DNA of 64,000 nt, from the IMG/VR virus record IMGVR_UViG_3300023440_000001, positions 1 through 64,000 of that record; one strand, given 5' to 3'. Shown here piece after piece: positions 1 through 64,000 of the stretch. Within the stretch, counting starts at the first letter, position 1, and every line of letters begins with the position of its first letter. The translations under genes and the position numbers were made by a program. Under the pieces are notes generated by a model. That model was not told the origin of the DNA. It made no database searches and saw only the letters and a program-made list of their open reading frames with translations. This DNA is from a virus.

Positions 1-3000
1 AACAGGTATTTCATCTCCATACTGAAGTCGATTCCATATTGCCCGGCGGGATTCTTCACTCAGGCGACTGATGATATCCTTATATTCTGTTAACCTCAGT
101 ATCCGATACTTTCGAGCATCTCCCAGTGCCCGTCCAATAGGCGTCTGACGAAGTTCGCCTTCACGTATCTCCCGTAACCAGTCTACAGCTTCGAAGAGAT
201 CTTCGATATTATCGATCTGTTCCGGCAGGCTTCCCTTCTTCAGCAGCTTTATGGACTGCTGTATCCAGGCCATGGCTTCCGCAACTGGCATCTTCTGTGT
301 CTTCTGGGACACGTAGGATATACCCAGCCGGCTATCCAGATAGGAGAGCATCTCCAGTGCTTCCGCAGCGGAACCACCGGCCAGCTTCATGGAATTGAGA
401 ATACCTTCTTCAAACAATGTGTAGAAGTACGGCTTAAAACGCGTATGACCCAGCGGTACACCGTAGCGGCTTTCAATCAGTTCATTAATATCTTTATCCA
501 CATAGTCCAGTAGATCCTGCATAACCTGCAGAGAGTCAATGGCTCGAAAACCCATAACCGGCAACAGACGGTCACCAATCTTGTTCAGTTCGATATCAAA
601 CAGTGCCGGCTTGTCCTTCTGGCCCAGGTCCGTGCGAATCTTGCGATAGAACTGCAGCTCTTTCTCCAGGGTGCGCATCTCTTCACCGGAAGTGGTACTG
701 TTAACCCGCTTCTGCAGATCGATAATATGCTGATCCAGCTTCTTGCGATATTCATCAATGGTCTTATTGTAGAGCTCCAGCGCCCGCTGTCGATTCAATC
801 CCATTTGCCGAGCCTGTTTCTGAAAAGACTCCTCCACAAAGCTCCAGGTTATCCCGGTCTTATAAAGTGATTCCAGCAACCGGTCGGGACTGATCATTTC
901 ATATAGCTGCATGGATTGAATGGATGGCAGGCGCACTTCCAGATAGTACTGACCAGGTACTCCGGGCAGCTGACGGGCGACAATGTTCTGAGTACCAGAT
1001 TCGCCCAGAAAGGGACGCAGCGCTTCCCGTGCGGCACGCACCAGGTGGTGTGGATTGCGGTTATAAGTGGGATCATTGTTGAGCTTTAACAGTATACGGC
1101 CAATCTGTACGGAATAGAATGAACCGATTTCGTTTCGACTGCCACCGAACTTGGATCCGACAACCATTGCCACCTGACTGGCAGAAAAGTCCAGTGCCTG
1201 ATTCCGACCACCAAATGTCTGAAAGACCACGGACTTGGCATTCTTGGTAGTTCCGATAGTATACTTCGTGCCCGGTCCGCCTTCCGTAATCGTATCCAGC
1301 ATAATCTGCAGCTTACCGCTCTCCTTATCGATCCGTACATCAACCACTACCGCATCATGACTGCCATCGAACTTCACCGGGCGAGAACTGTGCAGCCGAC
1401 GTGCCAGCCAGATATCGTCTTCCTTATCGGCAAATAACATGTATCGGTGCAATACCGGATCGCTCATTCGCTCTTCCGGCTTCAGCCGATAGTAGCGATC
1501 CATGATTGCTGCCACTTCATGTCTGGAAATCGTGGCGTCGGCATTCACAAAAGCATTCCAGTCCGGTCTGCCGGACAGAAGGTTCAGTCGCCGTTCCAGT
1601 GCCTGGCGGATGGGTTTACCCAGATCACGGCCAATCTCCTGATATATCTGCTGGGGAGATAACATCTCCCATTTCTTGGGTAGGTCGATCTCTATAGTGG
1701 TAATGCTGCCGGCACCACGGAAGTAGCGCGTAATCTTCCGTGCCGCTTCATGCATAACTGCCTGACTCTCCCAGACCAGCTGATGCCCCTCCGGTGCGTA
1801 GAATACCGGCAGCTGCAGGCTAGTATGCAGGCCGCCTCGTTCCAGATCCCGCTGGCCGCGGGCGAAGATATTGCGGAAGGAGTCATAGAGCGCAGCCCCG
1901 TGCGTTGTGGAGAGTACGTTACCAGGCATGTATTGAAATGGGCCTTTGGTGATTTCACTCAGCAGTTCTTTGGTTGGCGGAGCAAACTGCCAGCCCATGA
2001 AGGCCTGATACTTCTGACGCATCAGGTTATTGAGCAGACCAAAGGGAATCAGATGATGCATCTGAAACAGAGAACCGATTAGCTTGGCAGCCTGCTGTTG
2101 GGAGCTGGAGAACAGGGAGATATTGAAGAGACTCTCTTCGTCATCCAGAGCCGTAAAGACGTTGGGCCGGTAGAGATCCATGGCTTCGAATGTTCGGAAC
2201 CAGGCGGTGTTTCCATGCTGCAGAACTTCTCGGGCAACTTCGTGCAGGTGCCAGTACTTGTCAAAGTTATAGGGGAGTTTGCGCAGGTTCTGCTGCTGAT
2301 ACATCAGGACAATTGTATTCAAGGCCACGTCCACACCACCGGCATGGGCGCCTTTCAGAATACTGTCCGTGGCGGTCAATTTCATGCGGCGCACTTTACG
2401 GAACAGTTCCAGAACTCTCTGATAGGGAACGTCATTCTCTTCGGCAATGCGCTTTAGTGCCGCTTCAGGTATCTCTTCGGCTTTGCTGACCTGCGCCTGT
2501 TGCAGAATGGCACCGAATGCCGTATCATCCAGGCCGGTATAAGCCTTGAACTGCGCTTCCAGACTGAGTCCCTGGTTTAACTCACCCAACCCATAGATTC
2601 CGGCAATGGCGAAAGAGTCGATGATACCATCCGTACCGTGCCAGGGATCCATCTTCAGGAAGCGCATCATCTGCGGTTTCAGGGCTTCATAGGTATCCCG
2701 TTCGAACTGATTACCATATTGTAGTTGCTCGAAGAGTGTTTTCAGCAGGACAATATCCGCCCCGGCAATATTATGACCGGCCCGCACCCGTAACGCATTA
2801 TACGGCTCCGCAAAGTCAATCAGATCGCGAATGGCTTCGGCAAAGTTCTTCCGGCGCAGTCGGTTTGGTCCGATCTCGCCGGATGGACCCCGCAGTTCGT
2901 TATTGATAAAGTGTTCGACGTCTTTAGGATCAACACCCTTATTAATATAGAACTGCTTGATATAGTCATACCATTCGGCCTTTCCAGGGTCGATCAGAAT

Positions 3001-4725
3001 ATCAATGCTACCCACTTCTTCCCAGGTAGCCGTGTTGATAATCTTGGCACTGATGTTATAGACTTTGGTGCGCGGATCACGGATGACTTTCTGCGGACCA
3101 ACACCCTTCTGAGCCAGATCAGGGTGCGTAAACTCCAGGTCGAATACCAGCATATGCTCGTTACCAGCACCCAGTTTGGAAAGCTCGTCCAGAGACGGCA
3201 CACCACGGATGAGTCGTCGGTAATCGCGATAACTTCCCTTACCGATGGCCAGATTCAGATCTTCAAAGATGACAGACTGCTGACGGATGATATCCCTGAT
3301 GGTTCCACTGATTGGAGAGGATTGACCGAAGACACGATCCAGTGTTGACTGGACCACGTTTAAAGCTCTTAATGGGACACCTGAATCCGCAATATCATTG
3401 ACGATCTTGTCCGCTACTGCCCGGTACATCTGAGCAACCCGAGAAGTTGGGTCCAGTATGTTATCCGATCCGAAGGGCGCATAACGGGGAGATACGGTGG
3501 GCAACGCATGAGCCCCGCGAGACATGAATGGACCAGTTTCGACCGGGATTCTTAACCGCAGCGGCTGATAATGAGTAGCATTACGGTTGACAACTTCGAT
3601 AATGACGCTTTTATGGGTGAACCCGCCGAAACGTTCATATTGTAGCTTCAGCTGAACATCCAGACCGTCGATGGCATCCATCGCCCGAGAGAACTTCTTA
3701 ACCTGATCCCGCTCTACTGCTTCCCGAAGCAAATCCATGAAGAAGCGGTCCTGACGGTTCTTCAACTCCTGAATCTTGTTGCGCAGTTCATTATAAAGTT
3801 GAGTTATCTCCCGTGCCTGTTGATCAACGTTTGAGCGGGACGTATTGGGTAGGCCCATCAATTTCTGCCAGGCGGACTGGGTGGGTTCCGGTAGATCGGC
3901 ATCCAGAAGAAACTCCCGAACAGTTCTTTCAATGGAGAGATAGCTTTCCTGTCCGGTTGGTGTAAGGTTGCTAATACGAATGGTTCCTGGTTGATGGGTT
4001 GCCAGTTCCGGATAGGGTTTCTGTTCCGGTATTCGACCATATACATCAATGACCAGTTCCCGGTAGAAACGCTGTTCCTGCTCGGCTCGTTTCAGGAGAC
4101 GAATGTAGGACTGACGCAGCTTGGTGTTGCCGGGATCTTTGGATAAGTTATCAAATAGCGTGGCATAGCGATCCAGTAGCTCGAAGGTGATCTGTGACTC
4201 GAAGGCATCTTCCAGACGGAGACCGTATTGCTCTTTATAGGCAAGAAACTTCAGGTATTTGATGATTCGTTCCCGGGCTGGCTGTTGACGCGCCACATCC
4301 ATGAGCGAATGAAACTGTCGCCGGCGGAACTTCTCTTCCAGCAGCAGGATGTTCTCGGCCGAAGTCTTCTCCATCTGCTCCTGAGCCAGTCTGGCAGCCA
4401 CGGCCTGCTCCCGACGGATAAACTCCAGTGTCTGATTGGTACGCTGCTGCCGGGCATTAGTAATGATATCACTACCCTTTCGGGTGAATGCACGCCGGGT
4501 ACTCTCACCGCTACCTTCTATGGTGATTGACTGGCTGGTGCGGATAATGTCTTCAACAATGGGCGTCTGCCCGAAGACCTTTTCGATGACACTGCCCAGT
4601 TTATCAACTCCCCTACCCGCCCACTTCAGAACTTCCGGGTGGAACTTTACTACACCCAGGGCAGTGGGAGTTAAAAGAAGAACGGATTGCAGCTGATCAC
4701 GGTGGGTCTTCTCTTTGGTAGCCAT
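1..4725 (-). CDS. Giant protein, 3' end outside window (>=1575 aa): DEDDh 3'-5' exonuclease domain plus RNA polymerase beta/Rpb2-like region; putative virion RNA polymerase
   Basis: ATG at 4725, 4 nt after the stop of the 2707-aa gene; hand translation (MATKEKTHRDQLQ...) has no stop down to base 1. Exonuclease motifs: VFDLEFT (D529, nt 3141), GHNIAGAD (G650-D657), AHAGGVD (H794/D799). RNAP-like motifs: LIPFGLLNNLMRQKYQAFMGWQ (2052-1987), DAVVVDVRI..GTKY..KNAKSVV (~1356-1228), SRNEIGSFYSVQIG (1140-1099). Confidence 0.85.
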   Translation of the reverse strand, partial: MATKEKTHRDQLQSVLLLTPTALGVVKFHPEVLKWAGRGVDKLGSVIEKVFGQTPIVEDIIRTSQSITIEGSGESTRRAFTRKGSDIITNARQQRTNQTLEFIRREQAVAARLAQEQMEKTSAENILLLEEKFRRRQFHSLMDVARQQPARERIIKYLKFLAYKEQYGLRLEDAFESQITFELLDRYATLFDNLSKDPGNTKLRQSYIRLLKRAEQEQRFYRELVIDVYGRIPEQKPYPELATHQPGTIRISNLTPTGQESYLSIERTVREFLLDADLPEPTQSAWQKLMGLPNTSRSNVDQQAREITQLYNELRNKIQELKNRQDRFFMDLLREAVERDQVKKFSRAMDAIDGLDVQLKLQYERFGGFTHKSVIIEVVNRNATHYQPLRLRIPVETGPFMSRGAHALPTVSPRYAPFGSDNILDPTSRVAQMYRAVADKIVNDIADSGVPLRALNVVQSTLDRVFGQSSPISGTIRDIIRQQSVIFEDLNLAIGKGSYRDYRRLIRGVPSLDELSKLGAGNEHMLVFDLEFTHPDLAQKGVGPQKVIRDPRTKVYNISAKIINTATWEEVGSIDILIDPGKAEWYDYIKQFYINKGVDPKDVEHFINNELRGPSGEIGPNRLRRKNFAEAIRDLIDFAEPYNALRVRAGHNIAGADIVLLKTLFEQLQYGNQFERDTYEALKPQMMRFLKMDPWHGTDGIIDSFAIAGIYGLGELNQGLSLEAQFKAYTGLDDTAFGAILQQAQVSKAEEIPEAALKRIAEENDVPYQRVLELFRKVRRMKLTATDSILKGAHAGGVDVALNTIVLMYQQQNLRKLPYNFDKYWHLHEVAREVLQHGNTAWFRTFEAMDLYRPNVFTALDDEESLFNISLFSSSQQQAAKLIGSLFQMHHLIPFGLLNNLMRQKYQAFMGWQFAPPTKELLSEITKGPFQYMPGNVLSTTHGAALYDSFRNIFARGQRDLERGGLHTSLQLPVFYAPEGHQLVWESQAVMHEAARKITRYFRGAGSITTIEIDLPKKWEMLSPQQIYQEIGRDLGKPIRQALERRLNLLSGRPDWNAFVNADATISRHEVAAIMDRYYRLKPEERMSDPVLHRYMLFADKEDDIWLARRLHSSRPVKFDGSHDAVVVDVRIDKESGKLQIMLDTITEGGPGTKYTIGTTKNAKSVVFQTFGGRNQALDFSASQVAMVVGSKFGGSRNEIGSFYSVQIGRILLKLNNDPTYNRNPHHLVRAAREALRPFLGESGTQNIVARQLPGVPGQYYLEVRLPSIQSMQLYEMISPDRLLESLYKTGITWSFVEESFQKQARQMGLNRQRALELYNKTIDEYRKKLDQHIIDLQKRVNSTTSGEEMRTLEKELQFYRKIRTDLGQKDKPALFDIELNKIGDRLLPVMGFRAIDSLQVMQDLLDYVDKDINELIESRYGVPLGHTRFKPYFYTLFEEGILNSMKLAGGSAAEALEMLSYLDSRLGISYVSQKTQKMPVAEAMAWIQQSIKLLKKGSLPEQIDNIEDLFEAVDWLREIREGELRQTPIGRALGDARKYRILRLTEYKDIISRLSEESRRAIWNRLQYGDEIPV

Positions 4726-4729
4726 CTAC

Positions 4730-7700
4730 CTATTCTCCAAACAATCGAATGGTGTTGGCTCTTGTCACATTGGTTCGCTCACGCTGAATATCGATATTCA
4801 GATGAATGCTATTAGACGAAGTGCTCGGTATACTTCGTATCTGTATGATTGCATTCTGAACACCAAAGGATGCCAGAGCCCCTTCTATTATTGCTTTAAT
4901 GGTCGCCGAATCCATGTCGGTCGCAACTGGTTCCGGAGAAGGTCCATTGATATCAATCGCCTGCAGATTGAAAGGTGAATTCCGTATCCGTTGCTCCTGA
5001 CTCATCCAGCCCAGACCGAAGTCGTGGGCATCAAATCCGGCCTGTTCGGCGGTTAACATCTGCACATCATCCACGTTGACAGCCGGATTCATCACCGGCT
5101 CCATCATGGATGGCAGGTAGTGGTCCTGGAAGTAGCGAGTCAAATCCAGTTCCTTTTTAGATATGTCACGACGCCGATTCCAGGCCATGTTTAATACCAT
5201 GCGCATCTGGGCATCGACCATCTGAAGAATGTTGTCCTGTTCATCGGGTGGAGTGGATAGAAATGGGAACAGGAACGGCCGATCCCAGTACGGCAGCGCA
5301 CGAATGGCCTGACCCATTCGCTGACCATAGGTATCCTGTGGATCCTGATTCTCATTCGATTGTCCACCAACCAGGGCCAGGTTATGATTTACTCCCTGCC
5401 AGGGAGAACCAAAACCGCGGTCCACCCCGAGCCCCTGGGCTTCAGCAGTATGCAACCGGCGCATCAGAGGTTGCATTGTATCCTCCGAACGATTCAACTT
5501 GATACGATTAAACTGAATTGCCATATCACCCCAGCGTACCGAATCGGTGAAACTACCGGCCAGTTTATCCAGTTCTTCATCCGGTAGCTTAGGAAAGAGT
5601 CGCTTGAAAGATGCACGTATATCTTCATAACTGCTGCGCAGAAGTCGAGCCCGATTATACTCGAACTCGTGAGCAATCATCTCTGATACAAACTCGTAAT
5701 CATTCTTCGTATTATATCCACGCTGTTTCAGGAAACCGGCAACCCGCTTTTCCAGTGCGGGAGTCATTCCGGTTTTGCGATAGAATCCGGGTGGATCTAA
5801 TTCCATCAAGGCAGTATGGAAGTACTGGTGGGAACGTTCATGACGAATCAACTGCTTTATACGAGAGAGTTTGGCATTTATATTGTTAGCGATCAGAATC
5901 ATTGGAGAGTCATCGAACTCTTCTATCCATTGACGCAGGGCCTGGCGCTCTTTGTCCAGCAGACGAATCTGACCCACTTCACCATTCAGTAGTTTAACGA
6001 TCCGGTCACGATAGGTGGCATTCAGGATCGGAATAAAAGTACCTATCGCTTCCGCATTGATTTCCCCCTTTGCAATGAAGTTCAGTGCTTTCCTGGATAC
6101 TCCAATAATACCGCGCCATGGCGATCCGAATCCCTGGTCCTTACCGATACCCTGTGCTGCCGGGTTATGCTGTTTGCGGGAACGCGATGCCATCCCGCGT
6201 TCCGACATTGCCGAGATCGTCCAACCAACGGTAGTGCGCTGCATCTCTTTCAGAAACTCCGGGTTCCTGGTAGCCAGATACATCATCTGAGCCTTGTAGA
6301 ATCGCACCCGGTCAAAATACTGGGACATCTCACTCATCTCTTCAAAGCGATCCGGAATGTACCGGGTTCCGGTTATGCCACGATAGATACCATGCATAAT
6401 TCCATAGGCAACACCCAGTGGCGCAGTTATGGAAGCCAGTACCGGACCGCCGAATAACCAGCCACCGATTCCATAAGAGATAGCCCCCTGGATGGGATCG
6501 TCTACCGATCGCAGCCCGCGGCTATAGGGTTCGATCCAGTGCTGATAGGGCTTTGCCCAGTTCTTAAACTCCCGACCATACAGAACAAATCGCTCGTATT
6601 GTTCTTCCGGCGAGTAGAGACCGAATAGCTTGGAATGCAGCGGACTGCGCAGGTGGGTAAACTTCTCCCAGATACTACCCATAATTCGCTCGGGCAGGGT
6701 GTACTCAGCGGCAGCTTTAATGTTCTCATTCAGAGAGAAGTTCTGATATTCCGTATCGGGCGATAGGATCTGAGAGAACTTAAACCGATACGGATACATT
6801 TCCCATTTCCACATCATGGCCCGACGTTGGCGCTGTAGCTTGTTCAGTTCTCTGATCTCGGCTTCCCCCAGTACACCGGCTTCTTTCTGCTGTTGCAGGA
6901 TCTGCCAGGTATCTCGAAACTCCTGACTGAAAGGAGCCGCATTGATGAGTACCTTTGCCCGATCCAGAAAGCTATAAGCCTGTGCCGGATTCCCATACCC
7001 CTGAGCCAGATATTGAGCCGCCAGCTGTCGAGCCGTTTCCAGACGGTTCATCGTCTCTTCGTAAAGACGGGGATCGTAACGTACCTGGAAAGTACGTATC
7101 TGAGTGGGGTCATCACGGTTTACGTATAGCAGGATACCCTTACTCTCGTTGAGAATGTTCAGGTAGACATTGAGCTGGGTAATATGTTTGGATTTGGGCC
7201 AGTGGAGTCTCTTAAATCCCTGTGCTCCGATAGTCTTGATTTCTATCGGCATGTACCCATGACGGGTGTTCTTACTCTGGATCAATATGTCCACATAGCC
7301 CTTAATATTATGATAGGGATCGTATATCAGTGTTTCCGCCTTGGTATTCTTGTTCAGCCGGGTTAGCATCTCCTGTATGATACGGTGAGTTCGGGTCCCG
7401 GCATCCAGGATATCTTCTTCCATCTCTGTCAGCTCATCCCGGATACCAATCATTCGCAGTGCCTGCTCATAGGCGGAGTAACCCAGCTGAGAGGGACCAG
7501 CGGGAAAGGTCAGGCGGACATTTCTGGCAGTTTCATACCCTTCTCCAGGCAGCAGCAGTTCACCGAAGGGAACCTTTGTATTATGAGTACAGGCACCCGG
7601 CACACAGAATGAATCATCTGTATCCACTTCATATCCGTACACTGGACCCCGATAGTGCGCTCTGCGTATGTATTCGATCTCCAGTCGCAACCATTCGTAC

Positions 7701-10700
7701 TCGGTAAACCTGGTGTTCCATTCATATTCATACCAGCTGGTCGGGTCTCCGGGCAGGCCATTTATGTCCATACCACAGAGCATTGCCAGTTCACGAGCTG
7801 CTCGACGGCTGTAGTAAATGCGTCTGTCTTCAATCCATCCCACATAACCATGTTGCACCAGAATGTTCCAGGCCTGATAGGTGATGGCTTCCGTGGGCAG
7901 CTCAAAGTACAAATACTCGTCTGTTTCATCCCGATGGGCAAAAACTGCCATGAATTGGATAAAGACTGTCAGATCCAATCCATAGAAGTTCAGTGGCAAT
8001 CCTTCTTCAATGATACGTACCAGCAGCTTCCGCAGTGGCTCCACCTTATAAATGCCGGAGCTGGGCTGGACATCAAATAGATCCGCCAGTAGTCGGCGCG
8101 CTTCTGGCGCGCATGGCCCGGATAAGGTGAAATGCTGACTGTTCAAACGATCTATGGAAGACAGTAGTAGAGCGATCAACCGCACTATCCTACCGGTAAG
8201 CGGTACGTCGTCATTGACCGTTCCCCGCACCTTTTTCAGATGTAGTACATCGGGCATACTGATCTTTAACAGTGGATAAGTAACCCGCATATCTTCTGTC
8301 AGATCCCGGGCCTTTACCCACTGTTTATCAATCCAGAAGGGATGTTCTTCGGTAACCTTAATCTCCCAGGGCAGACCCCTAATCTTGATGACGTATATCT
8401 CTTCATCTACTTCCCGGATGGCTACTGCCTTTACCGGATAGAAGCGTCCCTTGACGGTACGGATCAGGTCACCTGGCTTAACGGCATCGGCTCGTACCAG
8501 ACTACCGTTTACTTCTACCATTGAGTCAGGTGTCAGACAGTACGGATCGGAGTGTTTAAACTCATCTGGCATCCAGGAAGGCATTTCGTTCCGTATCAGA
8601 CCCACCTTTTCGTAATCCGTTCGGGGACGCGGAAAGAGTCGGCGGAAGCCCTCGTTGATTAGCAACATATCCCCCAGGTTCTCATCCCAGTAGAAGCGAC
8701 GGAAGCTATCCATTTCATCGGCTGAAGCAAACACCGGCTGCTCGCCGGCATAAGGCTCGTTACCGCCCCACATAGCAGCGGAGGTGATGAATCCCATTAA
8801 ACCAGCAGGTTCAATGAATCCCCGATAAACCTGTTCGGCTATCAGCTGACGTGTATCCCATGGAGTGGTAATTTCACCGTGATAGGGAGACATGGTGCCG
8901 GATACGAATTGACCAAACTGCTGACTACCTTCCAGGCCCAATGCCGGAGCCCCGGCATAGATCGGACCATAACCCCACAGCTTTCTCTGATTTTCACTCA
9001 CACCGTCAGCAGTCAATACAGCACGTGCCTCTTCCACATGCATGGGTTTGTTTGAAGCAAACGGATGCAGCAGGTTATACAGCCGACCCACTGTTACACC
9101 CAGCAATGGCCCGACAATGGGCACTTCTGAAAACGGCGTGCTGGGTATAACATAGGGTCGGTCCCGATAGTGTTTCTTTTCCAGATACTGTGGCGCAATA
9201 ATATCACCCAGGCTGAAGTCCAGGAAAGGCAGGTCTTTAAAGATGAACTCTTCTATCTTGGATCCATATAGTGATGGCGACGCTTTGTACTGGGACTTAA
9301 GCCGTACATACCAGTTCGGCACCCAGGCACGGATACGACCACCTTCTATGGGAGTTGTTCCGGTTGTCCAGCCGGCGCCCCTACGATAGGGTACCTCTTC
9401 TTCACCCGAGTATATCTTACGGAGCTCATCATAGGATTTGGTCAGATCAGCAACGAATGGAGCCACCGGCGGTAGTATAGCCAGTGCCGATAATGGACCA
9501 CCTGAGAGCTGAGCCTGGGTATATCGGTTAATGGCCGCCCCTGCCAGCATACCTGGCAGACCACCCATCATAAAGCCCACTGCTGCACCGGGTATAATAC
9601 TGGTGGATTTGGGCATCAGCCCTTCCATGTACTTGGCAAAGTTGGTAATGCCGGCAATATCATAAATGCGGGCTGCCAGTAGTCGTGCGTTAACCGCCTG
9701 ATCGGCAATGGCTACCGTAAGACCTTCATCCAGCGCCGTACCATCGAACATGGGATTGACATCAAAGAAAGTATCCAGGGCATTATAGGCAGTCATCACC
9801 CCACTGAAGAAGAGCGCCCGCTTGGCCATCAGACCGGCAACACCACCCCGCCATTTACCATCTACCTTTTTAGGCAGGAAATGGGAATAACGCGCCCGGT
9901 TGAAGCCCAACCCCATGAAGTCCAGCGCCTGACCAAAGGTATCGTAAACATAGTCCATGGCCAGACTGAACAGCTCACCTTTATCCTTATGCAGTAGCAG
10001 GTATGGATCCGTATCGTATGTCTTTTGAACAATACCATAGATCTGTTCCCGATAGTTATCCGGTGGGCTATATTTAGCCGTCCAGCTTACCTCTTTGGAG
10101 AACGCTTCTAATACTCCGGCGTCGTCAGCCTGCTTCAGTACACCCAGTAACTGGGAAAGCTTCTCATAGTTTTGTTCTACCTCAGCGATCTGACGAATGG
10201 TATCCTGGCTGGTAATATTACGAAAGCGTGCCTGAGTAAAAAGCATCTGAACGAAAGCCTTATCCCGTCTGGTAGCTGTAGAGCCAACCAGATTACCAAC
10301 GGCGTTGATCAGACGGGTTGCCAGTGCACGATCATTTGCCACATCATAGGTGAGTTCCTGAGGAACATTGCTGGCGATGGACGTCAGTCGATAGTTAACC
10401 AGGAAACGCCGGAAACGGTCAGCCAGTGGTTCACCGATCGGATTGTAGAGCTCGTTCCGCAGACCACCCAGTTCCTTGGACTGCAATTCATTAATAGCTC
10501 GGGCAATAGAGCGGAACTCGGGCGTGGCTTCGGCAATCTTAAGACTACCTTTATCGAGTGTTTTGAAGAGCAGTTTTACGGCCTCATAGGCATCTTCGGC
10601 ATTGGCGAGTATGTCAGCATGCTTGCCCTGGATGGCTTCAATGAATTTGATATCCGGATCGCTTTTGGTCAGCTGAAGCGGTTTGAATAACTCCTTGAAC

Positions 10701-12853
10701 ACTTCCGGACGCAAAATAACCTTGGCTTCTTTGTTGATGGTATACAGTGCTGCATCTACATGCTCGAGGTAGGTACTCAGATCGTTAATTAGACCATTGC
10801 GCTGATAGAAATCGAAGTCGTAGCCATACTTGCGAGCAAAACTGCGTTGCCCGAACAGTCGTCGCATATTGTACGGGCCAATTCGTGTCTTCAGATGTTC
10901 CCAGGCACTGGGAGACGCCGTGTCAGCACCAAACAGATCAAGCTGCTCATAAAGATAACGACGTATCTTCCCAATGATACCCTTTGATCTTTTGATCTCC
11001 GGAGGCGTACCAATATCAAGTAACTGGTCGTATTTCTTGGCAAGGATGGAGTAGAGCTTGCTCTGTCCTTCCAGTGGTATGGCTGTTAGACGATGATCGG
11101 TAATGGGAATATAACGGCCAGCATTGCGATCGAGAACAAACAACTGATGGCCTTTGTGTTTGGGACTGTAGACCAGAACACCCACACCCGGCACATCAGC
11201 CCCCTTATACTCAGATCCCATTCCCTTACTGCCACGGAATCGAAAGAGCGGTCCTTTAAAACGGTATTCTTCATTGGTGATTGCAGAGGTGGGAATGATC
11301 TTATGTCCACTCAGAATGGTTACTTTGGGCTGCTGGTGTTCTAGTAGCTGGAATTGAAACAGGCCAAGTGTATCAAAACGTCTGCCAAAGGAAAGCATTC
11401 GCCGCGTCCAGTAAATAGCCCGTCCCAGAACTTCTCGTGGAGATATACCACTCAGATTGACCAGTTTCTTACGGATTGGATCATAGTATATATTCTCACC
11501 ATACAGAAAGTTCAGATGATCCGTCTTGTTACGACCCAGTATTAGCTGAGTCGCTGATCGGCGTATGTGACGTGCTTCCCTCCCGGCAAACCGACGGTTG
11601 TACTCCCTGGCGGTAGCAAGTAGCTGGTCATATATCTGATCGTATAAGTCTTTATTGACTTCCTTAACGTGTCGTAATCGTGCCGGAACCAGCCCTAACA
11701 ATCTGGGCAGAAAGCCCTGCTGCTTTGGTTTTACGGCAACCCGATAGAGATTCTCTGTCAGTTCACTGCCCAGTTTCTGATGTTGTTGGTCTATACTGCT
11801 CAGTACTTGAAATAAAGGAGCTGACTCGTAACCTTCGGTACCCTGGATGAACTGGCGATGAACGGTACTAATGGGCAGGTTACGGCGAATATCCCTGCGT
11901 GCTGCCCGATAACGATCCCGGAAGAGACGGTAGCGAGCAACCAGGGTTTCAACCGGATTCTTGTTCAGTCGGTATTTGGACAGACGTTGATTATCACGGA
12001 TCAGAAACACACCGTACCCGGACTCCCCGCCGGTCTGACGCCAGGCGTATTTATAGGCACTGCCGACACGATGGAGAAATGCTTCCCCACGATCCATGTA
12101 CATAGCAGCCCTTTGCAGTGCCGTCTGGATGAATTCGCCGGTGGGTGAAGCCTTCAGAGCACCTCTGGTTTTCAACTGAAACAGTTCCCGGGCAGCTGGT
12201 GCAAAGTGTATGGCCAGTCGGCCGGGAATATCAAAGGCCATATAAGAAGGCAGCCACTTGGCAAAACGGATGGCGTGTCCGGGCAGGTTCCACCAGGCCG
12301 GTCGTTCATCTTTCTGCCGTTCGCGTGGATCACGATTGAAGATACCAATTGCCTGTTCACCGATATAGAATAGAGGTGCTTCATAGGCCAAAGACTTACC
12401 ATATTCGGCAAAAGCACTCTTCAACAGGTTAACTCTGTCGGGTTGATCCATGCGCCGGAAATCACGGATCATTGCCAGAGTACGGAACCGGCGATCTTTA
12501 TAGTGGGACATGAACTCCTGCGCCGGTCGGGATGCTTCCTCCCAGCGACGGGCAAGCCGGCTGATGGATCCAACATTGGTTTCCTGAAGTAACTGCCAGA
12601 GACCTTTTTCCGGTGCTTTAACAGATGCCTTGCGTAACGTTTGCAGGGCAACGGACTTGATTTCAGAAGACTCGCGCAGTGTCTTCAGGGCAAAAGACTC
12701 CAACCGGCGTAGACCGGCAGTGGCCAGACCATGATAAGCACCCCAGGCAATAAACGATAGCGCTACGCTACCGACTAGCTTCTTCAGTGTATCATGACCC
12801 TGTCCTTCAACACCACCGTGATACTGCTGGATCAGTTCGTCCCTATCTGCCAT
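4730..12853 (-). CDS. Giant polyvalent virion protein (2707 aa) in the tape-measure position, with hydrophobic segments, an intein, a PD-(D/E)XK (Cas4/RecB-like) nuclease and an HExxH domain
   Basis: Follows the chaperone-like genes; Gly-rich hydrophobic stretches; GTRTH..GYVD..PIEIKT..QLNVY nuclease motifs (~7400-7150); HERSH at 5842-5828. Confidence 0.75.
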   Translation of the reverse strand: MADRDELIQQYHGGVEGQGHDTLKKLVGSVALSFIAWGAYHGLATAGLRRLESFALKTLRESSEIKSVALQTLRKASVKAPEKGLWQLLQETNVGSISRLARRWEEASRPAQEFMSHYKDRRFRTLAMIRDFRRMDQPDRVNLLKSAFAEYGKSLAYEAPLFYIGEQAIGIFNRDPRERQKDERPAWWNLPGHAIRFAKWLPSYMAFDIPGRLAIHFAPAARELFQLKTRGALKASPTGEFIQTALQRAAMYMDRGEAFLHRVGSAYKYAWRQTGGESGYGVFLIRDNQRLSKYRLNKNPVETLVARYRLFRDRYRAARRDIRRNLPISTVHRQFIQGTEGYESAPLFQVLSSIDQQHQKLGSELTENLYRVAVKPKQQGFLPRLLGLVPARLRHVKEVNKDLYDQIYDQLLATAREYNRRFAGREARHIRRSATQLILGRNKTDHLNFLYGENIYYDPIRKKLVNLSGISPREVLGRAIYWTRRMLSFGRRFDTLGLFQFQLLEHQQPKVTILSGHKIIPTSAITNEEYRFKGPLFRFRGSKGMGSEYKGADVPGVGVLVYSPKHKGHQLFVLDRNAGRYIPITDHRLTAIPLEGQSKLYSILAKKYDQLLDIGTPPEIKRSKGIIGKIRRYLYEQLDLFGADTASPSAWEHLKTRIGPYNMRRLFGQRSFARKYGYDFDFYQRNGLINDLSTYLEHVDAALYTINKEAKVILRPEVFKELFKPLQLTKSDPDIKFIEAIQGKHADILANAEDAYEAVKLLFKTLDKGSLKIAEATPEFRSIARAINELQSKELGGLRNELYNPIGEPLADRFRRFLVNYRLTSIASNVPQELTYDVANDRALATRLINAVGNLVGSTATRRDKAFVQMLFTQARFRNITSQDTIRQIAEVEQNYEKLSQLLGVLKQADDAGVLEAFSKEVSWTAKYSPPDNYREQIYGIVQKTYDTDPYLLLHKDKGELFSLAMDYVYDTFGQALDFMGLGFNRARYSHFLPKKVDGKWRGGVAGLMAKRALFFSGVMTAYNALDTFFDVNPMFDGTALDEGLTVAIADQAVNARLLAARIYDIAGITNFAKYMEGLMPKSTSIIPGAAVGFMMGGLPGMLAGAAINRYTQAQLSGGPLSALAILPPVAPFVADLTKSYDELRKIYSGEEEVPYRRGAGWTTGTTPIEGGRIRAWVPNWYVRLKSQYKASPSLYGSKIEEFIFKDLPFLDFSLGDIIAPQYLEKKHYRDRPYVIPSTPFSEVPIVGPLLGVTVGRLYNLLHPFASNKPMHVEEARAVLTADGVSENQRKLWGYGPIYAGAPALGLEGSQQFGQFVSGTMSPYHGEITTPWDTRQLIAEQVYRGFIEPAGLMGFITSAAMWGGNEPYAGEQPVFASADEMDSFRRFYWDENLGDMLLINEGFRRLFPRPRTDYEKVGLIRNEMPSWMPDEFKHSDPYCLTPDSMVEVNGSLVRADAVKPGDLIRTVKGRFYPVKAVAIREVDEEIYVIKIRGLPWEIKVTEEHPFWIDKQWVKARDLTEDMRVTYPLLKISMPDVLHLKKVRGTVNDDVPLTGRIVRLIALLLSSIDRLNSQHFTLSGPCAPEARRLLADLFDVQPSSGIYKVEPLRKLLVRIIEEGLPLNFYGLDLTVFIQFMAVFAHRDETDEYLYFELPTEAITYQAWNILVQHGYVGWIEDRRIYYSRRAARELAMLCGMDINGLPGDPTSWYEYEWNTRFTEYEWLRLEIEYIRRAHYRGPVYGYEVDTDDSFCVPGACTHNTKVPFGELLLPGEGYETARNVRLTFPAGPSQLGYSAYEQALRMIGIRDELTEMEEDILDAGTRTHRIIQEMLTRLNKNTKAETLIYDPYHNIKGYVDILIQSKNTRHGYMPIEIKTIGAQGFKRLHWPKSKHITQLNVYLNILNESKGILLYVNRDDPTQIRTFQVRYDPRLYEETMNRLETARQLAAQYLAQGYGNPAQAYSFLDRAKVLINAAPFSQEFRDTWQILQQQKEAGVLGEAEIRELNKLQRQRRAMMWKWEMYPYRFKFSQILSPDTEYQNFSLNENIKAAAEYTLPERIMGSIWEKFTHLRSPLHSKLFGLYSPEEQYERFVLYGREFKNWAKPYQHWIEPYSRGLRSVDDPIQGAISYGIGGWLFGGPVLASITAPLGVAYGIMHGIYRGITGTRYIPDRFEEMSEMSQYFDRVRFYKAQMMYLATRNPEFLKEMQRTTVGWTISAMSERGMASRSRKQHNPAAQGIGKDQGFGSPWRGIIGVSRKALNFIAKGEINAEAIGTFIPILNATYRDRIVKLLNGEVGQIRLLDKERQALRQWIEEFDDSPMILIANNINAKLSRIKQLIRHERSHQYFHTALMELDPPGFYRKTGMTPALEKRVAGFLKQRGYNTKNDYEFVSEMIAHEFEYNRARLLRSSYEDIRASFKRLFPKLPDEELDKLAGSFTDSVRWGDMAIQFNRIKLNRSEDTMQPLMRRLHTAEAQGLGVDRGFGSPWQGVNHNLALVGGQSNENQDPQDTYGQRMGQAIRALPYWDRPFLFPFLSTPPDEQDNILQMVDAQMRMVLNMAWNRRRDISKKELDLTRYFQDHYLPSMMEPVMNPAVNVDDVQMLTAEQAGFDAHDFGLGWMSQEQRIRNSPFNLQAIDINGPSPEPVATDMDSATIKAIIEGALASFGVQNAIIQIRSIPSTSSNSIHLNIDIQRERTNVTRANTIRLFGE
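7580..8539 (-). mobile_element. Intein (320 aa) in the giant virion protein, with an apparently degenerate endonuclease region
   Basis: DPY|CLTPDSMVEV start, block B VTEEHPF, block F VYGYEV, end CTHN|T (+1 Thr). Confidence 0.9.
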
Positions 12854-13416
12854 TATTGTTTCATCCTCAGACGTCGCTTTTCAGCTTCGATTGCAGCTCT
12901 CAGTTGCTCACCATGCGGATCGGCGGCTGCCGTACCGGGAGTAAAGACGTTCTGGCCAATGATGATTTCAATCAACGCCGCCAGTCGCATCAGTTTCTCC
13001 ATGGGTGTGTGAAGTAGCTGCATCAAATCAATAGACTGATAGTGATTGGCAATTGCTACAGCCAGTGCAAAAGCAGCATTCTCCCTGGATACTTTCTGCG
13101 CCCACTGACGGTATTCATCCATCTGAAAGTTACCCTGTGCATCTATGGGCAGACTGGCTTCCATAATAGCATTTCCCAGGGCAAATTCAGTACCGGCCAG
13201 CTCAAACCGGGGATTCTCCGGATGGAGTACGGCCTTCCGACAGATTGCATGATACCAGTCCTTCTCCGGTAGAGCTTTCTCCAGTTCCTGAAAGGCCTGA
13301 ATCTCCCATGGCGTAAGACTGCGAAAGTACACCATCTGTCCTTCCAGTTCCAGGGAGTGTATGGTCCCGTAAACCTCTTTCCAGTCTAACAGTTGTTTCT
13401 CGCTTGGTTGTGTCAT
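12853..13416 (-). CDS. Tail assembly chaperone-like protein
   Basis: WKEVYG..YFRSLTPWE..KAVLHP pattern; lies just upstream of the giant gene; similar to the 13518-13907 product. Confidence 0.55.
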   Translation of the reverse strand: MTQPSEKQLLDWKEVYGTIHSLELEGQMVYFRSLTPWEIQAFQELEKALPEKDWYHAICRKAVLHPENPRFELAGTEFALGNAIMEASLPIDAQGNFQMDEYRQWAQKVSRENAAFALAVAIANHYQSIDLMQLLHTPMEKLMRLAALIEIIIGQNVFTPGTAAADPHGEQLRAAIEAEKRRLRMKQ

Positions 13417-13440
13417 GGTTATCTACTCGTTCTTAATACA

Positions 13441-13474
13441 GAAAAGGCGGAGCCCCTCAAACGGATTCCGCCTT
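13441..13474 (-). terminator. Intrinsic terminator
   Basis: aaggcgga/tccgcctt stem with an A-run on the + strand (U-run on the minus transcript), downstream of 13518. Confidence 0.5.
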
Positions 13475-13517
13475 CGATGATACTGAAAGTTATGACCCAC
13501 AGGTGAGGGTCTCCGGA

Positions 13518-13907
13518 TTACAATTTGACCGGATTGCTGGATGCAATAAATCCAGAAAAGCGCATAATGAACTGTGACAGTGTGGGAATTACACCGGCAC
13601 CTTTGCCATCCCAATCCACACTGTCAAACTCAGGCCATACCAGAAAACGCTTCACAATCTCCTCATCCGCATCCTCTGCCTTTTCCAGAATCTGGTCCTG
13701 AATCATTAGCCGATGCTCTGGACGGGTAATGCGTCGGTAGATGTAGATATCACCGCCAACCTCTACCATCTCCAGATCACCGAACTTATCCTTCAGGGCT
13801 GTGATCTCCTGGTCACTGGGTAATCCTGCCAGTGCGGGAGATACTTCTTCTTCCTGGGTTTGTGGCTGCTCAACAACCTCTTCGGGTTTCATGACTTCTT
13901 CGTTCAT
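13518..13907 (-). CDS. Tail assembly chaperone-like protein
   Basis: LKDKFG..YIYRRITRPEH..FLVWP..GVIPTLSQFIMRFSGF; AGGAG RBS; downstream of tube-like genes. Confidence 0.6.
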   Translation of the reverse strand: MNEEVMKPEEVVEQPQTQEEEVSPALAGLPSDQEITALKDKFGDLEMVEVGGDIYIYRRITRPEHRLMIQDQILEKAEDADEEIVKRFLVWPEFDSVDWDGKGAGVIPTLSQFIMRFSGFIASSNPVKL

Positions 13908-13935
13908 AGAAACACTCCTTTCATTTGGTTCATTA

Positions 13936-13947
13936 TAGTTATGTCAA
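13936..13947 (-). promoter_or_regulatory. Representative copy of the 11-copy motif KTGACATAHCTA (putative late promoter)
   Basis: Copies (lowest coordinate) at 5158, 13936, 17620, 27276, 29156, 31079, 39899, 42687, 51116, 52196 and 53738, all in the same orientation. Confidence 0.75.
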
Positions 13948-13950
13948 TGT

Positions 13951-14748
13951 CTAGGATGGACGTTGCTGGTAGTTTACTTCACCCTGCAGAAGTACATTGT
14001 CTTTTACCTGTCGAGCAATGAATTCATATACTTCACTGACCGGTTCACCGGATGGTGTTACTGCGTGGCTACTACCGGTAAAGTAAACGTCTTCAAGCAG
14101 ATAGGTGGCTGTATACTTCTCCCTGTCACTAAAGTCCAATATGAACTGAACCTGTAAGTCGACCGGAATCGGCATTCCTGACCCGTCATGAGTCAGTTGA
14201 TACAGGTAGAGTGCCTGCTGCAGATCCATACTGATACCTCCCTGGACCAGGTAGTTTCCGGTCATGAGCGTATCCCATTGCTTATTGTTGAAGCTATAGA
14301 CCGGATTATGAGCATGAGATGCCTGCCATTGTATAGTGTTAACATCCAGCGGCAACGGCTCAAACCAGTCATCGCGAAGCAGGTAGACTTCGGCATTGCT
14401 ACCGCAGAAATAGGTATCTCGCAGTACCGGTCGGACCTTCTCTTCCGTATCTGATTCAGCTGAGCCAGTACCCGTATTCTTATTAGTGCTCGATAGAGAC
14501 GGATCCGGCAGGATTACCGTAATGGCATAGGGACCGTTATCTATATTGAATCCGGAGCCATATCCGGGTATGTTGATGATATAGTCGGTCCAGGTATCGG
14601 GAATAATGAAATAGCCGTCTTTATCGACGTTGATGTAACGGCGTTCGGTGGTGGACTGACGGGAAACATCCAGTACCATATTACCCAGACCAATCGGATT
14701 AGACCGGGTAGCATCATCACTGCTGTAGTATATAACGCGTCCCTGCAT
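13951..14748 (-). CDS. Tail tube-like / baseplate hub paralog
   Basis: YFCGSNAEVY..PVYSF..GNYLVQGGI..GEPVSEVYEFIARQV, shared with 15287-16177. Confidence 0.55.
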   Translation of the reverse strand: MQGRVIYYSSDDATRSNPIGLGNMVLDVSRQSTTERRYINVDKDGYFIIPDTWTDYIINIPGYGSGFNIDNGPYAITVILPDPSLSSTNKNTGTGSAESDTEEKVRPVLRDTYFCGSNAEVYLLRDDWFEPLPLDVNTIQWQASHAHNPVYSFNNKQWDTLMTGNYLVQGGISMDLQQALYLYQLTHDGSGMPIPVDLQVQFILDFSDREKYTATYLLEDVYFTGSSHAVTPSGEPVSEVYEFIARQVKDNVLLQGEVNYQQRPS

Positions 14749-15290
14749 TAGCCGGTGAACAGATACTTTAGGATTACACTGGATACCTGGAACACGGTCG
14801 ATCGGAAACTCCGGGAGACCATGTTGCGAATAATCAACGGATCGGTACTAATGCCATTATTGACAGCCATGAAAGGTTCCAGATCCAGCACGTCCGTATC
14901 GGGAATTACCACATGAATGCCGATGTTCTGAAAGATACGCCGATAACGGGATGGATCGGTGGGACTTTTTAACACCTGCTCCTCAAAGTTACGCTGCCGT
15001 ACGGCATGCGTCTTCTGAGTGTTATCACTGTTTATGGCGCTGGCAATGACCGGTATGGCAAATCGCTCTTTATAGATTCCTGATACCCGATACTCTTCCA
15101 TGGCTGGATTCAACTTTACTTCCCCCAGATCGGTCAGATTAAGCGATTTATAGCTGGGAGTATACTGAATCTCACTCTGTACCAATCGCGGATACTGCTG
15201 CTTTATGGTAGAAGAAACAGCATTCGGATCGATAGTAAAGATTATCGGATAGGAGTGGATATAATAGATGATGTCATAGTATTCTTTCAT
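14748..15290 (-). CDS. Hypothetical virion protein
   Basis: 180-aa ORF translationally coupled to both neighbours. Confidence 0.55.
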   Translation of the reverse strand: MKEYYDIIYYIHSYPIIFTIDPNAVSSTIKQQYPRLVQSEIQYTPSYKSLNLTDLGEVKLNPAMEEYRVSGIYKERFAIPVIASAINSDNTQKTHAVRQRNFEEQVLKSPTDPSRYRRIFQNIGIHVVIPDTDVLDLEPFMAVNNGISTDPLIIRNMVSRSFRSTVFQVSSVILKYLFTG

Positions 15291-16177
15291 TGTTCCTCAC
15301 GAAGTGTTGATATGGGCTCCAGCTGACGGGCCAGGAATGTATAGCTCTCCCCTACCGGCTCTCCGGTTGATGTTACAACCTGACCCATTTCGATAATCTG
15401 CGCAGAGCGAATCCGATAGCCGGTATTCACACTGTAGGGATCACTGAAGTCTATGCTATAGAGCAATTCGATATCTATGCGAATTGGTGGAATTGCCTTC
15501 TGATACATGAGATTCATATTATCCGGCGCATAGCTGATGAACTGCCCGTTCCTGTACTGCATGTTATGATGGTCAAACATATAGCTGAAACCGGACTGTA
15601 GACCTTTCTCTATGAACTTCTTCAGAACGAATGAATCCTGCATATTCAGGGTAAAGCTACCCTGAACCAGTACCGAACCGATAGCAATGCCGTCCATATA
15701 TACCGATTTGTAGCCGTATAGTGGCAGTTTGGGATACTGGTAGGTGAAGTTAATGGTAATGATGTCCAGCTCGACCAGTTGCTGACCACCTGGTTTTCCG
15801 ATCACATATACACGCGCATTAGCACCGCTAAAGAGTGGATCCCGGGTAACCGGCGATGTCTGCTCATCAGGTGATTCATCGTTATCGGAACTTGTACCCG
15901 GTGTGGTATCTTTCTCGGCAACAGGTAAGGTTATATCATATGTATAGGTGGTGAGTGACGGATCCGGGCTTAAATAGACTGTCATGTCCTGATAACTTGG
16001 ATGTCTGAATGACATCAGGATCGATGCAGACAGATCCACATTGTAGAGATTATACCTGCCGGAGCTATTGGTTACGGAAGAGACACTCTGGCTACCGTTC
16101 AGAAATTGACAGGTTACCAGTACATTAGCAATCCCATTTCCATCGGTATTCAATACCTGTCCGGATACAGTTGCCAT
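15287..16177 (-). CDS. Carboxypeptidase-regulatory-like beta-sandwich fused to a tail tube-like domain
   Basis: N-terminal VSGQVLNTDGNGIANVLV..TNSSGRY; C-terminal FSGANARVY..PLYGY..VQGSFTLN..GEPVGESYTFLARQL. Confidence 0.6.
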   Translation of the reverse strand: MATVSGQVLNTDGNGIANVLVTCQFLNGSQSVSSVTNSSGRYNLYNVDLSASILMSFRHPSYQDMTVYLSPDPSLTTYTYDITLPVAEKDTTPGTSSDNDESPDEQTSPVTRDPLFSGANARVYVIGKPGGQQLVELDIITINFTYQYPKLPLYGYKSVYMDGIAIGSVLVQGSFTLNMQDSFVLKKFIEKGLQSGFSYMFDHHNMQYRNGQFISYAPDNMNLMYQKAIPPIRIDIELLYSIDFSDPYSVNTGYRIRSAQIIEMGQVVTSTGEPVGESYTFLARQLEPISTLREEQ

Positions 16178-16178
16178 A

Positions 16179-16871
16179 TTACTTGGTGGTTAGTTTATCA
16201 CTCGGGTTTTCATGATAGGGCCAGTACCGCTCTGTCTCCCGACCTTTCGAGATAAAGTCTCGTATGAGCTTACTGCCCAGTGTAAGTACCATCTTATCAT
16301 TGGGTACTTCCATATAGAAGTCTCCCGTCTCGGGATCCGGTCGCAACTCCACGGGCTGCATCAGCGATATATCCCGTGCCAGGTACTGCATGGTGGTTTC
16401 CGGATAGGCTTCATTAACACCCAGTACACCGCCTTCGTCAACAATCTCCACACCGATCAGTTTCATGACTGACATCCGACCGGCTTCATTCATGAACAGT
16501 AGTATCAAGTCGAACGGAGGTAACTGGTCGGTTAAAATAGAGTATGCCGGCAATGCTGCATCCTGGCTGTCATACTGGAAATGCTTGAACAACTCAGCCA
16601 GTGCTGCCGCCTGGAAGTTCACGAATACCAGACTACCAGCAATAGTTCGTGACCCGCGTGTATACCCGGCCGCATAGGTTCTTCCCAGCCGTCGCACGGG
16701 AAACTTCTCCCGGTGAATGGAATAACTTAAGGTATGTGCATTTCCAATATGAATATACTCCGGACCATAGATGGCAATAACCATGATATCCGATCCGGAA
16801 TAAACACTCTGTTCGGCAAATGTCTGACCTTTTTGGAACTGCCGTGAACCGACATTCAGTGCATTGATCAT
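16179..16871 (-). CDS. Tail tube-like protein
   Basis: YSGSDI..LSYSIHREKFPVRRLG..GSRTIAGSL..DQLPPFD; clear paralog of 16933-17568. Confidence 0.65.
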   Translation of the reverse strand: MINALNVGSRQFQKGQTFAEQSVYSGSDIMVIAIYGPEYIHIGNAHTLSYSIHREKFPVRRLGRTYAAGYTRGSRTIAGSLVFVNFQAAALAELFKHFQYDSQDAALPAYSILTDQLPPFDLILLFMNEAGRMSVMKLIGVEIVDEGGVLGVNEAYPETTMQYLARDISLMQPVELRPDPETGDFYMEVPNDKMVLTLGSKLIRDFISKGRETERYWPYHENPSDKLTTK

Positions 16872-16932
16872 ACCGGTGCCTCCGTTAGAAACCGGGCAGG
16901 GGTATTACTGTACCCCTACCCTGCTGTATGGC

Positions 16933-17568
16933 TTAAGTAGTAATGTTGCCGAGACCCTGAAACAGACCATTGTCTTCCAGGTTGATTCCGCGACCTCCCA
17001 GCAGATCAGACCGTCCTTCTTCAGTGTCAGTGAGAGGTTTCCACCATTCGACACCCTGGGCGACAAAGGTGAATTGCGCTTCGGCCACGTTGTCGTCAAC
17101 GGACATACCGGTACCTTCACTGACCAGGTGTACGCCGTAAATACGCATGACCATGGCATTGCCGAATTCGTTCTTGGCTACCAGAGTAATGGTGAAGGGC
17201 GGCAGCTGATCGCTGTAGTTGGGATGGCGTAGCTCGGCATTGATCTCTTCGATCAGGTTGCTATCCTGGGTTACGTCTTCTTTCTTGGCCGCAAAGAGTG
17301 CCTGACGTTTGATATCAAAGAGCGCATCCCGATCCAGGATGGTCATGATTAAACTACCGGCGACACCTCGTTTACCACGGGAGTAGGATAGTACATCCAC
17401 CCGGCCCATGACGAAAACGGGTCGCACTTCACGGTTTACGGATAAGGAAATACCCTGCAGGTTTCCTATCTCAACGTTCTCAAAGTAGGCCTTGATGTCG
17501 CACCCGGAGAACGTGGTCATGGTGCGGGCCAATTCGTTAGACTGAACATTAAATGCTTGTTGAGGCAT
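16933..17568 (-). CDS. Major tail tube protein
   Basis: Directly after the sheath gene; FSGCDI..SVNREVRPV..RGKRGVAGSL..DQLPPFT; start moved to the ATG at 17568 (AGGAG at 17581-17577). Confidence 0.7.
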   Translation of the reverse strand: MPQQAFNVQSNELARTMTTFSGCDIKAYFENVEIGNLQGISLSVNREVRPVFVMGRVDVLSYSRGKRGVAGSLIMTILDRDALFDIKRQALFAAKKEDVTQDSNLIEEINAELRHPNYSDQLPPFTITLVAKNEFGNAMVMRIYGVHLVSEGTGMSVDDNVAEAQFTFVAQGVEWWKPLTDTEEGRSDLLGGRGINLEDNGLFQGLGNITT

Positions 17569-17660
17569 AACGAACACTCCTATAAAAGTGTATTACCAGA
17601 CCCTCATGGGATTCCAGTATAGATATGTCAAAGTAGTCCGTGCGTGTCGTCTCGATATTA

Positions 17661-17689
17661 TAAAAAGGCCCCCGGGAGGTGCGGGGGCC
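17661..17689 (-). terminator. Intrinsic terminator after the sheath gene
   Basis: ggccccc/gggggcc stem preceded by aaaaa on the + strand. Confidence 0.65.
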
Positions 17690-17730
17690 ATTGAGGTTAT
17701 GTGGCAGGGCATTGATGAGGAAGGATACTG

Positions 17731-20439
17731 TTAGAACTGTGCCAGGGCACTTTCATCCGCCTTGAGGATCACCGGTACCTTGATGTCGCGGATCTCGAAT
17801 ACCGGTACCAACACCAGCAGGATCTCCAGCTGACCCAACACACGCTGTTTGGGACTGGATTTGATCTTGAAGGTGAAGGCCTGCAGTCGATTCGGCACCA
17901 TATTGTTCAGCTCGTGTTTCAGGCGGGTCTCCAGTGCCTGCAGGATTTCCAGACTGGCGGGTCGTCCCAGATAATCACCAGCCACTTTCCGGGTGATGCC
18001 CATCGCTTCTTTGACAATCCATAAGGTTGTCAGGCGTTCATAATCGGATCCGGGCTTGGCCAGTGTCGGTCCATCAGTCAGGCGCACGCCGGATGCAGTT
18101 TGAATGGCTGCAATGATGCGCATATCGCCCAGGGCATCCAGCTGACTGCGGCCATCCTTGACTTTATCCGAATAGGCGTAGCGCAGTCCAATGGCACCGG
18201 GAATCTCGTTCAGGTAGATAGATTCATTCGATTGCAACGTTGCCAAATGTCCGGCCACCCAGGCTTCACCGGTCGTGGTGTAGGGCGAACCGCTGGCGAT
18301 GAAGATGGGTTCCACATCCACTGCAATCATGAACTTATTGTCAAAGGGATTCAGGAAGTTGGCTGCTCGCAGCGGATCGCTCAAATCCACTTCAGTCAAC
18401 TTCTCAACCCGACTGGCAACATCCAGGCGAGTAATCGAACCATTGATTCCCGTTCCTTTGAGCGGTTTGAAGCCGATGATACCGACCGCCTCACCGTTGT
18501 AGCTGTTCAGGAAGTTGCTCATCAACAGATGAAACTCGGCGTTGACTTCCTGCGGCAGACCGGTGATTTCGTTGTAGCCGGTCTTGGTGCTATCCAGGTA
18601 GGCACCGGGAACCACAACGATGTCGAATTTGTAGGCATCGAGTCGGTTGTAGGCTTCTACCAGCTCGTCGTAGAGCTGATTGTTGCTCAGGCTAATGCCG
18701 TTAGTACCGCCGGAGAGAGATTTCGCAATGGTTAGCGTAAACATATCCGGTGTTATGGTATACTTAAGGCCGATGATGACGTCATTGATGTTGTCAACTT
18801 TACCACCGGCTGCTCCGGGCTGAATACCAGAACCGATCAGCTTGAGTTTCGGTGCAGTTGCATCCACAATCTCCAGAGTGCTACCTAACTCGTAGTAGCG
18901 TACGGTTGCATGTCGGAACACCAGGTTAGCAGGAGCCGGCGCACCCAACAGGATTTCATTGCCCCGTACGAAGTAATCGGAGAACTGAGCACTGGTATTC
19001 TGCAGTGACGTTAGAGTGGACTTTTCATTCATTACTCCCACGACCGAGTCGAAGGAAATCCGCAGGTCACCGCCGTTGGCAAAGTTGAACAGGTCAGTCA
19101 CCGGCGTGTTGGTTGTTCCGTCCGTTAAGGTAATGGTAAGCGTACCGTTGGACCAGGCTAGACTGAAGTTGCCATCGGATTTACTGATGGGCACTTCCTG
19201 CCAATCATTGGCTGCTGCACCTGCCCGACGATATTCCAGCTTGAAGGGCTTTTCAGTGTCGAAGACCCATCCTTCCGCAGCGTCTTTTGCGGTTGCTACT
19301 GGAGCAACTGCTTTCAAGAGCGCCGGCCCGTCTCCAGCCAGATCGGCTCGAATCGCCTCAACAATCGGTAAGTCATTCGCTGCCGCCCAGCTTGTACCCT
19401 CATGAGCAATACCCCAGGGGGCGTCAACGTTAATCACGTAACTGGCAGGTGGAGTGGAGCCTTGAATATCCACCTTACCCAGATCGACGTTGCGGTGACG
19501 CAGATAGGCCTCACTACCGACCGTACCGGCTGCGGTGTTGGCCAGCTGAGACAGAGTCCCGGATGCATCAGTTGCGTTCAGTATGGTACTGAAACGGGAA
19601 TCCTGCTTCCCATCCAGGGGTAGTTCATCGGTGACAATCTTGGTCAAGCCAGCAACTTCATACTCCTTGACTCCGGATTCACTGATAGCATAGACTTTAT
19701 CGATTGCCACAACTGTTTTGCTCAGGTCCGTGGTATCCGAAAGGTTTGCTGCTCCATCCAGGTAGCGGTTTCCGGTAACCAGATCTGCTGCCAGAGCGGC
19801 ACTGAGATCAATGGTGGTCTGGTTATCATCGGCACTTTCAATAACGGCATCCACCGCGTTGGCTTCGATTTCAAAGTGCAGCTCTTTCTCAATGGCATCG
19901 GCGACCAGGATTTCATTGAGATTGGGATCGGCGTTAATAGCGTCTGCCAGCTCCACCACATTGTGTACATCGACCAGCGAGTTGCTGGCATTGGAATCAT
20001 AAGTGAAGATGGAAAAGGCTTCGGTTTTGGGATTATAGATCTTGATTTCGCTGCCGTCCATGGCGATGGAGATATCGTTGTATATATCACCAGGGTATAA
20101 AGCCTGCAGGGTTAACACCTTATTGGAATTGGTGTCAAACAGATCCAGATAGGCTTTTTGAGCGAACTTCTCGCCAATACGGACAGCAGAGATCTGGGGC
20201 GCACCGCCAGAACCGGCCTGGGCGTCGATGGCTTCTTTAATGGCGCGTACCAGCGATCCCTGACCAAAACGACCGAATACTTCCTGAGCATGAGTCAGGT
20301 CACGGATCTTCACCGGCTCATACACGGGCCCATCTTCAGCCGTTCCAATGATCAGGATGTGGCGATTGAGGGACTGATTGCCAGTCGGACGCTCCAAGTT
20401 CCCATCAAGGAATTGTCTTGTAATTCGTGGTAATGCCAT
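17731..20439 (-). CDS. Contractile tail sheath protein (902 aa)
   Basis: N-terminal ILIIGTAEDGPVYEP..FG, LSGGTNG, C-terminal YERLTT..YLGRP..LVPVFEIRDI typical of sheaths. Confidence 0.88.
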   Translation of the reverse strand: MALPRITRQFLDGNLERPTGNQSLNRHILIIGTAEDGPVYEPVKIRDLTHAQEVFGRFGQGSLVRAIKEAIDAQAGSGGAPQISAVRIGEKFAQKAYLDLFDTNSNKVLTLQALYPGDIYNDISIAMDGSEIKIYNPKTEAFSIFTYDSNASNSLVDVHNVVELADAINADPNLNEILVADAIEKELHFEIEANAVDAVIESADDNQTTIDLSAALAADLVTGNRYLDGAANLSDTTDLSKTVVAIDKVYAISESGVKEYEVAGLTKIVTDELPLDGKQDSRFSTILNATDASGTLSQLANTAAGTVGSEAYLRHRNVDLGKVDIQGSTPPASYVINVDAPWGIAHEGTSWAAANDLPIVEAIRADLAGDGPALLKAVAPVATAKDAAEGWVFDTEKPFKLEYRRAGAAANDWQEVPISKSDGNFSLAWSNGTLTITLTDGTTNTPVTDLFNFANGGDLRISFDSVVGVMNEKSTLTSLQNTSAQFSDYFVRGNEILLGAPAPANLVFRHATVRYYELGSTLEIVDATAPKLKLIGSGIQPGAAGGKVDNINDVIIGLKYTITPDMFTLTIAKSLSGGTNGISLSNNQLYDELVEAYNRLDAYKFDIVVVPGAYLDSTKTGYNEITGLPQEVNAEFHLLMSNFLNSYNGEAVGIIGFKPLKGTGINGSITRLDVASRVEKLTEVDLSDPLRAANFLNPFDNKFMIAVDVEPIFIASGSPYTTTGEAWVAGHLATLQSNESIYLNEIPGAIGLRYAYSDKVKDGRSQLDALGDMRIIAAIQTASGVRLTDGPTLAKPGSDYERLTTLWIVKEAMGITRKVAGDYLGRPASLEILQALETRLKHELNNMVPNRLQAFTFKIKSSPKQRVLGQLEILLVLVPVFEIRDIKVPVILKADESALAQF

Positions 20440-20460
20440 ACCGGTATTCTCCTATTAAGT

Positions 20461-21111
20461 TTAAGATGTCGTACTATCCACTTTCTGAATACGCGTCGCT
20501 ATCCGTTGGATCAGATCAACGGGCTTGACGGTATTCTCCTGTAACTGTACGTAGTACACCAGACTACGAGTCTGGAGTCGGTTGTTAATCTTCAGAAGCT
20601 CGAGATCACGAACTCGTTCATAGAAACGAACGTGTGGGCTTCCCAGTACATGTCCATAGTGAGCCATGAAATCCAGCTGAAACCAGTAGGCAATCCGCTC
20701 GGCTTCCTCGCCGGTCAGTGCCCAGATATCGAATTTGATGAAAGCCTGGAACAGCTGACTCAATAGCTCATACTGTGTGCCATCATTGTAGATAACTTCT
20801 CTGCGCAAACGGGGCTTTACTTCTCGGGTTCCGGTATCCGGATTAGGCCGTGCTTTACCACCCAGCTGATGGGGTGACATGTGTTGAACATCCCAGGTAA
20901 TGGTTGTTCGAAAACGGTCCGCTTTATCCTCATAAAAGAGAACGGTCTCCGGATACGCCGGATAGAAGTCTATATCAGGAGCGAGAATCTCCAGCGCCTG
21001 GCTCAGGTTTCCGATAAAGTCCAGTAAAGACACACTCGGATAGTTCTCCGGAATGTTGGCTACCGGATGCCGGACAATCTCACTCGGTGATTTAAACTGA
21101 AACAGTTCCAT
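20461..21111 (-). CDS. Putative tail terminator/neck protein
   Basis: Position upstream of the sheath; KPRLRRE..FDIWALTGEEAERIAYWF. Confidence 0.5.
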   Translation of the reverse strand: MELFQFKSPSEIVRHPVANIPENYPSVSLLDFIGNLSQALEILAPDIDFYPAYPETVLFYEDKADRFRTTITWDVQHMSPHQLGGKARPNPDTGTREVKPRLRREVIYNDGTQYELLSQLFQAFIKFDIWALTGEEAERIAYWFQLDFMAHYGHVLGSPHVRFYERVRDLELLKINNRLQTRSLVYYVQLQENTVKPVDLIQRIATRIQKVDSTTS

Positions 21112-21542
21112 TAGTAATAACCGTAATCAGGTCTTACATATAAAGTATAGAAGATGACCTTACCATCTTCCCCGCGTTTGGTGTCAATATCCCGTATGCG
21201 AAATACCTGCCGGTGCGGGCTTGATTTGATAACATCATCGCTCACCGCAGGACCATTGTTGCCATTTACTTCAATGATTATATCATGAACCTTGGGATTT
21301 GCATCCGCAGGTAGATAGTAAATCATCCGTCCTTCGTATGCACCTTTTGATCCTCTTACCGATGTAGCACTGTATCGGCACAATATCACCTCATCGGTAT
21401 AGGTCCAACGTTCCCCACCCACACCCTCACGGGTTATCGGACTGTAGTATTCGCTCTTCTGTCCTGTATGATAGCGTCGATAGATGGCCTTGTGGCCATA
21501 TGTCTTCAATATGTCCTCAAATTGTGCCTTCAGATCAATCAT
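21111..21542 (-). CDS. Putative head closure/neck protein
   Basis: Size and position; YGHKAIYRR..GVGGERWTY. Confidence 0.45.
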   Translation of the reverse strand: MIDLKAQFEDILKTYGHKAIYRRYHTGQKSEYYSPITREGVGGERWTYTDEVILCRYSATSVRGSKGAYEGRMIYYLPADANPKVHDIIIEVNGNNGPAVSDDVIKSSPHRQVFRIRDIDTKRGEDGKVIFYTLYVRPDYGYY

Positions 21543-22906
21543 TAATCTATCTCGGGTCCGGGTGTGCGACGTTTAGGTGCCACGTAATCCAGATCTCGCT
21601 TGAAATCCGGATTATATGTCGGATCGGGACGTCCGATAGAAGGAACCAATCCGATGACTCCATAATTGTGCTCACTGGCCATCAAGCTGTAAGCGGGTTG
21701 ATGAATGGGTACATCCCGGGTATCCCCCTTTCGGAGCAGTTCACCGTAGATGTATTCCAGCTGATTAAGCTCTTCTAGATCCGCCTGTAAATCCTGCTGT
21801 TGCTGGACTTTTGCCGGATCGGACAGGGCAACTTTTAAGTCTCCCAGCATGATGCTCTGCGGGGCACCAATAGTCAGATCTCTTCGCTGACGCATATCGA
21901 ATGCGTCTTTAACCAACCGTACCATAACAAACTGCTGAGCATAATAAGGGACTTTGTCAGTGGGAAACTGATTCCCATTACCTGTCCACAGCTGATAGGC
22001 CCGCTTACTTTCTAAATAGATCATTACCGCCAGCTCATCATCTGATGTGAAGACGGCTGATAGACCTTTCAACGTGTACTTGGCTTCTTCTACGGTTATG
22101 AACGATGGTGCCATGTAAGGCAGAAAGGTTAAAGACAGTGTCCCTTCACCGGGAATATTCACCTGAATGGTGTATTCCATGTTTACCGCAAAGTCAAGTG
22201 TGGCAGTTATATCGCTTGCATTTACCATATAGCTCAGAACCGGAATGCTGTCTTCCATCAGCAGCTGCTCGCTTTTCTTTAACAGTCGATCCTGTATGGT
22301 CAGTGGTAGAGTAACGGACGTCGCATCAATAGTAATCTGGGACCCATTGATGACAGGCTGTGCATTGCTGCCCCAGTAATCATCAACTCCCAGATAACCC
22401 AATGGATGTCGACTGGTGATGGTTACCGTGGGAGTAGAAGATGGCGTATCGGATAGATTAATAGTTACCACTCCGTCTTCTGCCGTCCAGGACGCAATGG
22501 ATATCTGCGATGTCAGTGTAGACAGAGAAATACCACTGATCGGTTGTTCGGCTGGCTGCTGGCCTGAAGGATCAGCCAGAGTTGTAAAGTAATACAGATA
22601 ATCCGTACCCAGCGTGCGTCCACTGCTGGATCGGACACCAAAACTGCCACCAGTGACCACCACAATGTATCGAGTCTGGTAGTCCAGCGGATTATCGGGC
22701 ACAAAGCGTATGGTAGTGGAGTCTTTCAGATCCACAGAACCCGTCAGAGCATCAAATGGAGACGAGTCTGCCACCCCCACACTGAGAACAAGATCCGTTA
22801 CAGTAGACGGATCCAGGTCCTCATTGAACCCGATCAGTATTTCAGTAATATTGATATCGACATCGACGGCGTTGGTCGATGGCGTTGTCGAGATTACCTG
22901 AAACAT
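21542..22906 (-). CDS. Ig-like (Big_5-type) domain plus head-tail adaptor-like virion protein
   Basis: VISTTPSTNAVDV..FNEDLDPSTV..FVPDNPL..Y..FTT Ig signature; C-terminal SIMLGDLKV. Confidence 0.6.
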   Translation of the reverse strand: MFQVISTTPSTNAVDVDINITEILIGFNEDLDPSTVTDLVLSVGVADSSPFDALTGSVDLKDSTTIRFVPDNPLDYQTRYIVVVTGGSFGVRSSSGRTLGTDYLYYFTTLADPSGQQPAEQPISGISLSTLTSQISIASWTAEDGVVTINLSDTPSSTPTVTITSRHPLGYLGVDDYWGSNAQPVINGSQITIDATSVTLPLTIQDRLLKKSEQLLMEDSIPVLSYMVNASDITATLDFAVNMEYTIQVNIPGEGTLSLTFLPYMAPSFITVEEAKYTLKGLSAVFTSDDELAVMIYLESKRAYQLWTGNGNQFPTDKVPYYAQQFVMVRLVKDAFDMRQRRDLTIGAPQSIMLGDLKVALSDPAKVQQQQDLQADLEELNQLEYIYGELLRKGDTRDVPIHQPAYSLMASEHNYGVIGLVPSIGRPDPTYNPDFKRDLDYVAPKRRTPGPEID

Positions 22907-22918
22907 CTATCATGCACC

Positions 22919-23620
22919 TTAAATAGCAAATCGTGCTTTCACATTGGGATCGGAGTCTTCATCCTCCATGCTGATGACTCCGGTTAACATGGCGCGTTTT
23001 ACGCCCAACTTCACCAGTTCCTCATTCAGCGCATCAACCACCTGTCGGCGGGGTCCCATCGCCGGATTCAATCCCCGGGTCTCAATAGCCAGCGCTTCCC
23101 GGAGAAACTCGATGGCCCGTTGCTCATCCAATCCGGATAAATACCCGGGCAGACGTTCCAGGACCTGGTGGGCTTGCAGCTTCAGTAATTTGAATGCCTT
23201 GGAGTTCTTATCCACATACTCCATTGTACCAGAAGAGAACTGCGGAGCTTTGGGAATCTGGCGGTTGTTCTTCACGTCTTCCCGGTTTAACTCTCTCCAC
23301 ACATAGCGTGGCGTCTTGCGCCCACCTTCAGGAGCGTTGACTGGCGGCTGATAGTTCTCCGGATCATCAGTGAAGTCCAGTACGCCCAACTCCACAGCTT
23401 TCATCACACGATCTTTCACAGCCTTTTTAAGATTGTTGAAGGCAGCGTAGGGTTTTGCGCCTTTGCGGGTGTGACTTAAAACGAAACTGATATCTTCCTC
23501 ATCGATTTCCCAGTGATTGATGTTTTTCAGTATAACATACTTTCCGGGTTTGACCTTCTGAGAATCGCTTTTGCTGTTTTGATCTTTGGCATTGGTTTTG
23601 GTTGTTTGTTTATTGCTCAT
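22919..23620 (-). CDS. Hypothetical protein downstream of the capsid gene
   Basis: 233-aa ORF with a GGAGG RBS. Confidence 0.6.
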   Translation of the reverse strand: MSNKQTTKTNAKDQNSKSDSQKVKPGKYVILKNINHWEIDEEDISFVLSHTRKGAKPYAAFNNLKKAVKDRVMKAVELGVLDFTDDPENYQPPVNAPEGGRKTPRYVWRELNREDVKNNRQIPKAPQFSSGTMEYVDKNSKAFKLLKLQAHQVLERLPGYLSGLDEQRAIEFLREALAIETRGLNPAMGPRRQVVDALNEELVKLGVKRAMLTGVISMEDEDSDPNVKARFAI

Positions 23621-23636
23621 GGCTTTCCTCCGTTTT

Positions 23637-23670
23637 TAAACCAGGGGCGCCCCTTTGAAGGCGCCCCGGT
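23637..23670 (-). terminator. Intrinsic terminator after the major capsid gene
   Basis: ggggcgcc/ggcgcccc stem with a short A-run on the + strand. Confidence 0.5.
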
Positions 23671-23694
23671 ATATAAGCCTCAGGTCAGTTCAGG

Positions 23695-24981
23695 TTAGGA
23701 TAAGGTAACCTGATTGACGTTTTCGAATACGTAGTTGCGATCGATGGTGATGTTGCGAGCCACAGCCACGCCTTTTCCTTGCTCGAATAACGCCATACCC
23801 CAGCGTTCCTTGATCTTCATGGCGCGGATGTCGCGTTCCGGATCGTTCCACTGGTCGAGACTGACGCCTTCCTTGGTAATCAGGATACCGCAGCGATCGG
23901 AGTCGGCCATGATGATGTCGGATTTGGGTTTGGGCCCGTCAGCATTGAAAGGAACGTGCGGGCTGACGATGACTTTCATCGGCGTTGGTAAGTAGCGCGG
24001 TTCGATGTAGAAGGTGGCTCCCAACGGATTCAGAGTGGTCACAAACGGGTTGTTACCGGCAACCTTGTTGGGATCGTCGAAAGCGATACCGGTAGCCGTG
24101 GTTCGCAGACCCATTCCCTGATGTCCGGTACCGAAACCAGGAGAGTAAGAGCCATTCGGTAAGCGATTGGTAGCCAGGGTCGCGCCCTTCAACACGATTT
24201 CCCGGGTCTCCGGATCAGTCATGAACATCTTCCAGGCCAAGGGGTTCATGAGCAACGTATCAGGAGTGAACCCACGCAGGAATAACCAGGCATACATCTC
24301 GAAGATGTCATCCACGGTCATGGTGTTGTTCTTGGCACCGTCAATGCCGCGTCCGTTGGTAGCACCCAGCTGGGAGCTGGCAGGATCATCATTGTTGAAG
24401 ATGTCATAACCGAAGTCGTTGATCAACTTGATACCGTACTGCTCTTTGTGTCGGGCCAATGCGCGGCCGGCCATCCGTAACCACAAACCGAACACGTCGA
24501 ACAGGTTGTCGGTGATGACTTCTTCAGTAACCCGCATTTTCAAACCGTGTTTCTCGATCCCGACCTGGATCATATCGCCTTCACCGAAGTTGAATTCGGT
24601 TTCCGGATATTCGGCGCCTTCCGGTACGGTGGCTGCATGGAATGCTCCAATAGAGCCGATTTCCACCGAACGACCCGGACCTTCGTAGCGCACTTCCTGG
24701 AACAGGTTGGGCACTACCACCAGGTTGGGCTCTAACGCTTCTCGAATCACCCGGGATACGGAAGTTTCGATGAAGCGGGTTAAGTCTTTGGTCGTAACAG
24801 TGTCTTTTAACTCATCGACTTCTTTGAACGCCTTGGGCAGATCAAAGATGTCGTTAAACTCCAACTTCACGATGTGTTTGTCTTCAGTGGGAAGACCGAC
24901 CACACCGTTGTTGGTGAACGCATCATAGAGGATCTGTTCCAGATGATTGAGCGTCGAGTTGTTTTGACCGATTACCTTCAT
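23695..24981 (-). CDS. Major capsid protein (HK97 fold)
   Basis: VPEGAEYPE..KHGLKMRVTEEVITD..AGRALARHKE..PDTLLMNP..KERWG motifs; head-module position. Confidence 0.88.
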   Translation of the reverse strand: MKVIGQNNSTLNHLEQILYDAFTNNGVVGLPTEDKHIVKLEFNDIFDLPKAFKEVDELKDTVTTKDLTRFIETSVSRVIREALEPNLVVVPNLFQEVRYEGPGRSVEIGSIGAFHAATVPEGAEYPETEFNFGEGDMIQVGIEKHGLKMRVTEEVITDNLFDVFGLWLRMAGRALARHKEQYGIKLINDFGYDIFNNDDPASSQLGATNGRGIDGAKNNTMTVDDIFEMYAWLFLRGFTPDTLLMNPLAWKMFMTDPETREIVLKGATLATNRLPNGSYSPGFGTGHQGMGLRTTATGIAFDDPNKVAGNNPFVTTLNPLGATFYIEPRYLPTPMKVIVSPHVPFNADGPKPKSDIIMADSDRCGILITKEGVSLDQWNDPERDIRAMKIKERWGMALFEQGKGVAVARNITIDRNYVFENVNQVTLS

Positions 24982-25036
24982 TAGTAATGTCTCCTATAAG
25001 TCAGGTTTCCCTTTCAGGGTTTACAATGCGTATGTA

Positions 25037-25063
25037 AAGTGGGGACGCAAAAAGCGACCCCAC
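25037..25063 (-). terminator. Hairpin/terminator between the decoration and capsid genes
   Basis: gtgggg..cgc aaaaa gcg..ccccac stem. Confidence 0.4.
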
Positions 25064-25069
25064 ATTCTG

Positions 25070-26509
25070 TTATCGTGCTGTTAACTGGATGTAGGCGAAA
25101 CCAAACGCACCTTCCTGTACCAGTTCTTTAGCAGCTTTAGCGGCATCCACTCCGTTGAAGCTGTATCCGCCAGCTGTTAACACATCGTTGATGAAGTTGA
25201 ACAGGCTTTCCGGCAATCCTTCGGTTCCGGTTCCGGCAACCCGATGTCCGTAAGGCACTTCCACGGTTTCCAATAAGTCTTTGGGGAACCGGGTGTCAAC
25301 ACCGAGCAAGCGGCCAACAGTCTGGGCAGTACGATTGGCATTCAGGCTGATGTTGTTGGAGTTGGCTACATCGGCTCCGGCAGGTACCCAGTTACCGAAC
25401 AGGTCGGATTGTAACAGCTGACCGGATAATCCGGCGACGGCATTCTGCTCGGAATCGAAATACAGGAAGCTGTACTTCTTCTCAACAGCAATGTATCCGG
25501 CATCATTGGTGGCGTCCATGGTAGCCGCACCGACTTTGTATCCGGATTTGGTGGAACCGGCGTCTTCATCTACGAACTTCACATTGGTTCCCAATGCCCG
25601 CAGTAAACCGAAGTCCACAAACGGAATGCGGATGAACTGCTCGGCCAGAATACCATAGGATTTGTAGAGTTCGTAATTCAAGAAGGCACCACGGATATCC
25701 TGATAGATGTCGTACATGGCTACACCGATAGGAGCGTTGGCGGGAATGGTGTAGGTTTCCCCGACAGCCACCACTGCTTTGGCTCCGGAAGCATCCGGCA
25801 CTAAAGCCGCCACGTCATCGGCATCGTAGGTGATCACCCGGGCAGTTCCGCCATTGGCGGGGACCAGCAATCCCATGATGTCACGGGTATATCCGTAGTA
25901 GCTTCCATCCGCACCGATATACAGAGCGGTGGTGTTATCGATCTGATCCACAACACCAACATAGATGTTGGACTGCGGTTTGTACTGATAGTCTACCGTG
26001 ATACCAGCGCCGTTGGCAGGAGCAGCGTTAAAGGTCACGGAGATTGCTCCGGTGCTGTAGTTGATGGTACCAGAACCACCGGCACTACCGGTTAAGTTAC
26101 CAGCGCCATCGTCACTGAAGGTTTCTGTTCCATCGGTGACTTTCACGGAACCTGCGATCACAGGAGTGTTGGCTAAGGTTCCGGAGAAGTTGACAGCAAC
26201 ACCATCACCGGTTCCCAGGCTTTCGCCGACAACGGCGACTTTGGAACCCAGCATCAGGGGTTCACCGATCACGTCATTCTGAACGGTTACGGCAGAAACG
26301 ATTCGCCCTTTGGGGATAACGACCCACTGTTCGGTAGCAATGTCTTTGAACTTGACATCCAAATACCGAAGCGGAATCAGAGGGAAAGCCGGCCGGATAC
26401 CGTCGGATACTTCGATGTTGGGACGGATGGGGCTTTCTTTATACTTATCAGGCATCGGCTTGATGGGTCGTCTCCGGGCAGTCTGGGCAGTGAAATTCAA
26501 TTTGGCCAT
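25070..26509 (-). CDS. Capsid-associated structural (decoration-like) protein with an inserted beta-rich domain
   Basis: Directly upstream of MCP; VVIPKGRIVS, APIGVAMYD; Gly/Thr-rich insert GTGDG..GTINYSTGAISVTF..VDYQY. Confidence 0.6.
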   Translation of the reverse strand: MAKLNFTAQTARRRPIKPMPDKYKESPIRPNIEVSDGIRPAFPLIPLRYLDVKFKDIATEQWVVIPKGRIVSAVTVQNDVIGEPLMLGSKVAVVGESLGTGDGVAVNFSGTLANTPVIAGSVKVTDGTETFSDDGAGNLTGSAGGSGTINYSTGAISVTFNAAPANGAGITVDYQYKPQSNIYVGVVDQIDNTTALYIGADGSYYGYTRDIMGLLVPANGGTARVITYDADDVAALVPDASGAKAVVAVGETYTIPANAPIGVAMYDIYQDIRGAFLNYELYKSYGILAEQFIRIPFVDFGLLRALGTNVKFVDEDAGSTKSGYKVGAATMDATNDAGYIAVEKKYSFLYFDSEQNAVAGLSGQLLQSDLFGNWVPAGADVANSNNISLNANRTAQTVGRLLGVDTRFPKDLLETVEVPYGHRVAGTGTEGLPESLFNFINDVLTAGGYSFNGVDAAKAAKELVQEGAFGFAYIQLTAR

Positions 26510-26531
26510 AACTTATTACTCCTCTCAAGTT

Positions 26532-27251
26532 TTAGTTATGTTTGCGGCTGATGACTTTCAAGAAGGAGGCCATATCCTTCAATTCGATTTCATCGCCATC
26601 AGACTCCTCTTCAGAAGAGTCCTGTGGGTCTTCAGTTGTTTGTTTGGCACCATCCTTCGTCTGGACGTCTTTGTCTACCGTCTCGGATGGTTCATTTTGA
26701 AAAGCAGCGTGCAGCTCGGCTCTTAATTCGTCGTGGAGTTTCCGGAGTTCGTCGGTTTCCTTCTCACTAAGAGACTCTTTGTAAGCTTTTAAAGAGTCTT
26801 CGACCGCCTCCAGGTTGATCTCCGACTTTCGTAACGCCAGGGCCAGATCGGCAATCTGATCTACCAACATGGTTTTCACCTCGGCTTCCAGATCGGATTT
26901 GGTACCCTGTGCTTTCTTGAGCTCTTCGTTGTCAGCTTTCAGCTGCTGAACATTCTGGTTGGCATCGTCGAGAGAAGTCTGGAGTTCATCGACCTTTCTC
27001 TGCAGTTCAGCCGTTTTCTCAGCTACCACAGAATCGATATACTCCTTCATCCCTTCGACCTGGAGCGCATCCTTTAAGTTGTCTGGCATTTTCGGCTCTC
27101 CTATTGATTTAATGGCTTCGCGGAATGCGTCCTTGACTTCGTCAGACACATCCGATTTCTCGATAATGAGTAAAGCCCGTTTACGCGCATGAGGATTGTC
27201 TAGCAACCCGTCAAGTATGATTTGTGCGTCTTTGGGTAGTTTGAACTTCAT
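26532..27251 (-). CDS. Scaffold-like coiled-coil protein
   Basis: Acidic heptad-rich sequence between the protease and capsid genes; start set at the ATG at 27251 (AGGGGAG upstream). Confidence 0.6.
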   Translation of the reverse strand: MKFKLPKDAQIILDGLLDNPHARKRALLIIEKSDVSDEVKDAFREAIKSIGEPKMPDNLKDALQVEGMKEYIDSVVAEKTAELQRKVDELQTSLDDANQNVQQLKADNEELKKAQGTKSDLEAEVKTMLVDQIADLALALRKSEINLEAVEDSLKAYKESLSEKETDELRKLHDELRAELHAAFQNEPSETVDKDVQTKDGAKQTTEDPQDSSEEESDGDEIELKDMASFLKVISRKHN

Positions 27252-27311
27252 AGCACACATCTCCCCTTGCATAGGTAGTTATGTCAAAGTTGCCCCACGA
27301 ATCAGACGGGT

Positions 27312-28772
27312 TTATGCAAATTCCTCGATCACAGCCAGGAGTTGATAGAGTTGTTCAAGTTCGTCTTTAAAGGGGCAGCCCATTTCCTTGGCTCGACGGC
27401 GAATACAGGAAGCAATACGCTTCTTATCACCCGGGCCTTTATACTTGGGTAACAGGCGCATCGCAAAGCGTGCCTGTTTGCAACTGGTTACTGGAAAGGA
27501 ACGACGTCCTTTGCGTTTGTCCATGGGACCGCAGAACTTGTCGGGGTGTTTCTTTGACAGCTCTTTCTTGGTCTTTTCCTTCATGGGCTTATCGAAAAGC
27601 TCCATATCCTCGCTGTCATCGAAGACCTCTTCGGTCATTTTGTGGGTGTGTCCCTTGACCTTCTTGCCATCTTCACTGTACATTCGTGCCGGTTGAATCT
27701 TACCATCCACAATATCATGCCAGTGATCCAGTACATAATCAGTCGACCCATTGCCAGCTTCATTCATGCGACAGACATGACGATGACGCTTCACGTTCTC
27801 ATCCTTGGCATAGTCTGTTATCATCTTCTTTTCCTTGTCCGTCATGGCTTCAATTTGGTCCGTCAACCAGTCCAGAAGCTGTAAATCGTCCTCGGTGGGT
27901 ACCCACACGTCGGCAGCGTCGATATCACCCGTAAAGCCACCACCGTCATTCACATAGGCTTTAATATGATCCAATGGATCTTCCGCCTGAATGGCATCCC
28001 ACAGACTCGGATTGGCAATGATTTCGGCACCCTCGGCGAGCAAGAAGGCGACCTTCTGATAATCCTCGTTACTCTGAGGCATCCACAGTTTGTTGTCCAT
28101 GAGTATGATTCCTCTGTGCTCTTTGGTATCTTTGACATTGATAGGAACCTCGCCCTCTGCGTCGGCAAACTTCCAGCCGGTTACCACAGCGGCGTGTTCT
28201 TTGGAGGCATCAGCAGGTACGTTGACGAAGGAGACTTCTTTGTAGTCCAGCATCCCTACTTCCCAGTAGCAGACCTTCTTGATGCCATCTTCGGTCTCAT
28301 AAACACTTCCACGCCGGTGACCGCAAAACTCATCGGCTTCCAGAAGGTTTGTTTTACATATACTGCAACGTACGAACTCGACCGGTGTGCCAGAGGTTGA
28401 AACCGTCAGATAACGACCATCCATGATCTTTTCGACGGCACTCTGGTCTGTAATCAGTACGTCCAGCTGAATGAAACCGAACTGATCGTCACCCACATAA
28501 CGGGCGGCTTTAACCCGACCCAGTGGGTCAGTCTCTTTGTTATGATTCCGCAGTACGGGTTTGGGGAAAGGCTCCAGCCAGCTCTTCGTGGCTTTGGCCA
28601 TGGAAGTGGGAACATAATAGTAATAGTTTCGATTGATAAAGCCACCATGGGTGGCATCTATGGTGACCAACAGGCCCTTCTCAGTAGACTCTACGTGGCC
28701 ATCCCGTAGATCCCACTTTACCTGAAAGTCGTCATAGAGAGGTTTTGTATCCGAAGACGTCTTAATCGCCAT
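27312..28772 (-). CDS. Prohead (maturation) protease
   Basis: PVLRNHN..PLGRV..DGRYLTVS..CSIC..CGH..EVSFVNVPAD; C-terminal His-rich and FCGP..RSFPV domains. Confidence 0.8.
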   Translation of the reverse strand: MAIKTSSDTKPLYDDFQVKWDLRDGHVESTEKGLLVTIDATHGGFINRNYYYYVPTSMAKATKSWLEPFPKPVLRNHNKETDPLGRVKAARYVGDDQFGFIQLDVLITDQSAVEKIMDGRYLTVSTSGTPVEFVRCSICKTNLLEADEFCGHRRGSVYETEDGIKKVCYWEVGMLDYKEVSFVNVPADASKEHAAVVTGWKFADAEGEVPINVKDTKEHRGIILMDNKLWMPQSNEDYQKVAFLLAEGAEIIANPSLWDAIQAEDPLDHIKAYVNDGGGFTGDIDAADVWVPTEDDLQLLDWLTDQIEAMTDKEKKMITDYAKDENVKRHRHVCRMNEAGNGSTDYVLDHWHDIVDGKIQPARMYSEDGKKVKGHTHKMTEEVFDDSEDMELFDKPMKEKTKKELSKKHPDKFCGPMDKRKGRRSFPVTSCKQARFAMRLLPKYKGPGDKKRIASCIRRRAKEMGCPFKDELEQLYQLLAVIEEFA

Positions 28773-28774
28773 CG

Positions 28775-29125
28775 CTATTTCTCCTTTGATTGGATAACCA
28801 GTGCTTTACCGGTTTGCGGATCGGTTTCGATCAGTGCTTTGCATCGTGAACACTTCACCTGAATGTGGGTCCCGGGTAGTATCCTGGCCAGTAACTTATT
28901 GCATTTTACCGGCTTGCCCGCTTTCTCACTCTTACGTGGATCAACGTTAGGGCAGCGTAGCTCTTCCAGATTGAGACTGATTACGCTACCACGATAGTTG
29001 ATGTTGTGACAGGTCCGTCGGGTACATTTGATTTCGAAAGCGTAGTTCTCAGACGGCTTATACTTACAGAGCAGCTTGTTACACGGTGGCGTACAGCGAT
29101 ACTCAATCCACTTCTCATTCGTCAT
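28775..29125 (-). CDS. Tandem Com-like zinc-ribbon protein
   Basis: Two units of RC..CNKLL..(I/V)KCx2-4C. Confidence 0.65.
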   Translation of the reverse strand: MTNEKWIEYRCTPPCNKLLCKYKPSENYAFEIKCTRRTCHNINYRGSVISLNLEELRCPNVDPRKSEKAGKPVKCNKLLARILPGTHIQVKCSRCKALIETDPQTGKALVIQSKEK

Positions 29126-29141
29126 CTCACATAAAGCCCTA

Positions 29142-30758
29142 TCACGATTCAGTAGTAGTTATGTCAAAGTTGCTCTCTGCATTCTGTGTATCATACCAGA
29201 ATATCTGCTGACGCAGTTCTTCATAGAAGCGATCAAACTCTTCATCCTTGGCAATCTTGGGTTTTGCCTCCTGTTTGCCATGCTGGTTGACCGGCTGATC
29301 TTTATTGGCAGCCAGTTTCTGCTGAGCGATGAATTGCGATTGTGCTTTATTCTGCATCTTGGACAGTTTTGCCTGTATCATAAAGGCAAAGAGCCGCTTC
29401 TCTTCTTTCGGACTCAGTGTATCCCGGCCGATTTCATTGCGGGCTTCGTCAAAGGTCAGCAGGTTGGACAGGAAGAGATTAAGTACATGGTTTTCCTTCT
29501 TGATCTTATTCTCCAGATCGATTTCCGGTATATGCAGATAAACCATGTTTTCATCGGTGAGTGTCTCTTCAGTATAGCCCAGCTCCAGCAGCAGCTCCCG
29601 GATCATATGGTTTTCAATGGCATCCTTGATGATCTGCTGGAACTTGATAGTTGTATTCTGCATTTCAGCCGCCATAACCTGGGCTGTGTTTCGATTGGCA
29701 GTATTACCCTGTCCAAATCCAACCCGGCTCATACCCAGACCGGCTAGAATGCGGTTCCACCAGTATTCCAGATACTTATCCAGATCCATGACCTGATCGC
29801 CGGAGGCAATGTTTTCGATATTAACCCGACTGGATGTTACGATGACTGCATCAGATGGTAGACTGTCCAGATAAGATGCAGTACCGTCGATCTCCGGCTG
29901 CACTGCCGGACGGTCTCGTTCCCCTACCCTGGCGTGATAGCGGGGAATGGCAAACTTAATAGCCTGCAGAATGGCCAGCTCTTCAGTTTCCCGCAGAGCC
30001 TTGATATCCGGTATGACCGGGATGGCCATGGGCATGGCAAAGAAGTACTGGCTATCGGTAGCGGTGTTATCTTTAAAGAAGATGACATTATCCGGATTCC
30101 ATTCCGGTGTGTCGTAGGAGAACAGAGTGCTGGGTTTCTGCTTCCAGCGGCGAACGTTACCAAACTCGTCCTTGTCCACAATAACACTGGTCGGAGAGAC
30201 CACAAAGTAGGCAGCCACTGGTAACAATTCCTTTCCGTCAAAGGTCTGACGGAGACGACCTCCAGAAGCTTTCAGGCTGCGGCGTTTTACTACAACCACG
30301 TTAGCATAGGCCACCAGCGAGAAGGCGATCTGTTGAAACAGCTGAAGGGTGGTAATACCCGATACCTGGGCAATCTGACGAAACCGTTTGCGGATATACT
30401 TGACGGTATTGGGGTTTCGTCCCACAAACTCAAAACCATTCTTCCATATCTGCTCTACATACTTCTCAATAGCTCTGCGCAGCAGGGACTCCTTTTGAAT
30501 GGCTCGATCCACCTCATTGAAGTCCCATTCCGGATCTTCGTAGTTGTTGCGATATATCTGTGAAACGAACTTGGCAACAGTCTTGCGAATACGCTTGACA
30601 ACACGAGAAGAGCTAATTCGCAGGGGCCGGACATTGGTAGCCGGCGCGTCCTGAAGACCCAGTTCGCTTCGATAGACCTCCCAGCGCAATCGAATGTTCT
30701 GTAGCTCTTCTTGGATGTTTAAGGGTTTGGGTTTTCGGCGCCAAAAACGTAAGTCCAT
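29142..30758 (-). CDS. Portal protein
   Basis: 538 aa near TerL; IEKYVEQIWKNG, RILAGLGMS..GQGNTANRNTA, LLTFDEARNEIG. Confidence 0.8.
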   Translation of the reverse strand: MDLRFWRRKPKPLNIQEELQNIRLRWEVYRSELGLQDAPATNVRPLRISSSRVVKRIRKTVAKFVSQIYRNNYEDPEWDFNEVDRAIQKESLLRRAIEKYVEQIWKNGFEFVGRNPNTVKYIRKRFRQIAQVSGITTLQLFQQIAFSLVAYANVVVVKRRSLKASGGRLRQTFDGKELLPVAAYFVVSPTSVIVDKDEFGNVRRWKQKPSTLFSYDTPEWNPDNVIFFKDNTATDSQYFFAMPMAIPVIPDIKALRETEELAILQAIKFAIPRYHARVGERDRPAVQPEIDGTASYLDSLPSDAVIVTSSRVNIENIASGDQVMDLDKYLEYWWNRILAGLGMSRVGFGQGNTANRNTAQVMAAEMQNTTIKFQQIIKDAIENHMIRELLLELGYTEETLTDENMVYLHIPEIDLENKIKKENHVLNLFLSNLLTFDEARNEIGRDTLSPKEEKRLFAFMIQAKLSKMQNKAQSQFIAQQKLAANKDQPVNQHGKQEAKPKIAKDEEFDRFYEELRQQIFWYDTQNAESNFDITTTES

Positions 30759-30761
30759 ATT

Positions 30762-32015
30762 CTATATCCCCAGATTGTTTAGGATTTCCCGCACTCGTTG
30801 ACTTTCTTCGGCGGACAGACGATCCATGCAGTTGCCGGAGTGACTTGCCTGAACAGCAGCCCGTGCCTCACTCTGCGGTACATTCAGATAGACCGTCAGG
30901 AATCGCTCTAGCTCTGTCGGGCTCGGTCCGTTAAATAACTGTGTTGCATCCACGATCGGCACCCCATATGAAACTCGATCTGCGGAAACAGAGATGGTTT
31001 CGAATCCAGGAAGTGTGACGCTTTCGTCATGCCGGGTACGCTTCCGGCGATCTTCATCATCATCCGTTTCCCGCTCATTAGTTATGTCAAAGTTGTTATG
31101 TTTGGCAGACTGATTGGACGTTTTCCTGGGTGCACAGAATTCATAGGTATCTATAGCCACGATAAGACTATTGACAACTGTAATCATTATGTCCAGCCAT
31201 TTGAGCCAGGACAAATAGGTTGTCTGTTGAATCGTATCGGCCAGCTCTTTGCGCTGACGCAAAAGTAGTGAATATATGACAGAGCGTAGTTTCCAGAAGA
31301 AGCCACTCTGTCCAAACAGGTTACGAATGAACACATCCAGCAGGTTCAGCAGTCCGAAACAGTTTAACCAGCTGCCACCATATCGTCTCAATTCACTGGT
31401 GATCTTGCTTATCAGGTTGAAGCGTAGGTTGGATACGACCACAAAGAACAGACCGGCAAACATGGTGAATATGCCGTCCAGGGCAGACTTTATGAAGTTA
31501 AAGCTGATCTCCAGCGTATAGGATTTCAACCCCTGTCGGGCTATATTGCGCATGGTTTCCAGCATCACTTTCATGACCACCAGTATCCGCCGGTTTGCCA
31601 GCAGTCCTTCCCGTGCCTGTCGGGATAGTTTTAACTGATCCACCTGATCGATCTGTGCCAGGGAGTTGATCAGACAGCAGGCCAGACTCTGCACATCCAT
31701 GCGCGAACGCAGAATAGATAATGCTTCCCGGGTGAAGCTACGAGTTGATTGCAGAGCGAATTGTGTCGTTTTGATCATCAACGACTGCGGATCACGGTTA
31801 TCTTCCTCAGCCGTCTCCTGCAGGTTGGTTTTACGAAAAGACGCTTCCAGCACATCCAGCTTCTTCAACGCTTCACCAGTCATCCAAGTAAACAGGTTTG
31901 GTGTCGTCTGAACCGGTTGACGGGCAATGCTTTCAAGGAGCGCTTCGATGCTGTCGTTTAGGTACTGTGCTCCGGGTACGGCACTTTTAAGACGTTGTTT
32001 AATATTGTCTGGCAT
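30762..32015 (-). CDS. Hypothetical protein between TerL and portal
   Basis: 417-aa ORF coupled to TerL; helical, with a hydrophobic middle. Confidence 0.6.
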   Translation of the reverse strand: MPDNIKQRLKSAVPGAQYLNDSIEALLESIARQPVQTTPNLFTWMTGEALKKLDVLEASFRKTNLQETAEEDNRDPQSLMIKTTQFALQSTRSFTREALSILRSRMDVQSLACCLINSLAQIDQVDQLKLSRQAREGLLANRRILVVMKVMLETMRNIARQGLKSYTLEISFNFIKSALDGIFTMFAGLFFVVVSNLRFNLISKITSELRRYGGSWLNCFGLLNLLDVFIRNLFGQSGFFWKLRSVIYSLLLRQRKELADTIQQTTYLSWLKWLDIMITVVNSLIVAIDTYEFCAPRKTSNQSAKHNNFDITNERETDDDEDRRKRTRHDESVTLPGFETISVSADRVSYGVPIVDATQLFNGPSPTELERFLTVYLNVPQSEARAAVQASHSGNCMDRLSAEESQRVREILNNLGI

Positions 32016-34288
32016 TAGAGTCCTCTACTCCCTCTCTTGCTGAAGCGTGAGCTGCGCGGTTGATGACCGAAACTTGGCAGCAGTCCGACGCCTGAGTCTT
32101 CATCGAAGTTATCCGGTGGCTCACCACGGCCAGGCCAGTTTCCATAATCCCGCACCAGTATTCCGTTTTTGGTATAACGGAATCCCATTGGGGCATTATG
32201 TTCACGTGTTATTAGACGGTTGTGAGCAATGGCGGGCGTTATGTGATCTCCAGCCAGCTGAGGCTGCAGATTAAAGTTATAGCGCAGGAACTGGTCATGC
32301 TCTTTCCCGTAGGCGTACAGAGCCAGCATGAAAGCATCCAGCCGGTGATCTCCGGAAGGACCAGGTTCATATATCTCTCCCTGCTGACCATAGCGAGCAA
32401 TATTGTAGTCTCGCATCTGTGGTACCAGGGCACGCTCGTTGTCTTCAACAGGAGTACCCTTTTCATCGATGGCCGGAATCATGATCATTCCGTTTTCCAG
32501 AACGGCAGAAGTCAACTTGACAATGAAGTTCTTGGCCTTATGTTTCTGTTTGGTCTGTGTGTAAGGATCGATGGTCTCTATGCGACTGCCAAAGTCCAAC
32601 ACATCCATGCGTTCCAGCAGGTGCTTCATGCCGGGGCACTTCTTCCCGGTAGACGTTTCGCCTCGCATCAGTGCCAGACGCAACAGCTCCCAGTTTGTAT
32701 GACCATGTCCGTGATCGAATATTGCATAGTTGGGTGGAAAGTGTTTCATCACTTCAATGACTTCATCCACGGCCCGGGTATTGGTGTATTCCACAGCATC
32801 AATCTCCCAGACCCCGAATATGCGGAACTTCTTCTTAACCACGATTCGGTTCTTAAGGCTCCAATCTCCCTGGTTGTAGGGTATGGCCTCAGCGGGTTCA
32901 TTCAGAAACTCCACCAGAACAATCTGCACACCATTCTTGGCTTCATTCCAGTCCACGCCCAGTGTATAGTAGTTGTTGGGATTGTATTTCAGGTCCCGAT
33001 AGTCGTAGACATACAGGCTCCTGTCGATATCAGCGTGACGGAATACACCTTCGGCCATCTCTCCGAACTCGGCCAGGTACTCGTGTTCATACTGAGTACG
33101 GCTGGTGATGGCTTTTACCAGTGCTTCTTGCTCCGATGTCCATTCGGGAGACATGGTAGAAGGAATGTGATACTCATGAAAGTTGAATTCCGGTTTATGC
33201 TTATTGACGCTTATCTTCCAGAAGAACTCGCGACGCCCGGACGGTGTGGAAGAGAAGATCACCGTGGTATGCTTATATGTAGTGGCGATAGGCCAGATGT
33301 CAGCCAGCAGTACATCCTGGGGTATATAATCCCCTTCGTCGATGATCAGATCATCGGCTGAGTTGTGCACCAGGATACCCCCATTTGATAAACCCGATAT
33401 GGTAAACCCCGATTCTTCCACGTTGGTGGGATAGAAGGCAATGAAATGATGATAATCTGCTACTTCAATATCATAAGTGGGCATCTTGCCAACTGGGTGG
33501 ATGCTGGCTACCCGGGCCCAATTCAGCTGACCAATGGCATCCACTATGGCTATAAAGTGAGCATCGCGCCCATACTCTTCTTTAGTCTTAATCTCTGATA
33601 CTGGCGTCCAGCCATTTGCAAATACAAATAGCGGATGGTTGGCGGTAGCAATCAGTCGTCTGGCGGTTGTGGTACGCAGTTCGTAAACCGGCTTTACACC
33701 GTTTTCATAGAACTGAACCACTTTTCCCTTCTCCGGGATAGTGGTCCGGGGATTAAGCGTAATGACTTCCTCACCCGGTCGGACTTTCTCAATTGGTTTC
33801 CAGCTACCATCGGCCATCCATACCATGGTGCCGGCAATCAGGCACTTACCACGAATGGATGCATTGGCAACCAGACCCCGTATAACCGAGCCATTATTAA
33901 ACCATAGTTCATAGGGTTTCTTGCGGAAACCGGAAATGGAGTCCTTTATGGCTGGTGAGTCAAATGCCATTCGGCGAATTATATCAAACAGACCATCGAT
34001 CTGTGTCTCGTATGCAGCTGTCAGAAGTACCTGTCGGTGGGCATAAGTAAAGGCTTTCCAGAGCGCTTCGATGGCCAGATAGACCGATTTCCCGGTACGT
34101 CTTCCCCACCTGAGCAGTTTGCGATAATGACGATCCCGCAGACACTTTCGCTGGTAGCGACGCAGTTCCAGGGGTGCATCCGGGTTCATGGGATTGCGTA
34201 GGTGCGTCTCCGCCCACAGATCAGGATTGGCAATAATGTGTGCTTCGATGAGTTCTTCTTTGGTCAATCCAGTCGGCTTTGTCGCCAT
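32015..34288 (-). CDS. terL: Terminase large subunit containing an intein
   Basis: Walker A GRRTGKS, Walker B LIIDE, motif III SSTP, nuclease LGVDWN and DHRLDA. Confidence 0.93.
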   Translation of the reverse strand: MATKPTGLTKEELIEAHIIANPDLWAETHLRNPMNPDAPLELRRYQRKCLRDRHYRKLLRWGRRTGKSVYLAIEALWKAFTYAHRQVLLTAAYETQIDGLFDIIRRMAFDSPAIKDSISGFRKKPYELWFNNGSVIRGLVANASIRGKCLIAGTMVWMADGSWKPIEKVRPGEEVITLNPRTTIPEKGKVVQFYENGVKPVYELRTTTARRLIATANHPLFVFANGWTPVSEIKTKEEYGRDAHFIAIVDAIGQLNWARVASIHPVGKMPTYDIEVADYHHFIAFYPTNVEESGFTISGLSNGGILVHNSADDLIIDEGDYIPQDVLLADIWPIATTYKHTTVIFSSTPSGRREFFWKISVNKHKPEFNFHEYHIPSTMSPEWTSEQEALVKAITSRTQYEHEYLAEFGEMAEGVFRHADIDRSLYVYDYRDLKYNPNNYYTLGVDWNEAKNGVQIVLVEFLNEPAEAIPYNQGDWSLKNRIVVKKKFRIFGVWEIDAVEYTNTRAVDEVIEVMKHFPPNYAIFDHGHGHTNWELLRLALMRGETSTGKKCPGMKHLLERMDVLDFGSRIETIDPYTQTKQKHKAKNFIVKLTSAVLENGMIMIPAIDEKGTPVEDNERALVPQMRDYNIARYGQQGEIYEPGPSGDHRLDAFMLALYAYGKEHDQFLRYNFNLQPQLAGDHITPAIAHNRLITREHNAPMGFRYTKNGILVRDYGNWPGRGEPPDNFDEDSGVGLLPSFGHQPRSSRFSKRGSRGL
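33362..33844 (-). mobile_element. Mini-intein (161 aa) in the TerL ATPase domain
   Basis: IRGK|CLIAGT, ATANHP, TYDIEV, ILVHN|S; too short to hold an endonuclease; inserted just before Walker B. Confidence 0.92.
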
Positions 34289-35091
34289 ATGAATAATCCA
34301 TCACAGATGTTGTCCGCTTCTGTCTCAACCACGACCGTCTCCATCAGACCGCGTGGATAGTGGACCCATATCCAGTCCTTCATAGTTGTGTCAATCTTCA
34401 ATGCCCGCGACCTGTAGAATCCCAGTATATTGGCCATTATCTCCTTGGACAGATTGTCGCGTATCTGCAAAGACTGATACTCATTGCGACGCACCCGGAC
34501 ACCGAATCTGGCCAGCAAGTGGGTTAGCAGCCGCCGACTGCGTTCTTCTATACGAGTCAGTCGTATGGTTTTGGTCTTCTTGATAAACCCGCCCTTATGG
34601 ATCCGGATATTCGGATATGCTGATACGAGTATCTGGCGCAACGTCTCCTGTAACGCATCCTGATTCAGGTGTACCAGGAAATCCGGTATGACCAGTTGTT
34701 GCTCGATTATTGCACTCCGGGCGATAGCCTCAATCCAGTCCGCTTCCGGTGCGGTTTCTCCGAAGATAGGTATATGACGGGGAACAATGATCTGGTTATG
34801 TTTTAGTACATGGTGAGTGGACAGTTTCTTATCCGTATAGAAGGTACGAATGTCACGCCATCGGTTTTGATCCAGTAGTTCAATGGGAGAAGCCGGCGAT
34901 ATATAGCGGTAGGAGCCGCTGCGATAGGTGGATATATGTTTCGGCTGACCGAATGTGATGAGAGCCTTCACGGGAACAAACTGCCCCGAATTGAAAGCAA
35001 TCAGCTCCCGCTCACCTATCAGTTTCTCCGCTGGAGCCCAGTTCCCATTGGACTCCAGCAGAAAGTTATCTCTGGCCAGCTCGACACGCAT
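34264..35091 (-). CDS. Free-standing degenerate intein-like protein (Hint plus LAGLIDADG-like remnants)
   Basis: N-terminus aligns with the TerL intein (NGNWAPAEKL vs DGSWKPIEKV); IPDFL..LLTHLLARFGV; lacks Cys1 and terminal His-Asn. Confidence 0.55.
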   Translation of the reverse strand: MRVELARDNFLLESNGNWAPAEKLIGERELIAFNSGQFVPVKALITFGQPKHISTYRSGSYRYISPASPIELLDQNRWRDIRTFYTDKKLSTHHVLKHNQIIVPRHIPIFGETAPEADWIEAIARSAIIEQQLVIPDFLVHLNQDALQETLRQILVSAYPNIRIHKGGFIKKTKTIRLTRIEERSRRLLTHLLARFGVRVRRNEYQSLQIRDNLSKEIMANILGFYRSRALKIDTTMKDWIWVHYPRGLMETVVVETEADNICDGLFIWRQSRLD

Positions 35092-35112
35092 AGCTCATCA
35101 ATCTCTTCCAGA

Positions 35113-35286
35113 CTATCGTTTTCGGCGGAGCCTTTTCCGCCGTCTTCTGGCACTTGGTTTCTCATACTCCAGCGTTTCTTTATACCGTTCAATGATCCTC
35201 TTCCTGTTTATCTGACGGGAGAAACGCTTGATAAGCTTTTCAGCAGGTTCACCGTCACGCAGTTTTAAGAACAGGTTGGTTGCCAT
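35113..35286 (-). CDS. rpsU: Ribosomal protein bS21 homolog
   Basis: 57 aa from the ATG at 35286 (GGAGGA RBS): LRDGEPAEKLIKRF..YEKPSARRRRK. Confidence 0.85.
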   Translation of the reverse strand: MATNLFLKLRDGEPAEKLIKRFSRQINRKRIIERYKETLEYEKPSARRRRKRLRRKR

Positions 35287-35303
35287 GTAGTCCTCCAGTT
35301 GTT

Positions 35304-35597
35304 TTATTGCACCATTTTGCCACTGCTGCCGCAGGTCGTCGACCATGTCGTATAGGGTCGATAGGGACAAATGATAGTACCATCCCACGGGTAGGGTTGC
35401 CATGGAACGTAGGGATATGGATAGTGATCACCTGCCGGTTCTGTCTCGACACTATCACTATCGTCTTCCGAGTCTTCATTAACAATCTTCACCTTAATCC
35501 CATCATCCAGGATCTCAATCTGGATAGCGTCACCCAGCTCTCTGAGCTTTTGTAATAGCTGGGACAGTGTGTCGATCTGTTTGTCGTTCAACTTCAT
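35304..35597 (-). CDS. Hypothetical protein
   Basis: AGGAGG RBS; acidic stretch and Pro/Tyr/Trp-rich tail. Confidence 0.55.
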   Translation of the reverse strand: MKLNDKQIDTLSQLLQKLRELGDAIQIEILDDGIKVKIVNEDSEDDSDSVETEPAGDHYPYPYVPWQPYPWDGTIICPYRPYTTWSTTCGSSGKMVQ

Positions 35598-35609
35598 ACT
35601 GTTACCTCC

Positions 35610-36548
35610 TTATCTGTGATAATATGCTGCTTCATTACCGTACAGACGGCTGGAAGGATTCACCCGGGCTGCATAGATAGCCTGAACAGCACGCTGCCGC
35701 TCGGTTGCAGCATAGTAGTTTTGAAAACTGGGACCCAGATATCCACGTCCCATTTGAAATTGCCTTTGTTCAGCCAGAAACTGCTTGATCAATCCAGCCG
35801 CATTTGTTGCTCTTTGTAGGGCGTAATTGATTAGTGGAGTGGCGGCCATGTTAGCCAGCTCGAACCATGAATAAGCTGTCAGCAGTGTTCCGGTGAACGC
35901 CCATTTAGTTCCCTTCAGGAGAAAGCCACCTTCGGCACTGAACTTGGGAAAGATATGCTCTACCACTTCATCACCCTTCTTGTAGGGAACCCGAATCCAT
36001 TTTGATACGTCTTCGCCCAACCCACCTACAAACCGAAAGAACTTGGGATCTTTCTCCAGCTTGATAATGTCCTCTGTTACTTCCCAAAAGTTGGGCCTCA
36101 GGGAGTTCAAGATTGCACCTTTGTTGCCTGCCAGCGGGGTTATTTCTGCCCCCTGAAGTATAGACTTGCCGCGACCAAAGTATCCTGCCAGACCCAGCTC
36201 CCGGGCATTCTTCGCCCAGGCGGTGAATACATTCCGGTAACCTTTCTCCCAGGCACGTTGTCCAATCGATTCGATGGCGCTCAGTGTAGCATGCCCCAGC
36301 GTAAAACGGGACCAGCCGGTTACCCGTCCGGAGAATAGAGTTCTGTATCCCCAGGCCCCGGAGAAATGAAGTCCTCCTCGATGTATGAGTCCTGCACTGG
36401 TAATAATACCTGTATACAATGAATGATACACCGGCGGTGTCAGGGTACTGATAACCGGAATACCTGCCATCTGTGCACCAACGGCCACACCAAGTGGCAG
36501 GGCGGAAGGTCTGTTGAGACGTTCTCTTATGTCACCTAAAGTCGCCAT
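35610..36548 (-). CDS. Gly-rich hydrophobic protein, putative internal virion/ejection protein
   Basis: 312 aa; C-terminal AATERQRAVQAI..GNEAAYYH. Confidence 0.5.
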   Translation of the reverse strand: MATLGDIRERLNRPSALPLGVAVGAQMAGIPVISTLTPPVYHSLYTGIITSAGLIHRGGLHFSGAWGYRTLFSGRVTGWSRFTLGHATLSAIESIGQRAWEKGYRNVFTAWAKNARELGLAGYFGRGKSILQGAEITPLAGNKGAILNSLRPNFWEVTEDIIKLEKDPKFFRFVGGLGEDVSKWIRVPYKKGDEVVEHIFPKFSAEGGFLLKGTKWAFTGTLLTAYSWFELANMAATPLINYALQRATNAAGLIKQFLAEQRQFQMGRGYLGPSFQNYYAATERQRAVQAIYAARVNPSSRLYGNEAAYYHR

Positions 36549-36561
36549 TTAGCTAACATCC

Positions 36562-37236
36562 TTAAAACATAGATCGATGTCTGGTTCTGTGCATGGCTAA
36601 CACCAGGTCACCGGAAGCACCCAGGTGTCCGACAGGCATGGGTCTGCCGGGCAACTTGGCCCAGGTACGAAATCCGGGACCGCCACTGAAAGCTCGTTTG
36701 TCCACGACAGCAGGTTGCATGCCACGCATTTCCTTATGGATCTGGCTGGCGATCCTACCAATGCCCAGTCCGAATTGTGCTCCTTTATAGGCACCAAAAA
36801 GACCCCCAAACGTACCGGCAATAGCAGCTGCCGATAGTTTACGCATCGCACCTCCACGAATAACCAGACCGGCAATAACGGCAGAGATACTACCCATGCC
36901 GACCGCACCGGCCGTACTGAACGGTGCGATAACACTGGCAGCGGACATCTTCTGGTTGGCAGTTAATGTCTGATAGGTATTCACCAGACTATCCCACATG
37001 GATGGTGTATTGATGTGTGGCAGTCCACCGGTTGCCCAGAAGTACAGGTCCGTGGCCATATTCAGACCTGCACTACCGGTATCCAGTTTACCCTTCTCGA
37101 ACAAATCCACCGGCATGAACAATCGGGCCGCACCAGCACCTAGTGCCAGTGCCACGGTACTACCGCTAATAGCCCATTTGGCAGCTCGCAATCTGGTGGG
37201 ATTCAGTCTCTGCAGTAGTTCTTTCGCACTTGGCAT
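36562..37236 (-). CDS. Gly-zipper membrane-like protein, putative internal virion protein
   Basis: Several GxxxG hydrophobic helices; C-terminal LGASGDLVLAMH. Confidence 0.5.
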   Translation of the reverse strand: MPSAKELLQRLNPTRLRAAKWAISGSTVALALGAGAARLFMPVDLFEKGKLDTGSAGLNMATDLYFWATGGLPHINTPSMWDSLVNTYQTLTANQKMSAASVIAPFSTAGAVGMGSISAVIAGLVIRGGAMRKLSAAAIAGTFGGLFGAYKGAQFGLGIGRIASQIHKEMRGMQPAVVDKRAFSGGPGFRTWAKLPGRPMPVGHLGASGDLVLAMHRTRHRSMF

Positions 37237-37248
37237 GGCAATCGACTC

Positions 37249-37833
37249 CTACATGTTTAGTATATTGCGCAGTGTTGGATTGGACTGAATGCGACTCAAA
37301 CGGCGGGTTAGTTCGCCGTATCGGGCCTGGAATTGCTTGATACGGGCAGCATCCGGGAAGGCACTGCGAATACGTGCTTCACCCCAGTAAGCACCAAGCC
37401 GTCGACCGACAGCACCGCCGGCAACCGTATAACTAATAATGCGTGTCAGAGAAGGGTGCTCTTCACTGTGGTAGGCGGCCATAAATCCGGTTGCCGCACC
37501 CAACCACATTCCTCTCTGGTTATAAAAGCTGCGTATGGATGCTTCATATTGGGGCAATTTCATGGCCCTGTCGAGCACATGCAGGCGGGCAGCCTTCCTC
37601 CATGCTGCCTGACCCAGTTGCAAATCAACCAGTCCTCTGCCACCACGCTTAATACTGCTGGCTCGACTGACCGCTTCCCTGATGCCCCTATTGGCATTCT
37701 CCAGAATGGCAGGAGCTTCTTCCACCAGCCGACCCCAGATGGATTTCAGATGACTGGCTTCTGAAAACATACGTTCCATGGATTTATACTGTCGGCCGGA
37801 GAAGAGATTCTTAACCCAGTTATACGTCGGCAT
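37249..37833 (-). CDS. Basic protein with Gly-rich hydrophobic segments
   Basis: 194-aa ORF in the operon. Confidence 0.5.
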   Translation of the reverse strand: MPTYNWVKNLFSGRQYKSMERMFSEASHLKSIWGRLVEEAPAILENANRGIREAVSRASSIKRGGRGLVDLQLGQAAWRKAARLHVLDRAMKLPQYEASIRSFYNQRGMWLGAATGFMAAYHSEEHPSLTRIISYTVAGGAVGRRLGAYWGEARIRSAFPDAARIKQFQARYGELTRRLSRIQSNPTLRNILNM

Positions 37834-38536
37834 CGTCTTTCTCCTCCACGATCAAAGCATCGGAAACTACATCCGGATTTCTGCGAAGCAGCTCTTCATA
37901 GCGTTTGCGTAACTCGGCCTCATGTCTGGACTTATCCCTTTCTTCATCCACTCTATATTTACGGCGCATCTCACGGGTGGCCAGGAACGCCTTGCGAAGC
38001 TGCTCCTTTCGACGCTGGGCGCGTTCTTTGACTGAAAGAGATGGGCTTTTCTTGCGTTCATAGTAAGCAGTACCTGTTGCCGGGTCAACGGTGGTTACCG
38101 ATTCTTCTATCTGACCACGAATGGCCAGCTCCTTCTGAGCGCGCAACTCCTGCAGTTCGGCATCGATATATTCGGCAATCATATCCAGTTCTACGACGTC
38201 TTCCGGATCCACCTGAAGGTCGCGAACCAGGGCGGGTACCAGCTGATCGATGACGATCATCTCTTCCGGACAGCCGTAACCCTCCGGTGCGATACCGGCT
38301 TTCTCATATATGCATATTGTCGCAAACGGGCAATCTGAGCTCTTGCATACCATTGGCAGACGATGCTTGAGTCCATAGGTACGGTTATCTTCCAGGTGCC
38401 GCTCGATCAGGCGCAGCTTATCCGGCTCAATCATAATCTTGTCCCGCAACTCTTCCGGGTAGTTATCCAGAAGTACCTTCAAGCTACTGCTCTTTACCTT
38501 GCTCAGAGAAACCGGTTTGTCAGCTTTCTTACTCAT
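37820..38536 (-). CDS. Cys-cluster plus coiled-coil protein, possible terminase small subunit
   Basis: PMVCKSSDCPFATIC..GCPEE followed by helices; the function is a guess from position. Confidence 0.35.
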   Translation of the reverse strand: MSKKADKPVSLSKVKSSSLKVLLDNYPEELRDKIMIEPDKLRLIERHLEDNRTYGLKHRLPMVCKSSDCPFATICIYEKAGIAPEGYGCPEEMIVIDQLVPALVRDLQVDPEDVVELDMIAEYIDAELQELRAQKELAIRGQIEESVTTVDPATGTAYYERKKSPSLSVKERAQRRKEQLRKAFLATREMRRKYRVDEERDKSRHEAELRKRYEELLRRNPDVVSDALIVEEKDDADV

Positions 38537-39873
38537 TATATTACAATGCGCAGAATGGTCTGTCCTTCGCCTTTCGTCACAGCCGTCCGGAGACTGTAAG
38601 ACTCCGCATTATCCGGCACCGGATATCCGGAAAACCCATGAGTTTCCTGGAGATCAACCGGTATGGGTGTTATACAGGGATGCTCACTGGCGTTTTCTAC
38701 GATATACATTATCTGGGAGGCACGGGATACGGTACCGATCCGGTGGAAGTTGTAGGCATTGTCTCCCACCAGAGAACCGCTCTGTGCCTGGTCATCGTTC
38801 AGGTACAGGTGATGTTTATGTCCGGTGATCACATAATGGACAATCTTGCCCATCTTATTGTATTTGAGTATTTGCTTGTCAATAGAAATGCGGTTATGAC
38901 CGTGCCAGAAGAGAATGTTAGCACCGTTGATATTGGTTAGCAGTTCATGATCGGTTACGACTTCATGAAAGGCCACATTCTCCTGATTGATCAGTAGCTT
39001 CTGTAGATAGAAATGTAACAGATAGTCCAGGTTGTTGTGGAAGTCCACAGATTGGATCTCCTCATCCAGGCGAGACTCGTTTCCGAATACGGAAATGACT
39101 TCCACATTGAAGCTCTGAGCCAGATCCTGAACGAAACTGCCCACGATATCTGCACCGATCAGAAAGCCTTCTGAGATGGCATACAGGTTCCGAAGTATCT
39201 CATCTTTGCGGCGATTGGAGTTGAACATGTCGCCGGTCATGGCCAGTACAATAGAATCTATCCCCAGCGGCATGAAGAGCAGTCGAATGCGGTCAGCAAA
39301 CTTCTGTAATCGCTTGCTGGCCACATGGAAGTTGAATTCATTCTTGCCCTTGGTATCCCTTAGCAGCACAGCTTCATTCAGATGCAGATCCGTCAGCTGA
39401 ACAATACCAACACGCTTAACATTGTCCGGAGAGGATTGAACCGGCTGAAAGGAAACCGGCTCACGGCTTTTCACGGAGACCAGAATCTGCTTCAACAGGT
39501 CTTCGGTAGCATTGATGACCCGGTCCTGTTCCCGGAACATCTTGCGTAGAATACGGTTCTGGTCCATCAGCCGCTGTCGAGAACGACGCAGTTTGATCAG
39601 GGCCAGCTTCAACTCTTCCTTGGTCATATCGTCCACATCCGAATCAAAGAGAGTCGGCTCGTCCTGATCATCAAAGTCATCCTCTCCCCTACTGCCTTCA
39701 TCAAACTGTATCTTCTTCAGTATTGCTTCACGGTTACGAATCCAGTTATATACGATGGTTTTCGTACCGGCAAAGTCATCCTCTTCACACAGGATATCAT
39801 AGATATCACTGACATTCAAACCTCCCTGCTCATAGAGGTTAATCGCTTTCAGTTTAATGCTTGCATCATACAT
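38536..39873 (-). CDS. HTH plus calcineurin-like metallophosphoesterase
   Basis: TDLH, GD, GNE, HGH and GHKH motifs; N-terminal HTH. Confidence 0.8.
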   Translation of the reverse strand: MYDASIKLKAINLYEQGGLNVSDIYDILCEEDDFAGTKTIVYNWIRNREAILKKIQFDEGSRGEDDFDDQDEPTLFDSDVDDMTKEELKLALIKLRRSRQRLMDQNRILRKMFREQDRVINATEDLLKQILVSVKSREPVSFQPVQSSPDNVKRVGIVQLTDLHLNEAVLLRDTKGKNEFNFHVASKRLQKFADRIRLLFMPLGIDSIVLAMTGDMFNSNRRKDEILRNLYAISEGFLIGADIVGSFVQDLAQSFNVEVISVFGNESRLDEEIQSVDFHNNLDYLLHFYLQKLLINQENVAFHEVVTDHELLTNINGANILFWHGHNRISIDKQILKYNKMGKIVHYVITGHKHHLYLNDDQAQSGSLVGDNAYNFHRIGTVSRASQIMYIVENASEHPCITPIPVDLQETHGFSGYPVPDNAESYSLRTAVTKGEGQTILRIVI

Positions 39874-39881
39874 GACTTCTA

Positions 39882-40136
39882 TTACCCATTGTTTTTGATA
39901 GGTATGTCAATCTGGAGTACCTGCTGAGCGCTCGGGAAGTCTTCGATATACATAAGCGTTGCAATCTTGGTCAGGTACACACATTCCCGGCCCATAATAT
40001 GGTACATCTTGTTGAAGGAATCCCAGTAGCGGTTTCCTTTCAGTGCTTCGGGTAAGTATTCTGGAGCATCACAAAGATCAGCTAGCTTGTTACGGAGCAG
40101 GAGAATATCCTGTCGTACATTGAAGTCTAGATCCAT
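39882..40136 (-). CDS. Hypothetical protein
   Basis: 84-aa ORF in the operon. Confidence 0.45.
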   Translation of the reverse strand: MDLDFNVRQDILLLRNKLADLCDAPEYLPEALKGNRYWDSFNKMYHIMGRECVYLTKIATLMYIEDFPSAQQVLQIDIPIKNNG

Positions 40137-40510
40137 CTTGATCCCTCTTCATCCCATTCATACGGTTTCTGACGAATCATCTTGCTTTCGTATTCATGGC
40201 GCTTGGCACGAATCCAGGCTTCATTTACAGGTGTGAAAGCAAGTATGGAACGCCTGATACGGAACGGATCGTGATCGATTAGCTCACTGGCGATCATCCG
40301 TTCATAGTCACCCACTGCCACCAGGTACCACTTCTCGTATTTGCGATCGAATACCAGCTGAAATACCACTTCTTCCTCGGAGCGCAGATCAGCGATTTCA
40401 TCTTCTGTCATTTCCACAATAACCGGTGCATATGGATCCGAGTCCAGAAAGGCAAGCGCCAGTACACGTAGTGGTTTGGGCAATACATCGATTCCCTGAA
40501 TAACCTTCAT
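40127..40510 (-). CDS. Hypothetical protein
   Basis: 127 aa, GAGGAGG RBS, overlaps neighbours. Confidence 0.55.
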   Translation of the reverse strand: MKVIQGIDVLPKPLRVLALAFLDSDPYAPVIVEMTEDEIADLRSEEEVVFQLVFDRKYEKWYLVAVGDYERMIASELIDHDPFRIRRSILAFTPVNEAWIRAKRHEYESKMIRQKPYEWDEEGSRWI

Positions 40511-41052
40511 ATAACCTCCTCGCTTATTTCATGAACCAATCCGATTTGCTTCGCATCTTGTGCAAACAGGTAGGTTTCCTGCTGCATATACTTCTCAATT
40601 AGCTCTTTGTCTGATACCAGATACGTCAGCATTTCCTGCCAGGCATTAGAGAGTTGAATAACAAAGTCGCTGTAACCCTTGAAGTCGGATACCGGTGCGT
40701 AATCCGGAAAGGAACTCTTCATGTTATGAATTAGAAATGAACCATGTGGCAGAGTTATGCGTCGATCGCAAGCCAGGTAAGGCAACATGGCACCGGAATA
40801 TACCTTGCCCATATTGATGCCAACCGTCTCAGTAGGAATGCTCTTGACCAGATGATACAGGGTAAGTGAGGTAATGGTATCTCCGCCAATGGAATTAAAG
40901 TAGATATACACCGGAACTTCCATCTGCCGGGCAGCAACCAATATATCTATGAAAGATGTAATGATCTCTTCTTCAATCTCTTCTACAAGGTAGATACGCA
41001 GCGGATCGGTACTACTCCGGTTGGTCGAATTGATACTTGATGATTCCGACAT
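40507..41052 (-). CDS. ClpP-like serine protease
   Basis: NSIGGD, YSGA (catalytic Ser), FLIH, AQDAKQIGLVHEI. Confidence 0.8.
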   Translation of the reverse strand: MSESSSINSTNRSSTDPLRIYLVEEIEEEIITSFIDILVAARQMEVPVYIYFNSIGGDTITSLTLYHLVKSIPTETVGINMGKVYSGAMLPYLACDRRITLPHGSFLIHNMKSSFPDYAPVSDFKGYSDFVIQLSNAWQEMLTYLVSDKELIEKYMQQETYLFAQDAKQIGLVHEISEEVI

Positions 41053-41284
41053 AGCGTACTTTCTCCAGTTGTCGTCTCACAGCATACATTTGCGAATCCA
41101 GATCTATCCATTCGGAGGGAATCACCTGAACCTCCACATCCAGGATTCCGAATTCCTGATCTCGATATTGTTGTGCCAGCTCACCCAAACGGTTATTCAG
41201 CTGACTCTGAAAGCTCTGATTGTCATCGTCTACCTCTATAATCTCAACACGAGTAATCGTTTTGATAGTACTTGCCATTGCCAT
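41012..41284 (-). CDS. Hypothetical protein
   Basis: 90 aa with a GGAGG RBS. Confidence 0.5.
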   Translation of the reverse strand: MAMASTIKTITRVEIIEVDDDNQSFQSQLNNRLGELAQQYRDQEFGILDVEVQVIPSEWIDLDSQMYAVRRQLEKVRYVGIIKYQFDQPE

Positions 41285-41290
41285 TTCCTC

Positions 41291-41506
41291 CTAAAAGTCT
41301 CTCAGTAGAAGATCTTCCGGATCGGCACTGGTTGCCCAGTCCACTCTCACCTGCGTCTCCAGCCAGTAGATACGGCCGCAACGATGGCAGGTCTCGGCTC
41401 CGTCCGACAGCACTTCCAGCAGTTCTCCACAGAGACAGCGGACGTTGACCTTCTGATTGTTCCATTCGAATTCCCACATATCGGAATAATACTCTTCACC
41501 CATCAT
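41291..41506 (-). CDS. Small zinc-ribbon protein
   Basis: CLCG..CHRCG. Confidence 0.55.
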   Translation of the reverse strand: MMGEEYYSDMWEFEWNNQKVNVRCLCGELLEVLSDGAETCHRCGRIYWLETQVRVDWATSADPEDLLLRDF

Positions 41507-42627
41507 TTACCCTTTCTAATGTTGATAATACTTCGATTGAAATACCGGTTGGCCATGGATGGCTCACGCATGGTATTTTCATGAAGCTGATTACGCTTCT
41601 CCTGAAACTCTTCCGTTTGTGGTATAATGATATCCAGATTAAACTTGGTGGCTTCATGTAGGCTCTGTTGACGCTCTAACATCAATCTTAACGGAATGGC
41701 ATGTGGATTGACGCTATTGTTTTCAGCTGATTCGGTTGATGGAGTATGCAATGCCCAGTGAGTGGCATAGTTGATTACTTCCGTGGCCGCCTGAATACAA
41801 TCGATTGCCTGGTTACCGGACTGGGTAACCTCACCTTCCATTAGACCGCTCAGATCCGGATCGTCAAACTCCTCTCCGCCATCCCATTTGAATACGTTGC
41901 CCTTCTGTACCCATTCAAACATGCGTCTGGCTTTCTTCTCCAGTTTGCGGCGTATCCGCTTTACCACCCGACCGGCAATGGGAACCTTTTCCAGCTTGGT
42001 CTTCTTAATCAGGCCGGCCATAAACTGATAGACAAACCCCAGCAACATTCGCCACAGTATCTTCAGCAGACTGAAACGGGTTACTCGCTGTCGATCCTCT
42101 ATTATGGATTCCAGTGTTCGGGTTTCAGCCGGTAACTGCATGTCCATCAGGTTCAGTTCGGCTACGTCACGGCAGCTCATATCATCCGGAAATCGCACGT
42201 CTGGCACACGGTAACCATCCGGACCGGGCTCGGTAAAGAGCAATTGTGATGGCTCAAACCCATACTGAGCCAGAAAGGCATTGTTCATGATGCGCACCGC
42301 CCGATCGAATACTTCATATGTAATACTGTTTGTATCATCATTTCCCAAACGTCGTACGGCTTCAGCCAGTCGGGGACGTTCTGCAGCGTCTACCGGTATG
42401 GAAAGTGCTTCGAGTTGCCGGTCAATCTCTTCCCGCAATTCCCGGAGTTCCTGATCCGCCTGAAGCGCATCGTCGAGCAGCTGCTGATAGGTCTGCTTTT
42501 GTTGCCGCTCTTCTTCGGTGGGTTCATCCTCCAGGCGTACTTCAATCTTCGGGTCGCCCATTACCCTTGGTCGTTCATACTCAATTTCGGGTCGATAGTC
42601 CAGTATTCCAGTCTTCTTGCGTGCCAT
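41503..42627 (-). CDS. Hypothetical protein (probably late/virion)
   Basis: 374 aa, GAGGTG RBS, preceded by the promoter-like motif at 42687. Confidence 0.6.
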   Translation of the reverse strand: MARKKTGILDYRPEIEYERPRVMGDPKIEVRLEDEPTEEERQQKQTYQQLLDDALQADQELRELREEIDRQLEALSIPVDAAERPRLAEAVRRLGNDDTNSITYEVFDRAVRIMNNAFLAQYGFEPSQLLFTEPGPDGYRVPDVRFPDDMSCRDVAELNLMDMQLPAETRTLESIIEDRQRVTRFSLLKILWRMLLGFVYQFMAGLIKKTKLEKVPIAGRVVKRIRRKLEKKARRMFEWVQKGNVFKWDGGEEFDDPDLSGLMEGEVTQSGNQAIDCIQAATEVINYATHWALHTPSTESAENNSVNPHAIPLRLMLERQQSLHEATKFNLDIIIPQTEEFQEKRNQLHENTMREPSMANRYFNRSIINIRKGK

Positions 42628-42700
42628 TCGTCACCTCATTTTATCAGTGAGCCGGCTCTTAGTAAATGACTCAGAGCGGCTCACTATAGATATGTCACAC

Positions 42701-43285
42701 TTAGTTCGGCAGTGTGTCCTGCTGAGGGACGATTTTGCAGATGATCAGCTCCTGGACAGTACTGGTTTTCAGGACTCTAAAAGATACCAGTGCATCGAAC
42801 TGGCGACCGTTGCGCCCCATGATACGGGCACGGATCTCGCCTTTTCGTGGTACATCGACGGTGGGCAGCCAGTAGAGGATATTCAGGAAGGGAATCTCAT
42901 CCTTGCGGTATCCGGTATATGTGAGAAACCGGCGGTTGGTCTCCATGATATAACCGGATCGGTTTACAAGAATGACCGGGCAATCGAACTCTTCAGCCAT
43001 GGTATGCCAGAGTTCTCTCAGGGTCTCTAATTGTTTGGTGGGAGAAACATCTTCGACGTATTCAGGATTAACCAGCTGGGCCACATCACAGTCCAGTTCC
43101 TTGGCCAGTCGCATGAGCGTATCCAGCGACACATTGGTACGTGTACCGTTTTCGATCTTGGATACATATGTGCGGTGTAATCCGGCACGAATGCTGAGCT
43201 GCGCCTGGCTGATATTCTTCAGGATTCGCAGGTCGCGAATGCGTTGAGCGATATGCTCGGCGGGTACCTTCTTAACAAACGACAT
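42701..43285 (-). CDS. XRE-family HTH plus PAS-domain regulator
   Basis: ISQAQLS..LHRTYVSKIENG HTH; C-terminal PVILVNRSGYIMETNRRFLTYTGY PAS start. Confidence 0.8.
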   Translation of the reverse strand: MSFVKKVPAEHIAQRIRDLRILKNISQAQLSIRAGLHRTYVSKIENGTRTNVSLDTLMRLAKELDCDVAQLVNPEYVEDVSPTKQLETLRELWHTMAEEFDCPVILVNRSGYIMETNRRFLTYTGYRKDEIPFLNILYWLPTVDVPRKGEIRARIMGRNGRQFDALVSFRVLKTSTVQELIICKIVPQQDTLPN

Positions 43286-43440
43286 GTGAATTCCTCCAGT
43301 GAATAGTGTAATACCATTGTGAGATCGTGTAACAAGGGATTGATGCCTTGTTTATTGTAAAGGTGGAGCCAAAAAGTGCTTGCATGTTTCGCCAATATGT
43401 TGTATATTTCAGCCATCATAATAAACAAAATGAACAATAC

Positions 43441-43459
43441 ATTATCCATATTGGATAAT
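43441..43459. promoter_or_regulatory. Palindromic operator candidate ATTATCCA-TAT-TGGATAAT
   Basis: Perfect 8-bp arms in the divergent intergenic region; near-copies at 47555 and 47616. Confidence 0.5.
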
Positions 43460-43490
43460 CAAATATACATAACAGAGGAGGAGATTGCAA

Positions 43491-44060
43491 ATGGTTTTTC
43501 AAATCGATGAGACCAGACAGGCCGTCCTTGACATAGAACAGGAGCTTCAACCCCTTTACGAGAAGTTTGCCCAGAACGAAGAGGAAGAGTCCGACATCCA
43601 GGAGTACGAACAGCAGATCCGGGAGTTCTTCAGCCGCAATGTAGCATTTCTGCGGCAATATCTGGGGTTTGTCACTCGCATGGAAGCGTTCAGCCGAGAT
43701 GAGTTTGCTGAATTACTGGGTGTTTCACCGGCTACGGTTAAATGGTGGGAACTGGCCAAAGGACTTCCCAACTATTCTTCTGTGCGAGCTCTGCTGCGAT
43801 TGACGAATAAGGTATTACAACTGGAACAACCTTTCCATTACGGCGATATCTACTGCCGTAACATTGCTCGTTCGATCATTCAAAAAGTACCCGCTCGCCT
43901 GAATGGCATCAATGCACTCGTTCAAGCGCTGTCGGGTATGCCACAAGAGGAGCGCCGACGGTTTATCACTTCGGCCCTGAATAACATCAGCGAACTAAAA
44001 CGTTTCGTGGAGGAAGAACATGCCAACAGCAACAGAGAAGCACCCAACACTGGTCCTTGA
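43491..44060 (+). CDS. XRE-family HTH regulator
   Basis: SRDEFAELLGVSPATVKWWELAKGLP; ATG at 43491 after AGGAGGAG; paralog of the N-terminus of 44446. Confidence 0.8.
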   Translation: MVFQIDETRQAVLDIEQELQPLYEKFAQNEEEESDIQEYEQQIREFFSRNVAFLRQYLGFVTRMEAFSRDEFAELLGVSPATVKWWELAKGLPNYSSVRALLRLTNKVLQLEQPFHYGDIYCRNIARSIIQKVPARLNGINALVQALSGMPQEERRRFITSALNNISELKRFVEEEHANSNREAPNTGP

Positions 44061-44439
44061 TGTTAAAGGCAAAGTTATTGATTGTGATCCGCAATTTGAA
44101 CACTTCCTGGGCTTTCCCTATATGCGTCTTATAGGGGAGCCGCTGACTGCTATTACACGCTCTATTGAGAACCTATCCGACTTCCTCAGGCAGGTGATAC
44201 AGAGCGGTCCCATCCGTGGCTGGTGGGACATAAAACTGAGTGGAGATCGCCGGATATATGGATTCTATAAGATGGTCTTTGATGCGCAGAAGTACAGATA
44301 TTATGTGTATATCCACGACTTCAAACTTCATATGGATATCAACACCGCTCTATCATCTCTGATTGCCGAGTTTGAAAATGAAGACATCCTGCAACTTCTG
44401 GCACTGGCTGGTCAGCTTATAACCCACAAACAACAATGA
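44020..44439 (+). CDS. Stand-alone PAS-domain protein
   Basis: LVLDVKGKVIDCDPQFEHFLGF..LIGEPL. Confidence 0.6.
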   Translation: MPTATEKHPTLVLDVKGKVIDCDPQFEHFLGFPYMRLIGEPLTAITRSIENLSDFLRQVIQSGPIRGWWDIKLSGDRRIYGFYKMVFDAQKYRYYVYIHDFKLHMDINTALSSLIAEFENEDILQLLALAGQLITHKQQ

Positions 44440-44445
44440 TGTAAT

Positions 44446-45666
44446 ATGACTGATGAGATATTCATACCGGTAAAGGTAGAAGAAAGACTCGCCGAACTGT
44501 ACAACAAAATGGTCAGCGAAGAGGAAACCAGTAGCGACATTGATAAACATGAAGATGACATTAAGATTCTATTCAGCAAGAACCTGCAATTCCTGAGAAT
44601 GTATCTGGGATTCTGGGCGGTCGGGGAACCGTATACCCGGACTGAGTTTGCCAGCATGCTGAACGTATCAGTACCGACACTTAAGAACTGGGAGCTGGGA
44701 TACTCCCTACCGAATCACTACTCCCTGAAGCGTATCATATCGGTCGTCAAGAAGGTTCTAAATGTTGAACTGCGTCCAGAACAGCTCTACTGCAAATCCA
44801 TCTCCCACATCATATCTGCCCTTCAGCTGGGTATGGATGAAGTTTCCTACAAGACCATATCCGAGGGTGTGGAAAAGGTCGGTGCGAATGAAATGTTGAA
44901 CATCATTCTTAACCGTTCCGTCGAGTACCATGACATCTTTCATATCCTGGTAGAACACGCGCCCATCGGCGTCTATATGTTTCAGGATTACCGGCTTATG
45001 TTCGTTAACCCGGCCATGGCAAATGGGCTCGGTTACCAGCCTGAAGAACTTATAGGAAAGTCCATAATGGAGCTTATTCATCCAGATGACACTGCCCTGG
45101 TGAACAGGATGATACAGGAACGGCTCGTCGGGAGAATGGAGTTTGTGGAGTATACCCTGAGATTGCTTTCCAAGGACGGACATATACGTTACTGGCGGGT
45201 AAAGGGATCGGTCACTCTATATAAAGATAAGCCGGCCATCATCGGTACGGCTGTGGACTTTGGACACTTTATAACGTCATCTTCTCTGTTTGAAGGGTGT
45301 ATGAATCGCAATCCACTGAGTTTGCGACCGTTCATTAATGAAGCATCCCAGGCGACGGTTGTCATGCGTTGCGTCGGTACCCGTGCTAACAAATGTGAAG
45401 ACTTTGTGATATCGGTTTTCAATGATAAGGCTGACGCCTTTCTCCGGCAATTCGGAATTGTTCTTCAGCCCGGTATTCGCGTTAGTCAGCTGCTAATCAA
45501 TCATCCGGATGTGGTTCGGGAGTTATGCAATATATACTGTAATGACAAATACCGGGTATACCGTCGATTAAAGCTTAAGGCACCAAATGAGACGATCGTA
45601 AACACACGGTTTCGGGTGATTCGTTTCCCACTAACCGAATATATTGTTGTGCAGTTTGAAATATAG
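44446..45666 (+). CDS. XRE HTH plus PAS (and a second PAS-like domain) regulator
   Basis: HTH TRTEFASMLNVSVPTLKNWELG; PAS FVNPAMANGLGYQPEELIGKSIMELIHPDD..KDG. Confidence 0.85.
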   Translation: MTDEIFIPVKVEERLAELYNKMVSEEETSSDIDKHEDDIKILFSKNLQFLRMYLGFWAVGEPYTRTEFASMLNVSVPTLKNWELGYSLPNHYSLKRIISVVKKVLNVELRPEQLYCKSISHIISALQLGMDEVSYKTISEGVEKVGANEMLNIILNRSVEYHDIFHILVEHAPIGVYMFQDYRLMFVNPAMANGLGYQPEELIGKSIMELIHPDDTALVNRMIQERLVGRMEFVEYTLRLLSKDGHIRYWRVKGSVTLYKDKPAIIGTAVDFGHFITSSSLFEGCMNRNPLSLRPFINEASQATVVMRCVGTRANKCEDFVISVFNDKADAFLRQFGIVLQPGIRVSQLLINHPDVVRELCNIYCNDKYRVYRRLKLKAPNETIVNTRFRVIRFPLTEYIVVQFEI

Positions 45667-45723
45667 TATTGCGTAATTAGGGGCACTTTAGTATATTCTC
45701 CTAAAACCAGGAGGATATACATT

Positions 45724-46590
45724 ATGAAAAAGCGCCCTATAGTTCTGAGTATAAGCAACCAAAAGGGTGGAGTTGGGAAGACCACAACCGTATGCGCACT
45801 GGCGGAGACCTTTGCCCATAAGGGTTTTCGTGTTGGAGTGATCGATACGGATCCCCAATCTAATACTACCAGCATACTGGGTAAACCCCCTTATTCACAG
45901 GCCGAAAACATCATTGCCGTCCTGGATCCGGAGTTTGATCGACCTATCTCTGCCCTGTTTGTAGAGTCTCCGAAGATTAAGAACCTCTATCTCCTACCCT
46001 CTTCCATAAAGGCGGCTGGAATGTGGCCCGGTCTGTATGGACGTCTGAACGAATATATGATTAATATATACAGTTTATTGGCCAGGTACCTTTCGCAAGA
46101 TGCAACAATCAATGAGGACTTTGATGTCATAATAATAGATACACCACCCTCACTGGATCTGCCCATGATTAACGCACTGTCTTCCTCTGACTACGTAATA
46201 ATCCCCGTGCAGTCCGGAGACCCCTTCTCCCTAGACGGGTGGTCCGAGCTTTATCTCACCATTCAGAAGGTAAAGAAGAACACCAACGAGCGACTGGAGA
46301 TCCTGGGTATCCTGATTACCTATCACGATCCCAGATTTAACGTATGCAAATCCAACTACAGCTATATCCATGATCGTTTTCGTAGAGAAGGTATTCGGGT
46401 CTTTAATACCTACATCAGTGCTTCAGTGGAAGTCAAACTGTCTCACGTGACGAGAAAACCCATCACCATCTTTAATAAGAGTCATAAAGTCAGCGAACAG
46501 TACCGCGAGCTGACAGATGAAATCATTCAAATCCTAGGAGGTCAAATTGGCAAGGAAGAAACCAAAGAAGTCGAAGAGGCCAACAGTTGA
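45724..46590 (+). CDS. parA: ParA/Soj partition ATPase
   Basis: NQKGGVGKTT, IDTDPQSN, IIDTPPSL. Confidence 0.93.
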   Translation: MKKRPIVLSISNQKGGVGKTTTVCALAETFAHKGFRVGVIDTDPQSNTTSILGKPPYSQAENIIAVLDPEFDRPISALFVESPKIKNLYLLPSSIKAAGMWPGLYGRLNEYMINIYSLLARYLSQDATINEDFDVIIIDTPPSLDLPMINALSSSDYVIIPVQSGDPFSLDGWSELYLTIQKVKKNTNERLEILGILITYHDPRFNVCKSNYSYIHDRFRREGIRVFNTYISASVEVKLSHVTRKPITIFNKSHKVSEQYRELTDEIIQILGGQIGKEETKEVEEANS

Positions 46591-47443
46591 CGACATCAAT
46601 CAAATGTGGGGTGTTAGTGATGAGATACGCTCCGATGGTGATGTACTGGATGAATTCCCTGGCTTCGTAAAGAATAGTGTACAAAAAGACACGTACCCAC
46701 AGGATACAGGAGACGTACCTGGTACATACGACATACCACGTACGCCAGACGTACCCGATACTACCGACGTATTGCATACAGGAGACGTACCCGATACAAA
46801 AGACGTACTACATACTCCTGATGTATCCAATACACCTGACGTGCCAGGTACATCAGATGTGCCACATACGACTGGTGTGCCGGATACAGATAGTGTACGC
46901 CGACCGTCAGACGTACCCAGAAAGTACGTCAGACGTACCTCCTCACTGGACAAATATCAATGGAGCATCGATGTATATCGTCGCTGCATTCCAGATCAGA
47001 AGTCCAGAATCAAGCGCCTCTTGTTAAGGGGTATAGGTAAGTTCGTACCAAACAAACGATCTATGTTAACCCGTCGGCTATTCTCGACCATGGTTTTCGA
47101 TGAACTGTCTGATTTATTAAAAGGCAACTGGAAGATGAAGCGGGATATACCTTACTACAGGAAGGTGTGGAAAAGCCTACAGCGCGAAGGATATCTATCC
47201 TTAATCGATATGAGATTAGATGGACCACTCCATGAGCGTGGTTCGATATTTAAGGTCAAGTTTCCTTTATGGGTCGATACAAACAAAGACGTGAAGAAAG
47301 TCAGCACCAGACGCCTGATACTGGATTGTATATTGTGTACAGAATACCTAAAAGACGGCGATCTATCGGTCTTGCCTTACTTTGATATGGTTCAAAAAGA
47401 GTTGAAGAAGCGAAAGATAGATACAGAACCATTATGTTCCTAA
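46547..47443 (+). CDS. ParA partner candidate with a hexapeptide repeat tract and basic C-terminal domain
   Basis: Overlaps parA; basic N-terminus; about 13 T-x-D-V-P/L-x repeats. Confidence 0.55.
   Translation: MARKKPKKSKRPTVDDINQMWGVSDEIRSDGDVLDEFPGFVKNSVQKDTYPQDTGDVPGTYDIPRTPDVPDTTDVLHTGDVPDTKDVLHTPDVSNTPDVPGTSDVPHTTGVPDTDSVRRPSDVPRKYVRRTSSLDKYQWSIDVYRRCIPDQKSRIKRLLLRGIGKFVPNKRSMLTRRLFSTMVFDELSDLLKGNWKMKRDIPYYRKVWKSLQREGYLSLIDMRLDGPLHERGSIFKVKFPLWVDTNKDVKKVSTRRLILDCILCTEYLKDGDLSVLPYFDMVQKELKKRKIDTEPLCS
46702..46940 (+). repeat. Degenerate 18-bp tandem repeat (coding)
   Basis: Recurrent gacgtac/gatgtg cores with 18-nt periodicity. Confidence 0.8.
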
Positions 47444-47721
47444 AGGGTCGCTTACTGGTTCTCAAGGGGTCGTTAAGATGTTCCTAAAGGGTCGCTTAAT
47501 TGTACCCAACTGGTCGTCAGCTGACCAACTATTTGCTATTTTGCTTGACTAATTGGTATCCATATTAGATATTAATCGCTCTTTTGTATATAGGCTTATT
47601 GATTATGGCTAAATCATTATCCATATTGGACAAAGTTAAGCGACCCTTTAGGTACGTTCAAACGACCCTTTAGGTACCTGCATGCGATACCCTGGGTACC
47701 ACTAAGCGACCCTTTAGGTAC
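47434..47721. repeat. Iteron-type replication origin: four direct 22-bp-period repeats and four in inverted orientation
   Basis: ATGTTCCTAAAGGGTCGCTTA-like at 47434, 47456, 47478 and 47500; reverse-complement TAAGCGACCCTTTAGGTAC-like at 47637, 47659, 47681 and 47703; AT-rich spacer and flank; adjacent to rep. Confidence 0.8.
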
Positions 47722-47876
47722 GTAGTCAATTGGAAGTATAAGAATCGTAAGTATTATAATAGCATTGGTTATATATATGGACGTTTCTTTTGCACATAGA
47801 ATCGTTATGCTCTAATCAATAAATGAATATATACTACTTAGTTATACTTGATTAATTAGTTAATTGGAATTTCAAT

Positions 47877-49358
47877 ATGAAAGACAACAAACAACTGATC
47901 GCACCGGATATCGTATCCTTTACCCACTATCCATTTGGGTTCTTGAAGACACCCGAGAATCGTCCCCATCATATTATTGATATTCGTGGGCGTATTACCT
48001 ATGATGGAAAGGTAAACGAATATCGCTGGGTTGTTAAGGGAGATAAAGTTGCCGGACTCCCGGTTGGTTCTGAAAATGACCTGGAAGCATTCGTCCATAT
48101 TGAGCAAGCCCGCAGTGCCAGCACCGATAGTTTCGAAGTCAGCAAACAGCACATACTCCACCAACTTGGCTATCCAAATAACGGAAAGTACCATCTCATC
48201 ATTAACAATGCTATTACCAAGTTTCGAAAACTGAACATAACCGCATTCAACTGTCTGATGGATCCTAAACGGGGTAAGTTCTATAAGGCACTGACTTTCC
48301 CATTCTTTGATTCAGTTGGCATTCTGGGCCGTGGAGATGCTGTCAACGAGATCGATATGAGCATTGATGCCGAGCAGGTACTGGAGCAACTGTCTTCCAT
48401 GCGGCACGTTGCCTTTGTCTTTACCCTATCAAAGCCACTTCGAAGGCTGTTGGATTCTTCAAACGCCATCCCGCTGGATTGGGATATCTATGTAAGTCTG
48501 CCCGAGATTAAAAGCCGCATGTTATACCGTACTGTGAATAAGTTGAGTCATTTTAACATTGACTATATTGAACTTCGGGAAATGGGGAAGCTGCTTTCTT
48601 TGGCCTTTTATCGTAACTCTCGTATTCGAGCATCGCTGGAGAAACCCCTGGACGTACTGAAACAGGCTGGTGTCATTCATGACTATCGATTTACCGAAGA
48701 CAATGGTATCCATTTTAAGTTTAACCCCATTCGGACACAGGTTAAATCCAGCGACAGTACCCGTAAGCACCCACTTTATGAATATCTTGTCAACAAAACC
48801 AATGTGAATCCGCGCTCGGCTCGAGACTGCGTGGAGAGCTTATATTGGCGTGAGGAAGACAAAAGATGGGTCATTCGTTTCTATGAATCTCATAAGAAAC
48901 AACGTGGCTGGAATGACGGGATGCTGGTATTACTACTGAAGGGAGACCAGGAAAAGGTAAAGGATGAACTTCTGGAAGCTCGTCAATGGATCGATCAGAT
49001 GAAAGCGCAGACCAAATCAAAGGAAAGTGAACAGGAAGCCCGGGAGTATTCGAACAAACTTGATGAAATGCTGGTCAAAGCAGTTACTGAGCTTACAGAA
49101 GATGAGCTGAAAGCCCTCTACGAGTGGTCTGTTGAGAATCTTGATAACTTCAGTGTCGAACACCTGAGAAAGAATATGGCTGCAGTAAACAGTGTTCGAG
49201 AGTTGCTCGCATCACCCATCTGCAAAGGATACTTCATAAAGGCATTTCAGGAAGTATATCCGGAAAGGTTCAGAGAGATGCAAAACGCAGCCAGGAATGG
49301 CAAACGAAAGGGTAGGGAAGTGGTCAGAAATGCTATACAGCGTTCCTTATTCGAATAA
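47877..49358 (+). CDS. Plasmid-type replication initiator (RepA-like, winged helix)
   Basis: YPF..GLP..D..LGY..GKY..SRMLYR pattern resembling RepA initiators; next to iterons and parA. Confidence 0.7.
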   Translation: MKDNKQLIAPDIVSFTHYPFGFLKTPENRPHHIIDIRGRITYDGKVNEYRWVVKGDKVAGLPVGSENDLEAFVHIEQARSASTDSFEVSKQHILHQLGYPNNGKYHLIINNAITKFRKLNITAFNCLMDPKRGKFYKALTFPFFDSVGILGRGDAVNEIDMSIDAEQVLEQLSSMRHVAFVFTLSKPLRRLLDSSNAIPLDWDIYVSLPEIKSRMLYRTVNKLSHFNIDYIELREMGKLLSLAFYRNSRIRASLEKPLDVLKQAGVIHDYRFTEDNGIHFKFNPIRTQVKSSDSTRKHPLYEYLVNKTNVNPRSARDCVESLYWREEDKRWVIRFYESHKKQRGWNDGMLVLLLKGDQEKVKDELLEARQWIDQMKAQTKSKESEQEAREYSNKLDEMLVKAVTELTEDELKALYEWSVENLDNFSVEHLRKNMAAVNSVRELLASPICKGYFIKAFQEVYPERFREMQNAARNGKRKGREVVRNAIQRSLFE

Positions 49359-49529
49359 GTCTATGTACCGGTCTGCTTGATAGTAACGATCCGCATTGTC
49401 TTCGTTCTTCTCCAGAGCTGTGATCAGTCGAAAGGCAATGTGCCTTTCTTCTTTTCGGAGTATTCCCACCATTTTGTTCTTTACCGATAGCAAGTATGAT
49501 AACTCCTTTATAATATCAGTGTTATTCAT
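49347..49529 (-). CDS. Small hypothetical protein
   Basis: AGGAGG RBS. Confidence 0.5.
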   Translation of the reverse strand: MNNTDIIKELSYLLSVKNKMVGILRKEERHIAFRLITALEKNEDNADRYYQADRYIDLFE

Positions 49530-49538
49530 AACACCTCC

Positions 49539-50504
49539 TTAAAATGGCAACTCTACATCTTTATCATCTATTATTACTTCATCCAGTTTATCCAGCACCT
49601 CATCGGTGGAAGGCTCCTTCTTCTGGCGCTTTCCCAGAACCAGTGTTTCCCAGACCCGCCGATCTGTCTCTTCCCGCTTTCCCCAGCACAGATTCTTAAA
49701 CTCACACCAGTAACATTCCTGACTATTCTGTTCGACCTTCGGAAAGTCACCATTAACCGTATATTTGGTTATGGCTTCAGCTGCTTCAACAACCGTATCG
49801 TTTAGTCTGTCGAAGTGCTCTTTCTTCCGGGTAGCGGTAAAGGTTCTGGCAACAGGCCAGAGTTTCTCCACGACAACAGGTCGTCCGTTCCGATCCCGCT
49901 TGATTCGACCATGCTTATCCTTCACTTCTTTGCGTCGCAACTCAAACCAGTGCAGGTTAAAACCCACCTTCTTCTTCCCCGTGGCAAAAGCATACAAGGT
50001 CAGCTGCATATCTTCATCCGGATCATAGTTCTTTAATGGGTTCTTTGCCGAGAACTTGAACTTGTGATCCAGAATGTACTCGGATGTCTCCAGGTCCACG
50101 TATCCCAGTATGGGCACACCATCAAACTCCAGGCGAATCTCCATTTCAGTGCTGATGGGATCTACAGAGCCTGCCAGATGTTTCATATGAGCCGCCAGCA
50201 TGGCACGTCCCATAGCAACAAACTCTTCTTCGCTCTTGTTTACCCAGTTATCAATCCGGTGTTTGTTTCTGGCAAACTCTTCCTGGAATACCCGTAACAC
50301 TTCATTCAGCGGCAGGTCTTCACCCGTCTCTATCTTGTGGATATAGTTCTTCTCCAGCGCCGTATGTGTTGCCCCGCCAGCAACCAGATAGGGGGTGATA
50401 GAGCCCAGTCCTTCAACATAGTTGAAGTAATACTTCCGTGGACAGGCCTTCAGCAGCTTAATCTGCGATATCGATAAATGTGGCTTTGGTAATATATAAT
50501 CCAT
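49539..50504 (-). CDS. PD-(D/E)XK nuclease (RecB/AddB/Cas4-like)
   Basis: LSISQI..CPRKYY, GYVD, DHK, QLTLY, CYWCEFKNLC. Confidence 0.85.
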   Translation of the reverse strand: MDYILPKPHLSISQIKLLKACPRKYYFNYVEGLGSITPYLVAGGATHTALEKNYIHKIETGEDLPLNEVLRVFQEEFARNKHRIDNWVNKSEEEFVAMGRAMLAAHMKHLAGSVDPISTEMEIRLEFDGVPILGYVDLETSEYILDHKFKFSAKNPLKNYDPDEDMQLTLYAFATGKKKVGFNLHWFELRRKEVKDKHGRIKRDRNGRPVVVEKLWPVARTFTATRKKEHFDRLNDTVVEAAEAITKYTVNGDFPKVEQNSQECYWCEFKNLCWGKREETDRRVWETLVLGKRQKKEPSTDEVLDKLDEVIIDDKDVELPF

Positions 50505-50506
50505 CC

Positions 50507-50782
50507 CTAGTTCTTCCTATCCGAACGTGTCATGAAAGACAGCGTCTTCTGCATGACCAGAATATCGAAGCGATCATCCTGGCCGCTTACCCATTTCAGG
50601 CAGGAGATATACCCCTGCAGAAGAAACATGTTCATGGTCATCTCGTATGACGGCCGTGACATGCGCATCTTGCTGTTCAACTCACCCAGCAGTTTCTCCA
50701 GTACTGCCAGTTTCTGCTCAATCTCTTGAGGGCTTCGAGTCACTTTTGTCCCCTTCGCTCTTTTTACTAACATAAAGTGCAA
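50507..50782 (-). CDS. Hypothetical protein
   Basis: ORF abutting the nuclease gene; start uncertain. Confidence 0.45.
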   Translation of the reverse strand: MHFMLVKRAKGTKVTRSPQEIEQKLAVLEKLLGELNSKMRMSRPSYEMTMNMFLLQGYISCLKWVSGQDDRFDILVMQKTLSFMTRSDRKN

Positions 50783-50796
50783 ATTCTGTACCTATC

Positions 50797-50827
50797 GTGT
50801 AAGTGTATGGTATTACTACACTTACAC
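50797..50827. repeat. Perfect 11-bp inverted repeat
   Basis: GTGTAAGTGTA-N9-TACACTTACAC, intergenic. Confidence 0.6.
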
Positions 50828-50879
50828 CCGACAAGTGGCAAAGCCCTCATTTCAGGCCCTTTTGGACGTATTGTCCAAA

Positions 50880-51059
50880 TTAGCGAATGTCTCTACCAAG
50901 ATACTCGATCTGCTTGACTTTCCATCTCGAATCCGAAGCTCGATATGCTCGGTAAGCATTAGCGATAGCACTGTTTTCGTCTTCTCCGAGTACCACAACA
51001 GAGACTTCATCGCCCTTATCAGTTAAAAAGGTCACCTTGTAGTGGCTCAATTCCGACAT
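50880..51059 (-). CDS. Small hypothetical protein
   Basis: MSELSHY...; GAGGGG upstream; motif at 51116. Confidence 0.5.
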   Translation of the reverse strand: MSELSHYKVTFLTDKGDEVSVVVLGEDENSAIANAYRAYRASDSRWKVKQIEYLGRDIR

Positions 51060-51163
51060 TGATCCAGAGCCCCTCACAAATGATTAAACGGACCCCTCCA
51101 GAGGGGGTCTCATAGTAGGTATGTCAATCGAAGGGTGCCTGGAAGGCCTGTGTGGAAAGGTTT

Positions 51164-51772
51164 TTACACTCCGTGTCTGCGGCGTATCCGTCCCACGGTG
51201 GTGTGGCTACATTTCAGCTTGCGGGCAATCTTGCGGTTGGACCAATCCGGATGGGCTTTGGCCAGTTCAATGATCTTCTGTTCCAGTTGTTCACGTGGTG
51301 GAACGACAGTTTCCACTTCCATGTCCACTTCGTTGGACTCGATGGAACGTACCGTTCCGGTTAGCCACCCAAACAGCACCAGCATGGACGGAATCAGCAC
51401 GCCGACCACCGTACCGATAACCCGGGGGAACAAGCCATCAGGTGCATATATGATCATGTAATAGACATTCAGCGCCACACTGACGATACTGGAGAGTATC
51501 AAGATAAGCTTGGCAGAAGTCGAACGAACTCCCAGACGCTGGGCATATACGGTATACTGCACCGAATAATAGATACTCAGATCCAGTGCCAGAACGAGCA
51601 TCACATTGCTCAGTGTGGAGAGATTTACCCCGAACAGTATCAGTCGGGCATCGAAGTGGCGAAGGGTGGCAAAGTTGTGTTCGAAGGTGGCCATGATATA
51701 GAACAGTGGCAATAGTTTCAGCCAAAAGCTATTAAAGCGTTCGAAGCGTTCAGCAATAGATTTCATCACCAC
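51164..51772 (-). CDS. Multi-pass membrane protein with a C-terminal HTH
   Basis: Four hydrophobic helices, then PDWSNRKIARKLKCSHTTVGRIR. Confidence 0.7.
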   Translation of the reverse strand: MVMKSIAERFERFNSFWLKLLPLFYIMATFEHNFATLRHFDARLILFGVNLSTLSNVMLVLALDLSIYYSVQYTVYAQRLGVRSTSAKLILILSSIVSVALNVYYMIIYAPDGLFPRVIGTVVGVLIPSMLVLFGWLTGTVRSIESNEVDMEVETVVPPREQLEQKIIELAKAHPDWSNRKIARKLKCSHTTVGRIRRRHGV

Positions 51773-52152
51773 TTCCTTCCATCAATCATCACCTTCAGGT
51801 TTTCCAGATACCAGATACCCTCTTCCATGGATTCAAAGACCACATCAGCAGCGGCCACCGGCATGCGAAAGTACTTCCTGGGTTCCGGCAATACCAGCAC
51901 GACCGGCTTCCCCAGGGCGCGGGCGTAACCGATTTCAAATGCCAGGTCATAGCCGCCGGGGTTGTCTTTCTCCAGATAAGCAAACAGCACATCAGTTGCT
52001 TCAATTCCGGCAATGTCGACGGGAGTGAACTGGTCTTGATCGGTGAGATTGTGATTGCGGGGATCAATCCAGACAACGCCTTCCAGAGACAGGCGCTTCT
52101 TAATGCGATCCTGCCAGCCACTCTTTAGACCGCCGGCTAGATAGACTTTCAT
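51766..52152 (-). CDS. Nucleoside 2-deoxyribosyltransferase-like protein
   Basis: VYLAG, D..GI..TDV, FEIGYARALGKPV. Confidence 0.8.
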   Translation of the reverse strand: MKVYLAGGLKSGWQDRIKKRLSLEGVVWIDPRNHNLTDQDQFTPVDIAGIEATDVLFAYLEKDNPGGYDLAFEIGYARALGKPVVLVLPEPRKYFRMPVAAADVVFESMEEGIWYLENLKVMIDGRKW

Positions 52153-52486
52153 CTACGCACCTCCATCTGTTTGTTTAATGCTCGTCTTCACGAATTAGGT
52201 ATGTCAATGATGAGCAGCTGAGATAGGGAGTGGGGGAGGATTTTGAACCAACCAGGTTGCCACAGCGATACGAAAACGTTATAGAATTAATACCCGGGGA
52301 TACCACTGCCAAAGTCAGGTGTGTAGAATGGGCACAAAATGCGTAGACTGACAGTCAACAGATAAGTAGTTGTATTTGATGGATATATGTAATTTCAGTA
52401 CCTGTGTTCGATACCATTCACTATTACACGATTCTTCGACATACCAGCAGTTGAGTGTCTTTGACATGGTAATAAGTGGGTCCTAA

Positions 52487-52800
52487 TGCGTTCCATCCCG
52501 TCCCCGAATCAATGGGACAAATGGAAAAACGCAGATACCGAATCAGAGCCAGACATCCTGATCGGTGAGAGTACTCACAACGGGCGAGGGGGCAACGGTA
52601 CGCGGGACGACCCCCGAAAAGCCGACAGAGCGATGAGGAACCGCTCGAACAGTCCGGGAGAAGCCGGGCCCCGTTCGCGGGGTGGTGCTGGCATCATTCC
52701 TCTATTGACCAGCACGCGGGTACGGAGTCTCCGGTGAGTGCTCGCCTCCCTTACGGGAGCGCCAGGGCCGGCTCTACAGAGAGTCGGTTTATATACCCGT
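52487..52800 (+). ncRNA. Candidate large structured non-coding RNA
   Basis: Multiple hairpins and long-range complementarities with G-U pairs favouring the + strand; family unidentified. Confidence 0.45.
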
Positions 52801-52861
52801 GGTACACCCTGTTCAAAACGTCTGCACTTATTGATAAGTGTGTGCACTTTGAACGGATGGA

Positions 52862-53719
52862 TTATGGTTTAAGTATGACAAATCGCCCACGATGCTGTTG
52901 ATTGTCTGCTCTTACCTGATAGAAGTAAGTCCCCGCCGGTAGACTACGCATATCCAGTTGCCGAATATGTCGCCCGGGGCCCAGCCTGCCGTATTCCCGG
53001 TGAAGAACTTCCCGACCCAACACATCATAAACTGATAATGCCACGTTGACTGCTTCCGGTATGGATAGCAGCACTGTGCCAATGGAAGTTACCGGATTGG
53101 GGTAGATAGCAATCATAAATCCCTTCGGTGGCGCCGGTGGTGTATTATCAACGACTGTCGGCGCTTCGATATTAAAGCGAACATGAGTGCTGTCCCACAA
53201 ACCCATCGTATCTGTTACAATCATCACAAACCCAGCCGGACCATAGTAATCCCCCGGATCCGGCTCCACATATAACACTCCCACCGAATCATATACCCGC
53301 ACATGATCCAAATCCTTATATAATAACACCAGCTGACCAATCGTATTATCCGGATCATACAGTATTGAATCCAGGACGGCTGAATACACCTGACCAAAGG
53401 GCAGGGTGGTTATGCTCAGCTGAACATCCGGAACACCAGCTGACACCGTATCAGAGGGGTCCGACTCATTGCCGGCACTATCCACAGCCGTCAGATAATA
53501 CACATAGAGATTCCCCGGCTGCACATCTTTATCCACCGCATGTGTATCCGGATGGGCAATCGTCTGATAGTGTGAAAACACCATCTCATTAACCGCCCGA
53601 TACAATCGATAGGAGTGCATATCCGGCTCCTTATTAGGACTCCAGTAGATGTTCAGTGAATCGGTCTGCGCATAGCCCAGAGACAGTCCGATCAGCAGCA
53701 TCATAATCCAGCGCATCAT
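52862..53719 (-). CDS. Secreted FN3-domain protein with a T9SS (Por) C-terminal sorting domain
   Basis: Signal peptide MMRWIMMLLIGLSLGYA (AGGAGG RBS), YYLTAVDSAGNES, C-terminal YPNP..VYDVLGREV..LPAGTYFY. Confidence 0.8.
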   Translation of the reverse strand: MMRWIMMLLIGLSLGYAQTDSLNIYWSPNKEPDMHSYRLYRAVNEMVFSHYQTIAHPDTHAVDKDVQPGNLYVYYLTAVDSAGNESDPSDTVSAGVPDVQLSITTLPFGQVYSAVLDSILYDPDNTIGQLVLLYKDLDHVRVYDSVGVLYVEPDPGDYYGPAGFVMIVTDTMGLWDSTHVRFNIEAPTVVDNTPPAPPKGFMIAIYPNPVTSIGTVLLSIPEAVNVALSVYDVLGREVLHREYGRLGPGRHIRQLDMRSLPAGTYFYQVRADNQQHRGRFVILKP

Positions 53720-54021
53720 GTAACCTCCTGTTTTCTCTAGATATGTCACAGATGCGCCTATATAGGGACCCAAATTCACTTCTCTCATATTTCAGACAAC
53801 GCAATGGCAAACGAATCCCGGCTCCCGAAAACGTGCCCCCCGGGTCTTACCATCGAACTTTGCGAACTACTGAATACAGCTGAAGTAGAGGAGTGGTAAG
53901 GACTTACGCCATCGAACTTGTGGAGCAGGTTCGGTAATACTCCCCTGGTATTAACTCTGTAAGGTATTCACACCAACCCACTGGTACTGATATCCCCGGG
54001 TATTGACTCTGTATCCTATTC

Positions 54022-54070
54022 GCGATCCACTAACGCCACTTTTCGTCGAAAGGTGCCATTAGTGGATCGC
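54022..54070. repeat. Long hairpin in the divergent intergenic region
   Basis: GCGATCCACTAA..CACTTTTCG/CGAAAGGTG..TTAGTGGATCGC. Confidence 0.6.
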
Positions 54071-54324
54071 TGATAGATGAGTGCGGCCTTAATAGGGGTG
54101 TGAAAAGCGGTGCGGTGAGGGAAGAGGTGCGCTTAATAGGGCCTTCAAAAGTTGTGCGGCGAGGGGAGTAGTAGGTAGTGAAATGATATAGGACCCGTGG
54201 AGCTCGGCGTTTCGAGCCCCCCGGGTTCTTTTGTTTGTACCCTACCTGAGAATACGAGTCCGCTCCGGTAGGGGTGTAGGTAAAAGGGACTCATCAACGT
54301 GCCAAAACAAAAGGAGGAACAGTT

Positions 54325-55278
54325 ATGGCACGATTAAGTGAGTTAGTTAGTAGCAGATCATTAAAAGCCCTGCAAAAGATGCAGGGTAAAATCCAAGAGG
54401 GGCGTCATCTCTCCGAGCTGGAGAGACATGGCTCCTACTGGAGAACAACAAAGGGCCGCAAAGAGGCAGAAGACGCGGCCTGGAAGTACTGGAGCCAGGA
54501 CCCGCTCCTAACAACGGATTGGGTCATGCGCAAGCATGACAAGCTGCAAGAACGCCGTGGTAGAAAGCGGTCTGAATGGGTCCAGCTTGCTCAGGCTGAA
54601 CCGCAGCTGAGGCAGGCTGAATCTCAGCTGGATCAGGCCGCTGAGCGCCTGGAGGAGTCCAAATCGGATCCAGTCTATCGCCATCGCCGGCCTCGTCATC
54701 GACGCTGGAAACAGCTCTACGCAGAGCTGTTGAAAGCCCAGGCCAAGTATAACGAGACCTGGCAGCGATACATGGATGCTCTAGAGAGAATGGAACGTCT
54801 GGAGCAATCCATAAGAGACATAGACCGCAACGCTGACAAGTTGCAGCGTAGGGTTAGTAAGCTGCAGCATAAGCTTGCGGTAATATTCGCCTGGGCCAGC
54901 TCTGAAGCGGTTGCCCAACGCAATAGGGCCACTTCTAAAGCAGCCGTTAAGACTGCTAGGGCTGCCACCAAGGCTGCAAAAGCTTCCACTAAGCCTACTC
55001 CTACTACTACTACTACTACTACTACTGCCCCTGCTGTTACTCAGGAAGCTGTGGCAGTGAAGAAACAGTCTTTTAAGTTACCGAAGTTTGAGACTGCTGG
55101 GATTGTTTCCAGGAAAGTCTCTTCGGTAATCAAGAAACGCATTATTTGGGTACTCGACGGTTTAAGAGTGCTCAAATATCGCAATAAAGACAACAAGAAA
55201 GTCATGGAACTGCTCGCAACATATACTTACAGCTCCATGGCTGAGGCTCGCCGAGCACTCAGTGTAGCTATGGCCTAG
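54325..55278 (+). CDS. Basic coiled-coil protein with a poly-Thr linker; first gene of the + strand arm
   Basis: AAAGGAGG RBS; (ACT)n tract at ~55002-55026. Confidence 0.7.
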   Translation: MARLSELVSSRSLKALQKMQGKIQEGRHLSELERHGSYWRTTKGRKEAEDAAWKYWSQDPLLTTDWVMRKHDKLQERRGRKRSEWVQLAQAEPQLRQAESQLDQAAERLEESKSDPVYRHRRPRHRRWKQLYAELLKAQAKYNETWQRYMDALERMERLEQSIRDIDRNADKLQRRVSKLQHKLAVIFAWASSEAVAQRNRATSKAAVKTARAATKAAKASTKPTPTTTTTTTTAPAVTQEAVAVKKQSFKLPKFETAGIVSRKVSSVIKKRIIWVLDGLRVLKYRNKDNKKVMELLATYTYSSMAEARRALSVAMA

Positions 55279-55376
55279 CAGAGATGAGCAAACAACTAAA
55301 CAACGCCTTGCCCATGGGACGTGACCCCATGAACAAGGCAAAACCACAAACACAAACATCCAGAAAGGAGGATATC

Positions 55377-58067
55377 ATGGCTAATTTAAGTCATGCAATC
55401 CGCGTAGGCAACAAGGAATATACGTTGCCTCGCGCTGGTCTCCGTCTTCAGCTGACCATCCGTGAACTGGAAGACGGTCAGTTGGAGATTACGGAGCAAC
55501 ACGTCCCGACGCGGCCCTATCTGGACCACGTTCTGGGAGAGGACTACATTGTAGTTACCTCGAACAGTAAGGTCTGGTTCCAGCGAGCCGTTGTTGGGAT
55601 GGAACCCACCATTGCCGGGTGGAGTGTGGCCGCCGGTTATTTCAAGACCGGCTGGGTTACGCTCTTCCTGACGCCTGGTAGGAAAGAGTTTCTCTGGGCT
55701 CGGGATAAACTCGGCTTACTGGTCGAGGGTAACCTGGATAAGGCGTTCAAGTACGTCAAACGGTTATATGCGCCTTATCAGGCTCACACCTTCGTACCAG
55801 TGAGCGATGTCAAGTATCGTATCATTGAGTACGATGGTGACCTCGGCCGTGTACTGGAGGGTGCTGTTCTTATTCGCCATTCTGCTGCCAACAAATGGTT
55901 TGGCGGCAACATCAAGGTAGGTGAAATCCTGAAGTTCACCGCCTTGACAGTTGAAGGGATGGTGAAGGGTCACGCCCTCGTCTTACCAGATTCCCGTTTG
56001 AGCTACGACTTCGTGTCGTATGAAATCAAACGGGAAGTACGATCAACATCCGGTGAGATGTTTGTCGGTATGATTGGTCGTGCTATTGGCCACGATTGGG
56101 CTAGGACTGATATTCAGTCCTTGACCAATTTCGAGTTGGCCAGTTTCTTCCATGAAGAAACCAGGGCCTTCTTGGATGAGGTCGAGACCCACATCATGGA
56201 TCCAGAGTGGCTGCGTGAAAAGCTGGCGGTTTATGCCACTCTGGATGACGATCCTGATGCTGGTCAGACTGCAATGAAGCTTGTACAGGCTTTAAAGCAG
56301 TTTGACAATCCTCTAGAGTTTCCGTTCATGAAACGGTCCATCATCAATACATTCCTGAAGATGATGACTGATCCTGGACGGGGACGAGTCATCACCCATA
56401 AAGCCATAAAACGCTATCTCTTCCCGGATATGACCGCCTTTAATCATAAAGGCGAGTTCATGGGAGAAGGTAGCGGCGTGCTTGGCCATGCCAGCGTATT
56501 CGCCGGAAGCAATGTGGAAGGCGATGTGGTATTTCATCGCCAACCCAATGCGGAAGGCGAGTACTATCCGGCTGTGGCCATAGTCAGCGAAAAGCTGGCT
56601 GAACTTGAGGGTCACGCACTGTTTTACAGTGTGGCTGACCTGAAAGAGGCGGCCTATATGCTGGAAGTGCTGGGTGGTGGTGATAATGATGATGGTGTCA
56701 TCGTCTGGTATGACCCGGATGTTGTGGAGCACTTTCTGGATCTGCCCATGGTGGATCCGGATAAGCGCTTTGGTAATCCGGAGAAGAAGGATGTGGTTGA
56801 GATCCCAATAGGTCTTACACCGCAGAACTTCTTCCGCCTTGTCAACGAGAAGATTGGTATGCGCGACTTCATTGGTAAAGTCGTGAATGCCATGTTTATC
56901 GGCAAGGCCCCTGTGTCTGGACCAAGCATTTGGTTTGGTGCCAACCAGGAAAGTCTCATTGATACCAACGTAAAGATGGGACAGCTGGATGGTACCGAAC
57001 ATCCGCTAGTGGCTCTGGCAAATGAGCAGGATGAGACGATCAAGGTCGTTGCTGCTCATACTAGAGGTCGTTGGTCCAAACGGCTCCGGGAGCGTGTTGA
57101 GGCCGGTGAGGTTCAAGTGATCGAAACTGAACTCACCAAAGCTCTCAACTATGCCTGGGAACGGGTGAGTGCGATTGAAAAAGAGATCAATCGCAGCACT
57201 CTATATCCTCAGGTGCCAATGGATGTCTTGCGTGTGCCTGAAGATAAAGTAGCAGCTGGTGCTGCAAAGGATATCCGGGTGCTCTGGGGTAAGTTCTGGG
57301 CTGAACATCGTCCAGAAGACGATGAACAGTTCCGAGAACTGTATCGCCAGGCGAGCGAGCTCGTGGTACTAGAACTTGCTCAGTACAGCTACAGCACACA
57401 GATCTATATTGTGGCTGAGTTGTACAAATGGGTGTATTTCACCCGCGAGCTCAATACCGAAGTTCTAACAAAGATCGCCGCCGGTGAGGCTAGTTACCCG
57501 GACGGCGTCTTGTGGACCTCAGATGTGGAAGAGATGCGTGGAACAGCCACCTTGCTGTTCGACCTCTTCCGCATGTTAGGCACGGGCTTCATCTGGCGGA
57601 AGGTCTCTAACCTGAAGCCGGATTATCGGAAAGGTGAGTTTGAAGTCATCGTTGCCCGCAATGAGGTCAAACTGGCATCCGGCCGTGTCATCGGATTTGT
57701 GAAAGCACCGAATGGTCGCTTTACGATGAAACACGGCTGGATTGCCGTGCCACAGACATTCTACACTGTGCCTGAGTCTACAAAGGCTGTGACCATCGTC
57801 AACGGGTGGTCGTCGGCTATTAAAGCAGGCCAGGCATCTGAAGATGATGTCGAGGCATGGAAGGCAGCCAACGCAGACAAAGTCGCTGAGCTGGTCTACA
57901 CAACTTACAACAATAAGCCTGCCGTCGAAGTTCGAGTTGATGGCGAGCTTATCGGGTATGTGGCCATCAGCGGCGTTAATACTCTGCGCATGGCAGGCAA
58001 TCCAACCCAGGTTAAAATCACCCGGCAGGGATCTTCTCAGATGACCCTGCTGGGTCTGATTCAGTAA
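55377..58067 (+). CDS. Single-chain two-barrel RNA polymerase (YonO / eukaryotic RdRP-like), 896 aa
   Basis: In order: EGAVLI, K..KGHAL (55932-55967), FHRQP (56532-56546), LGGGDNDDG (56670-56696), IGKVVN, SLIDTNVK; AAAGGAGG RBS before the ATG at 55377. Confidence 0.72.
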   Translation: MANLSHAIRVGNKEYTLPRAGLRLQLTIRELEDGQLEITEQHVPTRPYLDHVLGEDYIVVTSNSKVWFQRAVVGMEPTIAGWSVAAGYFKTGWVTLFLTPGRKEFLWARDKLGLLVEGNLDKAFKYVKRLYAPYQAHTFVPVSDVKYRIIEYDGDLGRVLEGAVLIRHSAANKWFGGNIKVGEILKFTALTVEGMVKGHALVLPDSRLSYDFVSYEIKREVRSTSGEMFVGMIGRAIGHDWARTDIQSLTNFELASFFHEETRAFLDEVETHIMDPEWLREKLAVYATLDDDPDAGQTAMKLVQALKQFDNPLEFPFMKRSIINTFLKMMTDPGRGRVITHKAIKRYLFPDMTAFNHKGEFMGEGSGVLGHASVFAGSNVEGDVVFHRQPNAEGEYYPAVAIVSEKLAELEGHALFYSVADLKEAAYMLEVLGGGDNDDGVIVWYDPDVVEHFLDLPMVDPDKRFGNPEKKDVVEIPIGLTPQNFFRLVNEKIGMRDFIGKVVNAMFIGKAPVSGPSIWFGANQESLIDTNVKMGQLDGTEHPLVALANEQDETIKVVAAHTRGRWSKRLRERVEAGEVQVIETELTKALNYAWERVSAIEKEINRSTLYPQVPMDVLRVPEDKVAAGAAKDIRVLWGKFWAEHRPEDDEQFRELYRQASELVVLELAQYSYSTQIYIVAELYKWVYFTRELNTEVLTKIAAGEASYPDGVLWTSDVEEMRGTATLLFDLFRMLGTGFIWRKVSNLKPDYRKGEFEVIVARNEVKLASGRVIGFVKAPNGRFTMKHGWIAVPQTFYTVPESTKAVTIVNGWSSAIKAGQASEDDVEAWKAANADKVAELVYTTYNNKPAVEVRVDGELIGYVAISGVNTLRMAGNPTQVKITRQGSSQMTLLGLIQ

Positions 58068-58147
58068 TAAACTAACCAAGAACATTGAGAAGACCCCGAT
58101 AGCCATTCAGGTTGTCGGAGTTTTCTGTTAGAAAAGAGGTAAAGACA

Positions 58148-59203
58148 ATGTTAGAAGCCCTCAAATCCTGGTGGGTCATCGTCCAGAACACAGGAAAGTG
58201 CTTTGGATGTGCCTACTGTATCATTTCACAACGAAAGGATTTAGGTGGGATGTATGCAGAGGTGGCTATCGGTGACTTGCCATCGAAGTATCTGGGTGAT
58301 CGTGGACGTGACATCCCCGTGGTTATTGATAACTACTTCGGGGATCCGTCCACACAACAGGATCACCTGAGACAGGCCCTGATGGCCTTAAAAGAAGACG
58401 GCCATCGTGGACCTATTGGCATCATCACAAAAGGGAAGTTCGGCCGACAGACGATTGATCTGTTGGCCAGCATTCCCAATGTGGTGGTGCTGCAGTCCAT
58501 ATCGGGACTGCCTAGAAGCATAGAACCCGCAAAACTGGAGACGCGTGTCGAGAATATGCGTCGTCTGGTGGAGGCAGGGATTAAGACTATCGCTTACCTG
58601 CGACCAATTATCGCAGGGTATAATGATAGCCCAGAATCCCTGCAACGGGTTCTGAATCTAATTAAGCTCACCGGAGTCGATACCGTTGTGTACTCCGGCT
58701 TCCGGATAACAGAAGAGACCCGGAAACTGATGGAAGCCAACGGTATTGACATGTCTGGTTTCAAGGAAGATCCGGAACACAAACAGATGCCGGAAGAGGC
58801 TCGTGAATTCATCGAGACTTACGGACACTCAATCGGATTGAAGGTGTTCCGGAAGACTTCCTGCGGGGTTAGCTATCTGTTGGGCACGTCAGACTATAAT
58901 GCCCACTGGAGTAATCCCACAAAGTACGAGTGCCAGAACTGCCCAAATCTCGGCAAATGTTTGCCGAAGTTAAAGTCAGTGGCAGTCCGGGAATCCGTAT
59001 GCAAACCCAAATGTCCACACCAATGTTCCAGTTGCCCATTCTTGAAGGACAACCAGGTACATCTGACTGGTAAATGGACCCTGGGTGAGTTATCAGTAGC
59101 CCGGTGGATACTTGGTCAGCAGGTAACGGCTGGGGAGATTATTAACACGCCGGGTATACTGAATGTTGAAAAGCTCCGCAACTTAAAGAAGGAGGTGAAA
59201 TAA
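58148..59203 (+). CDS. Radical SAM protein (SplB-like) with extra C-terminal Cys clusters
   Basis: CFGCAYC, IITKG, SISGL..IEP, LRPIIAGYND; C-terminal CQNCPNLGKC and CPHQCSSC. Confidence 0.75.
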   Translation: MLEALKSWWVIVQNTGKCFGCAYCIISQRKDLGGMYAEVAIGDLPSKYLGDRGRDIPVVIDNYFGDPSTQQDHLRQALMALKEDGHRGPIGIITKGKFGRQTIDLLASIPNVVVLQSISGLPRSIEPAKLETRVENMRRLVEAGIKTIAYLRPIIAGYNDSPESLQRVLNLIKLTGVDTVVYSGFRITEETRKLMEANGIDMSGFKEDPEHKQMPEEAREFIETYGHSIGLKVFRKTSCGVSYLLGTSDYNAHWSNPTKYECQNCPNLGKCLPKLKSVAVRESVCKPKCPHQCSSCPFLKDNQVHLTGKWTLGELSVARWILGQQVTAGEIINTPGILNVEKLRNLKKEVK

Positions 59204-60141
59204 TGAAGACCTTCTTTAAGCCCAGTGGAGCTGCATGTCCACAAGGCTGTGCGTATTGCATTGTGGACATGAATCCCAACCGCCGGAAGGAGTATCTGGA
59301 GTCAGTTCTGTACTTCATGAACTCCTTCGTGGCGATAAACATCATGCCTGAACGGAGGGACCAACATCTTGAAGAGATTCGAAACCTCGATTGGTCCCTC
59401 TTTTCGGGTGACTATCTGGGATTCCAGGGTGCATCAGAACCATTAATGTACAAACGTACCCTGTTTGATATCCTGGGCAAGGCCAGGCAATTCGGCTTCA
59501 AGGTAGCGATTTGTTCCAAGCTATCCATCGGCCGAAGATTGGCAAAAGAGCTGGCCGAGTTTCGGGATGTCTTGGACATTGAGATTTCATATGCCAAGCT
59601 CTCGGAACTGGAAAGGTCGGACGCCAAACGCCTGGCATCGATAGGAAATGCCCTGGAAGCTGGTTTCGACGTGCTGACAGTCATTCAGCCGTTTATATAC
59701 GGTTTGACGGATGTCAGACTCGAAGAGCTGATCCGGGAGCTGAAGAGCGTGGGAGCCACCTACGTCTCTGTGAATGGCTTCCGATATTCCAAGGCAATGG
59801 AATGGTGGGCCAGGCAGGTACTTCCACATCACATACTCCAGATGTATAGGGAGAATGAGGGTGTGGAATACCTGCCTGATCGGGGTCAGATAGAAGCCCG
59901 ACTAACAGCGGCCGGGTTCAAGGTAACCAAGATCTCTAAATGGTTACGAAGGAATGAATCCGGACGCTACAAGGACCCTGCCGAGGTGATTTCGAATATG
60001 AAACGTCTGGTTGGATTTAAAAGTCAAATAGACCCTTCTAATCCTGATTGGAGGGTCTGCGATAACGAACATCTTCGCGTAGCAAGCGATAGCAATAGTG
60101 AGATGCTTGCAAAGATGTTCGAAAGGAGAATGAACTTCTAA
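59203..60141 (+). CDS. Radical SAM protein (SplB-like)
   Basis: CPQGCAYC, ASEP, IQPFIYGLTD; coupled to the previous gene. Confidence 0.75.
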   Translation: MKTFFKPSGAACPQGCAYCIVDMNPNRRKEYLESVLYFMNSFVAINIMPERRDQHLEEIRNLDWSLFSGDYLGFQGASEPLMYKRTLFDILGKARQFGFKVAICSKLSIGRRLAKELAEFRDVLDIEISYAKLSELERSDAKRLASIGNALEAGFDVLTVIQPFIYGLTDVRLEELIRELKSVGATYVSVNGFRYSKAMEWWARQVLPHHILQMYRENEGVEYLPDRGQIEARLTAAGFKVTKISKWLRRNESGRYKDPAEVISNMKRLVGFKSQIDPSNPDWRVCDNEHLRVASDSNSEMLAKMFERRMNF

Positions 60142-60163
60142 ACAAAGAAAGGAGGTGATAACT

Positions 60164-60340
60164 ATGCGATACTACTGGCGCTGTCCGAGCTGTGCGCCGG
60201 ATGAGCAACACCCATGTGCTTCTCTCGAAGAAGCTCGTAAAGAACTTGAGAAGCACGAACGGGAAGTCCATAAAGGACGACCTGTGGGTGTGTTTGGTAA
60301 ATACTTTGCTCCTCCCTCCGCTTCGCTCCGCTCAAAGTAA
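60164..60340 (+). CDS. Small Zn-finger-like protein
   Basis: AAGGAGGT RBS; CPSC..HEREVH. Confidence 0.5.
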   Translation: MRYYWRCPSCAPDEQHPCASLEEARKELEKHEREVHKGRPVGVFGKYFAPPSASLRSK

Positions 60341-60371
60341 GTGCACACACGTAGTCTTTTAAGTTAACGCA

Positions 60372-60626
60372 ACTACCATTACGCACGCGGCGGCGCTGTC
60401 GCGCCTAAATCCTGTGGTAGGTTTCGGCCTACCATTCGTGGTTACCCGCACCACGGAGTAGCGTCCGAAGCGGGTAGGGACACTCCAGCCTGGCTGGAAT
60501 CCCTAGGGCTGCGCCGCACAGCCCGACGTGCCTTCTGGGTTAACGGAGGCACCTGGATCAAGCTCTGCTTGGCGGCAAAACCGGAGAAACGGCTGAGACT
60601 CCGGGCCTGGCAGAGCACGCGGTAGT
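60372..60626 (+). ncRNA. Candidate multi-hairpin structured RNA
   Basis: Seven nearly abutting hairpins closed by ACTACC/GGTAGT. Confidence 0.45.
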
Positions 60627-60659
60627 CCTCCCTAACTAACAAAGTTAAGGAGGTATGCT

Positions 60660-60932
60660 ATGAATAGCCGTGAAATCAAGTTCTTCTGGGGCGATAAGCT
60701 CATCGCCCGTATCTATCCGCTCAAAAAGGGCGGAGTTACGGTTGACTTATCGCCCTACGTCAACCGGTGCGGTATGCCGGGCCACCGGGTTGACGGAATG
60801 CACAAACCGGCACACGTCTTGGCCGGGATCGACCGGCTGTTGTCAAAATACAACGGCCATAAGATCCGGGCCAATTGCTCCGTTGCGGTCGCGGAGCAGA
60901 CCCTTCGGAAGTATATCGAAGGAAAGATATAA
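60660..60932 (+). CDS. Hypothetical protein
   Basis: TAAGGAGGT RBS. Confidence 0.65.
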   Translation: MNSREIKFFWGDKLIARIYPLKKGGVTVDLSPYVNRCGMPGHRVDGMHKPAHVLAGIDRLLSKYNGHKIRANCSVAVAEQTLRKYIEGKI

Positions 60933-60941
60933 GACCGCACA

Positions 60942-60989
60942 TGCCCCGCCTCGCTATCAGGCGACACCGGCTCGCGACCGAGCGGGGCG
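60942..60989 (+). repeat. 48-nt structured element, copy 1
   Basis: Homologous to 63693-63740 with compensatory changes. Confidence 0.7.
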
Positions 60990-61193
60990 CTAATGAGGCC
61001 TCCTCTCTGGGGGTCCGGGCAGAGTTTCCTCCTCCTTTTGCTCACCCGGGCTCCCAGTGAGTAGGTTCGCCCATCCGACTTACACCGCTATTCATAGGTG
61101 ACTGCCCCTAGGTTGGGGTCAGTCGGCAATGGGCACTGTGGCACCACGCCGGGCATGTCGCCGAAGTGGTGTCCAGCCATGGAGGAGTATACC

Positions 61194-61520
61194 ATGGCTA
61201 TCTATAATATGGAATTGAGTCAAACTTCAATGTCCGCCCCGAACGGTGGACCTGTATTCTTATTAAAGGTCGGGTTCGGCGACCCGGCAACCAACGCCGA
61301 GATCGTTCCGTTCGTCGCCGAAAACGCTCCCGACGCAAACGGCGCAGTACTGTTAATTAACGGGCCCGCCAGCCTTCCGGTGGCAATGGCGCTGGCTCAC
61401 AAATACGCTCATGTATTCGGGGCCGTGGCGGCCTTCGACCCGAAGTTATCCGGGTACGTAGTCGCCATTAGCCACGATCCCGAGTTACCGGTCGGCAAAG
61501 TGCTGAAGTTCGATATGTAA
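61194..61520 (+). CDS. csx3: Csx3/Crn3-like cyclic oligoadenylate ring nuclease
   Basis: 108 aa (GGAGGAG RBS): LLINGPASLPVAMALAHKYAH..FDPKL..YVVAISH. Confidence 0.75.
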   Translation: MAIYNMELSQTSMSAPNGGPVFLLKVGFGDPATNAEIVPFVAENAPDANGAVLLINGPASLPVAMALAHKYAHVFGAVAAFDPKLSGYVVAISHDPELPVGKVLKFDM

Positions 61521-61644
61521 TATGCCGACCGGCGACCTGGGCATGTCGTTAAACTGCCCCGTCGACCGGGCGACGTAAAATAGGCCTTAGGCCCGGTGCG
61601 GCTCCGCTTCGGCGGAGCGTGGTAACCAAACAACAGAGGTGACC

Positions 61645-62004
61645 ATGATCGATATTAAACGTGCCACATCGGGCGTCTATGCCGCTGGGCGCCTGATGAA
61701 TGACATAACTGCGGCGGCAATTCGCCTTGCGGATGAGCCGGCTGTCCGCGAGGCTATCAAAGCCGGGAAGGAAGTCATCGTTGATGTAGACTTCCGGACC
61801 GGTGAAGTCCGGCTGATAACCAACCCCAGCCGGGTCGGTGAATACCTGGCAAAGGCCGAACGTGTCTTCGAGCCCAGCCAGGTCACCGAAATGCCCTGGC
61901 CGCATTGGTGCCATGCCATGTGCGAAGCCGGGGCACAATGGACGGACTTCATCTACAAAGATGACATTGTAAATGAAGTCCGTGCCTGGCTGGATCAGCT
62001 GTAA
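61645..62004 (+). CDS. Hypothetical protein
   Basis: GAGGTG RBS. Confidence 0.6.
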   Translation: MIDIKRATSGVYAAGRLMNDITAAAIRLADEPAVREAIKAGKEVIVDVDFRTGEVRLITNPSRVGEYLAKAERVFEPSQVTEMPWPHWCHAMCEAGAQWTDFIYKDDIVNEVRAWLDQL

Positions 62005-62014
62005 GCTCGTCACT

Positions 62015-62061
62015 GCCACCGGTCTGGTGACCCGGAACGGGTTCGATTCCCGTTCGGTGGC
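62015..62061 (+). ncRNA. Minimal tRNA-like element without an anticodon arm
   Basis: GCCACCG/CGGTGGC stem, GTC-TGGT-GAC hairpin, ACGGG-TTCGATT-CCCGT T-arm. Confidence 0.5.
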
Positions 62062-62082
62062 CTAAGTGATTAAAGGAGGGAC

Positions 62083-62514
62083 GTGATGAAACGCATTGAA
62101 ATCAATGGAATGTCTCCGACACAGATAATGGAACGCTATGGCGTTCACCGCGGAACGGCTTATCGTGCCGTAAAGCGCGGGTATCTGTGCCTGGATTATC
62201 ATAAACGGCAGATTGTGATCGATCCGGCACGCGCCGAGGAGAACCTCGACCTGATTCAGATGGTCGTGGAGCAAACCCTCTGGCGTAAGTTCGGGTGGAT
62301 CCGCAATAAAGCCGACGCCCGCAGCGAAGCCATTCTCGGCCTGCTGGAGCTGACGGGTCATCCAGACTTTGGCAATAAGAACTGGATGATCACGGTTGTC
62401 CAGAATCGGCTGCGGGATTTCGCCAAGAAAGAACGTAATTACCTGCGCCGAGCCAGCAGCCTCGACGCAATGCCCAATTATGAGGCACTGCTGGTAGTGG
62501 CGCCTGAACTATAA
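62083..62514 (+). CDS. HTH plus sigma70 region-2-like protein
   Basis: N-terminal YGVHRGTAYRA; DARSEAILGLLE..WMITVVQNRLRDFAKKE..SLD. Confidence 0.45.
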   Translation: MMKRIEINGMSPTQIMERYGVHRGTAYRAVKRGYLCLDYHKRQIVIDPARAEENLDLIQMVVEQTLWRKFGWIRNKADARSEAILGLLELTGHPDFGNKNWMITVVQNRLRDFAKKERNYLRRASSLDAMPNYEALLVVAPEL

Positions 62515-62536
62515 ACCCAAAACACAGGAGGTACTT

Positions 62537-63124
62537 ATGAGACCCGTAAAGATCCTCACTCGGTTTACCGAAGACTTTGCGCGCATCTGGGAACCCATGT
62601 GGTTCGAAAACCCAGATGAAACGCGCCAGACAAACAGCTTCCGCGTGGCCAGAGAGTATTGCAAACGCCCACACCACCCGCCGGCAGTTTATCTGCGCCT
62701 TCCAGATGGTATGACACCTGACGATATGATTGGGAAGCTAGTAAACATCGTGATTACTGACGGGCCTAATGCCCGCGGTACAGAACGGATTCTCAAACTT
62801 CGTGTGTTCGAGGCCACCATCGCCACAACACCGAAGTATGAAACCGTTGTAGTAGGTTGGGGTGCTTACGGAAAGTGCGAGCCGGGTTATAAGGAACATA
62901 CTCCAGTAATCGGTAACATAGCTCAGACGATCGATTCCGCTGGTCGAGTTGAGGTAGCTGGTAACTTCGCCATTGTCCATCTGAGTCTGAGAACCTATTC
63001 CAGTACCGGTCGTGCCTGGTCTGATCTACACGTCCTGTTCAAGAAACCGGATATCGATATACCTGTATGGGACTACTGGCGCGGTATGAACCAAATTGTG
63101 CGCGACGAGATCTACCATGTCTGA
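62537..63124 (+). CDS. Hypothetical protein
   Basis: AGGAGGT RBS. Confidence 0.65.
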   Translation: MRPVKILTRFTEDFARIWEPMWFENPDETRQTNSFRVAREYCKRPHHPPAVYLRLPDGMTPDDMIGKLVNIVITDGPNARGTERILKLRVFEATIATTPKYETVVVGWGAYGKCEPGYKEHTPVIGNIAQTIDSAGRVEVAGNFAIVHLSLRTYSSTGRAWSDLHVLFKKPDIDIPVWDYWRGMNQIVRDEIYHV

Positions 63125-63273
63125 TATACAGATTGTGGGAGCTGCGGCTCCCCACAACCGGGTGCATCTGAGATAAGGTGTACCCAGTTGTGACTATTAA
63201 ACTGAGGAGGTGTGTCATGCCGCCTCAATTCCGGAGGCTTATGTTGAGCCAATTCAATTGGAGGAAACAGCCG

Positions 63274-63474
63274 ATGAAGCCAACTTATAATCTTAAGACC
63301 GCTCGACGGATCAACGACATCAAGTACGCCCGTAAGTATGCAAAACGGGCCGACCGTCGCAGCTACCGTCGTGGAATTGCCCGTGAATCACGGGCTATCA
63401 ATAAGGCCATCCGCCAGGAAGGCAAGATGCTTATTCGCCAGGCTCTGGAAGAGCTAGAACTGTACTACTATTAA
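63274..63474 (+). CDS. Small Arg/Lys-rich protein
   Basis: GGAGG before the ATG at 63274; start uncertain. Confidence 0.5.
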   Translation: MKPTYNLKTARRINDIKYARKYAKRADRRSYRRGIARESRAINKAIRQEGKMLIRQALEELELYYY

Positions 63475-63488
63475 ACCATGGAGGTACT

Positions 63489-63683
63489 ATGGAACACCTG
63501 TATCTGATTTCCAAGCACAACTACCAGTCCCTCGCGGACATGAAAGCAGCTGTTGATTTAATCCGTGAGATGGGTGCCAAGAACCGTGGTGTTTTCTACC
63601 CACTGTCTGGTTTTGTGTTTGCGCTTCCACGGCAGCTCAAGCCGTCTGAGAAGGAAGCGCTGCAGGTAGTTGATTTCAAGTAA
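63489..63683 (+). CDS. Small hypothetical protein
   Basis: GGAGGT RBS. Confidence 0.6.
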   Translation: MEHLYLISKHNYQSLADMKAAVDLIREMGAKNRGVFYPLSGFVFALPRQLKPSEKEALQVVDFK

Positions 63684-63692
63684 GCCGATTAA

Positions 63693-63740
63693 TGCCCCAC
63701 TTCGTTATCAGGCGACGCTGGTTCGCGACCAGGTGGGGCA
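63693..63740 (+). repeat. 48-nt structured element, copy 2
   Basis: Homologous to 60942-60989. Confidence 0.7.
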
Positions 63741-63772
63741 CTATCCACTAAAACAATGGAGGTGCAACTAGA

Positions 63773-64000
63773 GTGACCTACTACCACATCTCGCATATTC
63801 CTGGCCTGCGGGAACTGCGCCCGTTTCAAGGCCGGGTTTACGTTACCACCAGAGGCTGGATCGCCTACTGGGCTGCCTGGGTCTCCGGTAAGCACGATCG
63901 CCCGCATGACGAGCTGTATGTCTATCGGGTCGACGTACCGGATGACGCTGTTATCGGTTGCGGTATCGAAAGCGCTGTGGTGGGTGACTTCTACGTCGAA
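63773..64000 (+). CDS. Partial ORF, possible ADP-ribosyltransferase-like fold
   Basis: GGAGGT plus GTG; MTYYHISHIPGLRELRP..RVYVT..LYVYRVD; open to the window end. Confidence 0.4.
   Translation, partial: MTYYHISHIPGLRELRPFQGRVYVTTRGWIAYWAAWVSGKHDRPHDELYVYRVDVPDDAVIGCGIESAVVGDFYVE

What the first reader, a model, noticed from the sequence alone, without database searches (positions are those of the whole stretch)
1..2060. Hidden giant ORF carries RNA polymerase beta/Rpb2-like motifs: candidate virion-packaged RNAP
Seen: an ORF absent from the track runs from the ATG at 4725 off the left edge. It shows four motifs in the order of the second-largest RNAP subunit, compared here with sequences recalled from memory. 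(1) LIPFGLLNNLMRQKYQAFMGWQ vs yeast Rpb2 [22 protein letters not shown], ungapped. (2) WESQAVMHEAA at the GYNQEDSMIMN position, with the Asp replaced. (3) DAVVVDVRI..KLQIML..GTKYTIGTTKNAKSVV vs the beta GDK..KG lysine pair. (4) SRNEIGSFYSVQIG vs E. coli RpoB SRMNIGQILETHLG. Established: crAss-like and phiKZ-like phages package two-barrel RNAPs. Inference: this tail-module gene encodes a highly diverged ejected RNAP, or a derivative, whose beta'-like DxDGD half would lie beyond the window.
Basis: partly seen in the sequence, partly recalled or inferred. Interest (0 to 1): 0.92.

Follow-up and report, generated by a model that had tools for sequence, protein, structure and literature searches.

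The report
Truncated giant phage exonuclease-polymerase tail-module gene
The window's left end holds the first 1,575 residues of a roughly 2,500-residue gene among the tail genes of an uncultured large phage; its full-length relatives carry the catalytic signature of cellular-type RNA polymerases, so it is probably an enzyme the phage brings into the host, but no fold could be obtained to prove it.

Summary
The ORF is real: 1..4725 (-), 1,575 aa, open at the contig end. All four peptide strings sit where stated. No Pfam, PHROG, PDB-sequence or isolate-phage match exists.

A full HMMER search of 1.84 billion representatives found 8 relatives of 1,949-2,793 aa, so about 950 residues are missing here. 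The block's best match in E. coli beta', P23-45 gp96 and gp64 is the catalytic loop of each.

The beta-like reading of the window part is plausible but unproven. hhalign finds nothing. Both AlphaFold models are poor, with pLDDT 53 and 55. However, the motifs coincide with family-invariant residues: [DE]979, K1154, K1164, R1197 and R1210. No invariant basic residue lies elsewhere upstream of the Asp triad.

The scan has noted similar exonuclease-polymerase tail giants on other DNA; those notes are unchecked. Verdict: probable new, very diverged single-chain two-barrel polymerase fused to a DEDDh-like exonuclease. Confidence 0.55.

The parts
1..4725 (-). N-terminal 1575 residues (about 62%) of a giant ORF of about 2530 aa, cut by the end of the contig
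   Evidence: Relatives are 1949-2793 aa, and the two closest (34% identity) are 2529 and 2532 aa.
4645..4725 (-). Conserved N-terminal 27 residues (M1, K4, K6, S14, P20, G24, K27 invariant); role unknown, perhaps a targeting or processing signal
   Evidence: Invariant in 9 of 9 members that have an N-terminus.
2317..3153 (-). DEDDh-like 3'-5' exonuclease motif set: ExoI D529/E531, ExoII D657, ExoIII H794/D799
   Evidence: All five residues are invariant in 10 of 10 members. The best hhalign match to E. coli DnaQ falls on its ExoI motif (P 0.027), and the best match to RNase T falls on its ExoIII motif (P 0.074). There is no Pfam or PDB profile hit.
1987..2052 (-).
   Evidence: Rank 8 of 1326 near the expected RpoB site, so likeness to beta is not shown.
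1741..1809 (-).
   Evidence: Block rank 48 of 1330 against RpoB.
1225..1356 (-).
   Evidence: The GPGTKYTI block ranks 1 of 1335 at the E. coli GDK motif. In the earlier one-sequence scan its best hit in P23-45 gp96 was 544 YAGLKGTV, z 4.0.
1081..1158 (-).
   Evidence: Rank 1 of 1324 at E. coli 1103 VPSRMNIGQ. K1164 to R1197 is 33 residues, as from E. coli K1073 to R1106.
1..1080 (-). Conserved continuation (residues 1216-1575; D1377, E1418, P1424, G1468 invariant), part of the long stretch that in relatives leads to the DxDGD region
   Evidence: Only weak coiled-coil-type Pfam hints: Fib_alpha in P0001 at E 0.87, and CC_BshC in the relative P0004 at E 0.0071.
4730..12853 (-). Preceding giant ORF (2707 aa) in the same operon, with a Cas4-like nuclease domain; context, not part of the polymerase
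   Evidence: phrog_1706 at 6.7e-20 on residues 1787-1944. 50% identical to the first giant of locus L002.

Best explanation
ORF 1..4725 (-) is the front 62% of a giant (about 2,530 aa) multidomain protein encoded in the contractile-tail module of an uncultured phage with an estimated genome of about 190 kb.

From N to C the family has:
- a conserved 27-residue N-terminus;
- a DEDDh-type 3'-5' exonuclease-like domain (residues about 525-800);
- a region (about 890-1215) that most likely forms the beta-like barrel B of a single-chain two-barrel nucleotide polymerase, supplying an acidic residue ([DE]979 or 986/7), two lysines (K1154, K1164) and an arginine (R1197);
- a long stretch of about 700-800 residues, whose start is in the window;
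- beyond the window, the beta'-like barrel A with [RK]-x-P and (A)DxDGD, followed by a conserved C-terminal domain.

Inferred mechanism: the protein is made late with the tail proteins and carried in the particle. It is delivered with the DNA and transcribes the first phage genes independently of host RNA polymerase, as shown for crAss-like gp66 and Thermus phage P23-45 gp96. The fused exonuclease would trim nucleic-acid 3' ends.

Shown: the ORF, the family, the conserved residues, the DxDGD motif in relatives, and the tail-module context. Inferred: the barrel folds, polymerase activity, RNA as the product, packaging and timing.
For: 1. Family. 8 relatives were found among 1.84e9 representatives, 6 of them at E<=1e-10, plus locus L005. 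Locus L002 encodes P0003 itself.

2. Barrel A signature.
- D2029, D2031 and D2033 (P0003 numbering) are invariant in 8 of 8 members that reach there. [KR]1979 is conserved in 8 of 8, and P two residues later in 7 of 8.
- The best hhalign match of this region falls on the DFDGD/DYDGD loop in 3 of 3 known two-barrel RNAPs tested: E. coli RpoC 445-469, gp64 275-336 and gp96 766-799.
- The 29-column profile scores 21.9 (RpoC), 23.4 (gp96) and 13.1 (gp64). Among 201,147 background positions from 982 unrelated ORFs the maximum is 21.0 and the next is 12.8.

3. Barrel B by elimination. Between the exonuclease residues and barrel A, the only invariant or charge-invariant charged columns are R903, [KR]905, [DE]979, K1154, [DE]1199, R1210, D1377, [DE]1407 and E1418. 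All lie in the window. None lies between P0003 1510 and 1978.

4. Pattern. [DE]979 ... K1154-x9-K1164 ... R1197 follows the order D ... K-x7-K ... R given for Rpb2 D837, K979, K987 and R1020 in PMC2919709 (passages read). The spacing K1164 to R1197 is 33, equal to E. coli K1073 to R1106. Two blocks rank first at the GDK and SRMN sites of RpoB.

5. Context.
- The terminase, portal, capsid and sheath genes and two tube-position paralogues lie on the same strand, followed by the giants.
- The next giant in relatives matches a tail/'endolysin' PHROG.
- The giants are syntenic in L002 and L005.
- There is tight coupling to the upstream gene.

6. Precedent. P23-45 gp96 was itself found only by its DFDGD motif, with no other detectable similarity to RNAPs (bioRxiv 10.1101/2022.12.01.518664, passages and sections 8-10 read).

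7. The phage has a separate family A DNA polymerase, so the giant is not needed for replication.
Against: - No fold evidence. The AlphaFold2 model of window residues 866-1278 has mean pLDDT 53.0 and pTM 0.44. The model of the DxDGD region of P0003 has pLDDT 54.9, with the DxDGD stretch under 50 and drawn as helix.
- Structure searches with these models gave no RNAP above noise: best Z 5.5 to a tail sheath piece, with RNAP second-largest subunits only at Z 3.8-3.9.
- No Pfam, PHROG or PDB-sequence profile hit to any RNAP.
- hhalign P-values for barrel A (0.0016-0.039) are in the range of an unrelated control pair: the exonuclease region against RpoB gave P 0.014. Only the location of the matches counts.
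- The RxP block is not above background by raw score; 28-187 background positions score as high.
- hhalign finds nothing for the window's beta-like region.
- The reverse scan maps the RpoB GDK motif best to the KFGGSR block rather than to K1154, so the residue assignment is ambiguous.
- The two closest relatives have K, not R, in the R-x-P motif.
- The candidate barrel-B acidic residue is Glu in 6 of 10 members, where the known families have Asp.
- The distance between the putative barrels (about 800 residues) is far longer than in known single-chain enzymes.
- The catalytic half of this very gene is not in the record.
Confidence: 0.55

Rival explanations
1. The family is a two-barrel polymerase, but the window's motifs are not its barrel B. 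The beta-like barrel would lie elsewhere, for example in the beta-rich stretch around P0003 1730-1800 just upstream of barrel A. The window would then hold only the exonuclease and accessory domains, and the reader's RpoB look-alikes would be chance.
For: hhalign gives no support for the window region against any RNAP. The reverse motif scan is ambiguous. In known single-chain enzymes barrel B lies about 200-250 residues before R-x-P (QDE-1 residue numbers in PMC2919709; gp96 and gp64 sequences). Here the gap would be about 800.
Against: No invariant basic or acidic residue exists between P0003 1510 and 1978; only G1732 and G1918 are invariant there. Every two-barrel enzyme is said to keep one Asp and two basic residues in barrel B (PMC2919709). 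The window region holds the only candidates, and they come in the right order.
Confidence: 0.15
2. It is a two-barrel nucleotide polymerase with a job other than early transcription. Examples are an RNA-dependent or primer-making polymerase, or a proofreading DNA polymerase in the manner of archaeal PolD, which pairs a two-barrel core with an exonuclease.
For: The conserved DEDDh-like exonuclease fused in cis is typical of proofreading DNA polymerases, not of RNAPs. The two-barrel core is also used by PolD and by RNA-dependent enzymes (abstracts in the listing; PMC2919709).
Against: The phage encodes a family A DNA polymerase (E 1.7e-67). The gene sits among tail genes, not replication genes. 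The motif is ADFDGD in 2 members, as in beta'. The known tail- or virion-encoded two-barrel enzymes are DNA-dependent RNAPs (10.1101/2022.12.01.518664).
Confidence: 0.1
3. It is not a polymerase. The giant would be a structural or ejected tail-lumen protein (tape-measure-like or inner-tail) carrying a nuclease. The D-x-D-G-D would be a metal-binding loop of another kind, and the likeness to RNAP motifs coincidental.
For: No profile or fold evidence for DPBB domains. hhalign P-values are at the level of an unrelated control. An unrelated tail giant of Moorella phage MTATph1 scores 21.0 with the same 29-column profile without any Asp triad. Acidic D-x-D loops are common in calcium-binding proteins (recalled). 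The large proteins in the same position of MTATph1 lack DxDGD.
Against: The three Asp are invariant in 8 of 8, with a basic residue and a Pro about 50 residues upstream, and a hydrophobic strand plus DP just before. That is the same layout as in RpoC, gp64 and gp96. The best match in all 3 of 3 RNAPs is the catalytic loop. The invariant Lys, Arg and acidic residues of the middle region are unexplained by a purely structural role.
Confidence: 0.2

Closest known systems
Thermus phage P23-45 gp96, the tape-measure-fused virion two-barrel RNAP (Chaban et al., bioRxiv 10.1101/2022.12.01.518664, also held as PMC10770324)
   Same: A giant protein encoded after the tail-tube-position genes. A single chain with barrel B before barrel A. 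A DFDGD-type loop preceded by R-x-P. Not recognisable by sequence apart from that loop. The family's DxDGD block scores highest at gp96 residue 764 (23.4, above all 201,147 background positions). The phage also has a second candidate polymerase gene elsewhere.
   Different: No detectable homology outside the loop (hhalign P 0.0067-0.039). The host phage has a contractile tail, not a long non-contractile one. Neither a metallopeptidase nor a transmembrane tape-measure part was found in this protein. This family has a DEDDh-like exonuclease in front and about 800 residues between the putative barrels, where gp96 has a short connector (section 8 of the paper).
crAss-like phage phi14:2 gp66 and Neurospora QDE-1 (single-chain two-barrel polymerases of the RdRP/YonO clade)
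   Same: Single-polypeptide two-barrel architecture. gp66 is a large virion protein delivered to the host (as stated in the introduction of the Chaban preprint; otherwise recalled). The order of the invariant residues is D ... R/K ... K, then R-x-P ... DxDGD (PMC2919709).
   Different: I did not fetch or compare their sequences. No exonuclease fusion is described for them in the texts I read. Spacing differs strongly: QDE-1 D709, R738, K743, R962, D1007, against [DE]979, K1154, K1164, about 1979 and about 2029 here.
Cellular RNAP beta/beta' (E. coli RpoB/RpoC) and the split beta/beta' RNAPs of phiKZ-like jumbo phages
   Same: ADFDGD in two members is identical to the beta' loop, with a similar preceding strand. 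Two window blocks rank first at the GDK and SRMN motifs of RpoB, and the K-to-R spacing is 33 in both.
   Different: Pfam RNA_pol_Rpb2_6 does not match. There is no hhalign similarity to RpoB. It is one chain rather than subunits. No flap (SBHM), clamp or bridge-helix motifs were recognised: my recalled bridge-helix likeness failed the scan.
DnaQ/RNase T-type DEDDh exonucleases
   Same: The D-E-D-H-D residues come in the canonical order and are invariant in 10 of 10 members. The best local matches to E. coli DnaQ and RNase T fall on ExoI and ExoIII.
   Different: No Pfam or PDB profile hit. The domain is about 275 residues, with long insertions between the motifs. It is fused inside a giant tail-module protein.

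Membership tests
Two-barrel nucleotide polymerases (eight invariant residues, Ruprich-Robert & Thuriaux 2010, PMC2919709) | Barrel A Asp triad D-x-D-x-D (Rpb1 D479/481/483) | tested here: met
   Met in the relatives only, because the window's copy ends before it. The three Asp are invariant in 8 of 8 members that reach the region, and DxDGD is present in 7 of 8.
Two-barrel nucleotide polymerases (eight invariant residues) | Barrel A R-x-P upstream of the triad (Rpb1 R446, P448) | tested here: inconclusive
   A basic residue is present in 8 of 8 (R in 6, K in the 2 closest relatives) and Pro in 7 of 8, about 50 residues before the triad. The block is the top hit in gp64 (277) and gp96 (727) but is not above background by raw score.
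Two-barrel nucleotide polymerases (eight invariant residues) | Barrel B acidic residue (Rpb2 D837) | tested here: inconclusive
   Candidates in the window are [DE]979 (acidic in 10 of 10: Glu in 6, Asp in 4), an acidic residue at 986/987 in 10 of 10, and D1133 in 8 of 10. Which one, if any, faces the metal cannot be told without a structure.
Two-barrel nucleotide polymerases (eight invariant residues) | Barrel B pair of basic residues 5-8 apart (Rpb2 K979, K987) | tested here: inconclusive
   K1154 is present in 10 of 10, K1164 in 9 of 10 and K1161 in 7 of 10, spaced 7-10 apart. The block ranks 1 of 1335 at the E. coli GDK site, but the reverse scan prefers another block.
Two-barrel nucleotide polymerases | Two double-psi beta-barrel folds facing each other | tested here: inconclusive
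   AlphaFold2 models had pLDDT 53.0 and 54.9. Fold searches on them were uninformative.
DNA-dependent two-barrel RNAPs (extra residues in PMC2919709) | Funnel arginine (Rpb2 R1020, the R of the SRM motif) | tested here: inconclusive
   R1197 is present in 9 of 10. It lies 33 residues after K1164, as E. coli R1106 lies after K1073. The block ranks 1 of 1324 at that site. The rank is biased by the way the motif was chosen.
Cellular RNAP beta / Rpb2 (Pfam PF00562 RNA_pol_Rpb2_6) | Match to the family profile | tested here: not met
   There is no hit in P0001 at E<=1, none in the whole record at E<=10, while 14 of 14 control genomes matched. hhalign against a 6-sequence RpoB profile gave best P 0.084 at an unrelated site.
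DEDDh (DnaQ/RNase T) 3'-5' exonucleases | ExoI D-x-E, ExoII D, ExoIII H-x4-D in order | tested here: met
   D529, E531, D657, H794 and D799 are invariant in 10 of 10.
DEDDh (DnaQ/RNase T) 3'-5' exonucleases | Match to a family profile or solved relative | tested here: inconclusive
   No Pfam hit, even at E<=10, in the 4 members scanned. PDB profile hits are only at E 0.21-0.6 to a chain named exodeoxyribonuclease III, over the ExoII region. hhalign to DnaQ gave P 0.027 and to RNase T P 0.074, on the right motifs but at the noise level.
P23-45 gp96-type tape-measure-fused virion RNAP | Fusion of the polymerase to a tape measure (transmembrane and metallopeptidase parts) and presence in virions | not tested
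   The C-terminal third of relatives has no family match. No transmembrane analysis or proteomics was done. The next gene, not this one, carries the tail/'endolysin' PHROG match.

The most novel reading that the evidence does not exclude
The exonuclease and the two-barrel core act together. That would make this the first proofreading (or 3'-end-processing) two-barrel polymerase delivered through a contractile tail. It would be one of a block of three injected giants, and the neighbour carries a Cas4-like nuclease, a nucleotidyltransferase-like part and an intein-like insert. Together they would form a nucleic-acid toolkit that starts infection and defends or remodels the incoming genome. A bolder form of the same reading is that the product is DNA rather than RNA, which would give a bacterial-virus counterpart of archaeal PolD.
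Probability: 0.12. Interest if true: 0.85.

Novelty: new variant of a known kind. Interest (0 to 1): 0.6.

Why it matters
Phages that carry their own RNA polymerase into the cell escape dependence on, and inhibitors of, host transcription. Only a few such systems are characterised: N4, phiKZ-like phages, crAss-like gp66 and P23-45 gp96. A further family would widen the known range of the cellular-type polymerase core. Here the core would sit in a contractile-tail module, fused to an exonuclease, and be so diverged that only the Asp loop is recognisable. It would raise the question of how a 280-kDa enzyme passes a tail tube, and would give a natural test case for what an exonuclease does next to an RNAP.

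I found no description of such a fusion in the held library. Searches returned, for 'two-barrel' + 'phage' + 'DPBB' since 2021, 4 papers, of which 3 were listed, none on this. The supplementary survey and family alignments of the P23-45 paper, which I could not open, may already include it. Notes of this scan report the same architecture on other DNA, so it is probably a widespread but unpublished class rather than a one-off.

Tried and rejected
Searches for the protein that found nothing:
- tblastn of P0001 and of P0003 against 50,697 phage records, and of P0003 against 72,556 plasmids.
- phmmer or hmmsearch of P0001, A1, A4 and A5 against PDB sequences. The weak rows were unrelated, apart from an exonuclease III chain at E 0.21-0.6.

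Searches for more relatives:
- The search for related loci with P0001 alone confirmed none of 4 pattern matches. With A2 it gave 1 locus out of 140 pattern matches.
- The search for homologous proteins with P0002 returned only itself among 8000 scored candidates. With A3 and lengths 'longer' it searched 833-2375 aa, which excludes most of the family, and found nothing. That was a wasted search.
- My degenerate DNA pattern for G-x-L-N-N-x-x-R-x-K-[YF]-Q gave 3 viral hits, of which 2 were real (L003 encodes P0009; L005 is new). It gave 23 metagenome and 20 genome hits, of which 0 were real by tblastn.

Structure attempts:
- Both AlphaFold jobs gave poor models.
- VIA-align over the wide PDB set on both models, and Foldseek against PDB on the first, gave no clear match.
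- The ESM Atlas feature search on the DxDGD region gave PhyH-named clusters at score 0.91 with few shared features. I judged this uninformative.
- Complex prediction (barrel-A region of P0003 with window residues 965-1278) gave no answer, score 0.00. It counts neither for nor against.

Leads that failed:
- My recalled likeness of a YLTQKL block to the beta' bridge helix failed the scan.
- A recalled likeness of GHTRF to the beta GGQRFGEME motif also failed: rank 55 of 1324.
- hhalign of the middle of the family against gp64(1-280), gp96(327-745) and RpoB(501-1342) gave P 0.3-0.72.
- The large tail-module proteins of Moorella phage MTATph1, the closest isolate by terminase (31% identity), have no DxDGD and no similarity to the family.
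- The PolD-like replicase idea was weakened by the family A polymerase in the record. No Pol III alpha or family B polymerase was found.

Full report
What is there.

The window is the first 64 kb of a 136,294-bp linear virus record, estimated 72% complete. On the minus strand an ORF starts at the ATG at 4725 and runs without a stop to base 1, giving 1575 codons. The record ends there. The ORF does not resume at the other end, and a profile of the missing part finds nothing elsewhere in the record. A GGAG lies 12 nt before the ATG, which is 4 nt from the stop of a 2707-aa ORF.

Context.

The same strand carries, in order: large terminase (32015-34288), portal (29142-30758), major capsid protein (23695-24981), tail sheath (17731-20439), two small paralogues in the tube position, the 2707-aa giant, and then this ORF. 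The closest isolates by terminase are jumbo contractile-tailed phages: Moorella MTATph1, Acinetobacter ME3 and Bacillus 0305phi8-36, at 24-31% identity.

In two related viral contigs the homologue of this ORF is followed by a further giant (at least 2321 and at least 2280 aa). The end of that giant matches a tail/'endolysin' PHROG. This is therefore a tail-module block of giant genes.

The family.

The protein has no Pfam, PHROG, PDB-sequence or isolate-phage match. A full HMMER search with residues 861-1575 against 1.84 billion representatives found 8 proteins of 1949-2793 aa. Two of them are 34% identical and 2529 and 2532 aa long. A ninth relative came from a DNA-pattern scan (L005). The gene in the window therefore lacks about 950 C-terminal residues.

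The predicted catalytic half.

In all 8 members that reach it there is an invariant D-x-D-x-D: DxDGD in 7 and DFDRD in one, with ADFDGD in two. It is preceded by a hydrophobic stretch ending in DP. About 50 residues upstream lies a basic residue followed two positions later by Pro. That is the layout of the beta' barrel of two-barrel RNA polymerases as defined in PMC2919709 (passages read).

The best local hhalign match of this region falls on the catalytic loop of each of the three known enzymes I could fetch: E. coli RpoC 445-469, P23-45 gp64 275-336 and gp96 766-799. The P-values (0.0016-0.039) are not significant by themselves, because an unrelated control pair gave 0.014. A 29-column profile of the block is more telling. 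It scores 21.9, 23.4 and 13.1 at those loops. Over 201,147 positions of unrelated ORFs the maximum is 21.0, a tail giant of Moorella phage without any Asp triad, and the next is 12.8.

The window's part.

Five residues in the order and spacing of a DEDDh exonuclease (D529, E531, D657, H794, D799) are invariant in 10 of 10 members. Profile methods do not recognise the domain. The best matches to E. coli DnaQ and RNase T fall on ExoI and ExoIII, but at noise-level P.

For the beta-like region (residues 866-1278) the formal tests fail. There is no Pfam RNA_pol_Rpb2_6 hit, even at E<=10 over the whole record. hhalign gives nothing against RpoB, a six-sequence RpoB profile, gp96 or gp64.

Two more rank 8th and 10th, and two rank nowhere near.

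- Between the exonuclease and the Asp triad, the only invariantly charged columns of the whole family are R903, [KR]905, [DE]979, K1154, [DE]1199, R1210, D1377, [DE]1407 and E1418. All are inside the window, and none lies in the 470 residues before barrel A.

If the family is an active two-barrel enzyme, its barrel-B acidic residue and basic pair must therefore be among these. [DE]979 ... K1154 ... K1164 (9 of 10) ... R1197 (9 of 10) comes in the order D ... K ... K ... R of Rpb2. The K-to-R spacing is the same 33 residues as in E. coli.

Structure.

Searches with them are uninformative. The complex prediction gave no answer. The family is too small for better models: my pattern scans of the metagenome and genome collections added no member.

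Comparison with what is known.

The nearest precedent is Thermus phage P23-45 gp96. It is a giant tape-measure protein whose N-terminal part is a virion two-barrel RNAP. It was found by its DFDGD motif alone and confirmed by structure and activity (10.1101/2022.12.01.518664: abstract, sections 8-10 and passages read). crAss-like gp66 is the other virion single-chain case named there.

The present family shares several features with these: the single chain, the order of the barrels, the tail-module position and the near-absence of sequence similarity. It also differs. The phage has a contractile tail, a DEDDh-like exonuclease is fused in front, and the two putative barrels are very far apart.

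A jumbo-phage survey mentions only a YonO-like enzyme for the 0305phi8-36 group (PMC7824862, passages). I found no paper describing an exonuclease-fused two-barrel enzyme.

Earlier notes of this scan describe tail-module giants with an exonuclease and a two-barrel core on other DNA: 24 notes in at least 20 genomes hold the search words, and the 8 shown have follow-ups. None shares sequence words with this window. I treat these notes as leads, not evidence.

Verdict.

- Its statistical likeness to beta subunits is unproven.

I put 0.75 on the family being a two-barrel polymerase. I put 0.55 on the full statement that the window holds the exonuclease plus barrel B of such an enzyme. Delivery with the virion and early transcription are further inferences from context and precedent.

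The main rivals are:
- a non-polymerase tail protein with a coincidental acidic loop (0.2);
- a polymerase whose barrel B lies elsewhere (0.15);
- a two-barrel polymerase with another job (0.1).

Noticed in passing
window 4730-12853 (-): The preceding 2707-aa giant has a Cas4-like PD-(D/E)xK nuclease (phrog_1706 at 6.7e-20, residues 1787-1944) and weak Hint/intein hits (E 0.05-0.23). Its 3320-aa homologue in L002 (50% identical) hits Intein_splicing at 1.6e-6 (below Pfam's cut-off). It also has weak nucleotidyltransferase-like (phrog_1614 at 5.9e-4) and Ppx/GppA (0.003) matches.
   Followed up: partly
L002 1-24791; L005 3-13950; L052 24648-44557: There are three giant ORFs in a row in relatives: at least 3320, 2532 and at least 2321 aa in L002. 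The third matches phrog_20474 ('endolysin', 4.8e-46) and a tail-protein PHROG. Moorella phage MTATph1 has a 2225-aa 'endolysin' gene in the same position, but its two other large genes lack DxDGD.
   Followed up: partly
It has no D-x-D-G-D. The best match of the giant family's catalytic block in it is an EYDGD at about residue 180 of the stop-to-stop frame (score 12.2, within the background range; hhalign P 0.21).
   Followed up: partly
window 16179-17577 (-): Two adjacent paralogous small proteins (230 and 214 aa) lie after the sheath gene and match phrog_9206, which is labelled 'major head protein'. By position they are more likely tail tube or tube-associated proteins. The same labels occur in Moorella phage MTATph1.
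   Followed up: no
G000:C1:93943-96771 (+), outside the window: A family A DNA polymerase (Pfam DNA_pol_A at 1.7e-67, in a 943-aa frame). No Pol III alpha or family B polymerase was found in the record.
   Followed up: no
relatives P0002-P0009, C-terminal 120 residues (beyond the window): A strongly conserved C-terminal motif, PN...G.GGE..D.P, then DK ... LP.RP, is invariant in 8 of 8 members. Its role is unknown, and the block attracted several chance top hits in motif scans.
   Followed up: no
protein P0006 (1949 aa): An outlier of the family. It lacks K1164 and R1197 and ends before the DxDGD region. It is either a fragment or a decayed copy.
   Followed up: no
protein P0002: The closest full-length relative is named by a source as a hypothetical protein of Acinetobacter sp. 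and lies on a 195,140-bp contig. That hints at a complete relative genome and a possible host group.
   Followed up: no

Follow-up and report, generated by a model that had tools for sequence, protein, structure and literature searches.

The window analysed in this study covers the first 64,000 nucleotides of a 136,294-bp IMG/VR contig, which comes from a large phage with a contractile tail. This phage is uncultured and of the Bacillus phage 0305phi8-36 / Moorella phage MTATph1 type, and the window is the left part of its incomplete genome. The contig is a fragment of a larger genome and not a closed circle. It is classed as linear in IMG/VR, its CheckV completeness is about 72% and a 10,044-nt Logan contig extends at least 9,585 nt beyond window position 1; the closed circle behind the idea of one element in an earlier note on this DNA was hence not borne out. 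A tblastn search with the terminase returned eight phage records, MTATph1 being the best (31% identity) and 0305phi8-36 being among the relatives. The order of sheath, tube, tube, small genes, gp145-like gene and giant ORF is the one common to these two phages. The contig also encodes a DNA polymerase, a primase, a RecD-like helicase, a UvsX-like recombinase and a ribonucleotide reductase.

The contractile-tail virion module named in the earlier note was recovered with its sheath, two tube-like genes, capsid, portal, terminase and protease, all on the minus strand (Table 1), and the two tube-like paralogues hold the same position as tube gp140 and gp141 of 0305phi8-36. The 2707-aa protein matched the 0305phi8-36 virion protein gp145 and MTATph1 CDS0026 with E values of 1e-16 to 8e-18, and these matches leave out aa 1432-1759. 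The intein of this protein (DPY/CLTPD...TEEHPFW...ACTHN/T) has Cys1, a block B TxxH and a C-terminal HN followed by Thr and is missing from the homologues, and its matches to the Hint and Intein_splicing profiles are weak (E 0.013-0.056).

Table 1. Features of the window and one further ORF of the contig (positions in nt; motif copies refer to the 12-nt motif).
Feature	Position	Strand	Evidence or remark
Giant ORF, 1575 aa present, tape-measure slot	1..4725	-	open at left edge; C-terminus cut by contig end
gp145 homologue, 2707 aa	4730..12853	-	phrog_1706 E 6.7e-20 at aa 1787-1944
Motif copy (GTGACATATCTA)	5158..5169	-	inside end of gp145-like gene; 444 nt upstream of ATG at 4725
Cas4-like PD-(D/E)XK nuclease domain in 2707-aa protein	7019-7495	-	
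Intein in 2707-aa protein	7580-8539 (aa 1439-1758)	-	motifs read in sequence
Motif copy	13936..13947	-	40 nt upstream of start codon 13907
Tail-tube-like paralogues (two)	16179-16871 and 16933-17577	-	phrog_9206 E 4.6e-30 and 9e-41
Motif copy	17620..17631	-	54 nt upstream of tube-like gene start 17577
Contractile tail sheath	17731..20439	-	phrog_16991 E 2.7e-43
Major capsid protein	23695..24981	-	phrog_3922 E 1.6e-13
Motif copy	27276..27287	-	15 nt upstream of start codon 27272
Portal protein	29142..30758	-	phrog_9232 E 4.6e-41
Motif copy	29156..29167	-	last codons of portal gene; 42 nt upstream of start 29125
Motif copy	31079..31090	-	inside ORF 30762-32015; 332 nt upstream of portal start
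Large terminase subunit	32015..34288	-	phrog_2 E 5.4e-25
Motif copy	39899..39910	-	37 nt upstream of start 39873
Head maturation protease	40507..41052	-	phrog_1684 E 3.1e-13
Motif copy	42687..42698	-	71 nt upstream of start 42627; just below repressor-like gene
CI/Cro-type HTH regulator, weak PAS-like C-terminus	42701..43285	-	HTH_3 E 2.5e-14; PAS E 2.5e-4, below cut-off; phrog_5823 E 7.9e-16
Small HTH protein, heads plus-strand island	43485..44060	+	HTH_31 E 3.5e-5, below cut-off
HTH + PAS sensor-type regulator	44446..45666	+	PAS_3 E 2.3e-14; PAS E 1.3e-12; HTH_3 E 0.0024
ParA partition ATPase	45724..46590	+	AAA_31 E 1.1e-42; phrog_164 E 2e-54
Protein in ParB position	46547..47443	+	18-nt coding repeats 46703-46940; no Pfam family
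Iteron field	47434..47721		22-bp units, about four at 47434-47517 and about four, inverted, at 47638-47721
Candidate replication initiator (RPA/RepA-like)	47877..49358	+	weak; tblastn E 3e-5, plasmid collection
Motif copy	51116..51127	-	50 nt upstream of start 51077
Motif copy	52196..52207	-	55 nt upstream of start 52152
Motif copy, outermost of minus arm	53738..53749	-	in called ORF 52862-53788; about 30 nt before internal ATG 53719, preceded by AGGAGG
Coiled-coil-like protein, first gene of plus arm	54325..55278	+	weak SMC/Rad50-type matches
Predicted single-chain two-barrel (YonO/RdRP-type) RNA polymerase, 927 aa	55284..58067	+	fold and profile
Possible sigma-70-family ORF	contig 101677-102405		Sigma70_r3 E 3.2e-5, 24.4 bits vs cut-off 25.3; region 2 E 0.0018

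The giant ORF at the left edge immediately follows the gp145 homologue, the same position as that of gp146 in 0305phi8-36 and CDS0027 in MTATph1, and takes up the tape-measure or tail-core slot of the gp146 type. According to a note in the 0305phi8-36 record, mass spectrometry identified gp146, its positional counterpart, in the virion. The ORF had earlier been regarded as a putative virion exonuclease-RNA polymerase, and the virion RNA polymerase types compared with it were P23-45 gp96, crAss gp66, N4 and phiKZ. No part of it was matched in the Pfam, PHROG, NCBI-type, Atlas, PDB or homologue searches, the Rpb2_6, Rpb1_2, RdRP and RNase_T profiles found no match anywhere in the contig, and neither a relation to the YonO-type profile nor a DxDxD, DxDD or DDxD motif was found in the 1575 residues available. 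Its single-sequence model was unusable (pLDDT 39). BLASTP against gp146 gave a best E value of 1.8, i.e. no detectable similarity, and phmmer found no match when 14 related loci were searched through their 51 open frames of 500 aa or more. hhalign against the slot proteins gave probabilities of at most 1.3%, in a comparison whose positive control failed, as only 1 of 21 pairs of slot-protein groups reached even 74.5%.

The slot proteins of related phages were also compared. A DxDxD motif is present, at residues 1014-1843 and in contexts including AGDYDFD, AGDFDAD and ADSDGD, in the slot protein of 7 of the 12 related IMG/VR loci with a readable slot gene, in comparison to 1 of 12 neighbouring gp145-like proteins. 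As three of these seven motifs lie beyond residue 1575, a catalytic loop of the window ORF could be located past the contig end. In 0305phi8-36, which is among these 12, and in Moorella phage MTATph1, the two relatives in culture that were examined, the slot protein is complete and has no DxDxD; both proteins have a DnaQ-type ExoI motif (LDIETTGL, LDLETTTL). In the window ORF, FDLEFT, GHNIAGAD and HAGGVD follow each other in the ExoI-III order (aa 527-799). MAFFT places them opposite DLETT, NVVGFD and HEALTD of MTATph1 CDS0027, an alignment without statistical support. PF00929 and a phmmer search of the PDB gave no match for a DEDDh exonuclease in this ORF. Neither of the two proposed domains thus found family, fold or homologue support, and the resemblance stays at the motif level, by which the ORF may carry a DnaQ-like exonuclease.

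A plasmid-type island occupies 43.4-49.4 kb, and the GC content drops to 0.43-0.46 across 44-50 kb. The PAS-sensor regulators expected here were found, one as a clear HTH and PAS gene and the other as a weak PAS match on the neighbouring HTH_3 gene. ParA is matched by at least 5000 plasmid records, and the ORF that follows it in the ParB position matched no ParB family in Pfam. The eight 22-bp iterons form two inverted sets about 120 bp apart (repeat families D2 and D3, pairs I1-I6; TRF periods 22 and 44). The candidate Rep itself has no direct Pfam family match; it is 23% identical over 253 aa (pairwise E 3e-12) to the initiator of the Deinococcus plasmid CP029777.1, which belongs to the Pfam family RPA (E 4.7e-34). 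In the ParA/iteron/Rep replicon proposed earlier, ParA and the iterons are therefore clear and Rep is weak, being transitive through this 23%-identity match to an RPA protein. No match to an integrase or resolvase (PF00589, PF00239) was found in the 136 kb; an integrase could be encoded in the part of the genome that is absent from this non-circular contig of about 72% completeness. Structural and packaging genes and a partition gene (ParA), which are used by Pfeifer et al. 2021 to recognise phage-plasmids, are both present. Most likely, the prophage persists as a plasmid by means of this island, and the terms temperate and plasmid-maintained are deduced here from the genes.

The polymerase gene stands second in the plus arm, just downstream of the coiled-coil-like gene. 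For its 927-aa product, 85 homologues (E <= 1e-3) were found in a set of 1.84 billion representatives, and K156, R160, K228, D467, D469 and D470 are invariant in the 48 sequences aligned. From this alignment, and not from a solved structure, K156, R160 and K228 are candidates for the conserved basic residues of the second barrel. The Pfam RdRP family PF05183 was matched by 8 of the 48 aligned homologues (best E 1.5e-10) and not directly by the 927-aa protein itself, and 21 of its 30 Atlas matches belong to the family set with RdRP. The AF2 model (pLDDT 86.5) shows the two double-psi beta-barrel fold of the QDE-1, RDR2 and gp64 type. Foldseek matched it to QDE-1 (E 4.6e-15, 876 columns), RDR2 (E 5.5e-12) and both P74 gp62 and P32 gp64 (E 6.1e-7), and VIA gave Z scores of 20.3 over 609 aligned residues for RDR2, 16.8 for QDE-1 and 15.6 over 496 residues for gp64 of the Thermus phage P32. 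The polymerase profile found matches in two of the three phages searched, namely c-st CST179, which is a homologue of YonO, and 0305phi8-36 gp99, which its annotation calls a hypothetical DNA-directed RNA polymerase (Pfam05183). hhalign paired the protein with gp99 at a probability of 97.2% (E 3.2e-11) and placed its GGGDND-DG against GGADTDGD of gp99 with a one-residue gap. The metal loop D467-N-D469-D470 is DxDD and not the canonical DxDGD, with the Asp triad present at a shortened spacing. The assignment of the 927-aa protein as a phage RNA polymerase of the YonO/RdRP type is well supported by the predicted fold and the profile, and the separate single-chain enzyme of the earlier note was in this way recovered. 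Of the two distinct RNA polymerases it had claimed, the virion one could not be demonstrated, as its available 1575 residues have no Asp triad and the searches and the fold failed.

The 12-nt motif KTGACATAHCTA, with the compact consensus (K)TGACATAHCTA, occurs in 11 copies in the window, all on the minus strand, where 0.03 would be expected by chance. Over the contig there are 15 exact copies (0.26 in shuffles), of which 11 are on the minus strand at <=53.7 kb and four are on the plus strand at 93-133 kb, and when one mismatch is allowed the sites number 20, each in the orientation of its own arm. A called start codon lies 15-71 nt downstream of eight of the window copies, and the three which are not near a called start are those at 5169, 31090 and 53749. 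The first letters are TTGACA in 9 of the 15 copies and GTGACA in 6. No second conserved block was found within -30 to +41 of the copies, sigma-70-like sites were not enriched (24 found, 21.4 expected) and none of the RNA runs contains the window stretch. The repeated promoter motif of the earlier note thus stands as strand-specific repeats ahead of the minus-arm genes. From the sequence we infer that it serves as a promoter, and by analogy it may be read by the 927-aa enzyme. A second conserved element class, a palindrome with ATTCACTCCC, is present in seven copies between 65 and 134 kb, all on the plus strand, so that the genome has two conserved element classes, both unlike sigma-70 promoters. 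This second class could compete with the 12-nt motif as the target of the phage polymerase, and the sigma-like protein encoded at 101-102 kb could direct the host polymerase to the 12-nt motif.

Most of the earlier description is confirmed, the exceptions being circularity and the virion exonuclease-RNA polymerase. Its interpretation holds for a contractile-tailed phage, a plasmid-type island, one RNA polymerase and a strand-specific motif, and is not borne out for the second polymerase. Taken as a whole, the best explanation is a 0305phi8-36-type phage with a plasmid-type island, one YonO-type polymerase and a motif which is read by this polymerase, to which we assign a probability of about 0.5; what our analysis supports directly within it is the gene content, the fold and the statistics of the motif. 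The plus-arm operon with the phage polymerase would be expressed from a promoter probably read by the host polymerase. The 927-aa polymerase would then start at the 12-nt motif and transcribe the particle genes, the model for this late step being YonO on the SPbeta late operon, and the plus-strand island with its HTH/PAS, ParA, iteron and Rep-like elements would keep the prophage as a plasmid.

Three other readings were weighed. A relay is considered unlikely, in which the product of ORF 1-4725 would be packed in the virion as an exonuclease-RNA polymerase, be injected and read the plus arm before the YonO-type enzyme reads the 12-nt motif. The ORF does lie in the tape-measure slot, where P23-45 fuses its virion polymerase according to passages of PMC10770324. 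The excess of DxDxD in related slot proteins over their gp145-like neighbours, a loop that could lie past the contig end, the ExoI motif of both cultured relatives together with the exonuclease-like motifs of the ORF and the two element classes unlike sigma-70 promoters would all agree with such a relay. DxDxD is, however, short enough to occur by chance in giant proteins, and it is absent from the complete slot proteins of both cultured relatives; the ORF itself has no database or profile match, no Asp triad and no relation to the YonO-type profile, and nothing ties any enzyme to the plus arm. It is also rather improbable that a sigma-like factor or an activator of the phage redirects the host polymerase to read the 12-nt motif and that the YonO-type enzyme serves other genes, such as those behind the palindrome/ATTCACTCCC elements. 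The late promoters of T4 and SPO1 are the pattern for a host polymerase redirected by a phage. The possible sigma-70-family ORF, the nine TTGACA copies and the alternative target offered by the palindrome class speak for redirection, as does P23-45 gp64, which in passages of PMC10770324 reads early and not late promoters. Against it, the sigma matches are below the Pfam cut-offs, six copies begin with GTGACA, and no conserved -10-like block follows TTGACA after 16-18 nt. The copy at 13947, moreover, is only 28 nt from the ATG, which leaves too little room for a layout of -35, -10 and leader.

The preferred reading also depends on the island, and a phage that is not a plasmid prophage has to be considered, being either virulent or integrating and using ParA, the iterons and the Rep-like protein for lytic replication or in another role. 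We regard this as a tentative possibility that falls short of probable. The contig is incomplete and may be missing an integrase, the support for Rep is only transitive, the phage has its own full replication set, the GC content drops across 44-50 kb, and partition genes are also found in SPO1-like phages described as strictly virulent (passages of PMC7969092). On the other side stand the joint presence of ParA, iterons, a Rep-like protein and CI-type and PAS regulators in one divergent island and the lack of any integrase or resolvase match in 136 kb. An assembly chimera at the island is a less likely form of this reading, against which the 12-nt motif occurs on both sides of the island (42698; 51127, 52207, 53749) and again at 93-133 kb. 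The combined scheme, i.e. a plasmid-kept temperate 0305phi8-36-type myovirus with a P23-45-style relay, in which an injected slot exonuclease-polymerase with its catalytic loop beyond the contig end reads the palindrome/ATTCACTCCC elements of the plus arm and the early DxDD YonO-type enzyme then reads the TGACATAnCTA promoters of virion genes, is highly improbable.

Among the known phages compared, one of the closest is 0305phi8-36 (EF583821.1), which has a homologous YonO-type polymerase (gp99), a homologue of the 2707-aa protein, a distantly related terminase and the same order of sheath, tube, tube paralogue, chaperone-size genes, gp145 and giant slot protein (gp145-gp146-gp147 block). The identities are, however, 24-36% only, gp145 has no intein and the 12-nt motif is absent there. 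The phage-plasmids P1, N15 and SSU5 have a phage genome with plasmid-type partition and replication genes, of which ParA, the iterons and a candidate Rep are present here; Pfeifer et al. 2021 (PMC7969092) screened for phage genomes of this kind, and the searched passages of that paper do not contain the term RNA polymerase. P23-45 has a virion polymerase fused to the tape measure (gp96) and a non-virion gp64 acting in a relay, with two promoter motif classes and gp64 reading the early genes, as described in passages of Chaban et al. 2024 (PMC10770324). Structures of the gp64 type (P74 gp62, P32 gp64) match the 927-aa model, whereas the slot protein of the window has no Asp triad in its available part and P23-45 is a lytic siphovirus.

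YonO transcribes the late genes of the temperate phage SPbeta, which start from one site as a single operon, its promoter sequence being left undefined in passages of Forrest et al. 2017 (PMC5467207). The window enzyme resembles YonO as a predicted single-chain two-barrel enzyme of about 100 kDa from the RdRP family, YonO serving the late structural genes of a temperate phage. On the other hand, it has no direct sequence match to YonO, the link running through gp99 and the homologues that carry PF05183. The loop is DxDD, there are 15 motif copies in comparison to one late start in SPbeta, and SPbeta integrates. Clostridium phage c-st (NC_007581.1) is also large, is not described as integrated and has a YonO homologue (CST179/CST177) as well as a ParB-like gene; the YonO homologue is annotated in two pieces there, its profile match is weak (E 5.8e-7) and a gp145 homologue was not found in c-st. 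This phage is reportedly kept as a plasmid, and it serves as an earlier example of a prophage that is not integrated and has a polymerase of its own. Passages of PMC8473940 call it pseudolysogenic and place this BoNT phage in a mobilome made up of plasmids and circular bacteriophages. The earlier view that such a programme would be unusual in a temperate, plasmid-kept phage is overstated, because temperate SPbeta uses YonO, c-st carries a YonO homologue and P23-45 shows the relay (passages of PMC5467207 and PMC10770324). The precedents are YonO of SPbeta, phage c-st and the relay of P23-45.

The 927-aa ORF, second gene of the plus arm, is a well-supported candidate RNA polymerase of the YonO/RdRP type, as judged from its homologues and its predicted fold. 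The ORF itself showed no match in Pfam, PHROG, NCBIfam or PDB sequences and none by tblastn against phages. When 1.84 billion representatives were scanned in full with HMMER, 85 homologues were obtained at E <= 1e-3, of which 47 near-full-length ones were aligned with it to give 48 sequences. Across this alignment K156, R160, K228, D467, D469 and D470 were found to be invariant, and DxDD replaces DxDGD in all 48 aligned sequences (of 85 found); the third aspartate is kept in the loop, which lacks one residue relative to the usual DxDGD. The Pfam RdRP family PF05183 was matched by 8 of the 48 aligned members (best E 1.5e-10), and 21 of 30 Atlas feature matches of the ORF fall in the RdRP-carrying family set. 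No paper linking DxDD with a double-psi RNA polymerase was found in the literature search, and no genomic context of the relatives was found in the viral, metagenome and genome collections.

The AF2 model built from the 48-sequence alignment has a mean pLDDT of 86.5. With this model, Foldseek retrieved QDE-1 (E 4.6e-15, 876 columns) and RDR2 as well as the Thermus-phage polymerases P74 gp62 and P32 gp64 (E 6.1e-7), and the BFVD matches were uncultured-phage 'RdRP' proteins and P23-45 gp64. VIA-align gave Z scores of 20.3 (RDR2, 609 residues), 16.8 (QDE-1) and 15.6 (P32 gp64, 496 residues); the stretch from about residue 367 to 498 also aligned to the largest subunits of cellular polymerases (Z about 7), and no structural match covers residues 768-927. 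The profile of the ORF matched two of the three phages searched, in gp99 of Bacillus phage 0305phi8-36, annotated as 'hypothetical DNA-directed RNA polymerase; Pfam05183', and in CST179 of Clostridium phage c-st, annotated as a YonO homologue. In hhalign, gp99 was matched with 97.2% probability and LGGGDND-DG was aligned to GGADTDGD. The separate single-chain RNA polymerase proposed in the earlier note has thus been borne out by the model, by RDR2 and by gp99. Immediately 3' of the polymerase gene, its operon continues with two radical-SAM-like genes.

By analogy with YonO, we infer that the 12-nt motif, TTGACATAACTA, serves as a promoter and that it would be read by the 927-aa enzyme. In the window KTGACATAHCTA has 11 copies, all on the minus strand, where 0.03 are expected; the whole contig has 15 exact copies, and shuffles gave 0.26 copies for the motif core. 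The orientation of each of the 20 sites that differ from the motif by no more than one mismatch agrees with that of its arm. Eight of the 11 window copies stand 15-71 nt upstream of a called start codon, two copies lie inside ORFs at 332 and 444 nt upstream of the next start, and the copy at 53749 is followed by an AGGAGG-ATG at 53719. A heuristic search for ribosome-binding sites downstream of the copies was too noisy to use. The motif is not present in Moorella phage MTATph1 or 0305phi8-36, and the single TGACATAGCTA in c-st is taken as chance.

Conservation is confined to motif positions 0-11; nothing is conserved at -35/-10 spacing around it, and its surroundings show no enrichment of sigma-70-like sites. 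Since no -10 block follows at a suitable distance, we rejected the idea that the motif itself is of sigma-70 type. A rival to the reading of the motif by the 927-aa enzyme is a possible phage sigma factor, a 242-aa ORF of the plus arm whose matches to sigma-70 regions 3 and 2 fall just under the cut-offs. A second element class also exists as a rival to the 12-nt motif, in which a palindrome, GTAGACTnnCAGTCTAC, is followed after about 14 nt by ATTCACTCCC; it occurs seven times, always on the plus strand and outside the window. At its copy at 65473 the ribosome-binding site follows directly, and the start therefore lies at or before ATTCACT. The 12-nt motif copy at 93061 sits within one of these elements. 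In PMC5467207, the promoter recognised by YonO and its need of helper factors are said to call for further investigation. Since 15 compact candidate promoter copies and a well-modelled enzyme occur in one genome, reading of the motif by the 927-aa enzyme can be put to a simple in-vitro test.

The virion module occupies the minus strand between 4.7 and 43 kb. Phage relatives of the terminase are limited to 8 records at 24-31% identity (MTATph1, Acinetobacter ME3 and Bacillus jumbo phages including 0305phi8-36); no match to the phage collection was obtained by megablast for either 23-33 kb or 42-56 kb. The gene order of sheath, tube, tube paralogue, small genes, gp145-like gene and second giant gene is common to the window, 0305phi8-36 and MTATph1. 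The 2707-aa ORF is homologous to MTATph1 CDS0026 and to 0305phi8-36 gp145, whose record lists it as a virion protein identified by mass spectrometry. An intein was observed in this ORF just before a Cas4-like nuclease domain, and its residues are missing from both homologues. Encoded in the late arm is a protein bearing an fn3 domain together with a C-terminal sorting domain of type IX secretion, a hint that the host has this secretion system; yet the genes use strong AGGAGG ribosome-binding sites. A nuclease and deoxyribosyltransferase stretch bearing the 12-nt motif is located between the plasmid-type island and the divergent region.

Features of the window and of the remaining contig (positions in contig numbering)
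Feature	Position	Strand	Match or remark
Slot ORF, 1575 aa	1-4725	-	
Assembly-graph forks and SNP-dense patch	1-31, 5478-5507, 6443-6485, 8516-8545		in both mat runs
gp145-like ORF, 2707 aa	4730-12853	-	
Intein, 320 aa	7580-8539	-	Cys1, TEEHPFW block, ...THN/T
Two tube-like paralogues	16179-17577	-	
Sheath	17731-20439	-	phrog_16991, E 2.7e-43
Major capsid protein	23695-24981	-	
Portal	29142-30758	-	
Large terminase	32015-34288	-	
Protease	40507-41052	-	
CI-type HTH gene	42701-43285		weak PAS match; divergent to island
HTH protein and weak PAS protein	island		
HTH+PAS regulator	island	+	PAS_3, E 2.3e-14
ParA	island	+	AAA_31, E 1.1e-42; phrog_164, E 2e-54
Repeat-rich protein in ParB position	island	+	no family match
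Two inverted sets of about four 22-bp repeats	47434-47517, 47638-47721		in 434-bp gap
PD-(D/E)XK nuclease and nucleoside 2-deoxyribosyltransferase	49539-52152	-	E 1e-22; E 5.3e-11
fn3 and sorting-domain protein	52862-53788	-	Por_Secre_tail, E 3.3e-10
12-nt motif, minus copies	11 at <=53,749	-	
Divergent region, gene-free, 535 bp	53790-54324		
Palindrome with 30-nt arms	54016-54076		in divergent region
Two 37-nt direct repeats	54088-54168		in divergent region
Terminator-like hairpin	54214-54228		just before first plus-arm gene
927-aa RNA polymerase ORF	55284-58067	+	
Two radical-SAM-like genes	58112-60141	+	E 4.2e-4, 5.1e-6; both below cut-off
Weak Csx3/Crn3 ring-nuclease match	61098-61520	+	TIGR02579, E 1.5e-6, 28.4 bits vs cut-off 55.4
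Pistol ribozyme	61560-61624	+	RF02679, 62.5 bits vs gathering score 34.5, full length
Palindrome/ATTCACTCCC elements	65473, 70145, 82498, 93030, 107918, 118494, 134065	+	
12-nt motif, plus copies	93,061, 104,992, 119,894, 132,818	+	
Possible sigma factor, 242 aa	101677-102405 (L021:1306-2034)	+	sigma-70 region 3, E 3.2e-5; region 2, E 0.0018
DxDxD-bearing slot genes of related loci	L022, L023, L025, L026, L033, L034, L035		directly 3' of gp145 homologue

The giant ORF in the tape-measure slot (slot ORF) had been described in the earlier note as a putative virion exonuclease-RNA polymerase, and this description has found no support from families, folds or homologues. The slot ORF had no match in Pfam, PHROGs, Atlas, two word-indexed homologue searches, the IMG/VR and metagenome scans, three related phages or tblastn against phages at E <= 1, and nothing relevant was obtained from Pfam at E <= 10 on three pieces or from PDB phmmer. 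The Rpb2_6, Rpb1_2, RdRP and RNase_T profiles searched against the contig gave nothing for it, and it was unrelated to the YonO-type profile. The 1575 residues present hold no DxDxD, DxDD or DDxD, and the single-sequence model (pLDDT 39) was unusable.

A profile of three gp145 homologues brought up 14 related IMG/VR loci, and the slot gene was readable in 12. In seven of these the slot protein carries DxDxD (AGDYDFD, AGDFDAD, ADSDGD etc., residues 1014-1843), conserved within two sequence groups; the five without it are three near-identical proteins, L028 and that of 0305phi8-36. Such a motif was found in 1 of 12 gp145-like neighbours. The complete slot proteins of the cultured relatives, gp146 and MTATph1 CDS0027, have no DxDxD and carry DnaQ-type ExoI motifs. 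FDLEFT, GHNIAGAD and later motifs of the slot ORF fall opposite their CDS0027 counterparts, in an alignment which has no statistical support. With hhalign the slot ORF did not match the thin slot-protein alignments; this carries no weight, because the slot proteins have diverged so far that their groups fail to detect each other (1 of 21 control group pairs reached 74.5% probability). We read the slot ORF as a tail-core slot protein that may carry an exonuclease. The chance that it holds a polymerase core is put at roughly one in four, since the loop may be located past residue 1575. Recurrence of a polymerase-like Asp motif in the relatives makes the tail-core slot worth examining at full length.

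The slot ORF is truncated at the contig end. The IMG/VR record is a single 136,294-bp contig listed as 'linear', with a CheckV completeness of 72%, and circularity, raised in the earlier note, was not upheld: the termini have no terminal repeat, and contigs of two sequencing runs continue past the left end. The left end is present in two runs of one microbial-mat study, X1 and X2 (0.96 of sampled words), whose contigs were aligned over window 1-12000. Letters 1-459 of the 10,044-nt X2 contig cover window 1-459, and it reaches at least 9,585 nt past window position 1. The X1 continuation, 58 letters before position 2, is unequal to the right end and, with up to 3 mismatches allowed, occurs nowhere in the contig; another short record of X1 likewise crosses the left end. 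The record is therefore a fragment ending at an assembly fork. Joining the contig ends in silico keeps the slot-ORF frame open for 60 further codons; this was rejected as evidence of circularity because of the differing X1 continuation, the X2 extension and the other X1 record. Minor branches at the left-window forks have a depth of about 5 vs about 60, which indicates co-existing strains of this phage. None of the listed sequencing runs with the stretch is RNA.

The plus-strand island of maintenance genes (43.4-49.4 kb) is embedded in the minus arm, and its GC dips to 0.43-0.46. Copies of the 12-nt motif lie to either side of the island, and this speaks against a chimeric join. The last gene of the island, a Rep-like 493-aa ORF, had no direct family match. 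A single plasmid record was recovered for it by tblastn (E 3e-5), that of a Deinococcus 'plasmid replication initiator protein'; in a pairwise comparison the two proteins share 23% identity over 253 aa, and the Deinococcus protein itself matches Pfam RPA (E 4.7e-34). Integrase and resolvase profiles had no match over the 136 kb of this 72% complete contig. If functional, a plasmid-type replicon in a phage of the 0305phi8-36 type would extend phage-plasmids to these large myoviruses. The divergent region showed no Rfam match at gathering scores, and the window has no tRNA. The pistol ribozyme overlaps a probably spurious minus-strand ORF (61549-62019). Beyond the window, the plus arm encodes a family-A-type DNA polymerase, ribonucleotide reductase, RecD-like helicase, UvsX-like recombinase, primase and methyltransferase.

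In comparison with known systems, the window phage shares its type of virion module and a YonO-type polymerase with 0305phi8-36; Iyer et al. 2021 (PMC7824862) already count 0305phi8-36 and c-st among the jumbo phages that have YonO-like single-subunit enzymes. YonO of SPbeta, whose late-gene role has been shown in that phage, is a model for the 927-aa enzyme, and P23-45 is a model for a possible polymerase relay. For a non-integrated lifestyle, which the genes suggest here, c-st is a precedent. This phage combines known pieces, and the DxDD-loop clade, the 15-copy candidate promoter and the presence of a ParA/iteron/Rep-like island in this lineage are new.

Follow-up and report, generated by a model that had tools for sequence, protein, structure and literature searches.

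The motif and its sites

The window, which is the whole stretch of DNA analysed (64,000 nucleotides), covers bases 1-64000 of a 136,294-base virus record. The record derives from a large uncultured phage (>136 kb, contractile-tailed) from a microbial mat, and its virion genes are accompanied by a 12-base word that reads KTGACATAHCTA in gene orientation (minus strand). Eleven copies had been listed in a first-pass annotation of the sequence, at positions from 5158 to 53738, and all 11 were recovered there, all on the + strand as written, against 0.05 expected (100 dinucleotide shuffles; largest count 2). Nine of these copies had been linked to nearby gene starts, and in each of the nine cases 18-59 nt separate the motif end from the start codon. 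A GGAG-type ribosome site is visible at most of these nine starts. The features are as follows, in the order of the genes.

53738..53749, minus strand: motif copy GTGACATATCTA, 18 nt from an ATG (53719) whose protein product carries a type IX secretion C-terminal sorting domain
52196..52207, minus strand: motif copy TTGACATACCTA, 43 nt from the start (52152) of a nucleoside deoxyribosyltransferase-like gene, after which comes an HTH protein gene
51116..51127, minus strand: motif copy TTGACATACCTA, 56 nt from start 51059 of a small ORF, after which comes a PD-(D/E)XK nuclease gene (49539-50504)
42687..42698, minus strand: motif copy GTGACATATCTA, 59 nt from start 42627, the first gene of the ClpP-like prohead protease block
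39899..39910, minus strand: motif copy TTGACATACCTA, 25 nt from the start of an exonuclease gene (39873), the head of a block reaching the large terminase
34383..34394, minus strand: one-mismatch variant TTGACACAACTA, a possible weak copy, inside ORF 34264-35091 and about 95 nt before the terminase start (34288)
31079..31090, minus strand: motif copy TTGACATAACTA within a gene, 321 nt upstream of the portal start (30758)
29156..29167, minus strand: motif copy TTGACATAACTA, 30 nt from start 29125, which belongs to a gene for a Com-like zinc-finger protein
27276..27287, minus strand: motif copy TTGACATAACTA, 24 nt from start 27251 of a block that includes the major head protein gene and extends to the gene for the tail sheath
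17667..17689, minus strand: intrinsic terminator, with 8 G-C pairs ahead of T5, downstream of the tail sheath gene
17620..17631, minus strand: motif copy TTGACATATCTA, 51 nt from start 17568 of the next virion-gene block
13936..13947, minus strand: motif copy TTGACATAACTA, 28 nt from start 13907, heading a block that runs into a 2707-aa giant gene
5158..5169, minus strand: intragenic motif copy GTGACATATCTA within the 2707-aa gene, 433 nt before the start of a second giant gene (4725)
1..4725, minus strand: first 1575 codons (N-terminal part) of the second giant gene, which is truncated at the record end

The two intragenic copies thus stand before the portal gene and the second giant gene, as had been described, and the copy at 17620 does follow a strong terminator, which ends 35 nt upstream of it (17689-17667 on the minus strand).

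Across the whole record, 15 exact copies of the core TGACATANCTA are present against 0.15 expected (20 block shuffles), whereas one-mismatch copies are rarer than chance (5 against 9.25 +/- 2.6 expected). An excess of exact copies together with this shortage of near copies indicates that the word is all-or-none. The bias in strand and position extends to the full record: every one of the 15 copies runs with the local genes, and 10 of them fall in the non-coding DNA that makes up 5.3% of the record in the ORF set used. The presence of TTGACA, reported earlier as a property of the motif, holds for 9 of the 15 copies, while the other 6 begin GTGACA. A weaker AACT is conserved just upstream of KTGACATAHCTA, and purines are enriched 5-6 nt past the word, where they occupy 26 and 30 of 38 sites and C occupies 2 of 38.

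The motif had been called late, which agrees with the window, where the copies head virion-gene blocks. The record holds 4 further copies beyond the window, however, and copies outside it precede the DNA polymerase operon (93061), a ribonucleotide reductase gene (104992) and a nucleotidase block (132818). The term middle/late therefore fits the class better.

Sites kept in related phages and geometry of the proposed promoter

A complete relative (G001; 188,693 bases) has 41% G+C versus about 50% in this record (G000), a homologue for 70 of 197 ORFs, and protein identities of 25-73% in the matching ORFs. Phages of such different base composition probably have different hosts. The core occurs 18 times in G001 against 0 in a backwards control, 17 of the 18 copies are co-oriented with local genes, and an orthologous copy exists for 8 of the 11 sites in the window. 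Such copies lie at 183997 (for the 42687 site), 181227 (39899), 158170 (17620) and 146997 (13936), and the 27276 site has counterparts both at 168304 in G001 and at 3316 in another relative, G002, in which 3 of 3 sites are kept. Also, for the 52196 site, a G001 copy precedes the orthologue of gene 51164-51772, and the one at the Com-like gene ends 4 nt before the aligned ATG. The order of terminator followed by motif is common to G000 and G001.

Intragenic copies persist although the surrounding proteins differ between the phages. The place upstream of the portal gene is kept as TGACATACCTA in G002 and as the variant TGACACATCTA in G001, where the protein encoded across it is only 35% identical. 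Similarly, the copy ahead of the second giant gene aligns with ATGACATACCTA in G001, at about 425 nt upstream of the start of the orthologue. The T-to-C change that distinguishes TTGACACAACTA recurs in relatives at orthologous promoter places.

The earlier remark that the copies sit too near the starts to serve as -35 boxes was upheld. No -10 hexamer lies 16-18 nt downstream of TTGACA at the motif sites, no conserved positions were found 17-35 nt downstream of the word, and a sigma-70-type scan yielded neither a pair at any motif site nor any enrichment (20 versus 22.7 expected; 26 versus 24.4). Given the missing downstream hexamer and distances to start codons that shrink to 18 nt here and to 4 nt in G001, the word itself would constitute the promoter core. 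If transcription is assumed to start 5 nt downstream, the layout is that of an extended -10 promoter, with T-G at -15/-14 and A-T-A at -11 to -9, and C-A-T-A-n-C occupies -12 to -7, where the C at -12 and the C at -7 depart from the sigma-70 hexamer.

Judging from sequence, both for its promoter nature and for the position of the RNA start, KTGACATAHCTA is most likely the core of a phage-specific middle/late promoter. The compact promoter proposed in the first-pass annotation agrees with the behavior of the copies, which are co-oriented, mostly intergenic, found after a terminator and conserved at orthologous places. A DNA-binding regulator site, or an RNA signal for processing, antitermination or translation, is very unlikely to explain the word; a repressor or activator site had been named as an alternative in the first-pass annotation. 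Strand-specific placement upstream of genes is also compatible with an RNA signal, but the word is not palindromic, its flanks neither pair with it nor are conserved, and it comes after terminators, where re-initiation is needed. Furthermore, the short distances to the starts leave no space for a separate core promoter, and no other recurring promoter-like element was found in the virion arm.

Candidate readers of the word

The first-pass annotation had assigned the motif to a phage RNA polymerase, and this assignment was not sustained. Neither a T7-type (PF00940) nor a beta-prime (PF00623) domain was found in the six frames of either phage. The protein named as reader (at 55377) is a 927-aa ORF (55284-58067) that carries no RNA polymerase signal and has no match in Pfam, PHROGs or PDB sequences; that G001 keeps the motif yet has no homologue of this protein counts against it.

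Both phages do encode a sigma-70-family protein. The gene in this record (101677-102405; 242 aa) adjoins the primase gene outside the window and had been missed in the first reading. Its product finds FliA as best match among PDB sequences (E 5.7e-7), and matches phrog_351 (E 1.8e-14); no other sigma region-2 signal appears in the six frames of this phage or of G001. An AlphaFold model (pLDDT 73) matches holoenzyme sigma chains (E 8.6e-7, about 230-300 columns). The orthologue in G001 is 44% identical (E 5.5e-61), and across five homologues the residues of regions 2-3 are largely invariant while the C-terminal part varies, an invariance that parallels the unchanged motif in the two phages. In G001 the sigma gene has no motif copy ahead of it and nearly all virion blocks have one, an arrangement that fits a sigma-to-motif cascade. 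The link between sigma and motif is drawn from their co-occurrence in two genomes, of which one is complete and the other 72% complete, together with fragments; in one fragment, G003 (24.7 kb, 14% complete), which encodes a 41%-identical sigma, no exact motif copy was found.

A middle/late promoter read by host core RNA polymerase with the phage sigma is favored at slightly better than even confidence, and a conserved sigma would be a more economical reader than a phage polymerase. After early and middle expression, the phage sigma would displace the host primary sigma on the core enzyme, and the resulting holoenzyme would recognize the word as a single element of the extended -10 type, beginning transcription about 5 nt past it with no need of a -35 box. 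Along the entire virion arm the promoters would delimit about eight transcription units, with re-initiation after terminators and with promoters inside genes, one before the portal gene and one before the second giant gene. Two features of the sigma count against this proposal. In the model it ends in a region-4-like three-helix unit, for which a -35-independent promoter has no need, and in the alignment with its PDB match the tryptophan pair of region 2.3 is replaced, which makes it less certain that the protein can read an A at -11.

The only candidate found for a phage-encoded polymerase is the second giant protein, and it is unlikely that the word is its promoter. This protein could be a late-made single-chain two-barrel polymerase, of the crAss gp66, YonO or P23-45 kind, with the virion genes as its templates. 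YonO is responsible for late-gene transcription in its own phage (PMC5467207), and the P23-45 paper notes that single-chain phage polymerases escape sequence searches (PMC10770324). The signature position lies past the cut end of this record, but G001 encodes a full-length orthologue of 2532 aa, in which R-S-D-L-D-G-D-Q stands at residue 2029. All 3 of the aligned homologues retain the three aspartates (as DLDGD, DYDGD and DYDWD), and DQDGD is present in another protein that is more distant. Phage polymerase promoters are typically near-invariant, as is this 12-16-base word, and the giant gene is conserved wherever a large record shows the motif (G000, G001). Against these points, no polymerase family or homologue was found for the giant (1-4725), described as RNAP-like in the first-pass annotation, in Pfam, PHROGs, PDB sequences, a profile search or a protein atlas, and the AlphaFold model (pLDDT 38) is unusable for assigning a fold. 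By chance, a phage proteome should contain a lone DxDGD about 0.3 times (an estimate), although its conservation raises its weight. Motif copies also precede the giant gene, whose neighbors are tail and ejection genes. If an enzyme carried in the virion read the word, it would turn virion genes on at once, and the word fits the extended -10 geometry of a sigma-type promoter.

Quite unlikely, too, is that the host core reads the word with another factor, either a host alternative sigma or an unrecognized protein of the T4 gp55/gp33 kind, and that the 242-aa sigma serves a second promoter-like class. That class, found in the replication arm, consists of a palindrome, an 11-base box, N19 and TATATT, and the sigma could read it rather than the 12-base word. 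Its bipartite layout suits a sigma with regions 2 and 4, and both its upstream box and the region-4-like C-terminal part of the sigma differ between G000 and G001. The phage has sliding clamp and clamp-loader genes, and one relative (L152) has two tandem sigma paralogues. In addition, C-A-T-A-n-C-T-A equals the T4 late box in length and shares 5 of 8 letters with the T4 consensus. However, just one sigma-like gene is detectable in each of G000 and G001, Pfam and PHROGs scans gave no gp55- or gp33-like match, and TATATT resembles a primary-sigma hexamer, an unexpected target for a sigma without the tryptophan pair. Nor would a host sigma explain why the word is unchanged between phages of 50% and 41% G+C.

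Likeness to known promoters

T4 late promoters consist of a single 8-base -10 box, which gp55 recognizes together with gp33 and the gp45 clamp. The promoter proposed here would likewise be a short, nearly invariant -10-region box that lacks a -35 element and heads late genes. Unlike the T4 box, the word extends upstream with K-T-G-A, resembling an extended -10, and the sigma has regions 2 and 3 and a region-4-like end, in contrast to the minimal region-2 gp55; no gp55 or gp33 homologue was found in this phage. With bacterial extended -10 promoters (T-G-n plus hexamer) it would share, given the presumed start, T-G at -15/-14, A-T-A at -11 to -9 and independence from a -35 box. It differs from them in having C in place of T at -12 and -7 and in also conserving T-A at -6/-5 and the upstream AACT.

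As in the P23-45 gp96/gp64, SPbeta YonO and crAss-like gp66 systems, a giant protein with a DxDxD signature is encoded among virion genes, but here the giant is no more than a candidate polymerase. P23-45 has phage-private, strongly conserved short motifs upstream of its start sites (PMC10770324), but its virion enzyme reads pre-early genes rather than virion genes. The YonO report (PMC5467207) does not define a promoter sequence.

Parallels to the favored reading are phiEco32 gp36 and phage 7-11 gp47, likewise distant phage members of the sigma-70 family, which direct the host core enzyme to private promoters before late genes. The phiEco32 middle/late promoters read by gp36 are single-element (PMC8948821), whereas the phage 7-11 promoter is bipartite (GTAAtg-N16-aCTA), unlike the single element proposed for this phage. 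The lineage is unrelated and the word is different. The proposed phage-specific promoter most likely represents a familiar kind of phage switch, here in an undescribed lineage.

Genome setting of the word

The record that contains the window (136,294 bases; CheckV completeness estimate 72%) derives from an uncultured contractile-tailed phage. Its DNA comes from a microbial-mat metagenome, and a search of sequencing runs returned two DNA entries from one microbial-mat study and no RNA entry. No close known phage was found when 20 kb was compared by megablast with 50,697 phage records, and a search with the large terminase retrieved only eight records at 31% identity or less; thus, no isolated phage is close. 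The minus-strand arm carries the following genes, with two giant proteins encoded after the tail genes.

Minus-strand genes of the window (coordinates, strand, feature)
1-4725, minus, second giant protein, >1575 aa, cut by the record end
4730-12853, minus, first giant protein, 2707 aa
17731-20439, minus, tail sheath
23695-24981, minus, major head protein candidate
29142-30758, minus, portal
32015-34288, minus, large terminase
40507-41052, minus, ClpP-like prohead protease
52862-53719, minus, protein that looks secreted, with a C-terminal sorting domain for type IX secretion (PF18962, E 3.3e-10); the gene follows a copy of the word

Products of the plus-strand arm include a family A DNA polymerase, a primase, a RecD2-type helicase, ribonucleotide reductase, ThyX, a RecA-like protein, and an RNA ligase with polynucleotide kinase, and the phage also has a sliding-clamp-like gene (phrog_947). 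Two further plus-strand genes specify a Whirly-family protein (L002:12130-12585 in a piece of the record; PF08536, E 1.4e-31) and a PC4-like protein (L003:15399-15641; PF02229, E 5.1e-8), the latter gene being kept in both the complete relative G001 and the metagenome fragment L152. Whirly-family and PC4-like proteins are single-stranded-DNA binders that serve as transcription cofactors in eukaryotes. Judging from known families, the type IX sorting domain hints that the host uses type IX secretion and belongs to the Bacteroidota-related phyla. Only two Bacteroidota-type TAnnTTTG boxes are present in the upstream intergenic DNA of the record.

Several other features of the window deserve mention. 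An island of opposite orientation (42701-49358) lies in the minus-strand arm and includes a cI-like helix-turn-helix (HTH) gene with a weak PAS match (42701-43285, minus), an HTH protein, a PAS-domain protein (44446-45666), and a ParA-type ATPase (45724-46590). The corresponding genes of G001 are at the right end of its genome, and the content suggests a plasmid-like or lysogenic maintenance module. The two gene arms are separated by a 536-nt divergent region (53790-54320) with two pairs of imperfect direct repeats, the first reading GGTATT-a/g-ACTCTGTA and the second having GCG at its start and TTAATAGGG at its end, as well as a terminator-like hairpin (54214-54228). This region could hold early promoters or a replication origin.

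Copies of the word and their conservation

All 11 copies of the 12-base word counted in the window by the first-pass annotation were recovered at their positions on the written strand, where 0.05 would be expected; in the orientation of the minus-strand genes, the word reads KTGACATAHCTA. The rest of the record adds four plus-strand copies (93061, 104992, 119894, and 132818; copies are named here by either end coordinate), all within the plus-strand gene arm, such that the proposed co-orientation extends to the whole record, with 15 of 15 copies pointing with the local genes. The core TGACATANCTA occurs 15 times against 0.15 expected, and its versions are GTGACATATCTA (six copies), TTGACATAACTA (five), TTGACATACCTA (three), and TTGACATATCTA (one). 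Because one-mismatch copies number only 5 when 9.25 +/- 2.6 are expected, the word is all-or-none. Noncoding DNA, which by the ORF set used makes up 5.3% of the record, holds 10 of the 15 copies.

The placement of the copies likewise agrees with the earlier description. The nine start codons assigned to copies are real and begin 18-59 nt past the word, and the remaining two window copies are intragenic, residing 321 nt ahead of the portal start and 433 nt ahead of the start at 4725. All intragenic copies use the sole stop-free frame. The terminator said to precede the copy at 17620-17631 is strong (17689-17667, minus strand) and ends 35 nt upstream of it, and the order of terminator followed by word is found in this phage and in G001. 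The leaders behind copies 42698 (42627-42686, minus) and 51127 (51059-51115, minus) contain G+C-rich hairpins, formed by GTGAGCCG...CGGCTCAC and GACCCC...GGGGTC, respectively, which could function in transcript stabilization or regulation.

Viral contigs were scanned with a 15-base form of the word. The 110 stretches obtained are roughly the chance number by our own estimate, and only four of these, on two contigs, belong to true relatives. The first, G001, is complete (188,693 bases with terminal repeats, 41% G+C). Of the record's 197 ORFs, just 70 have a homologue there, at 25-73% identity. Its genome has 18 core copies, 17 of which are on one strand, and the backwards control gave 0. Seventeen of the 18 are co-oriented with the local genes, and the lone antisense copy begins with A. 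Eight of the 11 window copies are matched by a G001 copy at the orthologous place, and for a ninth (52207 or 51127) the approximate counterpart lies at 3386.

Orthologous copies of the word (window copy, G001 copy)
5169, 136074
13947, 146997
17631, 158170
27287, 168304
29167, 170266
31090, 172191 (T to C at the seventh base)
39910, 181227
42698, 183997

The second relative, a 7-kb fragment, keeps three of three copies. Sequences flanking the word are unconserved except for a weak AACT directly upstream, and the intragenic copies are kept although the surrounding protein is only 35% identical.

More remote material was also searched. There is no exact copy of the word in the metagenome fragments that carry relatives of the phage's sigma-70-family protein, which are too small for statistics. 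A variant, TGACACAACTA, occurs twice at orthologous places in L152, whose sigma protein is 46% identical, and once in a second such fragment, L155. Of the two T-to-C variant sites in L152, one precedes the polymerase block and the other lies inside a DUF445 gene ahead of the reductase, at an offset equal to that of copy 104992. In three other fragments, with a major head protein 32% identical, the word does not exceed the control level and no sigma gene is present in the sequenced part; because these fragments are only 18-43% complete, they are uninformative.

Evidence for a probable compact promoter

The word is very probably a promoter of some kind. It is nonpalindromic, and the virion arm yielded no other recurrent element. 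The first-pass annotation noted that the word contains TTGACA, but argued that several copies are too close to the ribosome-binding site to serve as a -35 box. The hexamer itself is present in nine of the 15 copies, whereas the other six read GTGACA, and the argument about spacing is borne out: gaps to the start codon are 18-59 nt (4 nt in G001), and there is no -10 hexamer 16-18 nt downstream. Thus, a -35-like hexamer exists without the -10 hexamer that a canonical bipartite sigma-70 promoter requires. No conserved column was seen 12-34 nt past the word, and a consensus scan revealed no sigma-70-type pair at the copies; across the region, such pairs are not enriched.

A Com-like zinc-finger gene (28775-29125, minus), which resembles the Com translational regulator of Mu (phrog_6417, E 2.3e-6), has its own copy of the word. 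In G001, the ATG of this gene is 4 nt past the word and aligns residue for residue with the window start at 29125, and therefore there is no room for a further element. In addition, among 38 sites from three phages, the fifth and sixth bases past the word are purines at 26 and 30 sites, and C at only two. Both observations support a putative RNA start about 5 nt past the word. If transcription did begin at the fifth base, T-G would be placed at -15/-14 and C-A-T-A-n-C would occupy -12 to -7, an arrangement like that of extended -10 promoters, and the Com-like message of G001 would be leaderless.

Candidate readers of the word

The earlier proposal of a compact, phage-specific promoter is retained, but the word is not strictly late, and a phage sigma factor is a more likely reader than a phage polymerase. 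The pertinent protein, of 242 amino acids, is encoded outside the window (record 101677-102405) adjoining the primase gene. At E<=1 it matches 88 distinct PDB sequences, of which almost all are sigma chains and FliA is the best (E 5.7e-7, residues 40-181), as well as phrog_351 (E 1.8e-14). Its AlphaFold model (pLDDT 73, helices up to residue 238) retrieves the sigma chains of holoenzymes with Foldseek (E 8.6e-7). Regions 2 and 3 are thus recognized by PDB, PHROGs, and Foldseek comparisons, with Pfam scores below the curated cut-offs (Sigma70_r3, 24.4 versus 25.3 bits; Sigma70_r2, 15.6 versus 24 bits). Pfam gives no match to region 4, the helix-turn-helix responsible for -35 recognition and beta-flap binding, and the C-terminal part is the least conserved; the model has three helices at residues 192-238 after a disordered linker, and the Foldseek alignments span whole sigma chains.

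This protein is the sole source of a region-2 signal in either phage. Its orthologue in G001 is 44% identical (E 5.5e-61), and both genomes carry the word. When five homologues are compared, regions 2-3 hardly vary and the C-terminal part does, a constancy that parallels that of the word between phages. No sigma relative was found in genome contigs. L152 has two tandem sigma paralogues (L152:7698-9226, plus; 36% and 46% identical to that of the record), and the two phages have one gene each. Nearly all virion blocks of G001 follow a copy of the word and its sigma gene does not, which is the order expected of a cascade. There is also precedent in phiEco32, where a phage sigma reads single-element promoters (PMC8948821). 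From the family evidence, the G001 orthologue, the cascade order, and this precedent, we therefore favor, with somewhat better than even confidence, the host core enzyme carrying the phage sigma as the reader of the word.

A second class of promoter-like sites offers the sigma protein another possible target. Found only in the plus-strand arm, these sites comprise a palindrome (TAGACT, 4 nt, AGTCTA), 12 nt, ATTCACTCCCT, 19 nt, and TATATT; G001 has an equal layout with another middle box, CCTTACACGT.

Bipartite sites in the plus-strand arm (record position; location in a piece of the record)
65468; weaker copy
70146; L001:10127-10230
82499; L002:4480-4580
93031; L002:15012-15085
107919; L003:11900-11990; weaker copy
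118495; L004:4476-4560
134066; L005:8047-8120

The two classes overlap at 93031-93085 because word copy 93061 sits in the bipartite spacer. The bipartite sites probably represent a middle promoter class with an operator. That the sigma protein reads these sites rather than the word is less likely, because TATATT resembles the hexamer of the primary sigma and because the phage protein, when aligned to its PDB match, lacks the tryptophan pair of region 2.3.

Phage-encoded polymerases must also be evaluated. The first-pass annotation nominated the 927-aa ORF at 55284-58067, and this candidate was rejected: it gives no polymerase signal with Pfam, PHROGs, or PDB sequences, and G001, where the word is kept, has no homologue of it. 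No T7-type polymerase was evident among the ORFs in PHROGs and Pfam scans. The T7-type domain PF00940 was likewise not detected in six frames of either genome at E<=10, a search in which the control genomes of the tool also had no match. The beta-prime domain PF00623 gave no match in six frames of either genome at E<=10, and here the control was detected in 14 of 14 genomes.

A different polymerase candidate is the second giant protein, which might represent a new family of single-chain two-barrel RNA polymerases of ~2500 aa, located among the tail genes of the clade and betrayed only by a conserved DxDGD motif. Such an enzyme would read the word and transcribe the virion genes in the manner of YonO, would probably be packaged and so could start the next infection, and would leave the bipartite class to the sigma protein. 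Its G001 orthologue (2532 aa) has R-S-D-L-D-G-D-Q at residue 2029, and the three aspartates of the motif are kept in three of three aligned homologues (this orthologue, P0007, and P0008), with another related protein, P0011, having DQDGD. The DxDGD-bearing part lies past the end of the window's record, and hence the motif is read from G001 and the homologues. Two-barrel phage polymerases can go undetected by sequence searches and can occur as fusions with virion proteins (PMC10770324), and YonO transcribes late genes (PMC5467207). Against this proposal, a packaged enzyme that reads the word would switch on the virion genes as soon as infection begins, and no phage program is known to work in this way.

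Searches with the giant proteins returned nothing relevant from PDB sequences and nothing from Pfam. For the second giant, a three-homologue profile had no match among PDB sequences, the highest score in a protein atlas was 0.75, which is no lead, and a word-index homologue search recovered only the query. An exhaustive search found six proteins. An AlphaFold model of G001 giant residues 1500-2532, made from an alignment of three, is unusable (mean pLDDT 38). The second giant also has a conserved V-F-D-L-E-F stretch, which may be reminiscent of a DEDD exonuclease, and the first giant has a Cas4/PD-(D/E)XK nuclease-like stretch (residues 1787-1945). Overall, we consider it improbable that the second giant is the polymerase that reads the word. 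Attention moves from the 927-aa candidate to a giant protein whose conserved motif is of catalytic type, and if this alternative were true, giant polymerase and sigma would give the phage two private transcription systems.

Relation to known promoter systems

With host core enzyme and phage sigma as the favored reader, the word provides a transcription map, clean and open to testing, for large contractile-tailed phages of an undescribed microbial-mat clade, in which about eight virion transcription units are defined by one invariant word and a small sigma gene is the candidate switch. Since phages that differ in G+C content (50% and 41%) share an unchanged word, the sigma-word pair could be an orthogonal promoter system that operates on the core enzymes of different hosts.

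No homologues of T4-type gp55 or gp33 were present among the Pfam and PHROGs matches of the ORFs. The system would work like the private phage-sigma promoters of phiEco32 and the late promoters of T4, and in appearance the word is similar to an extended -10 element. It does not qualify as a canonical bipartite sigma-70 promoter. Beside the comparison systems that were looked up, the lineage and the word are new, and the kind of promoter is one already known.
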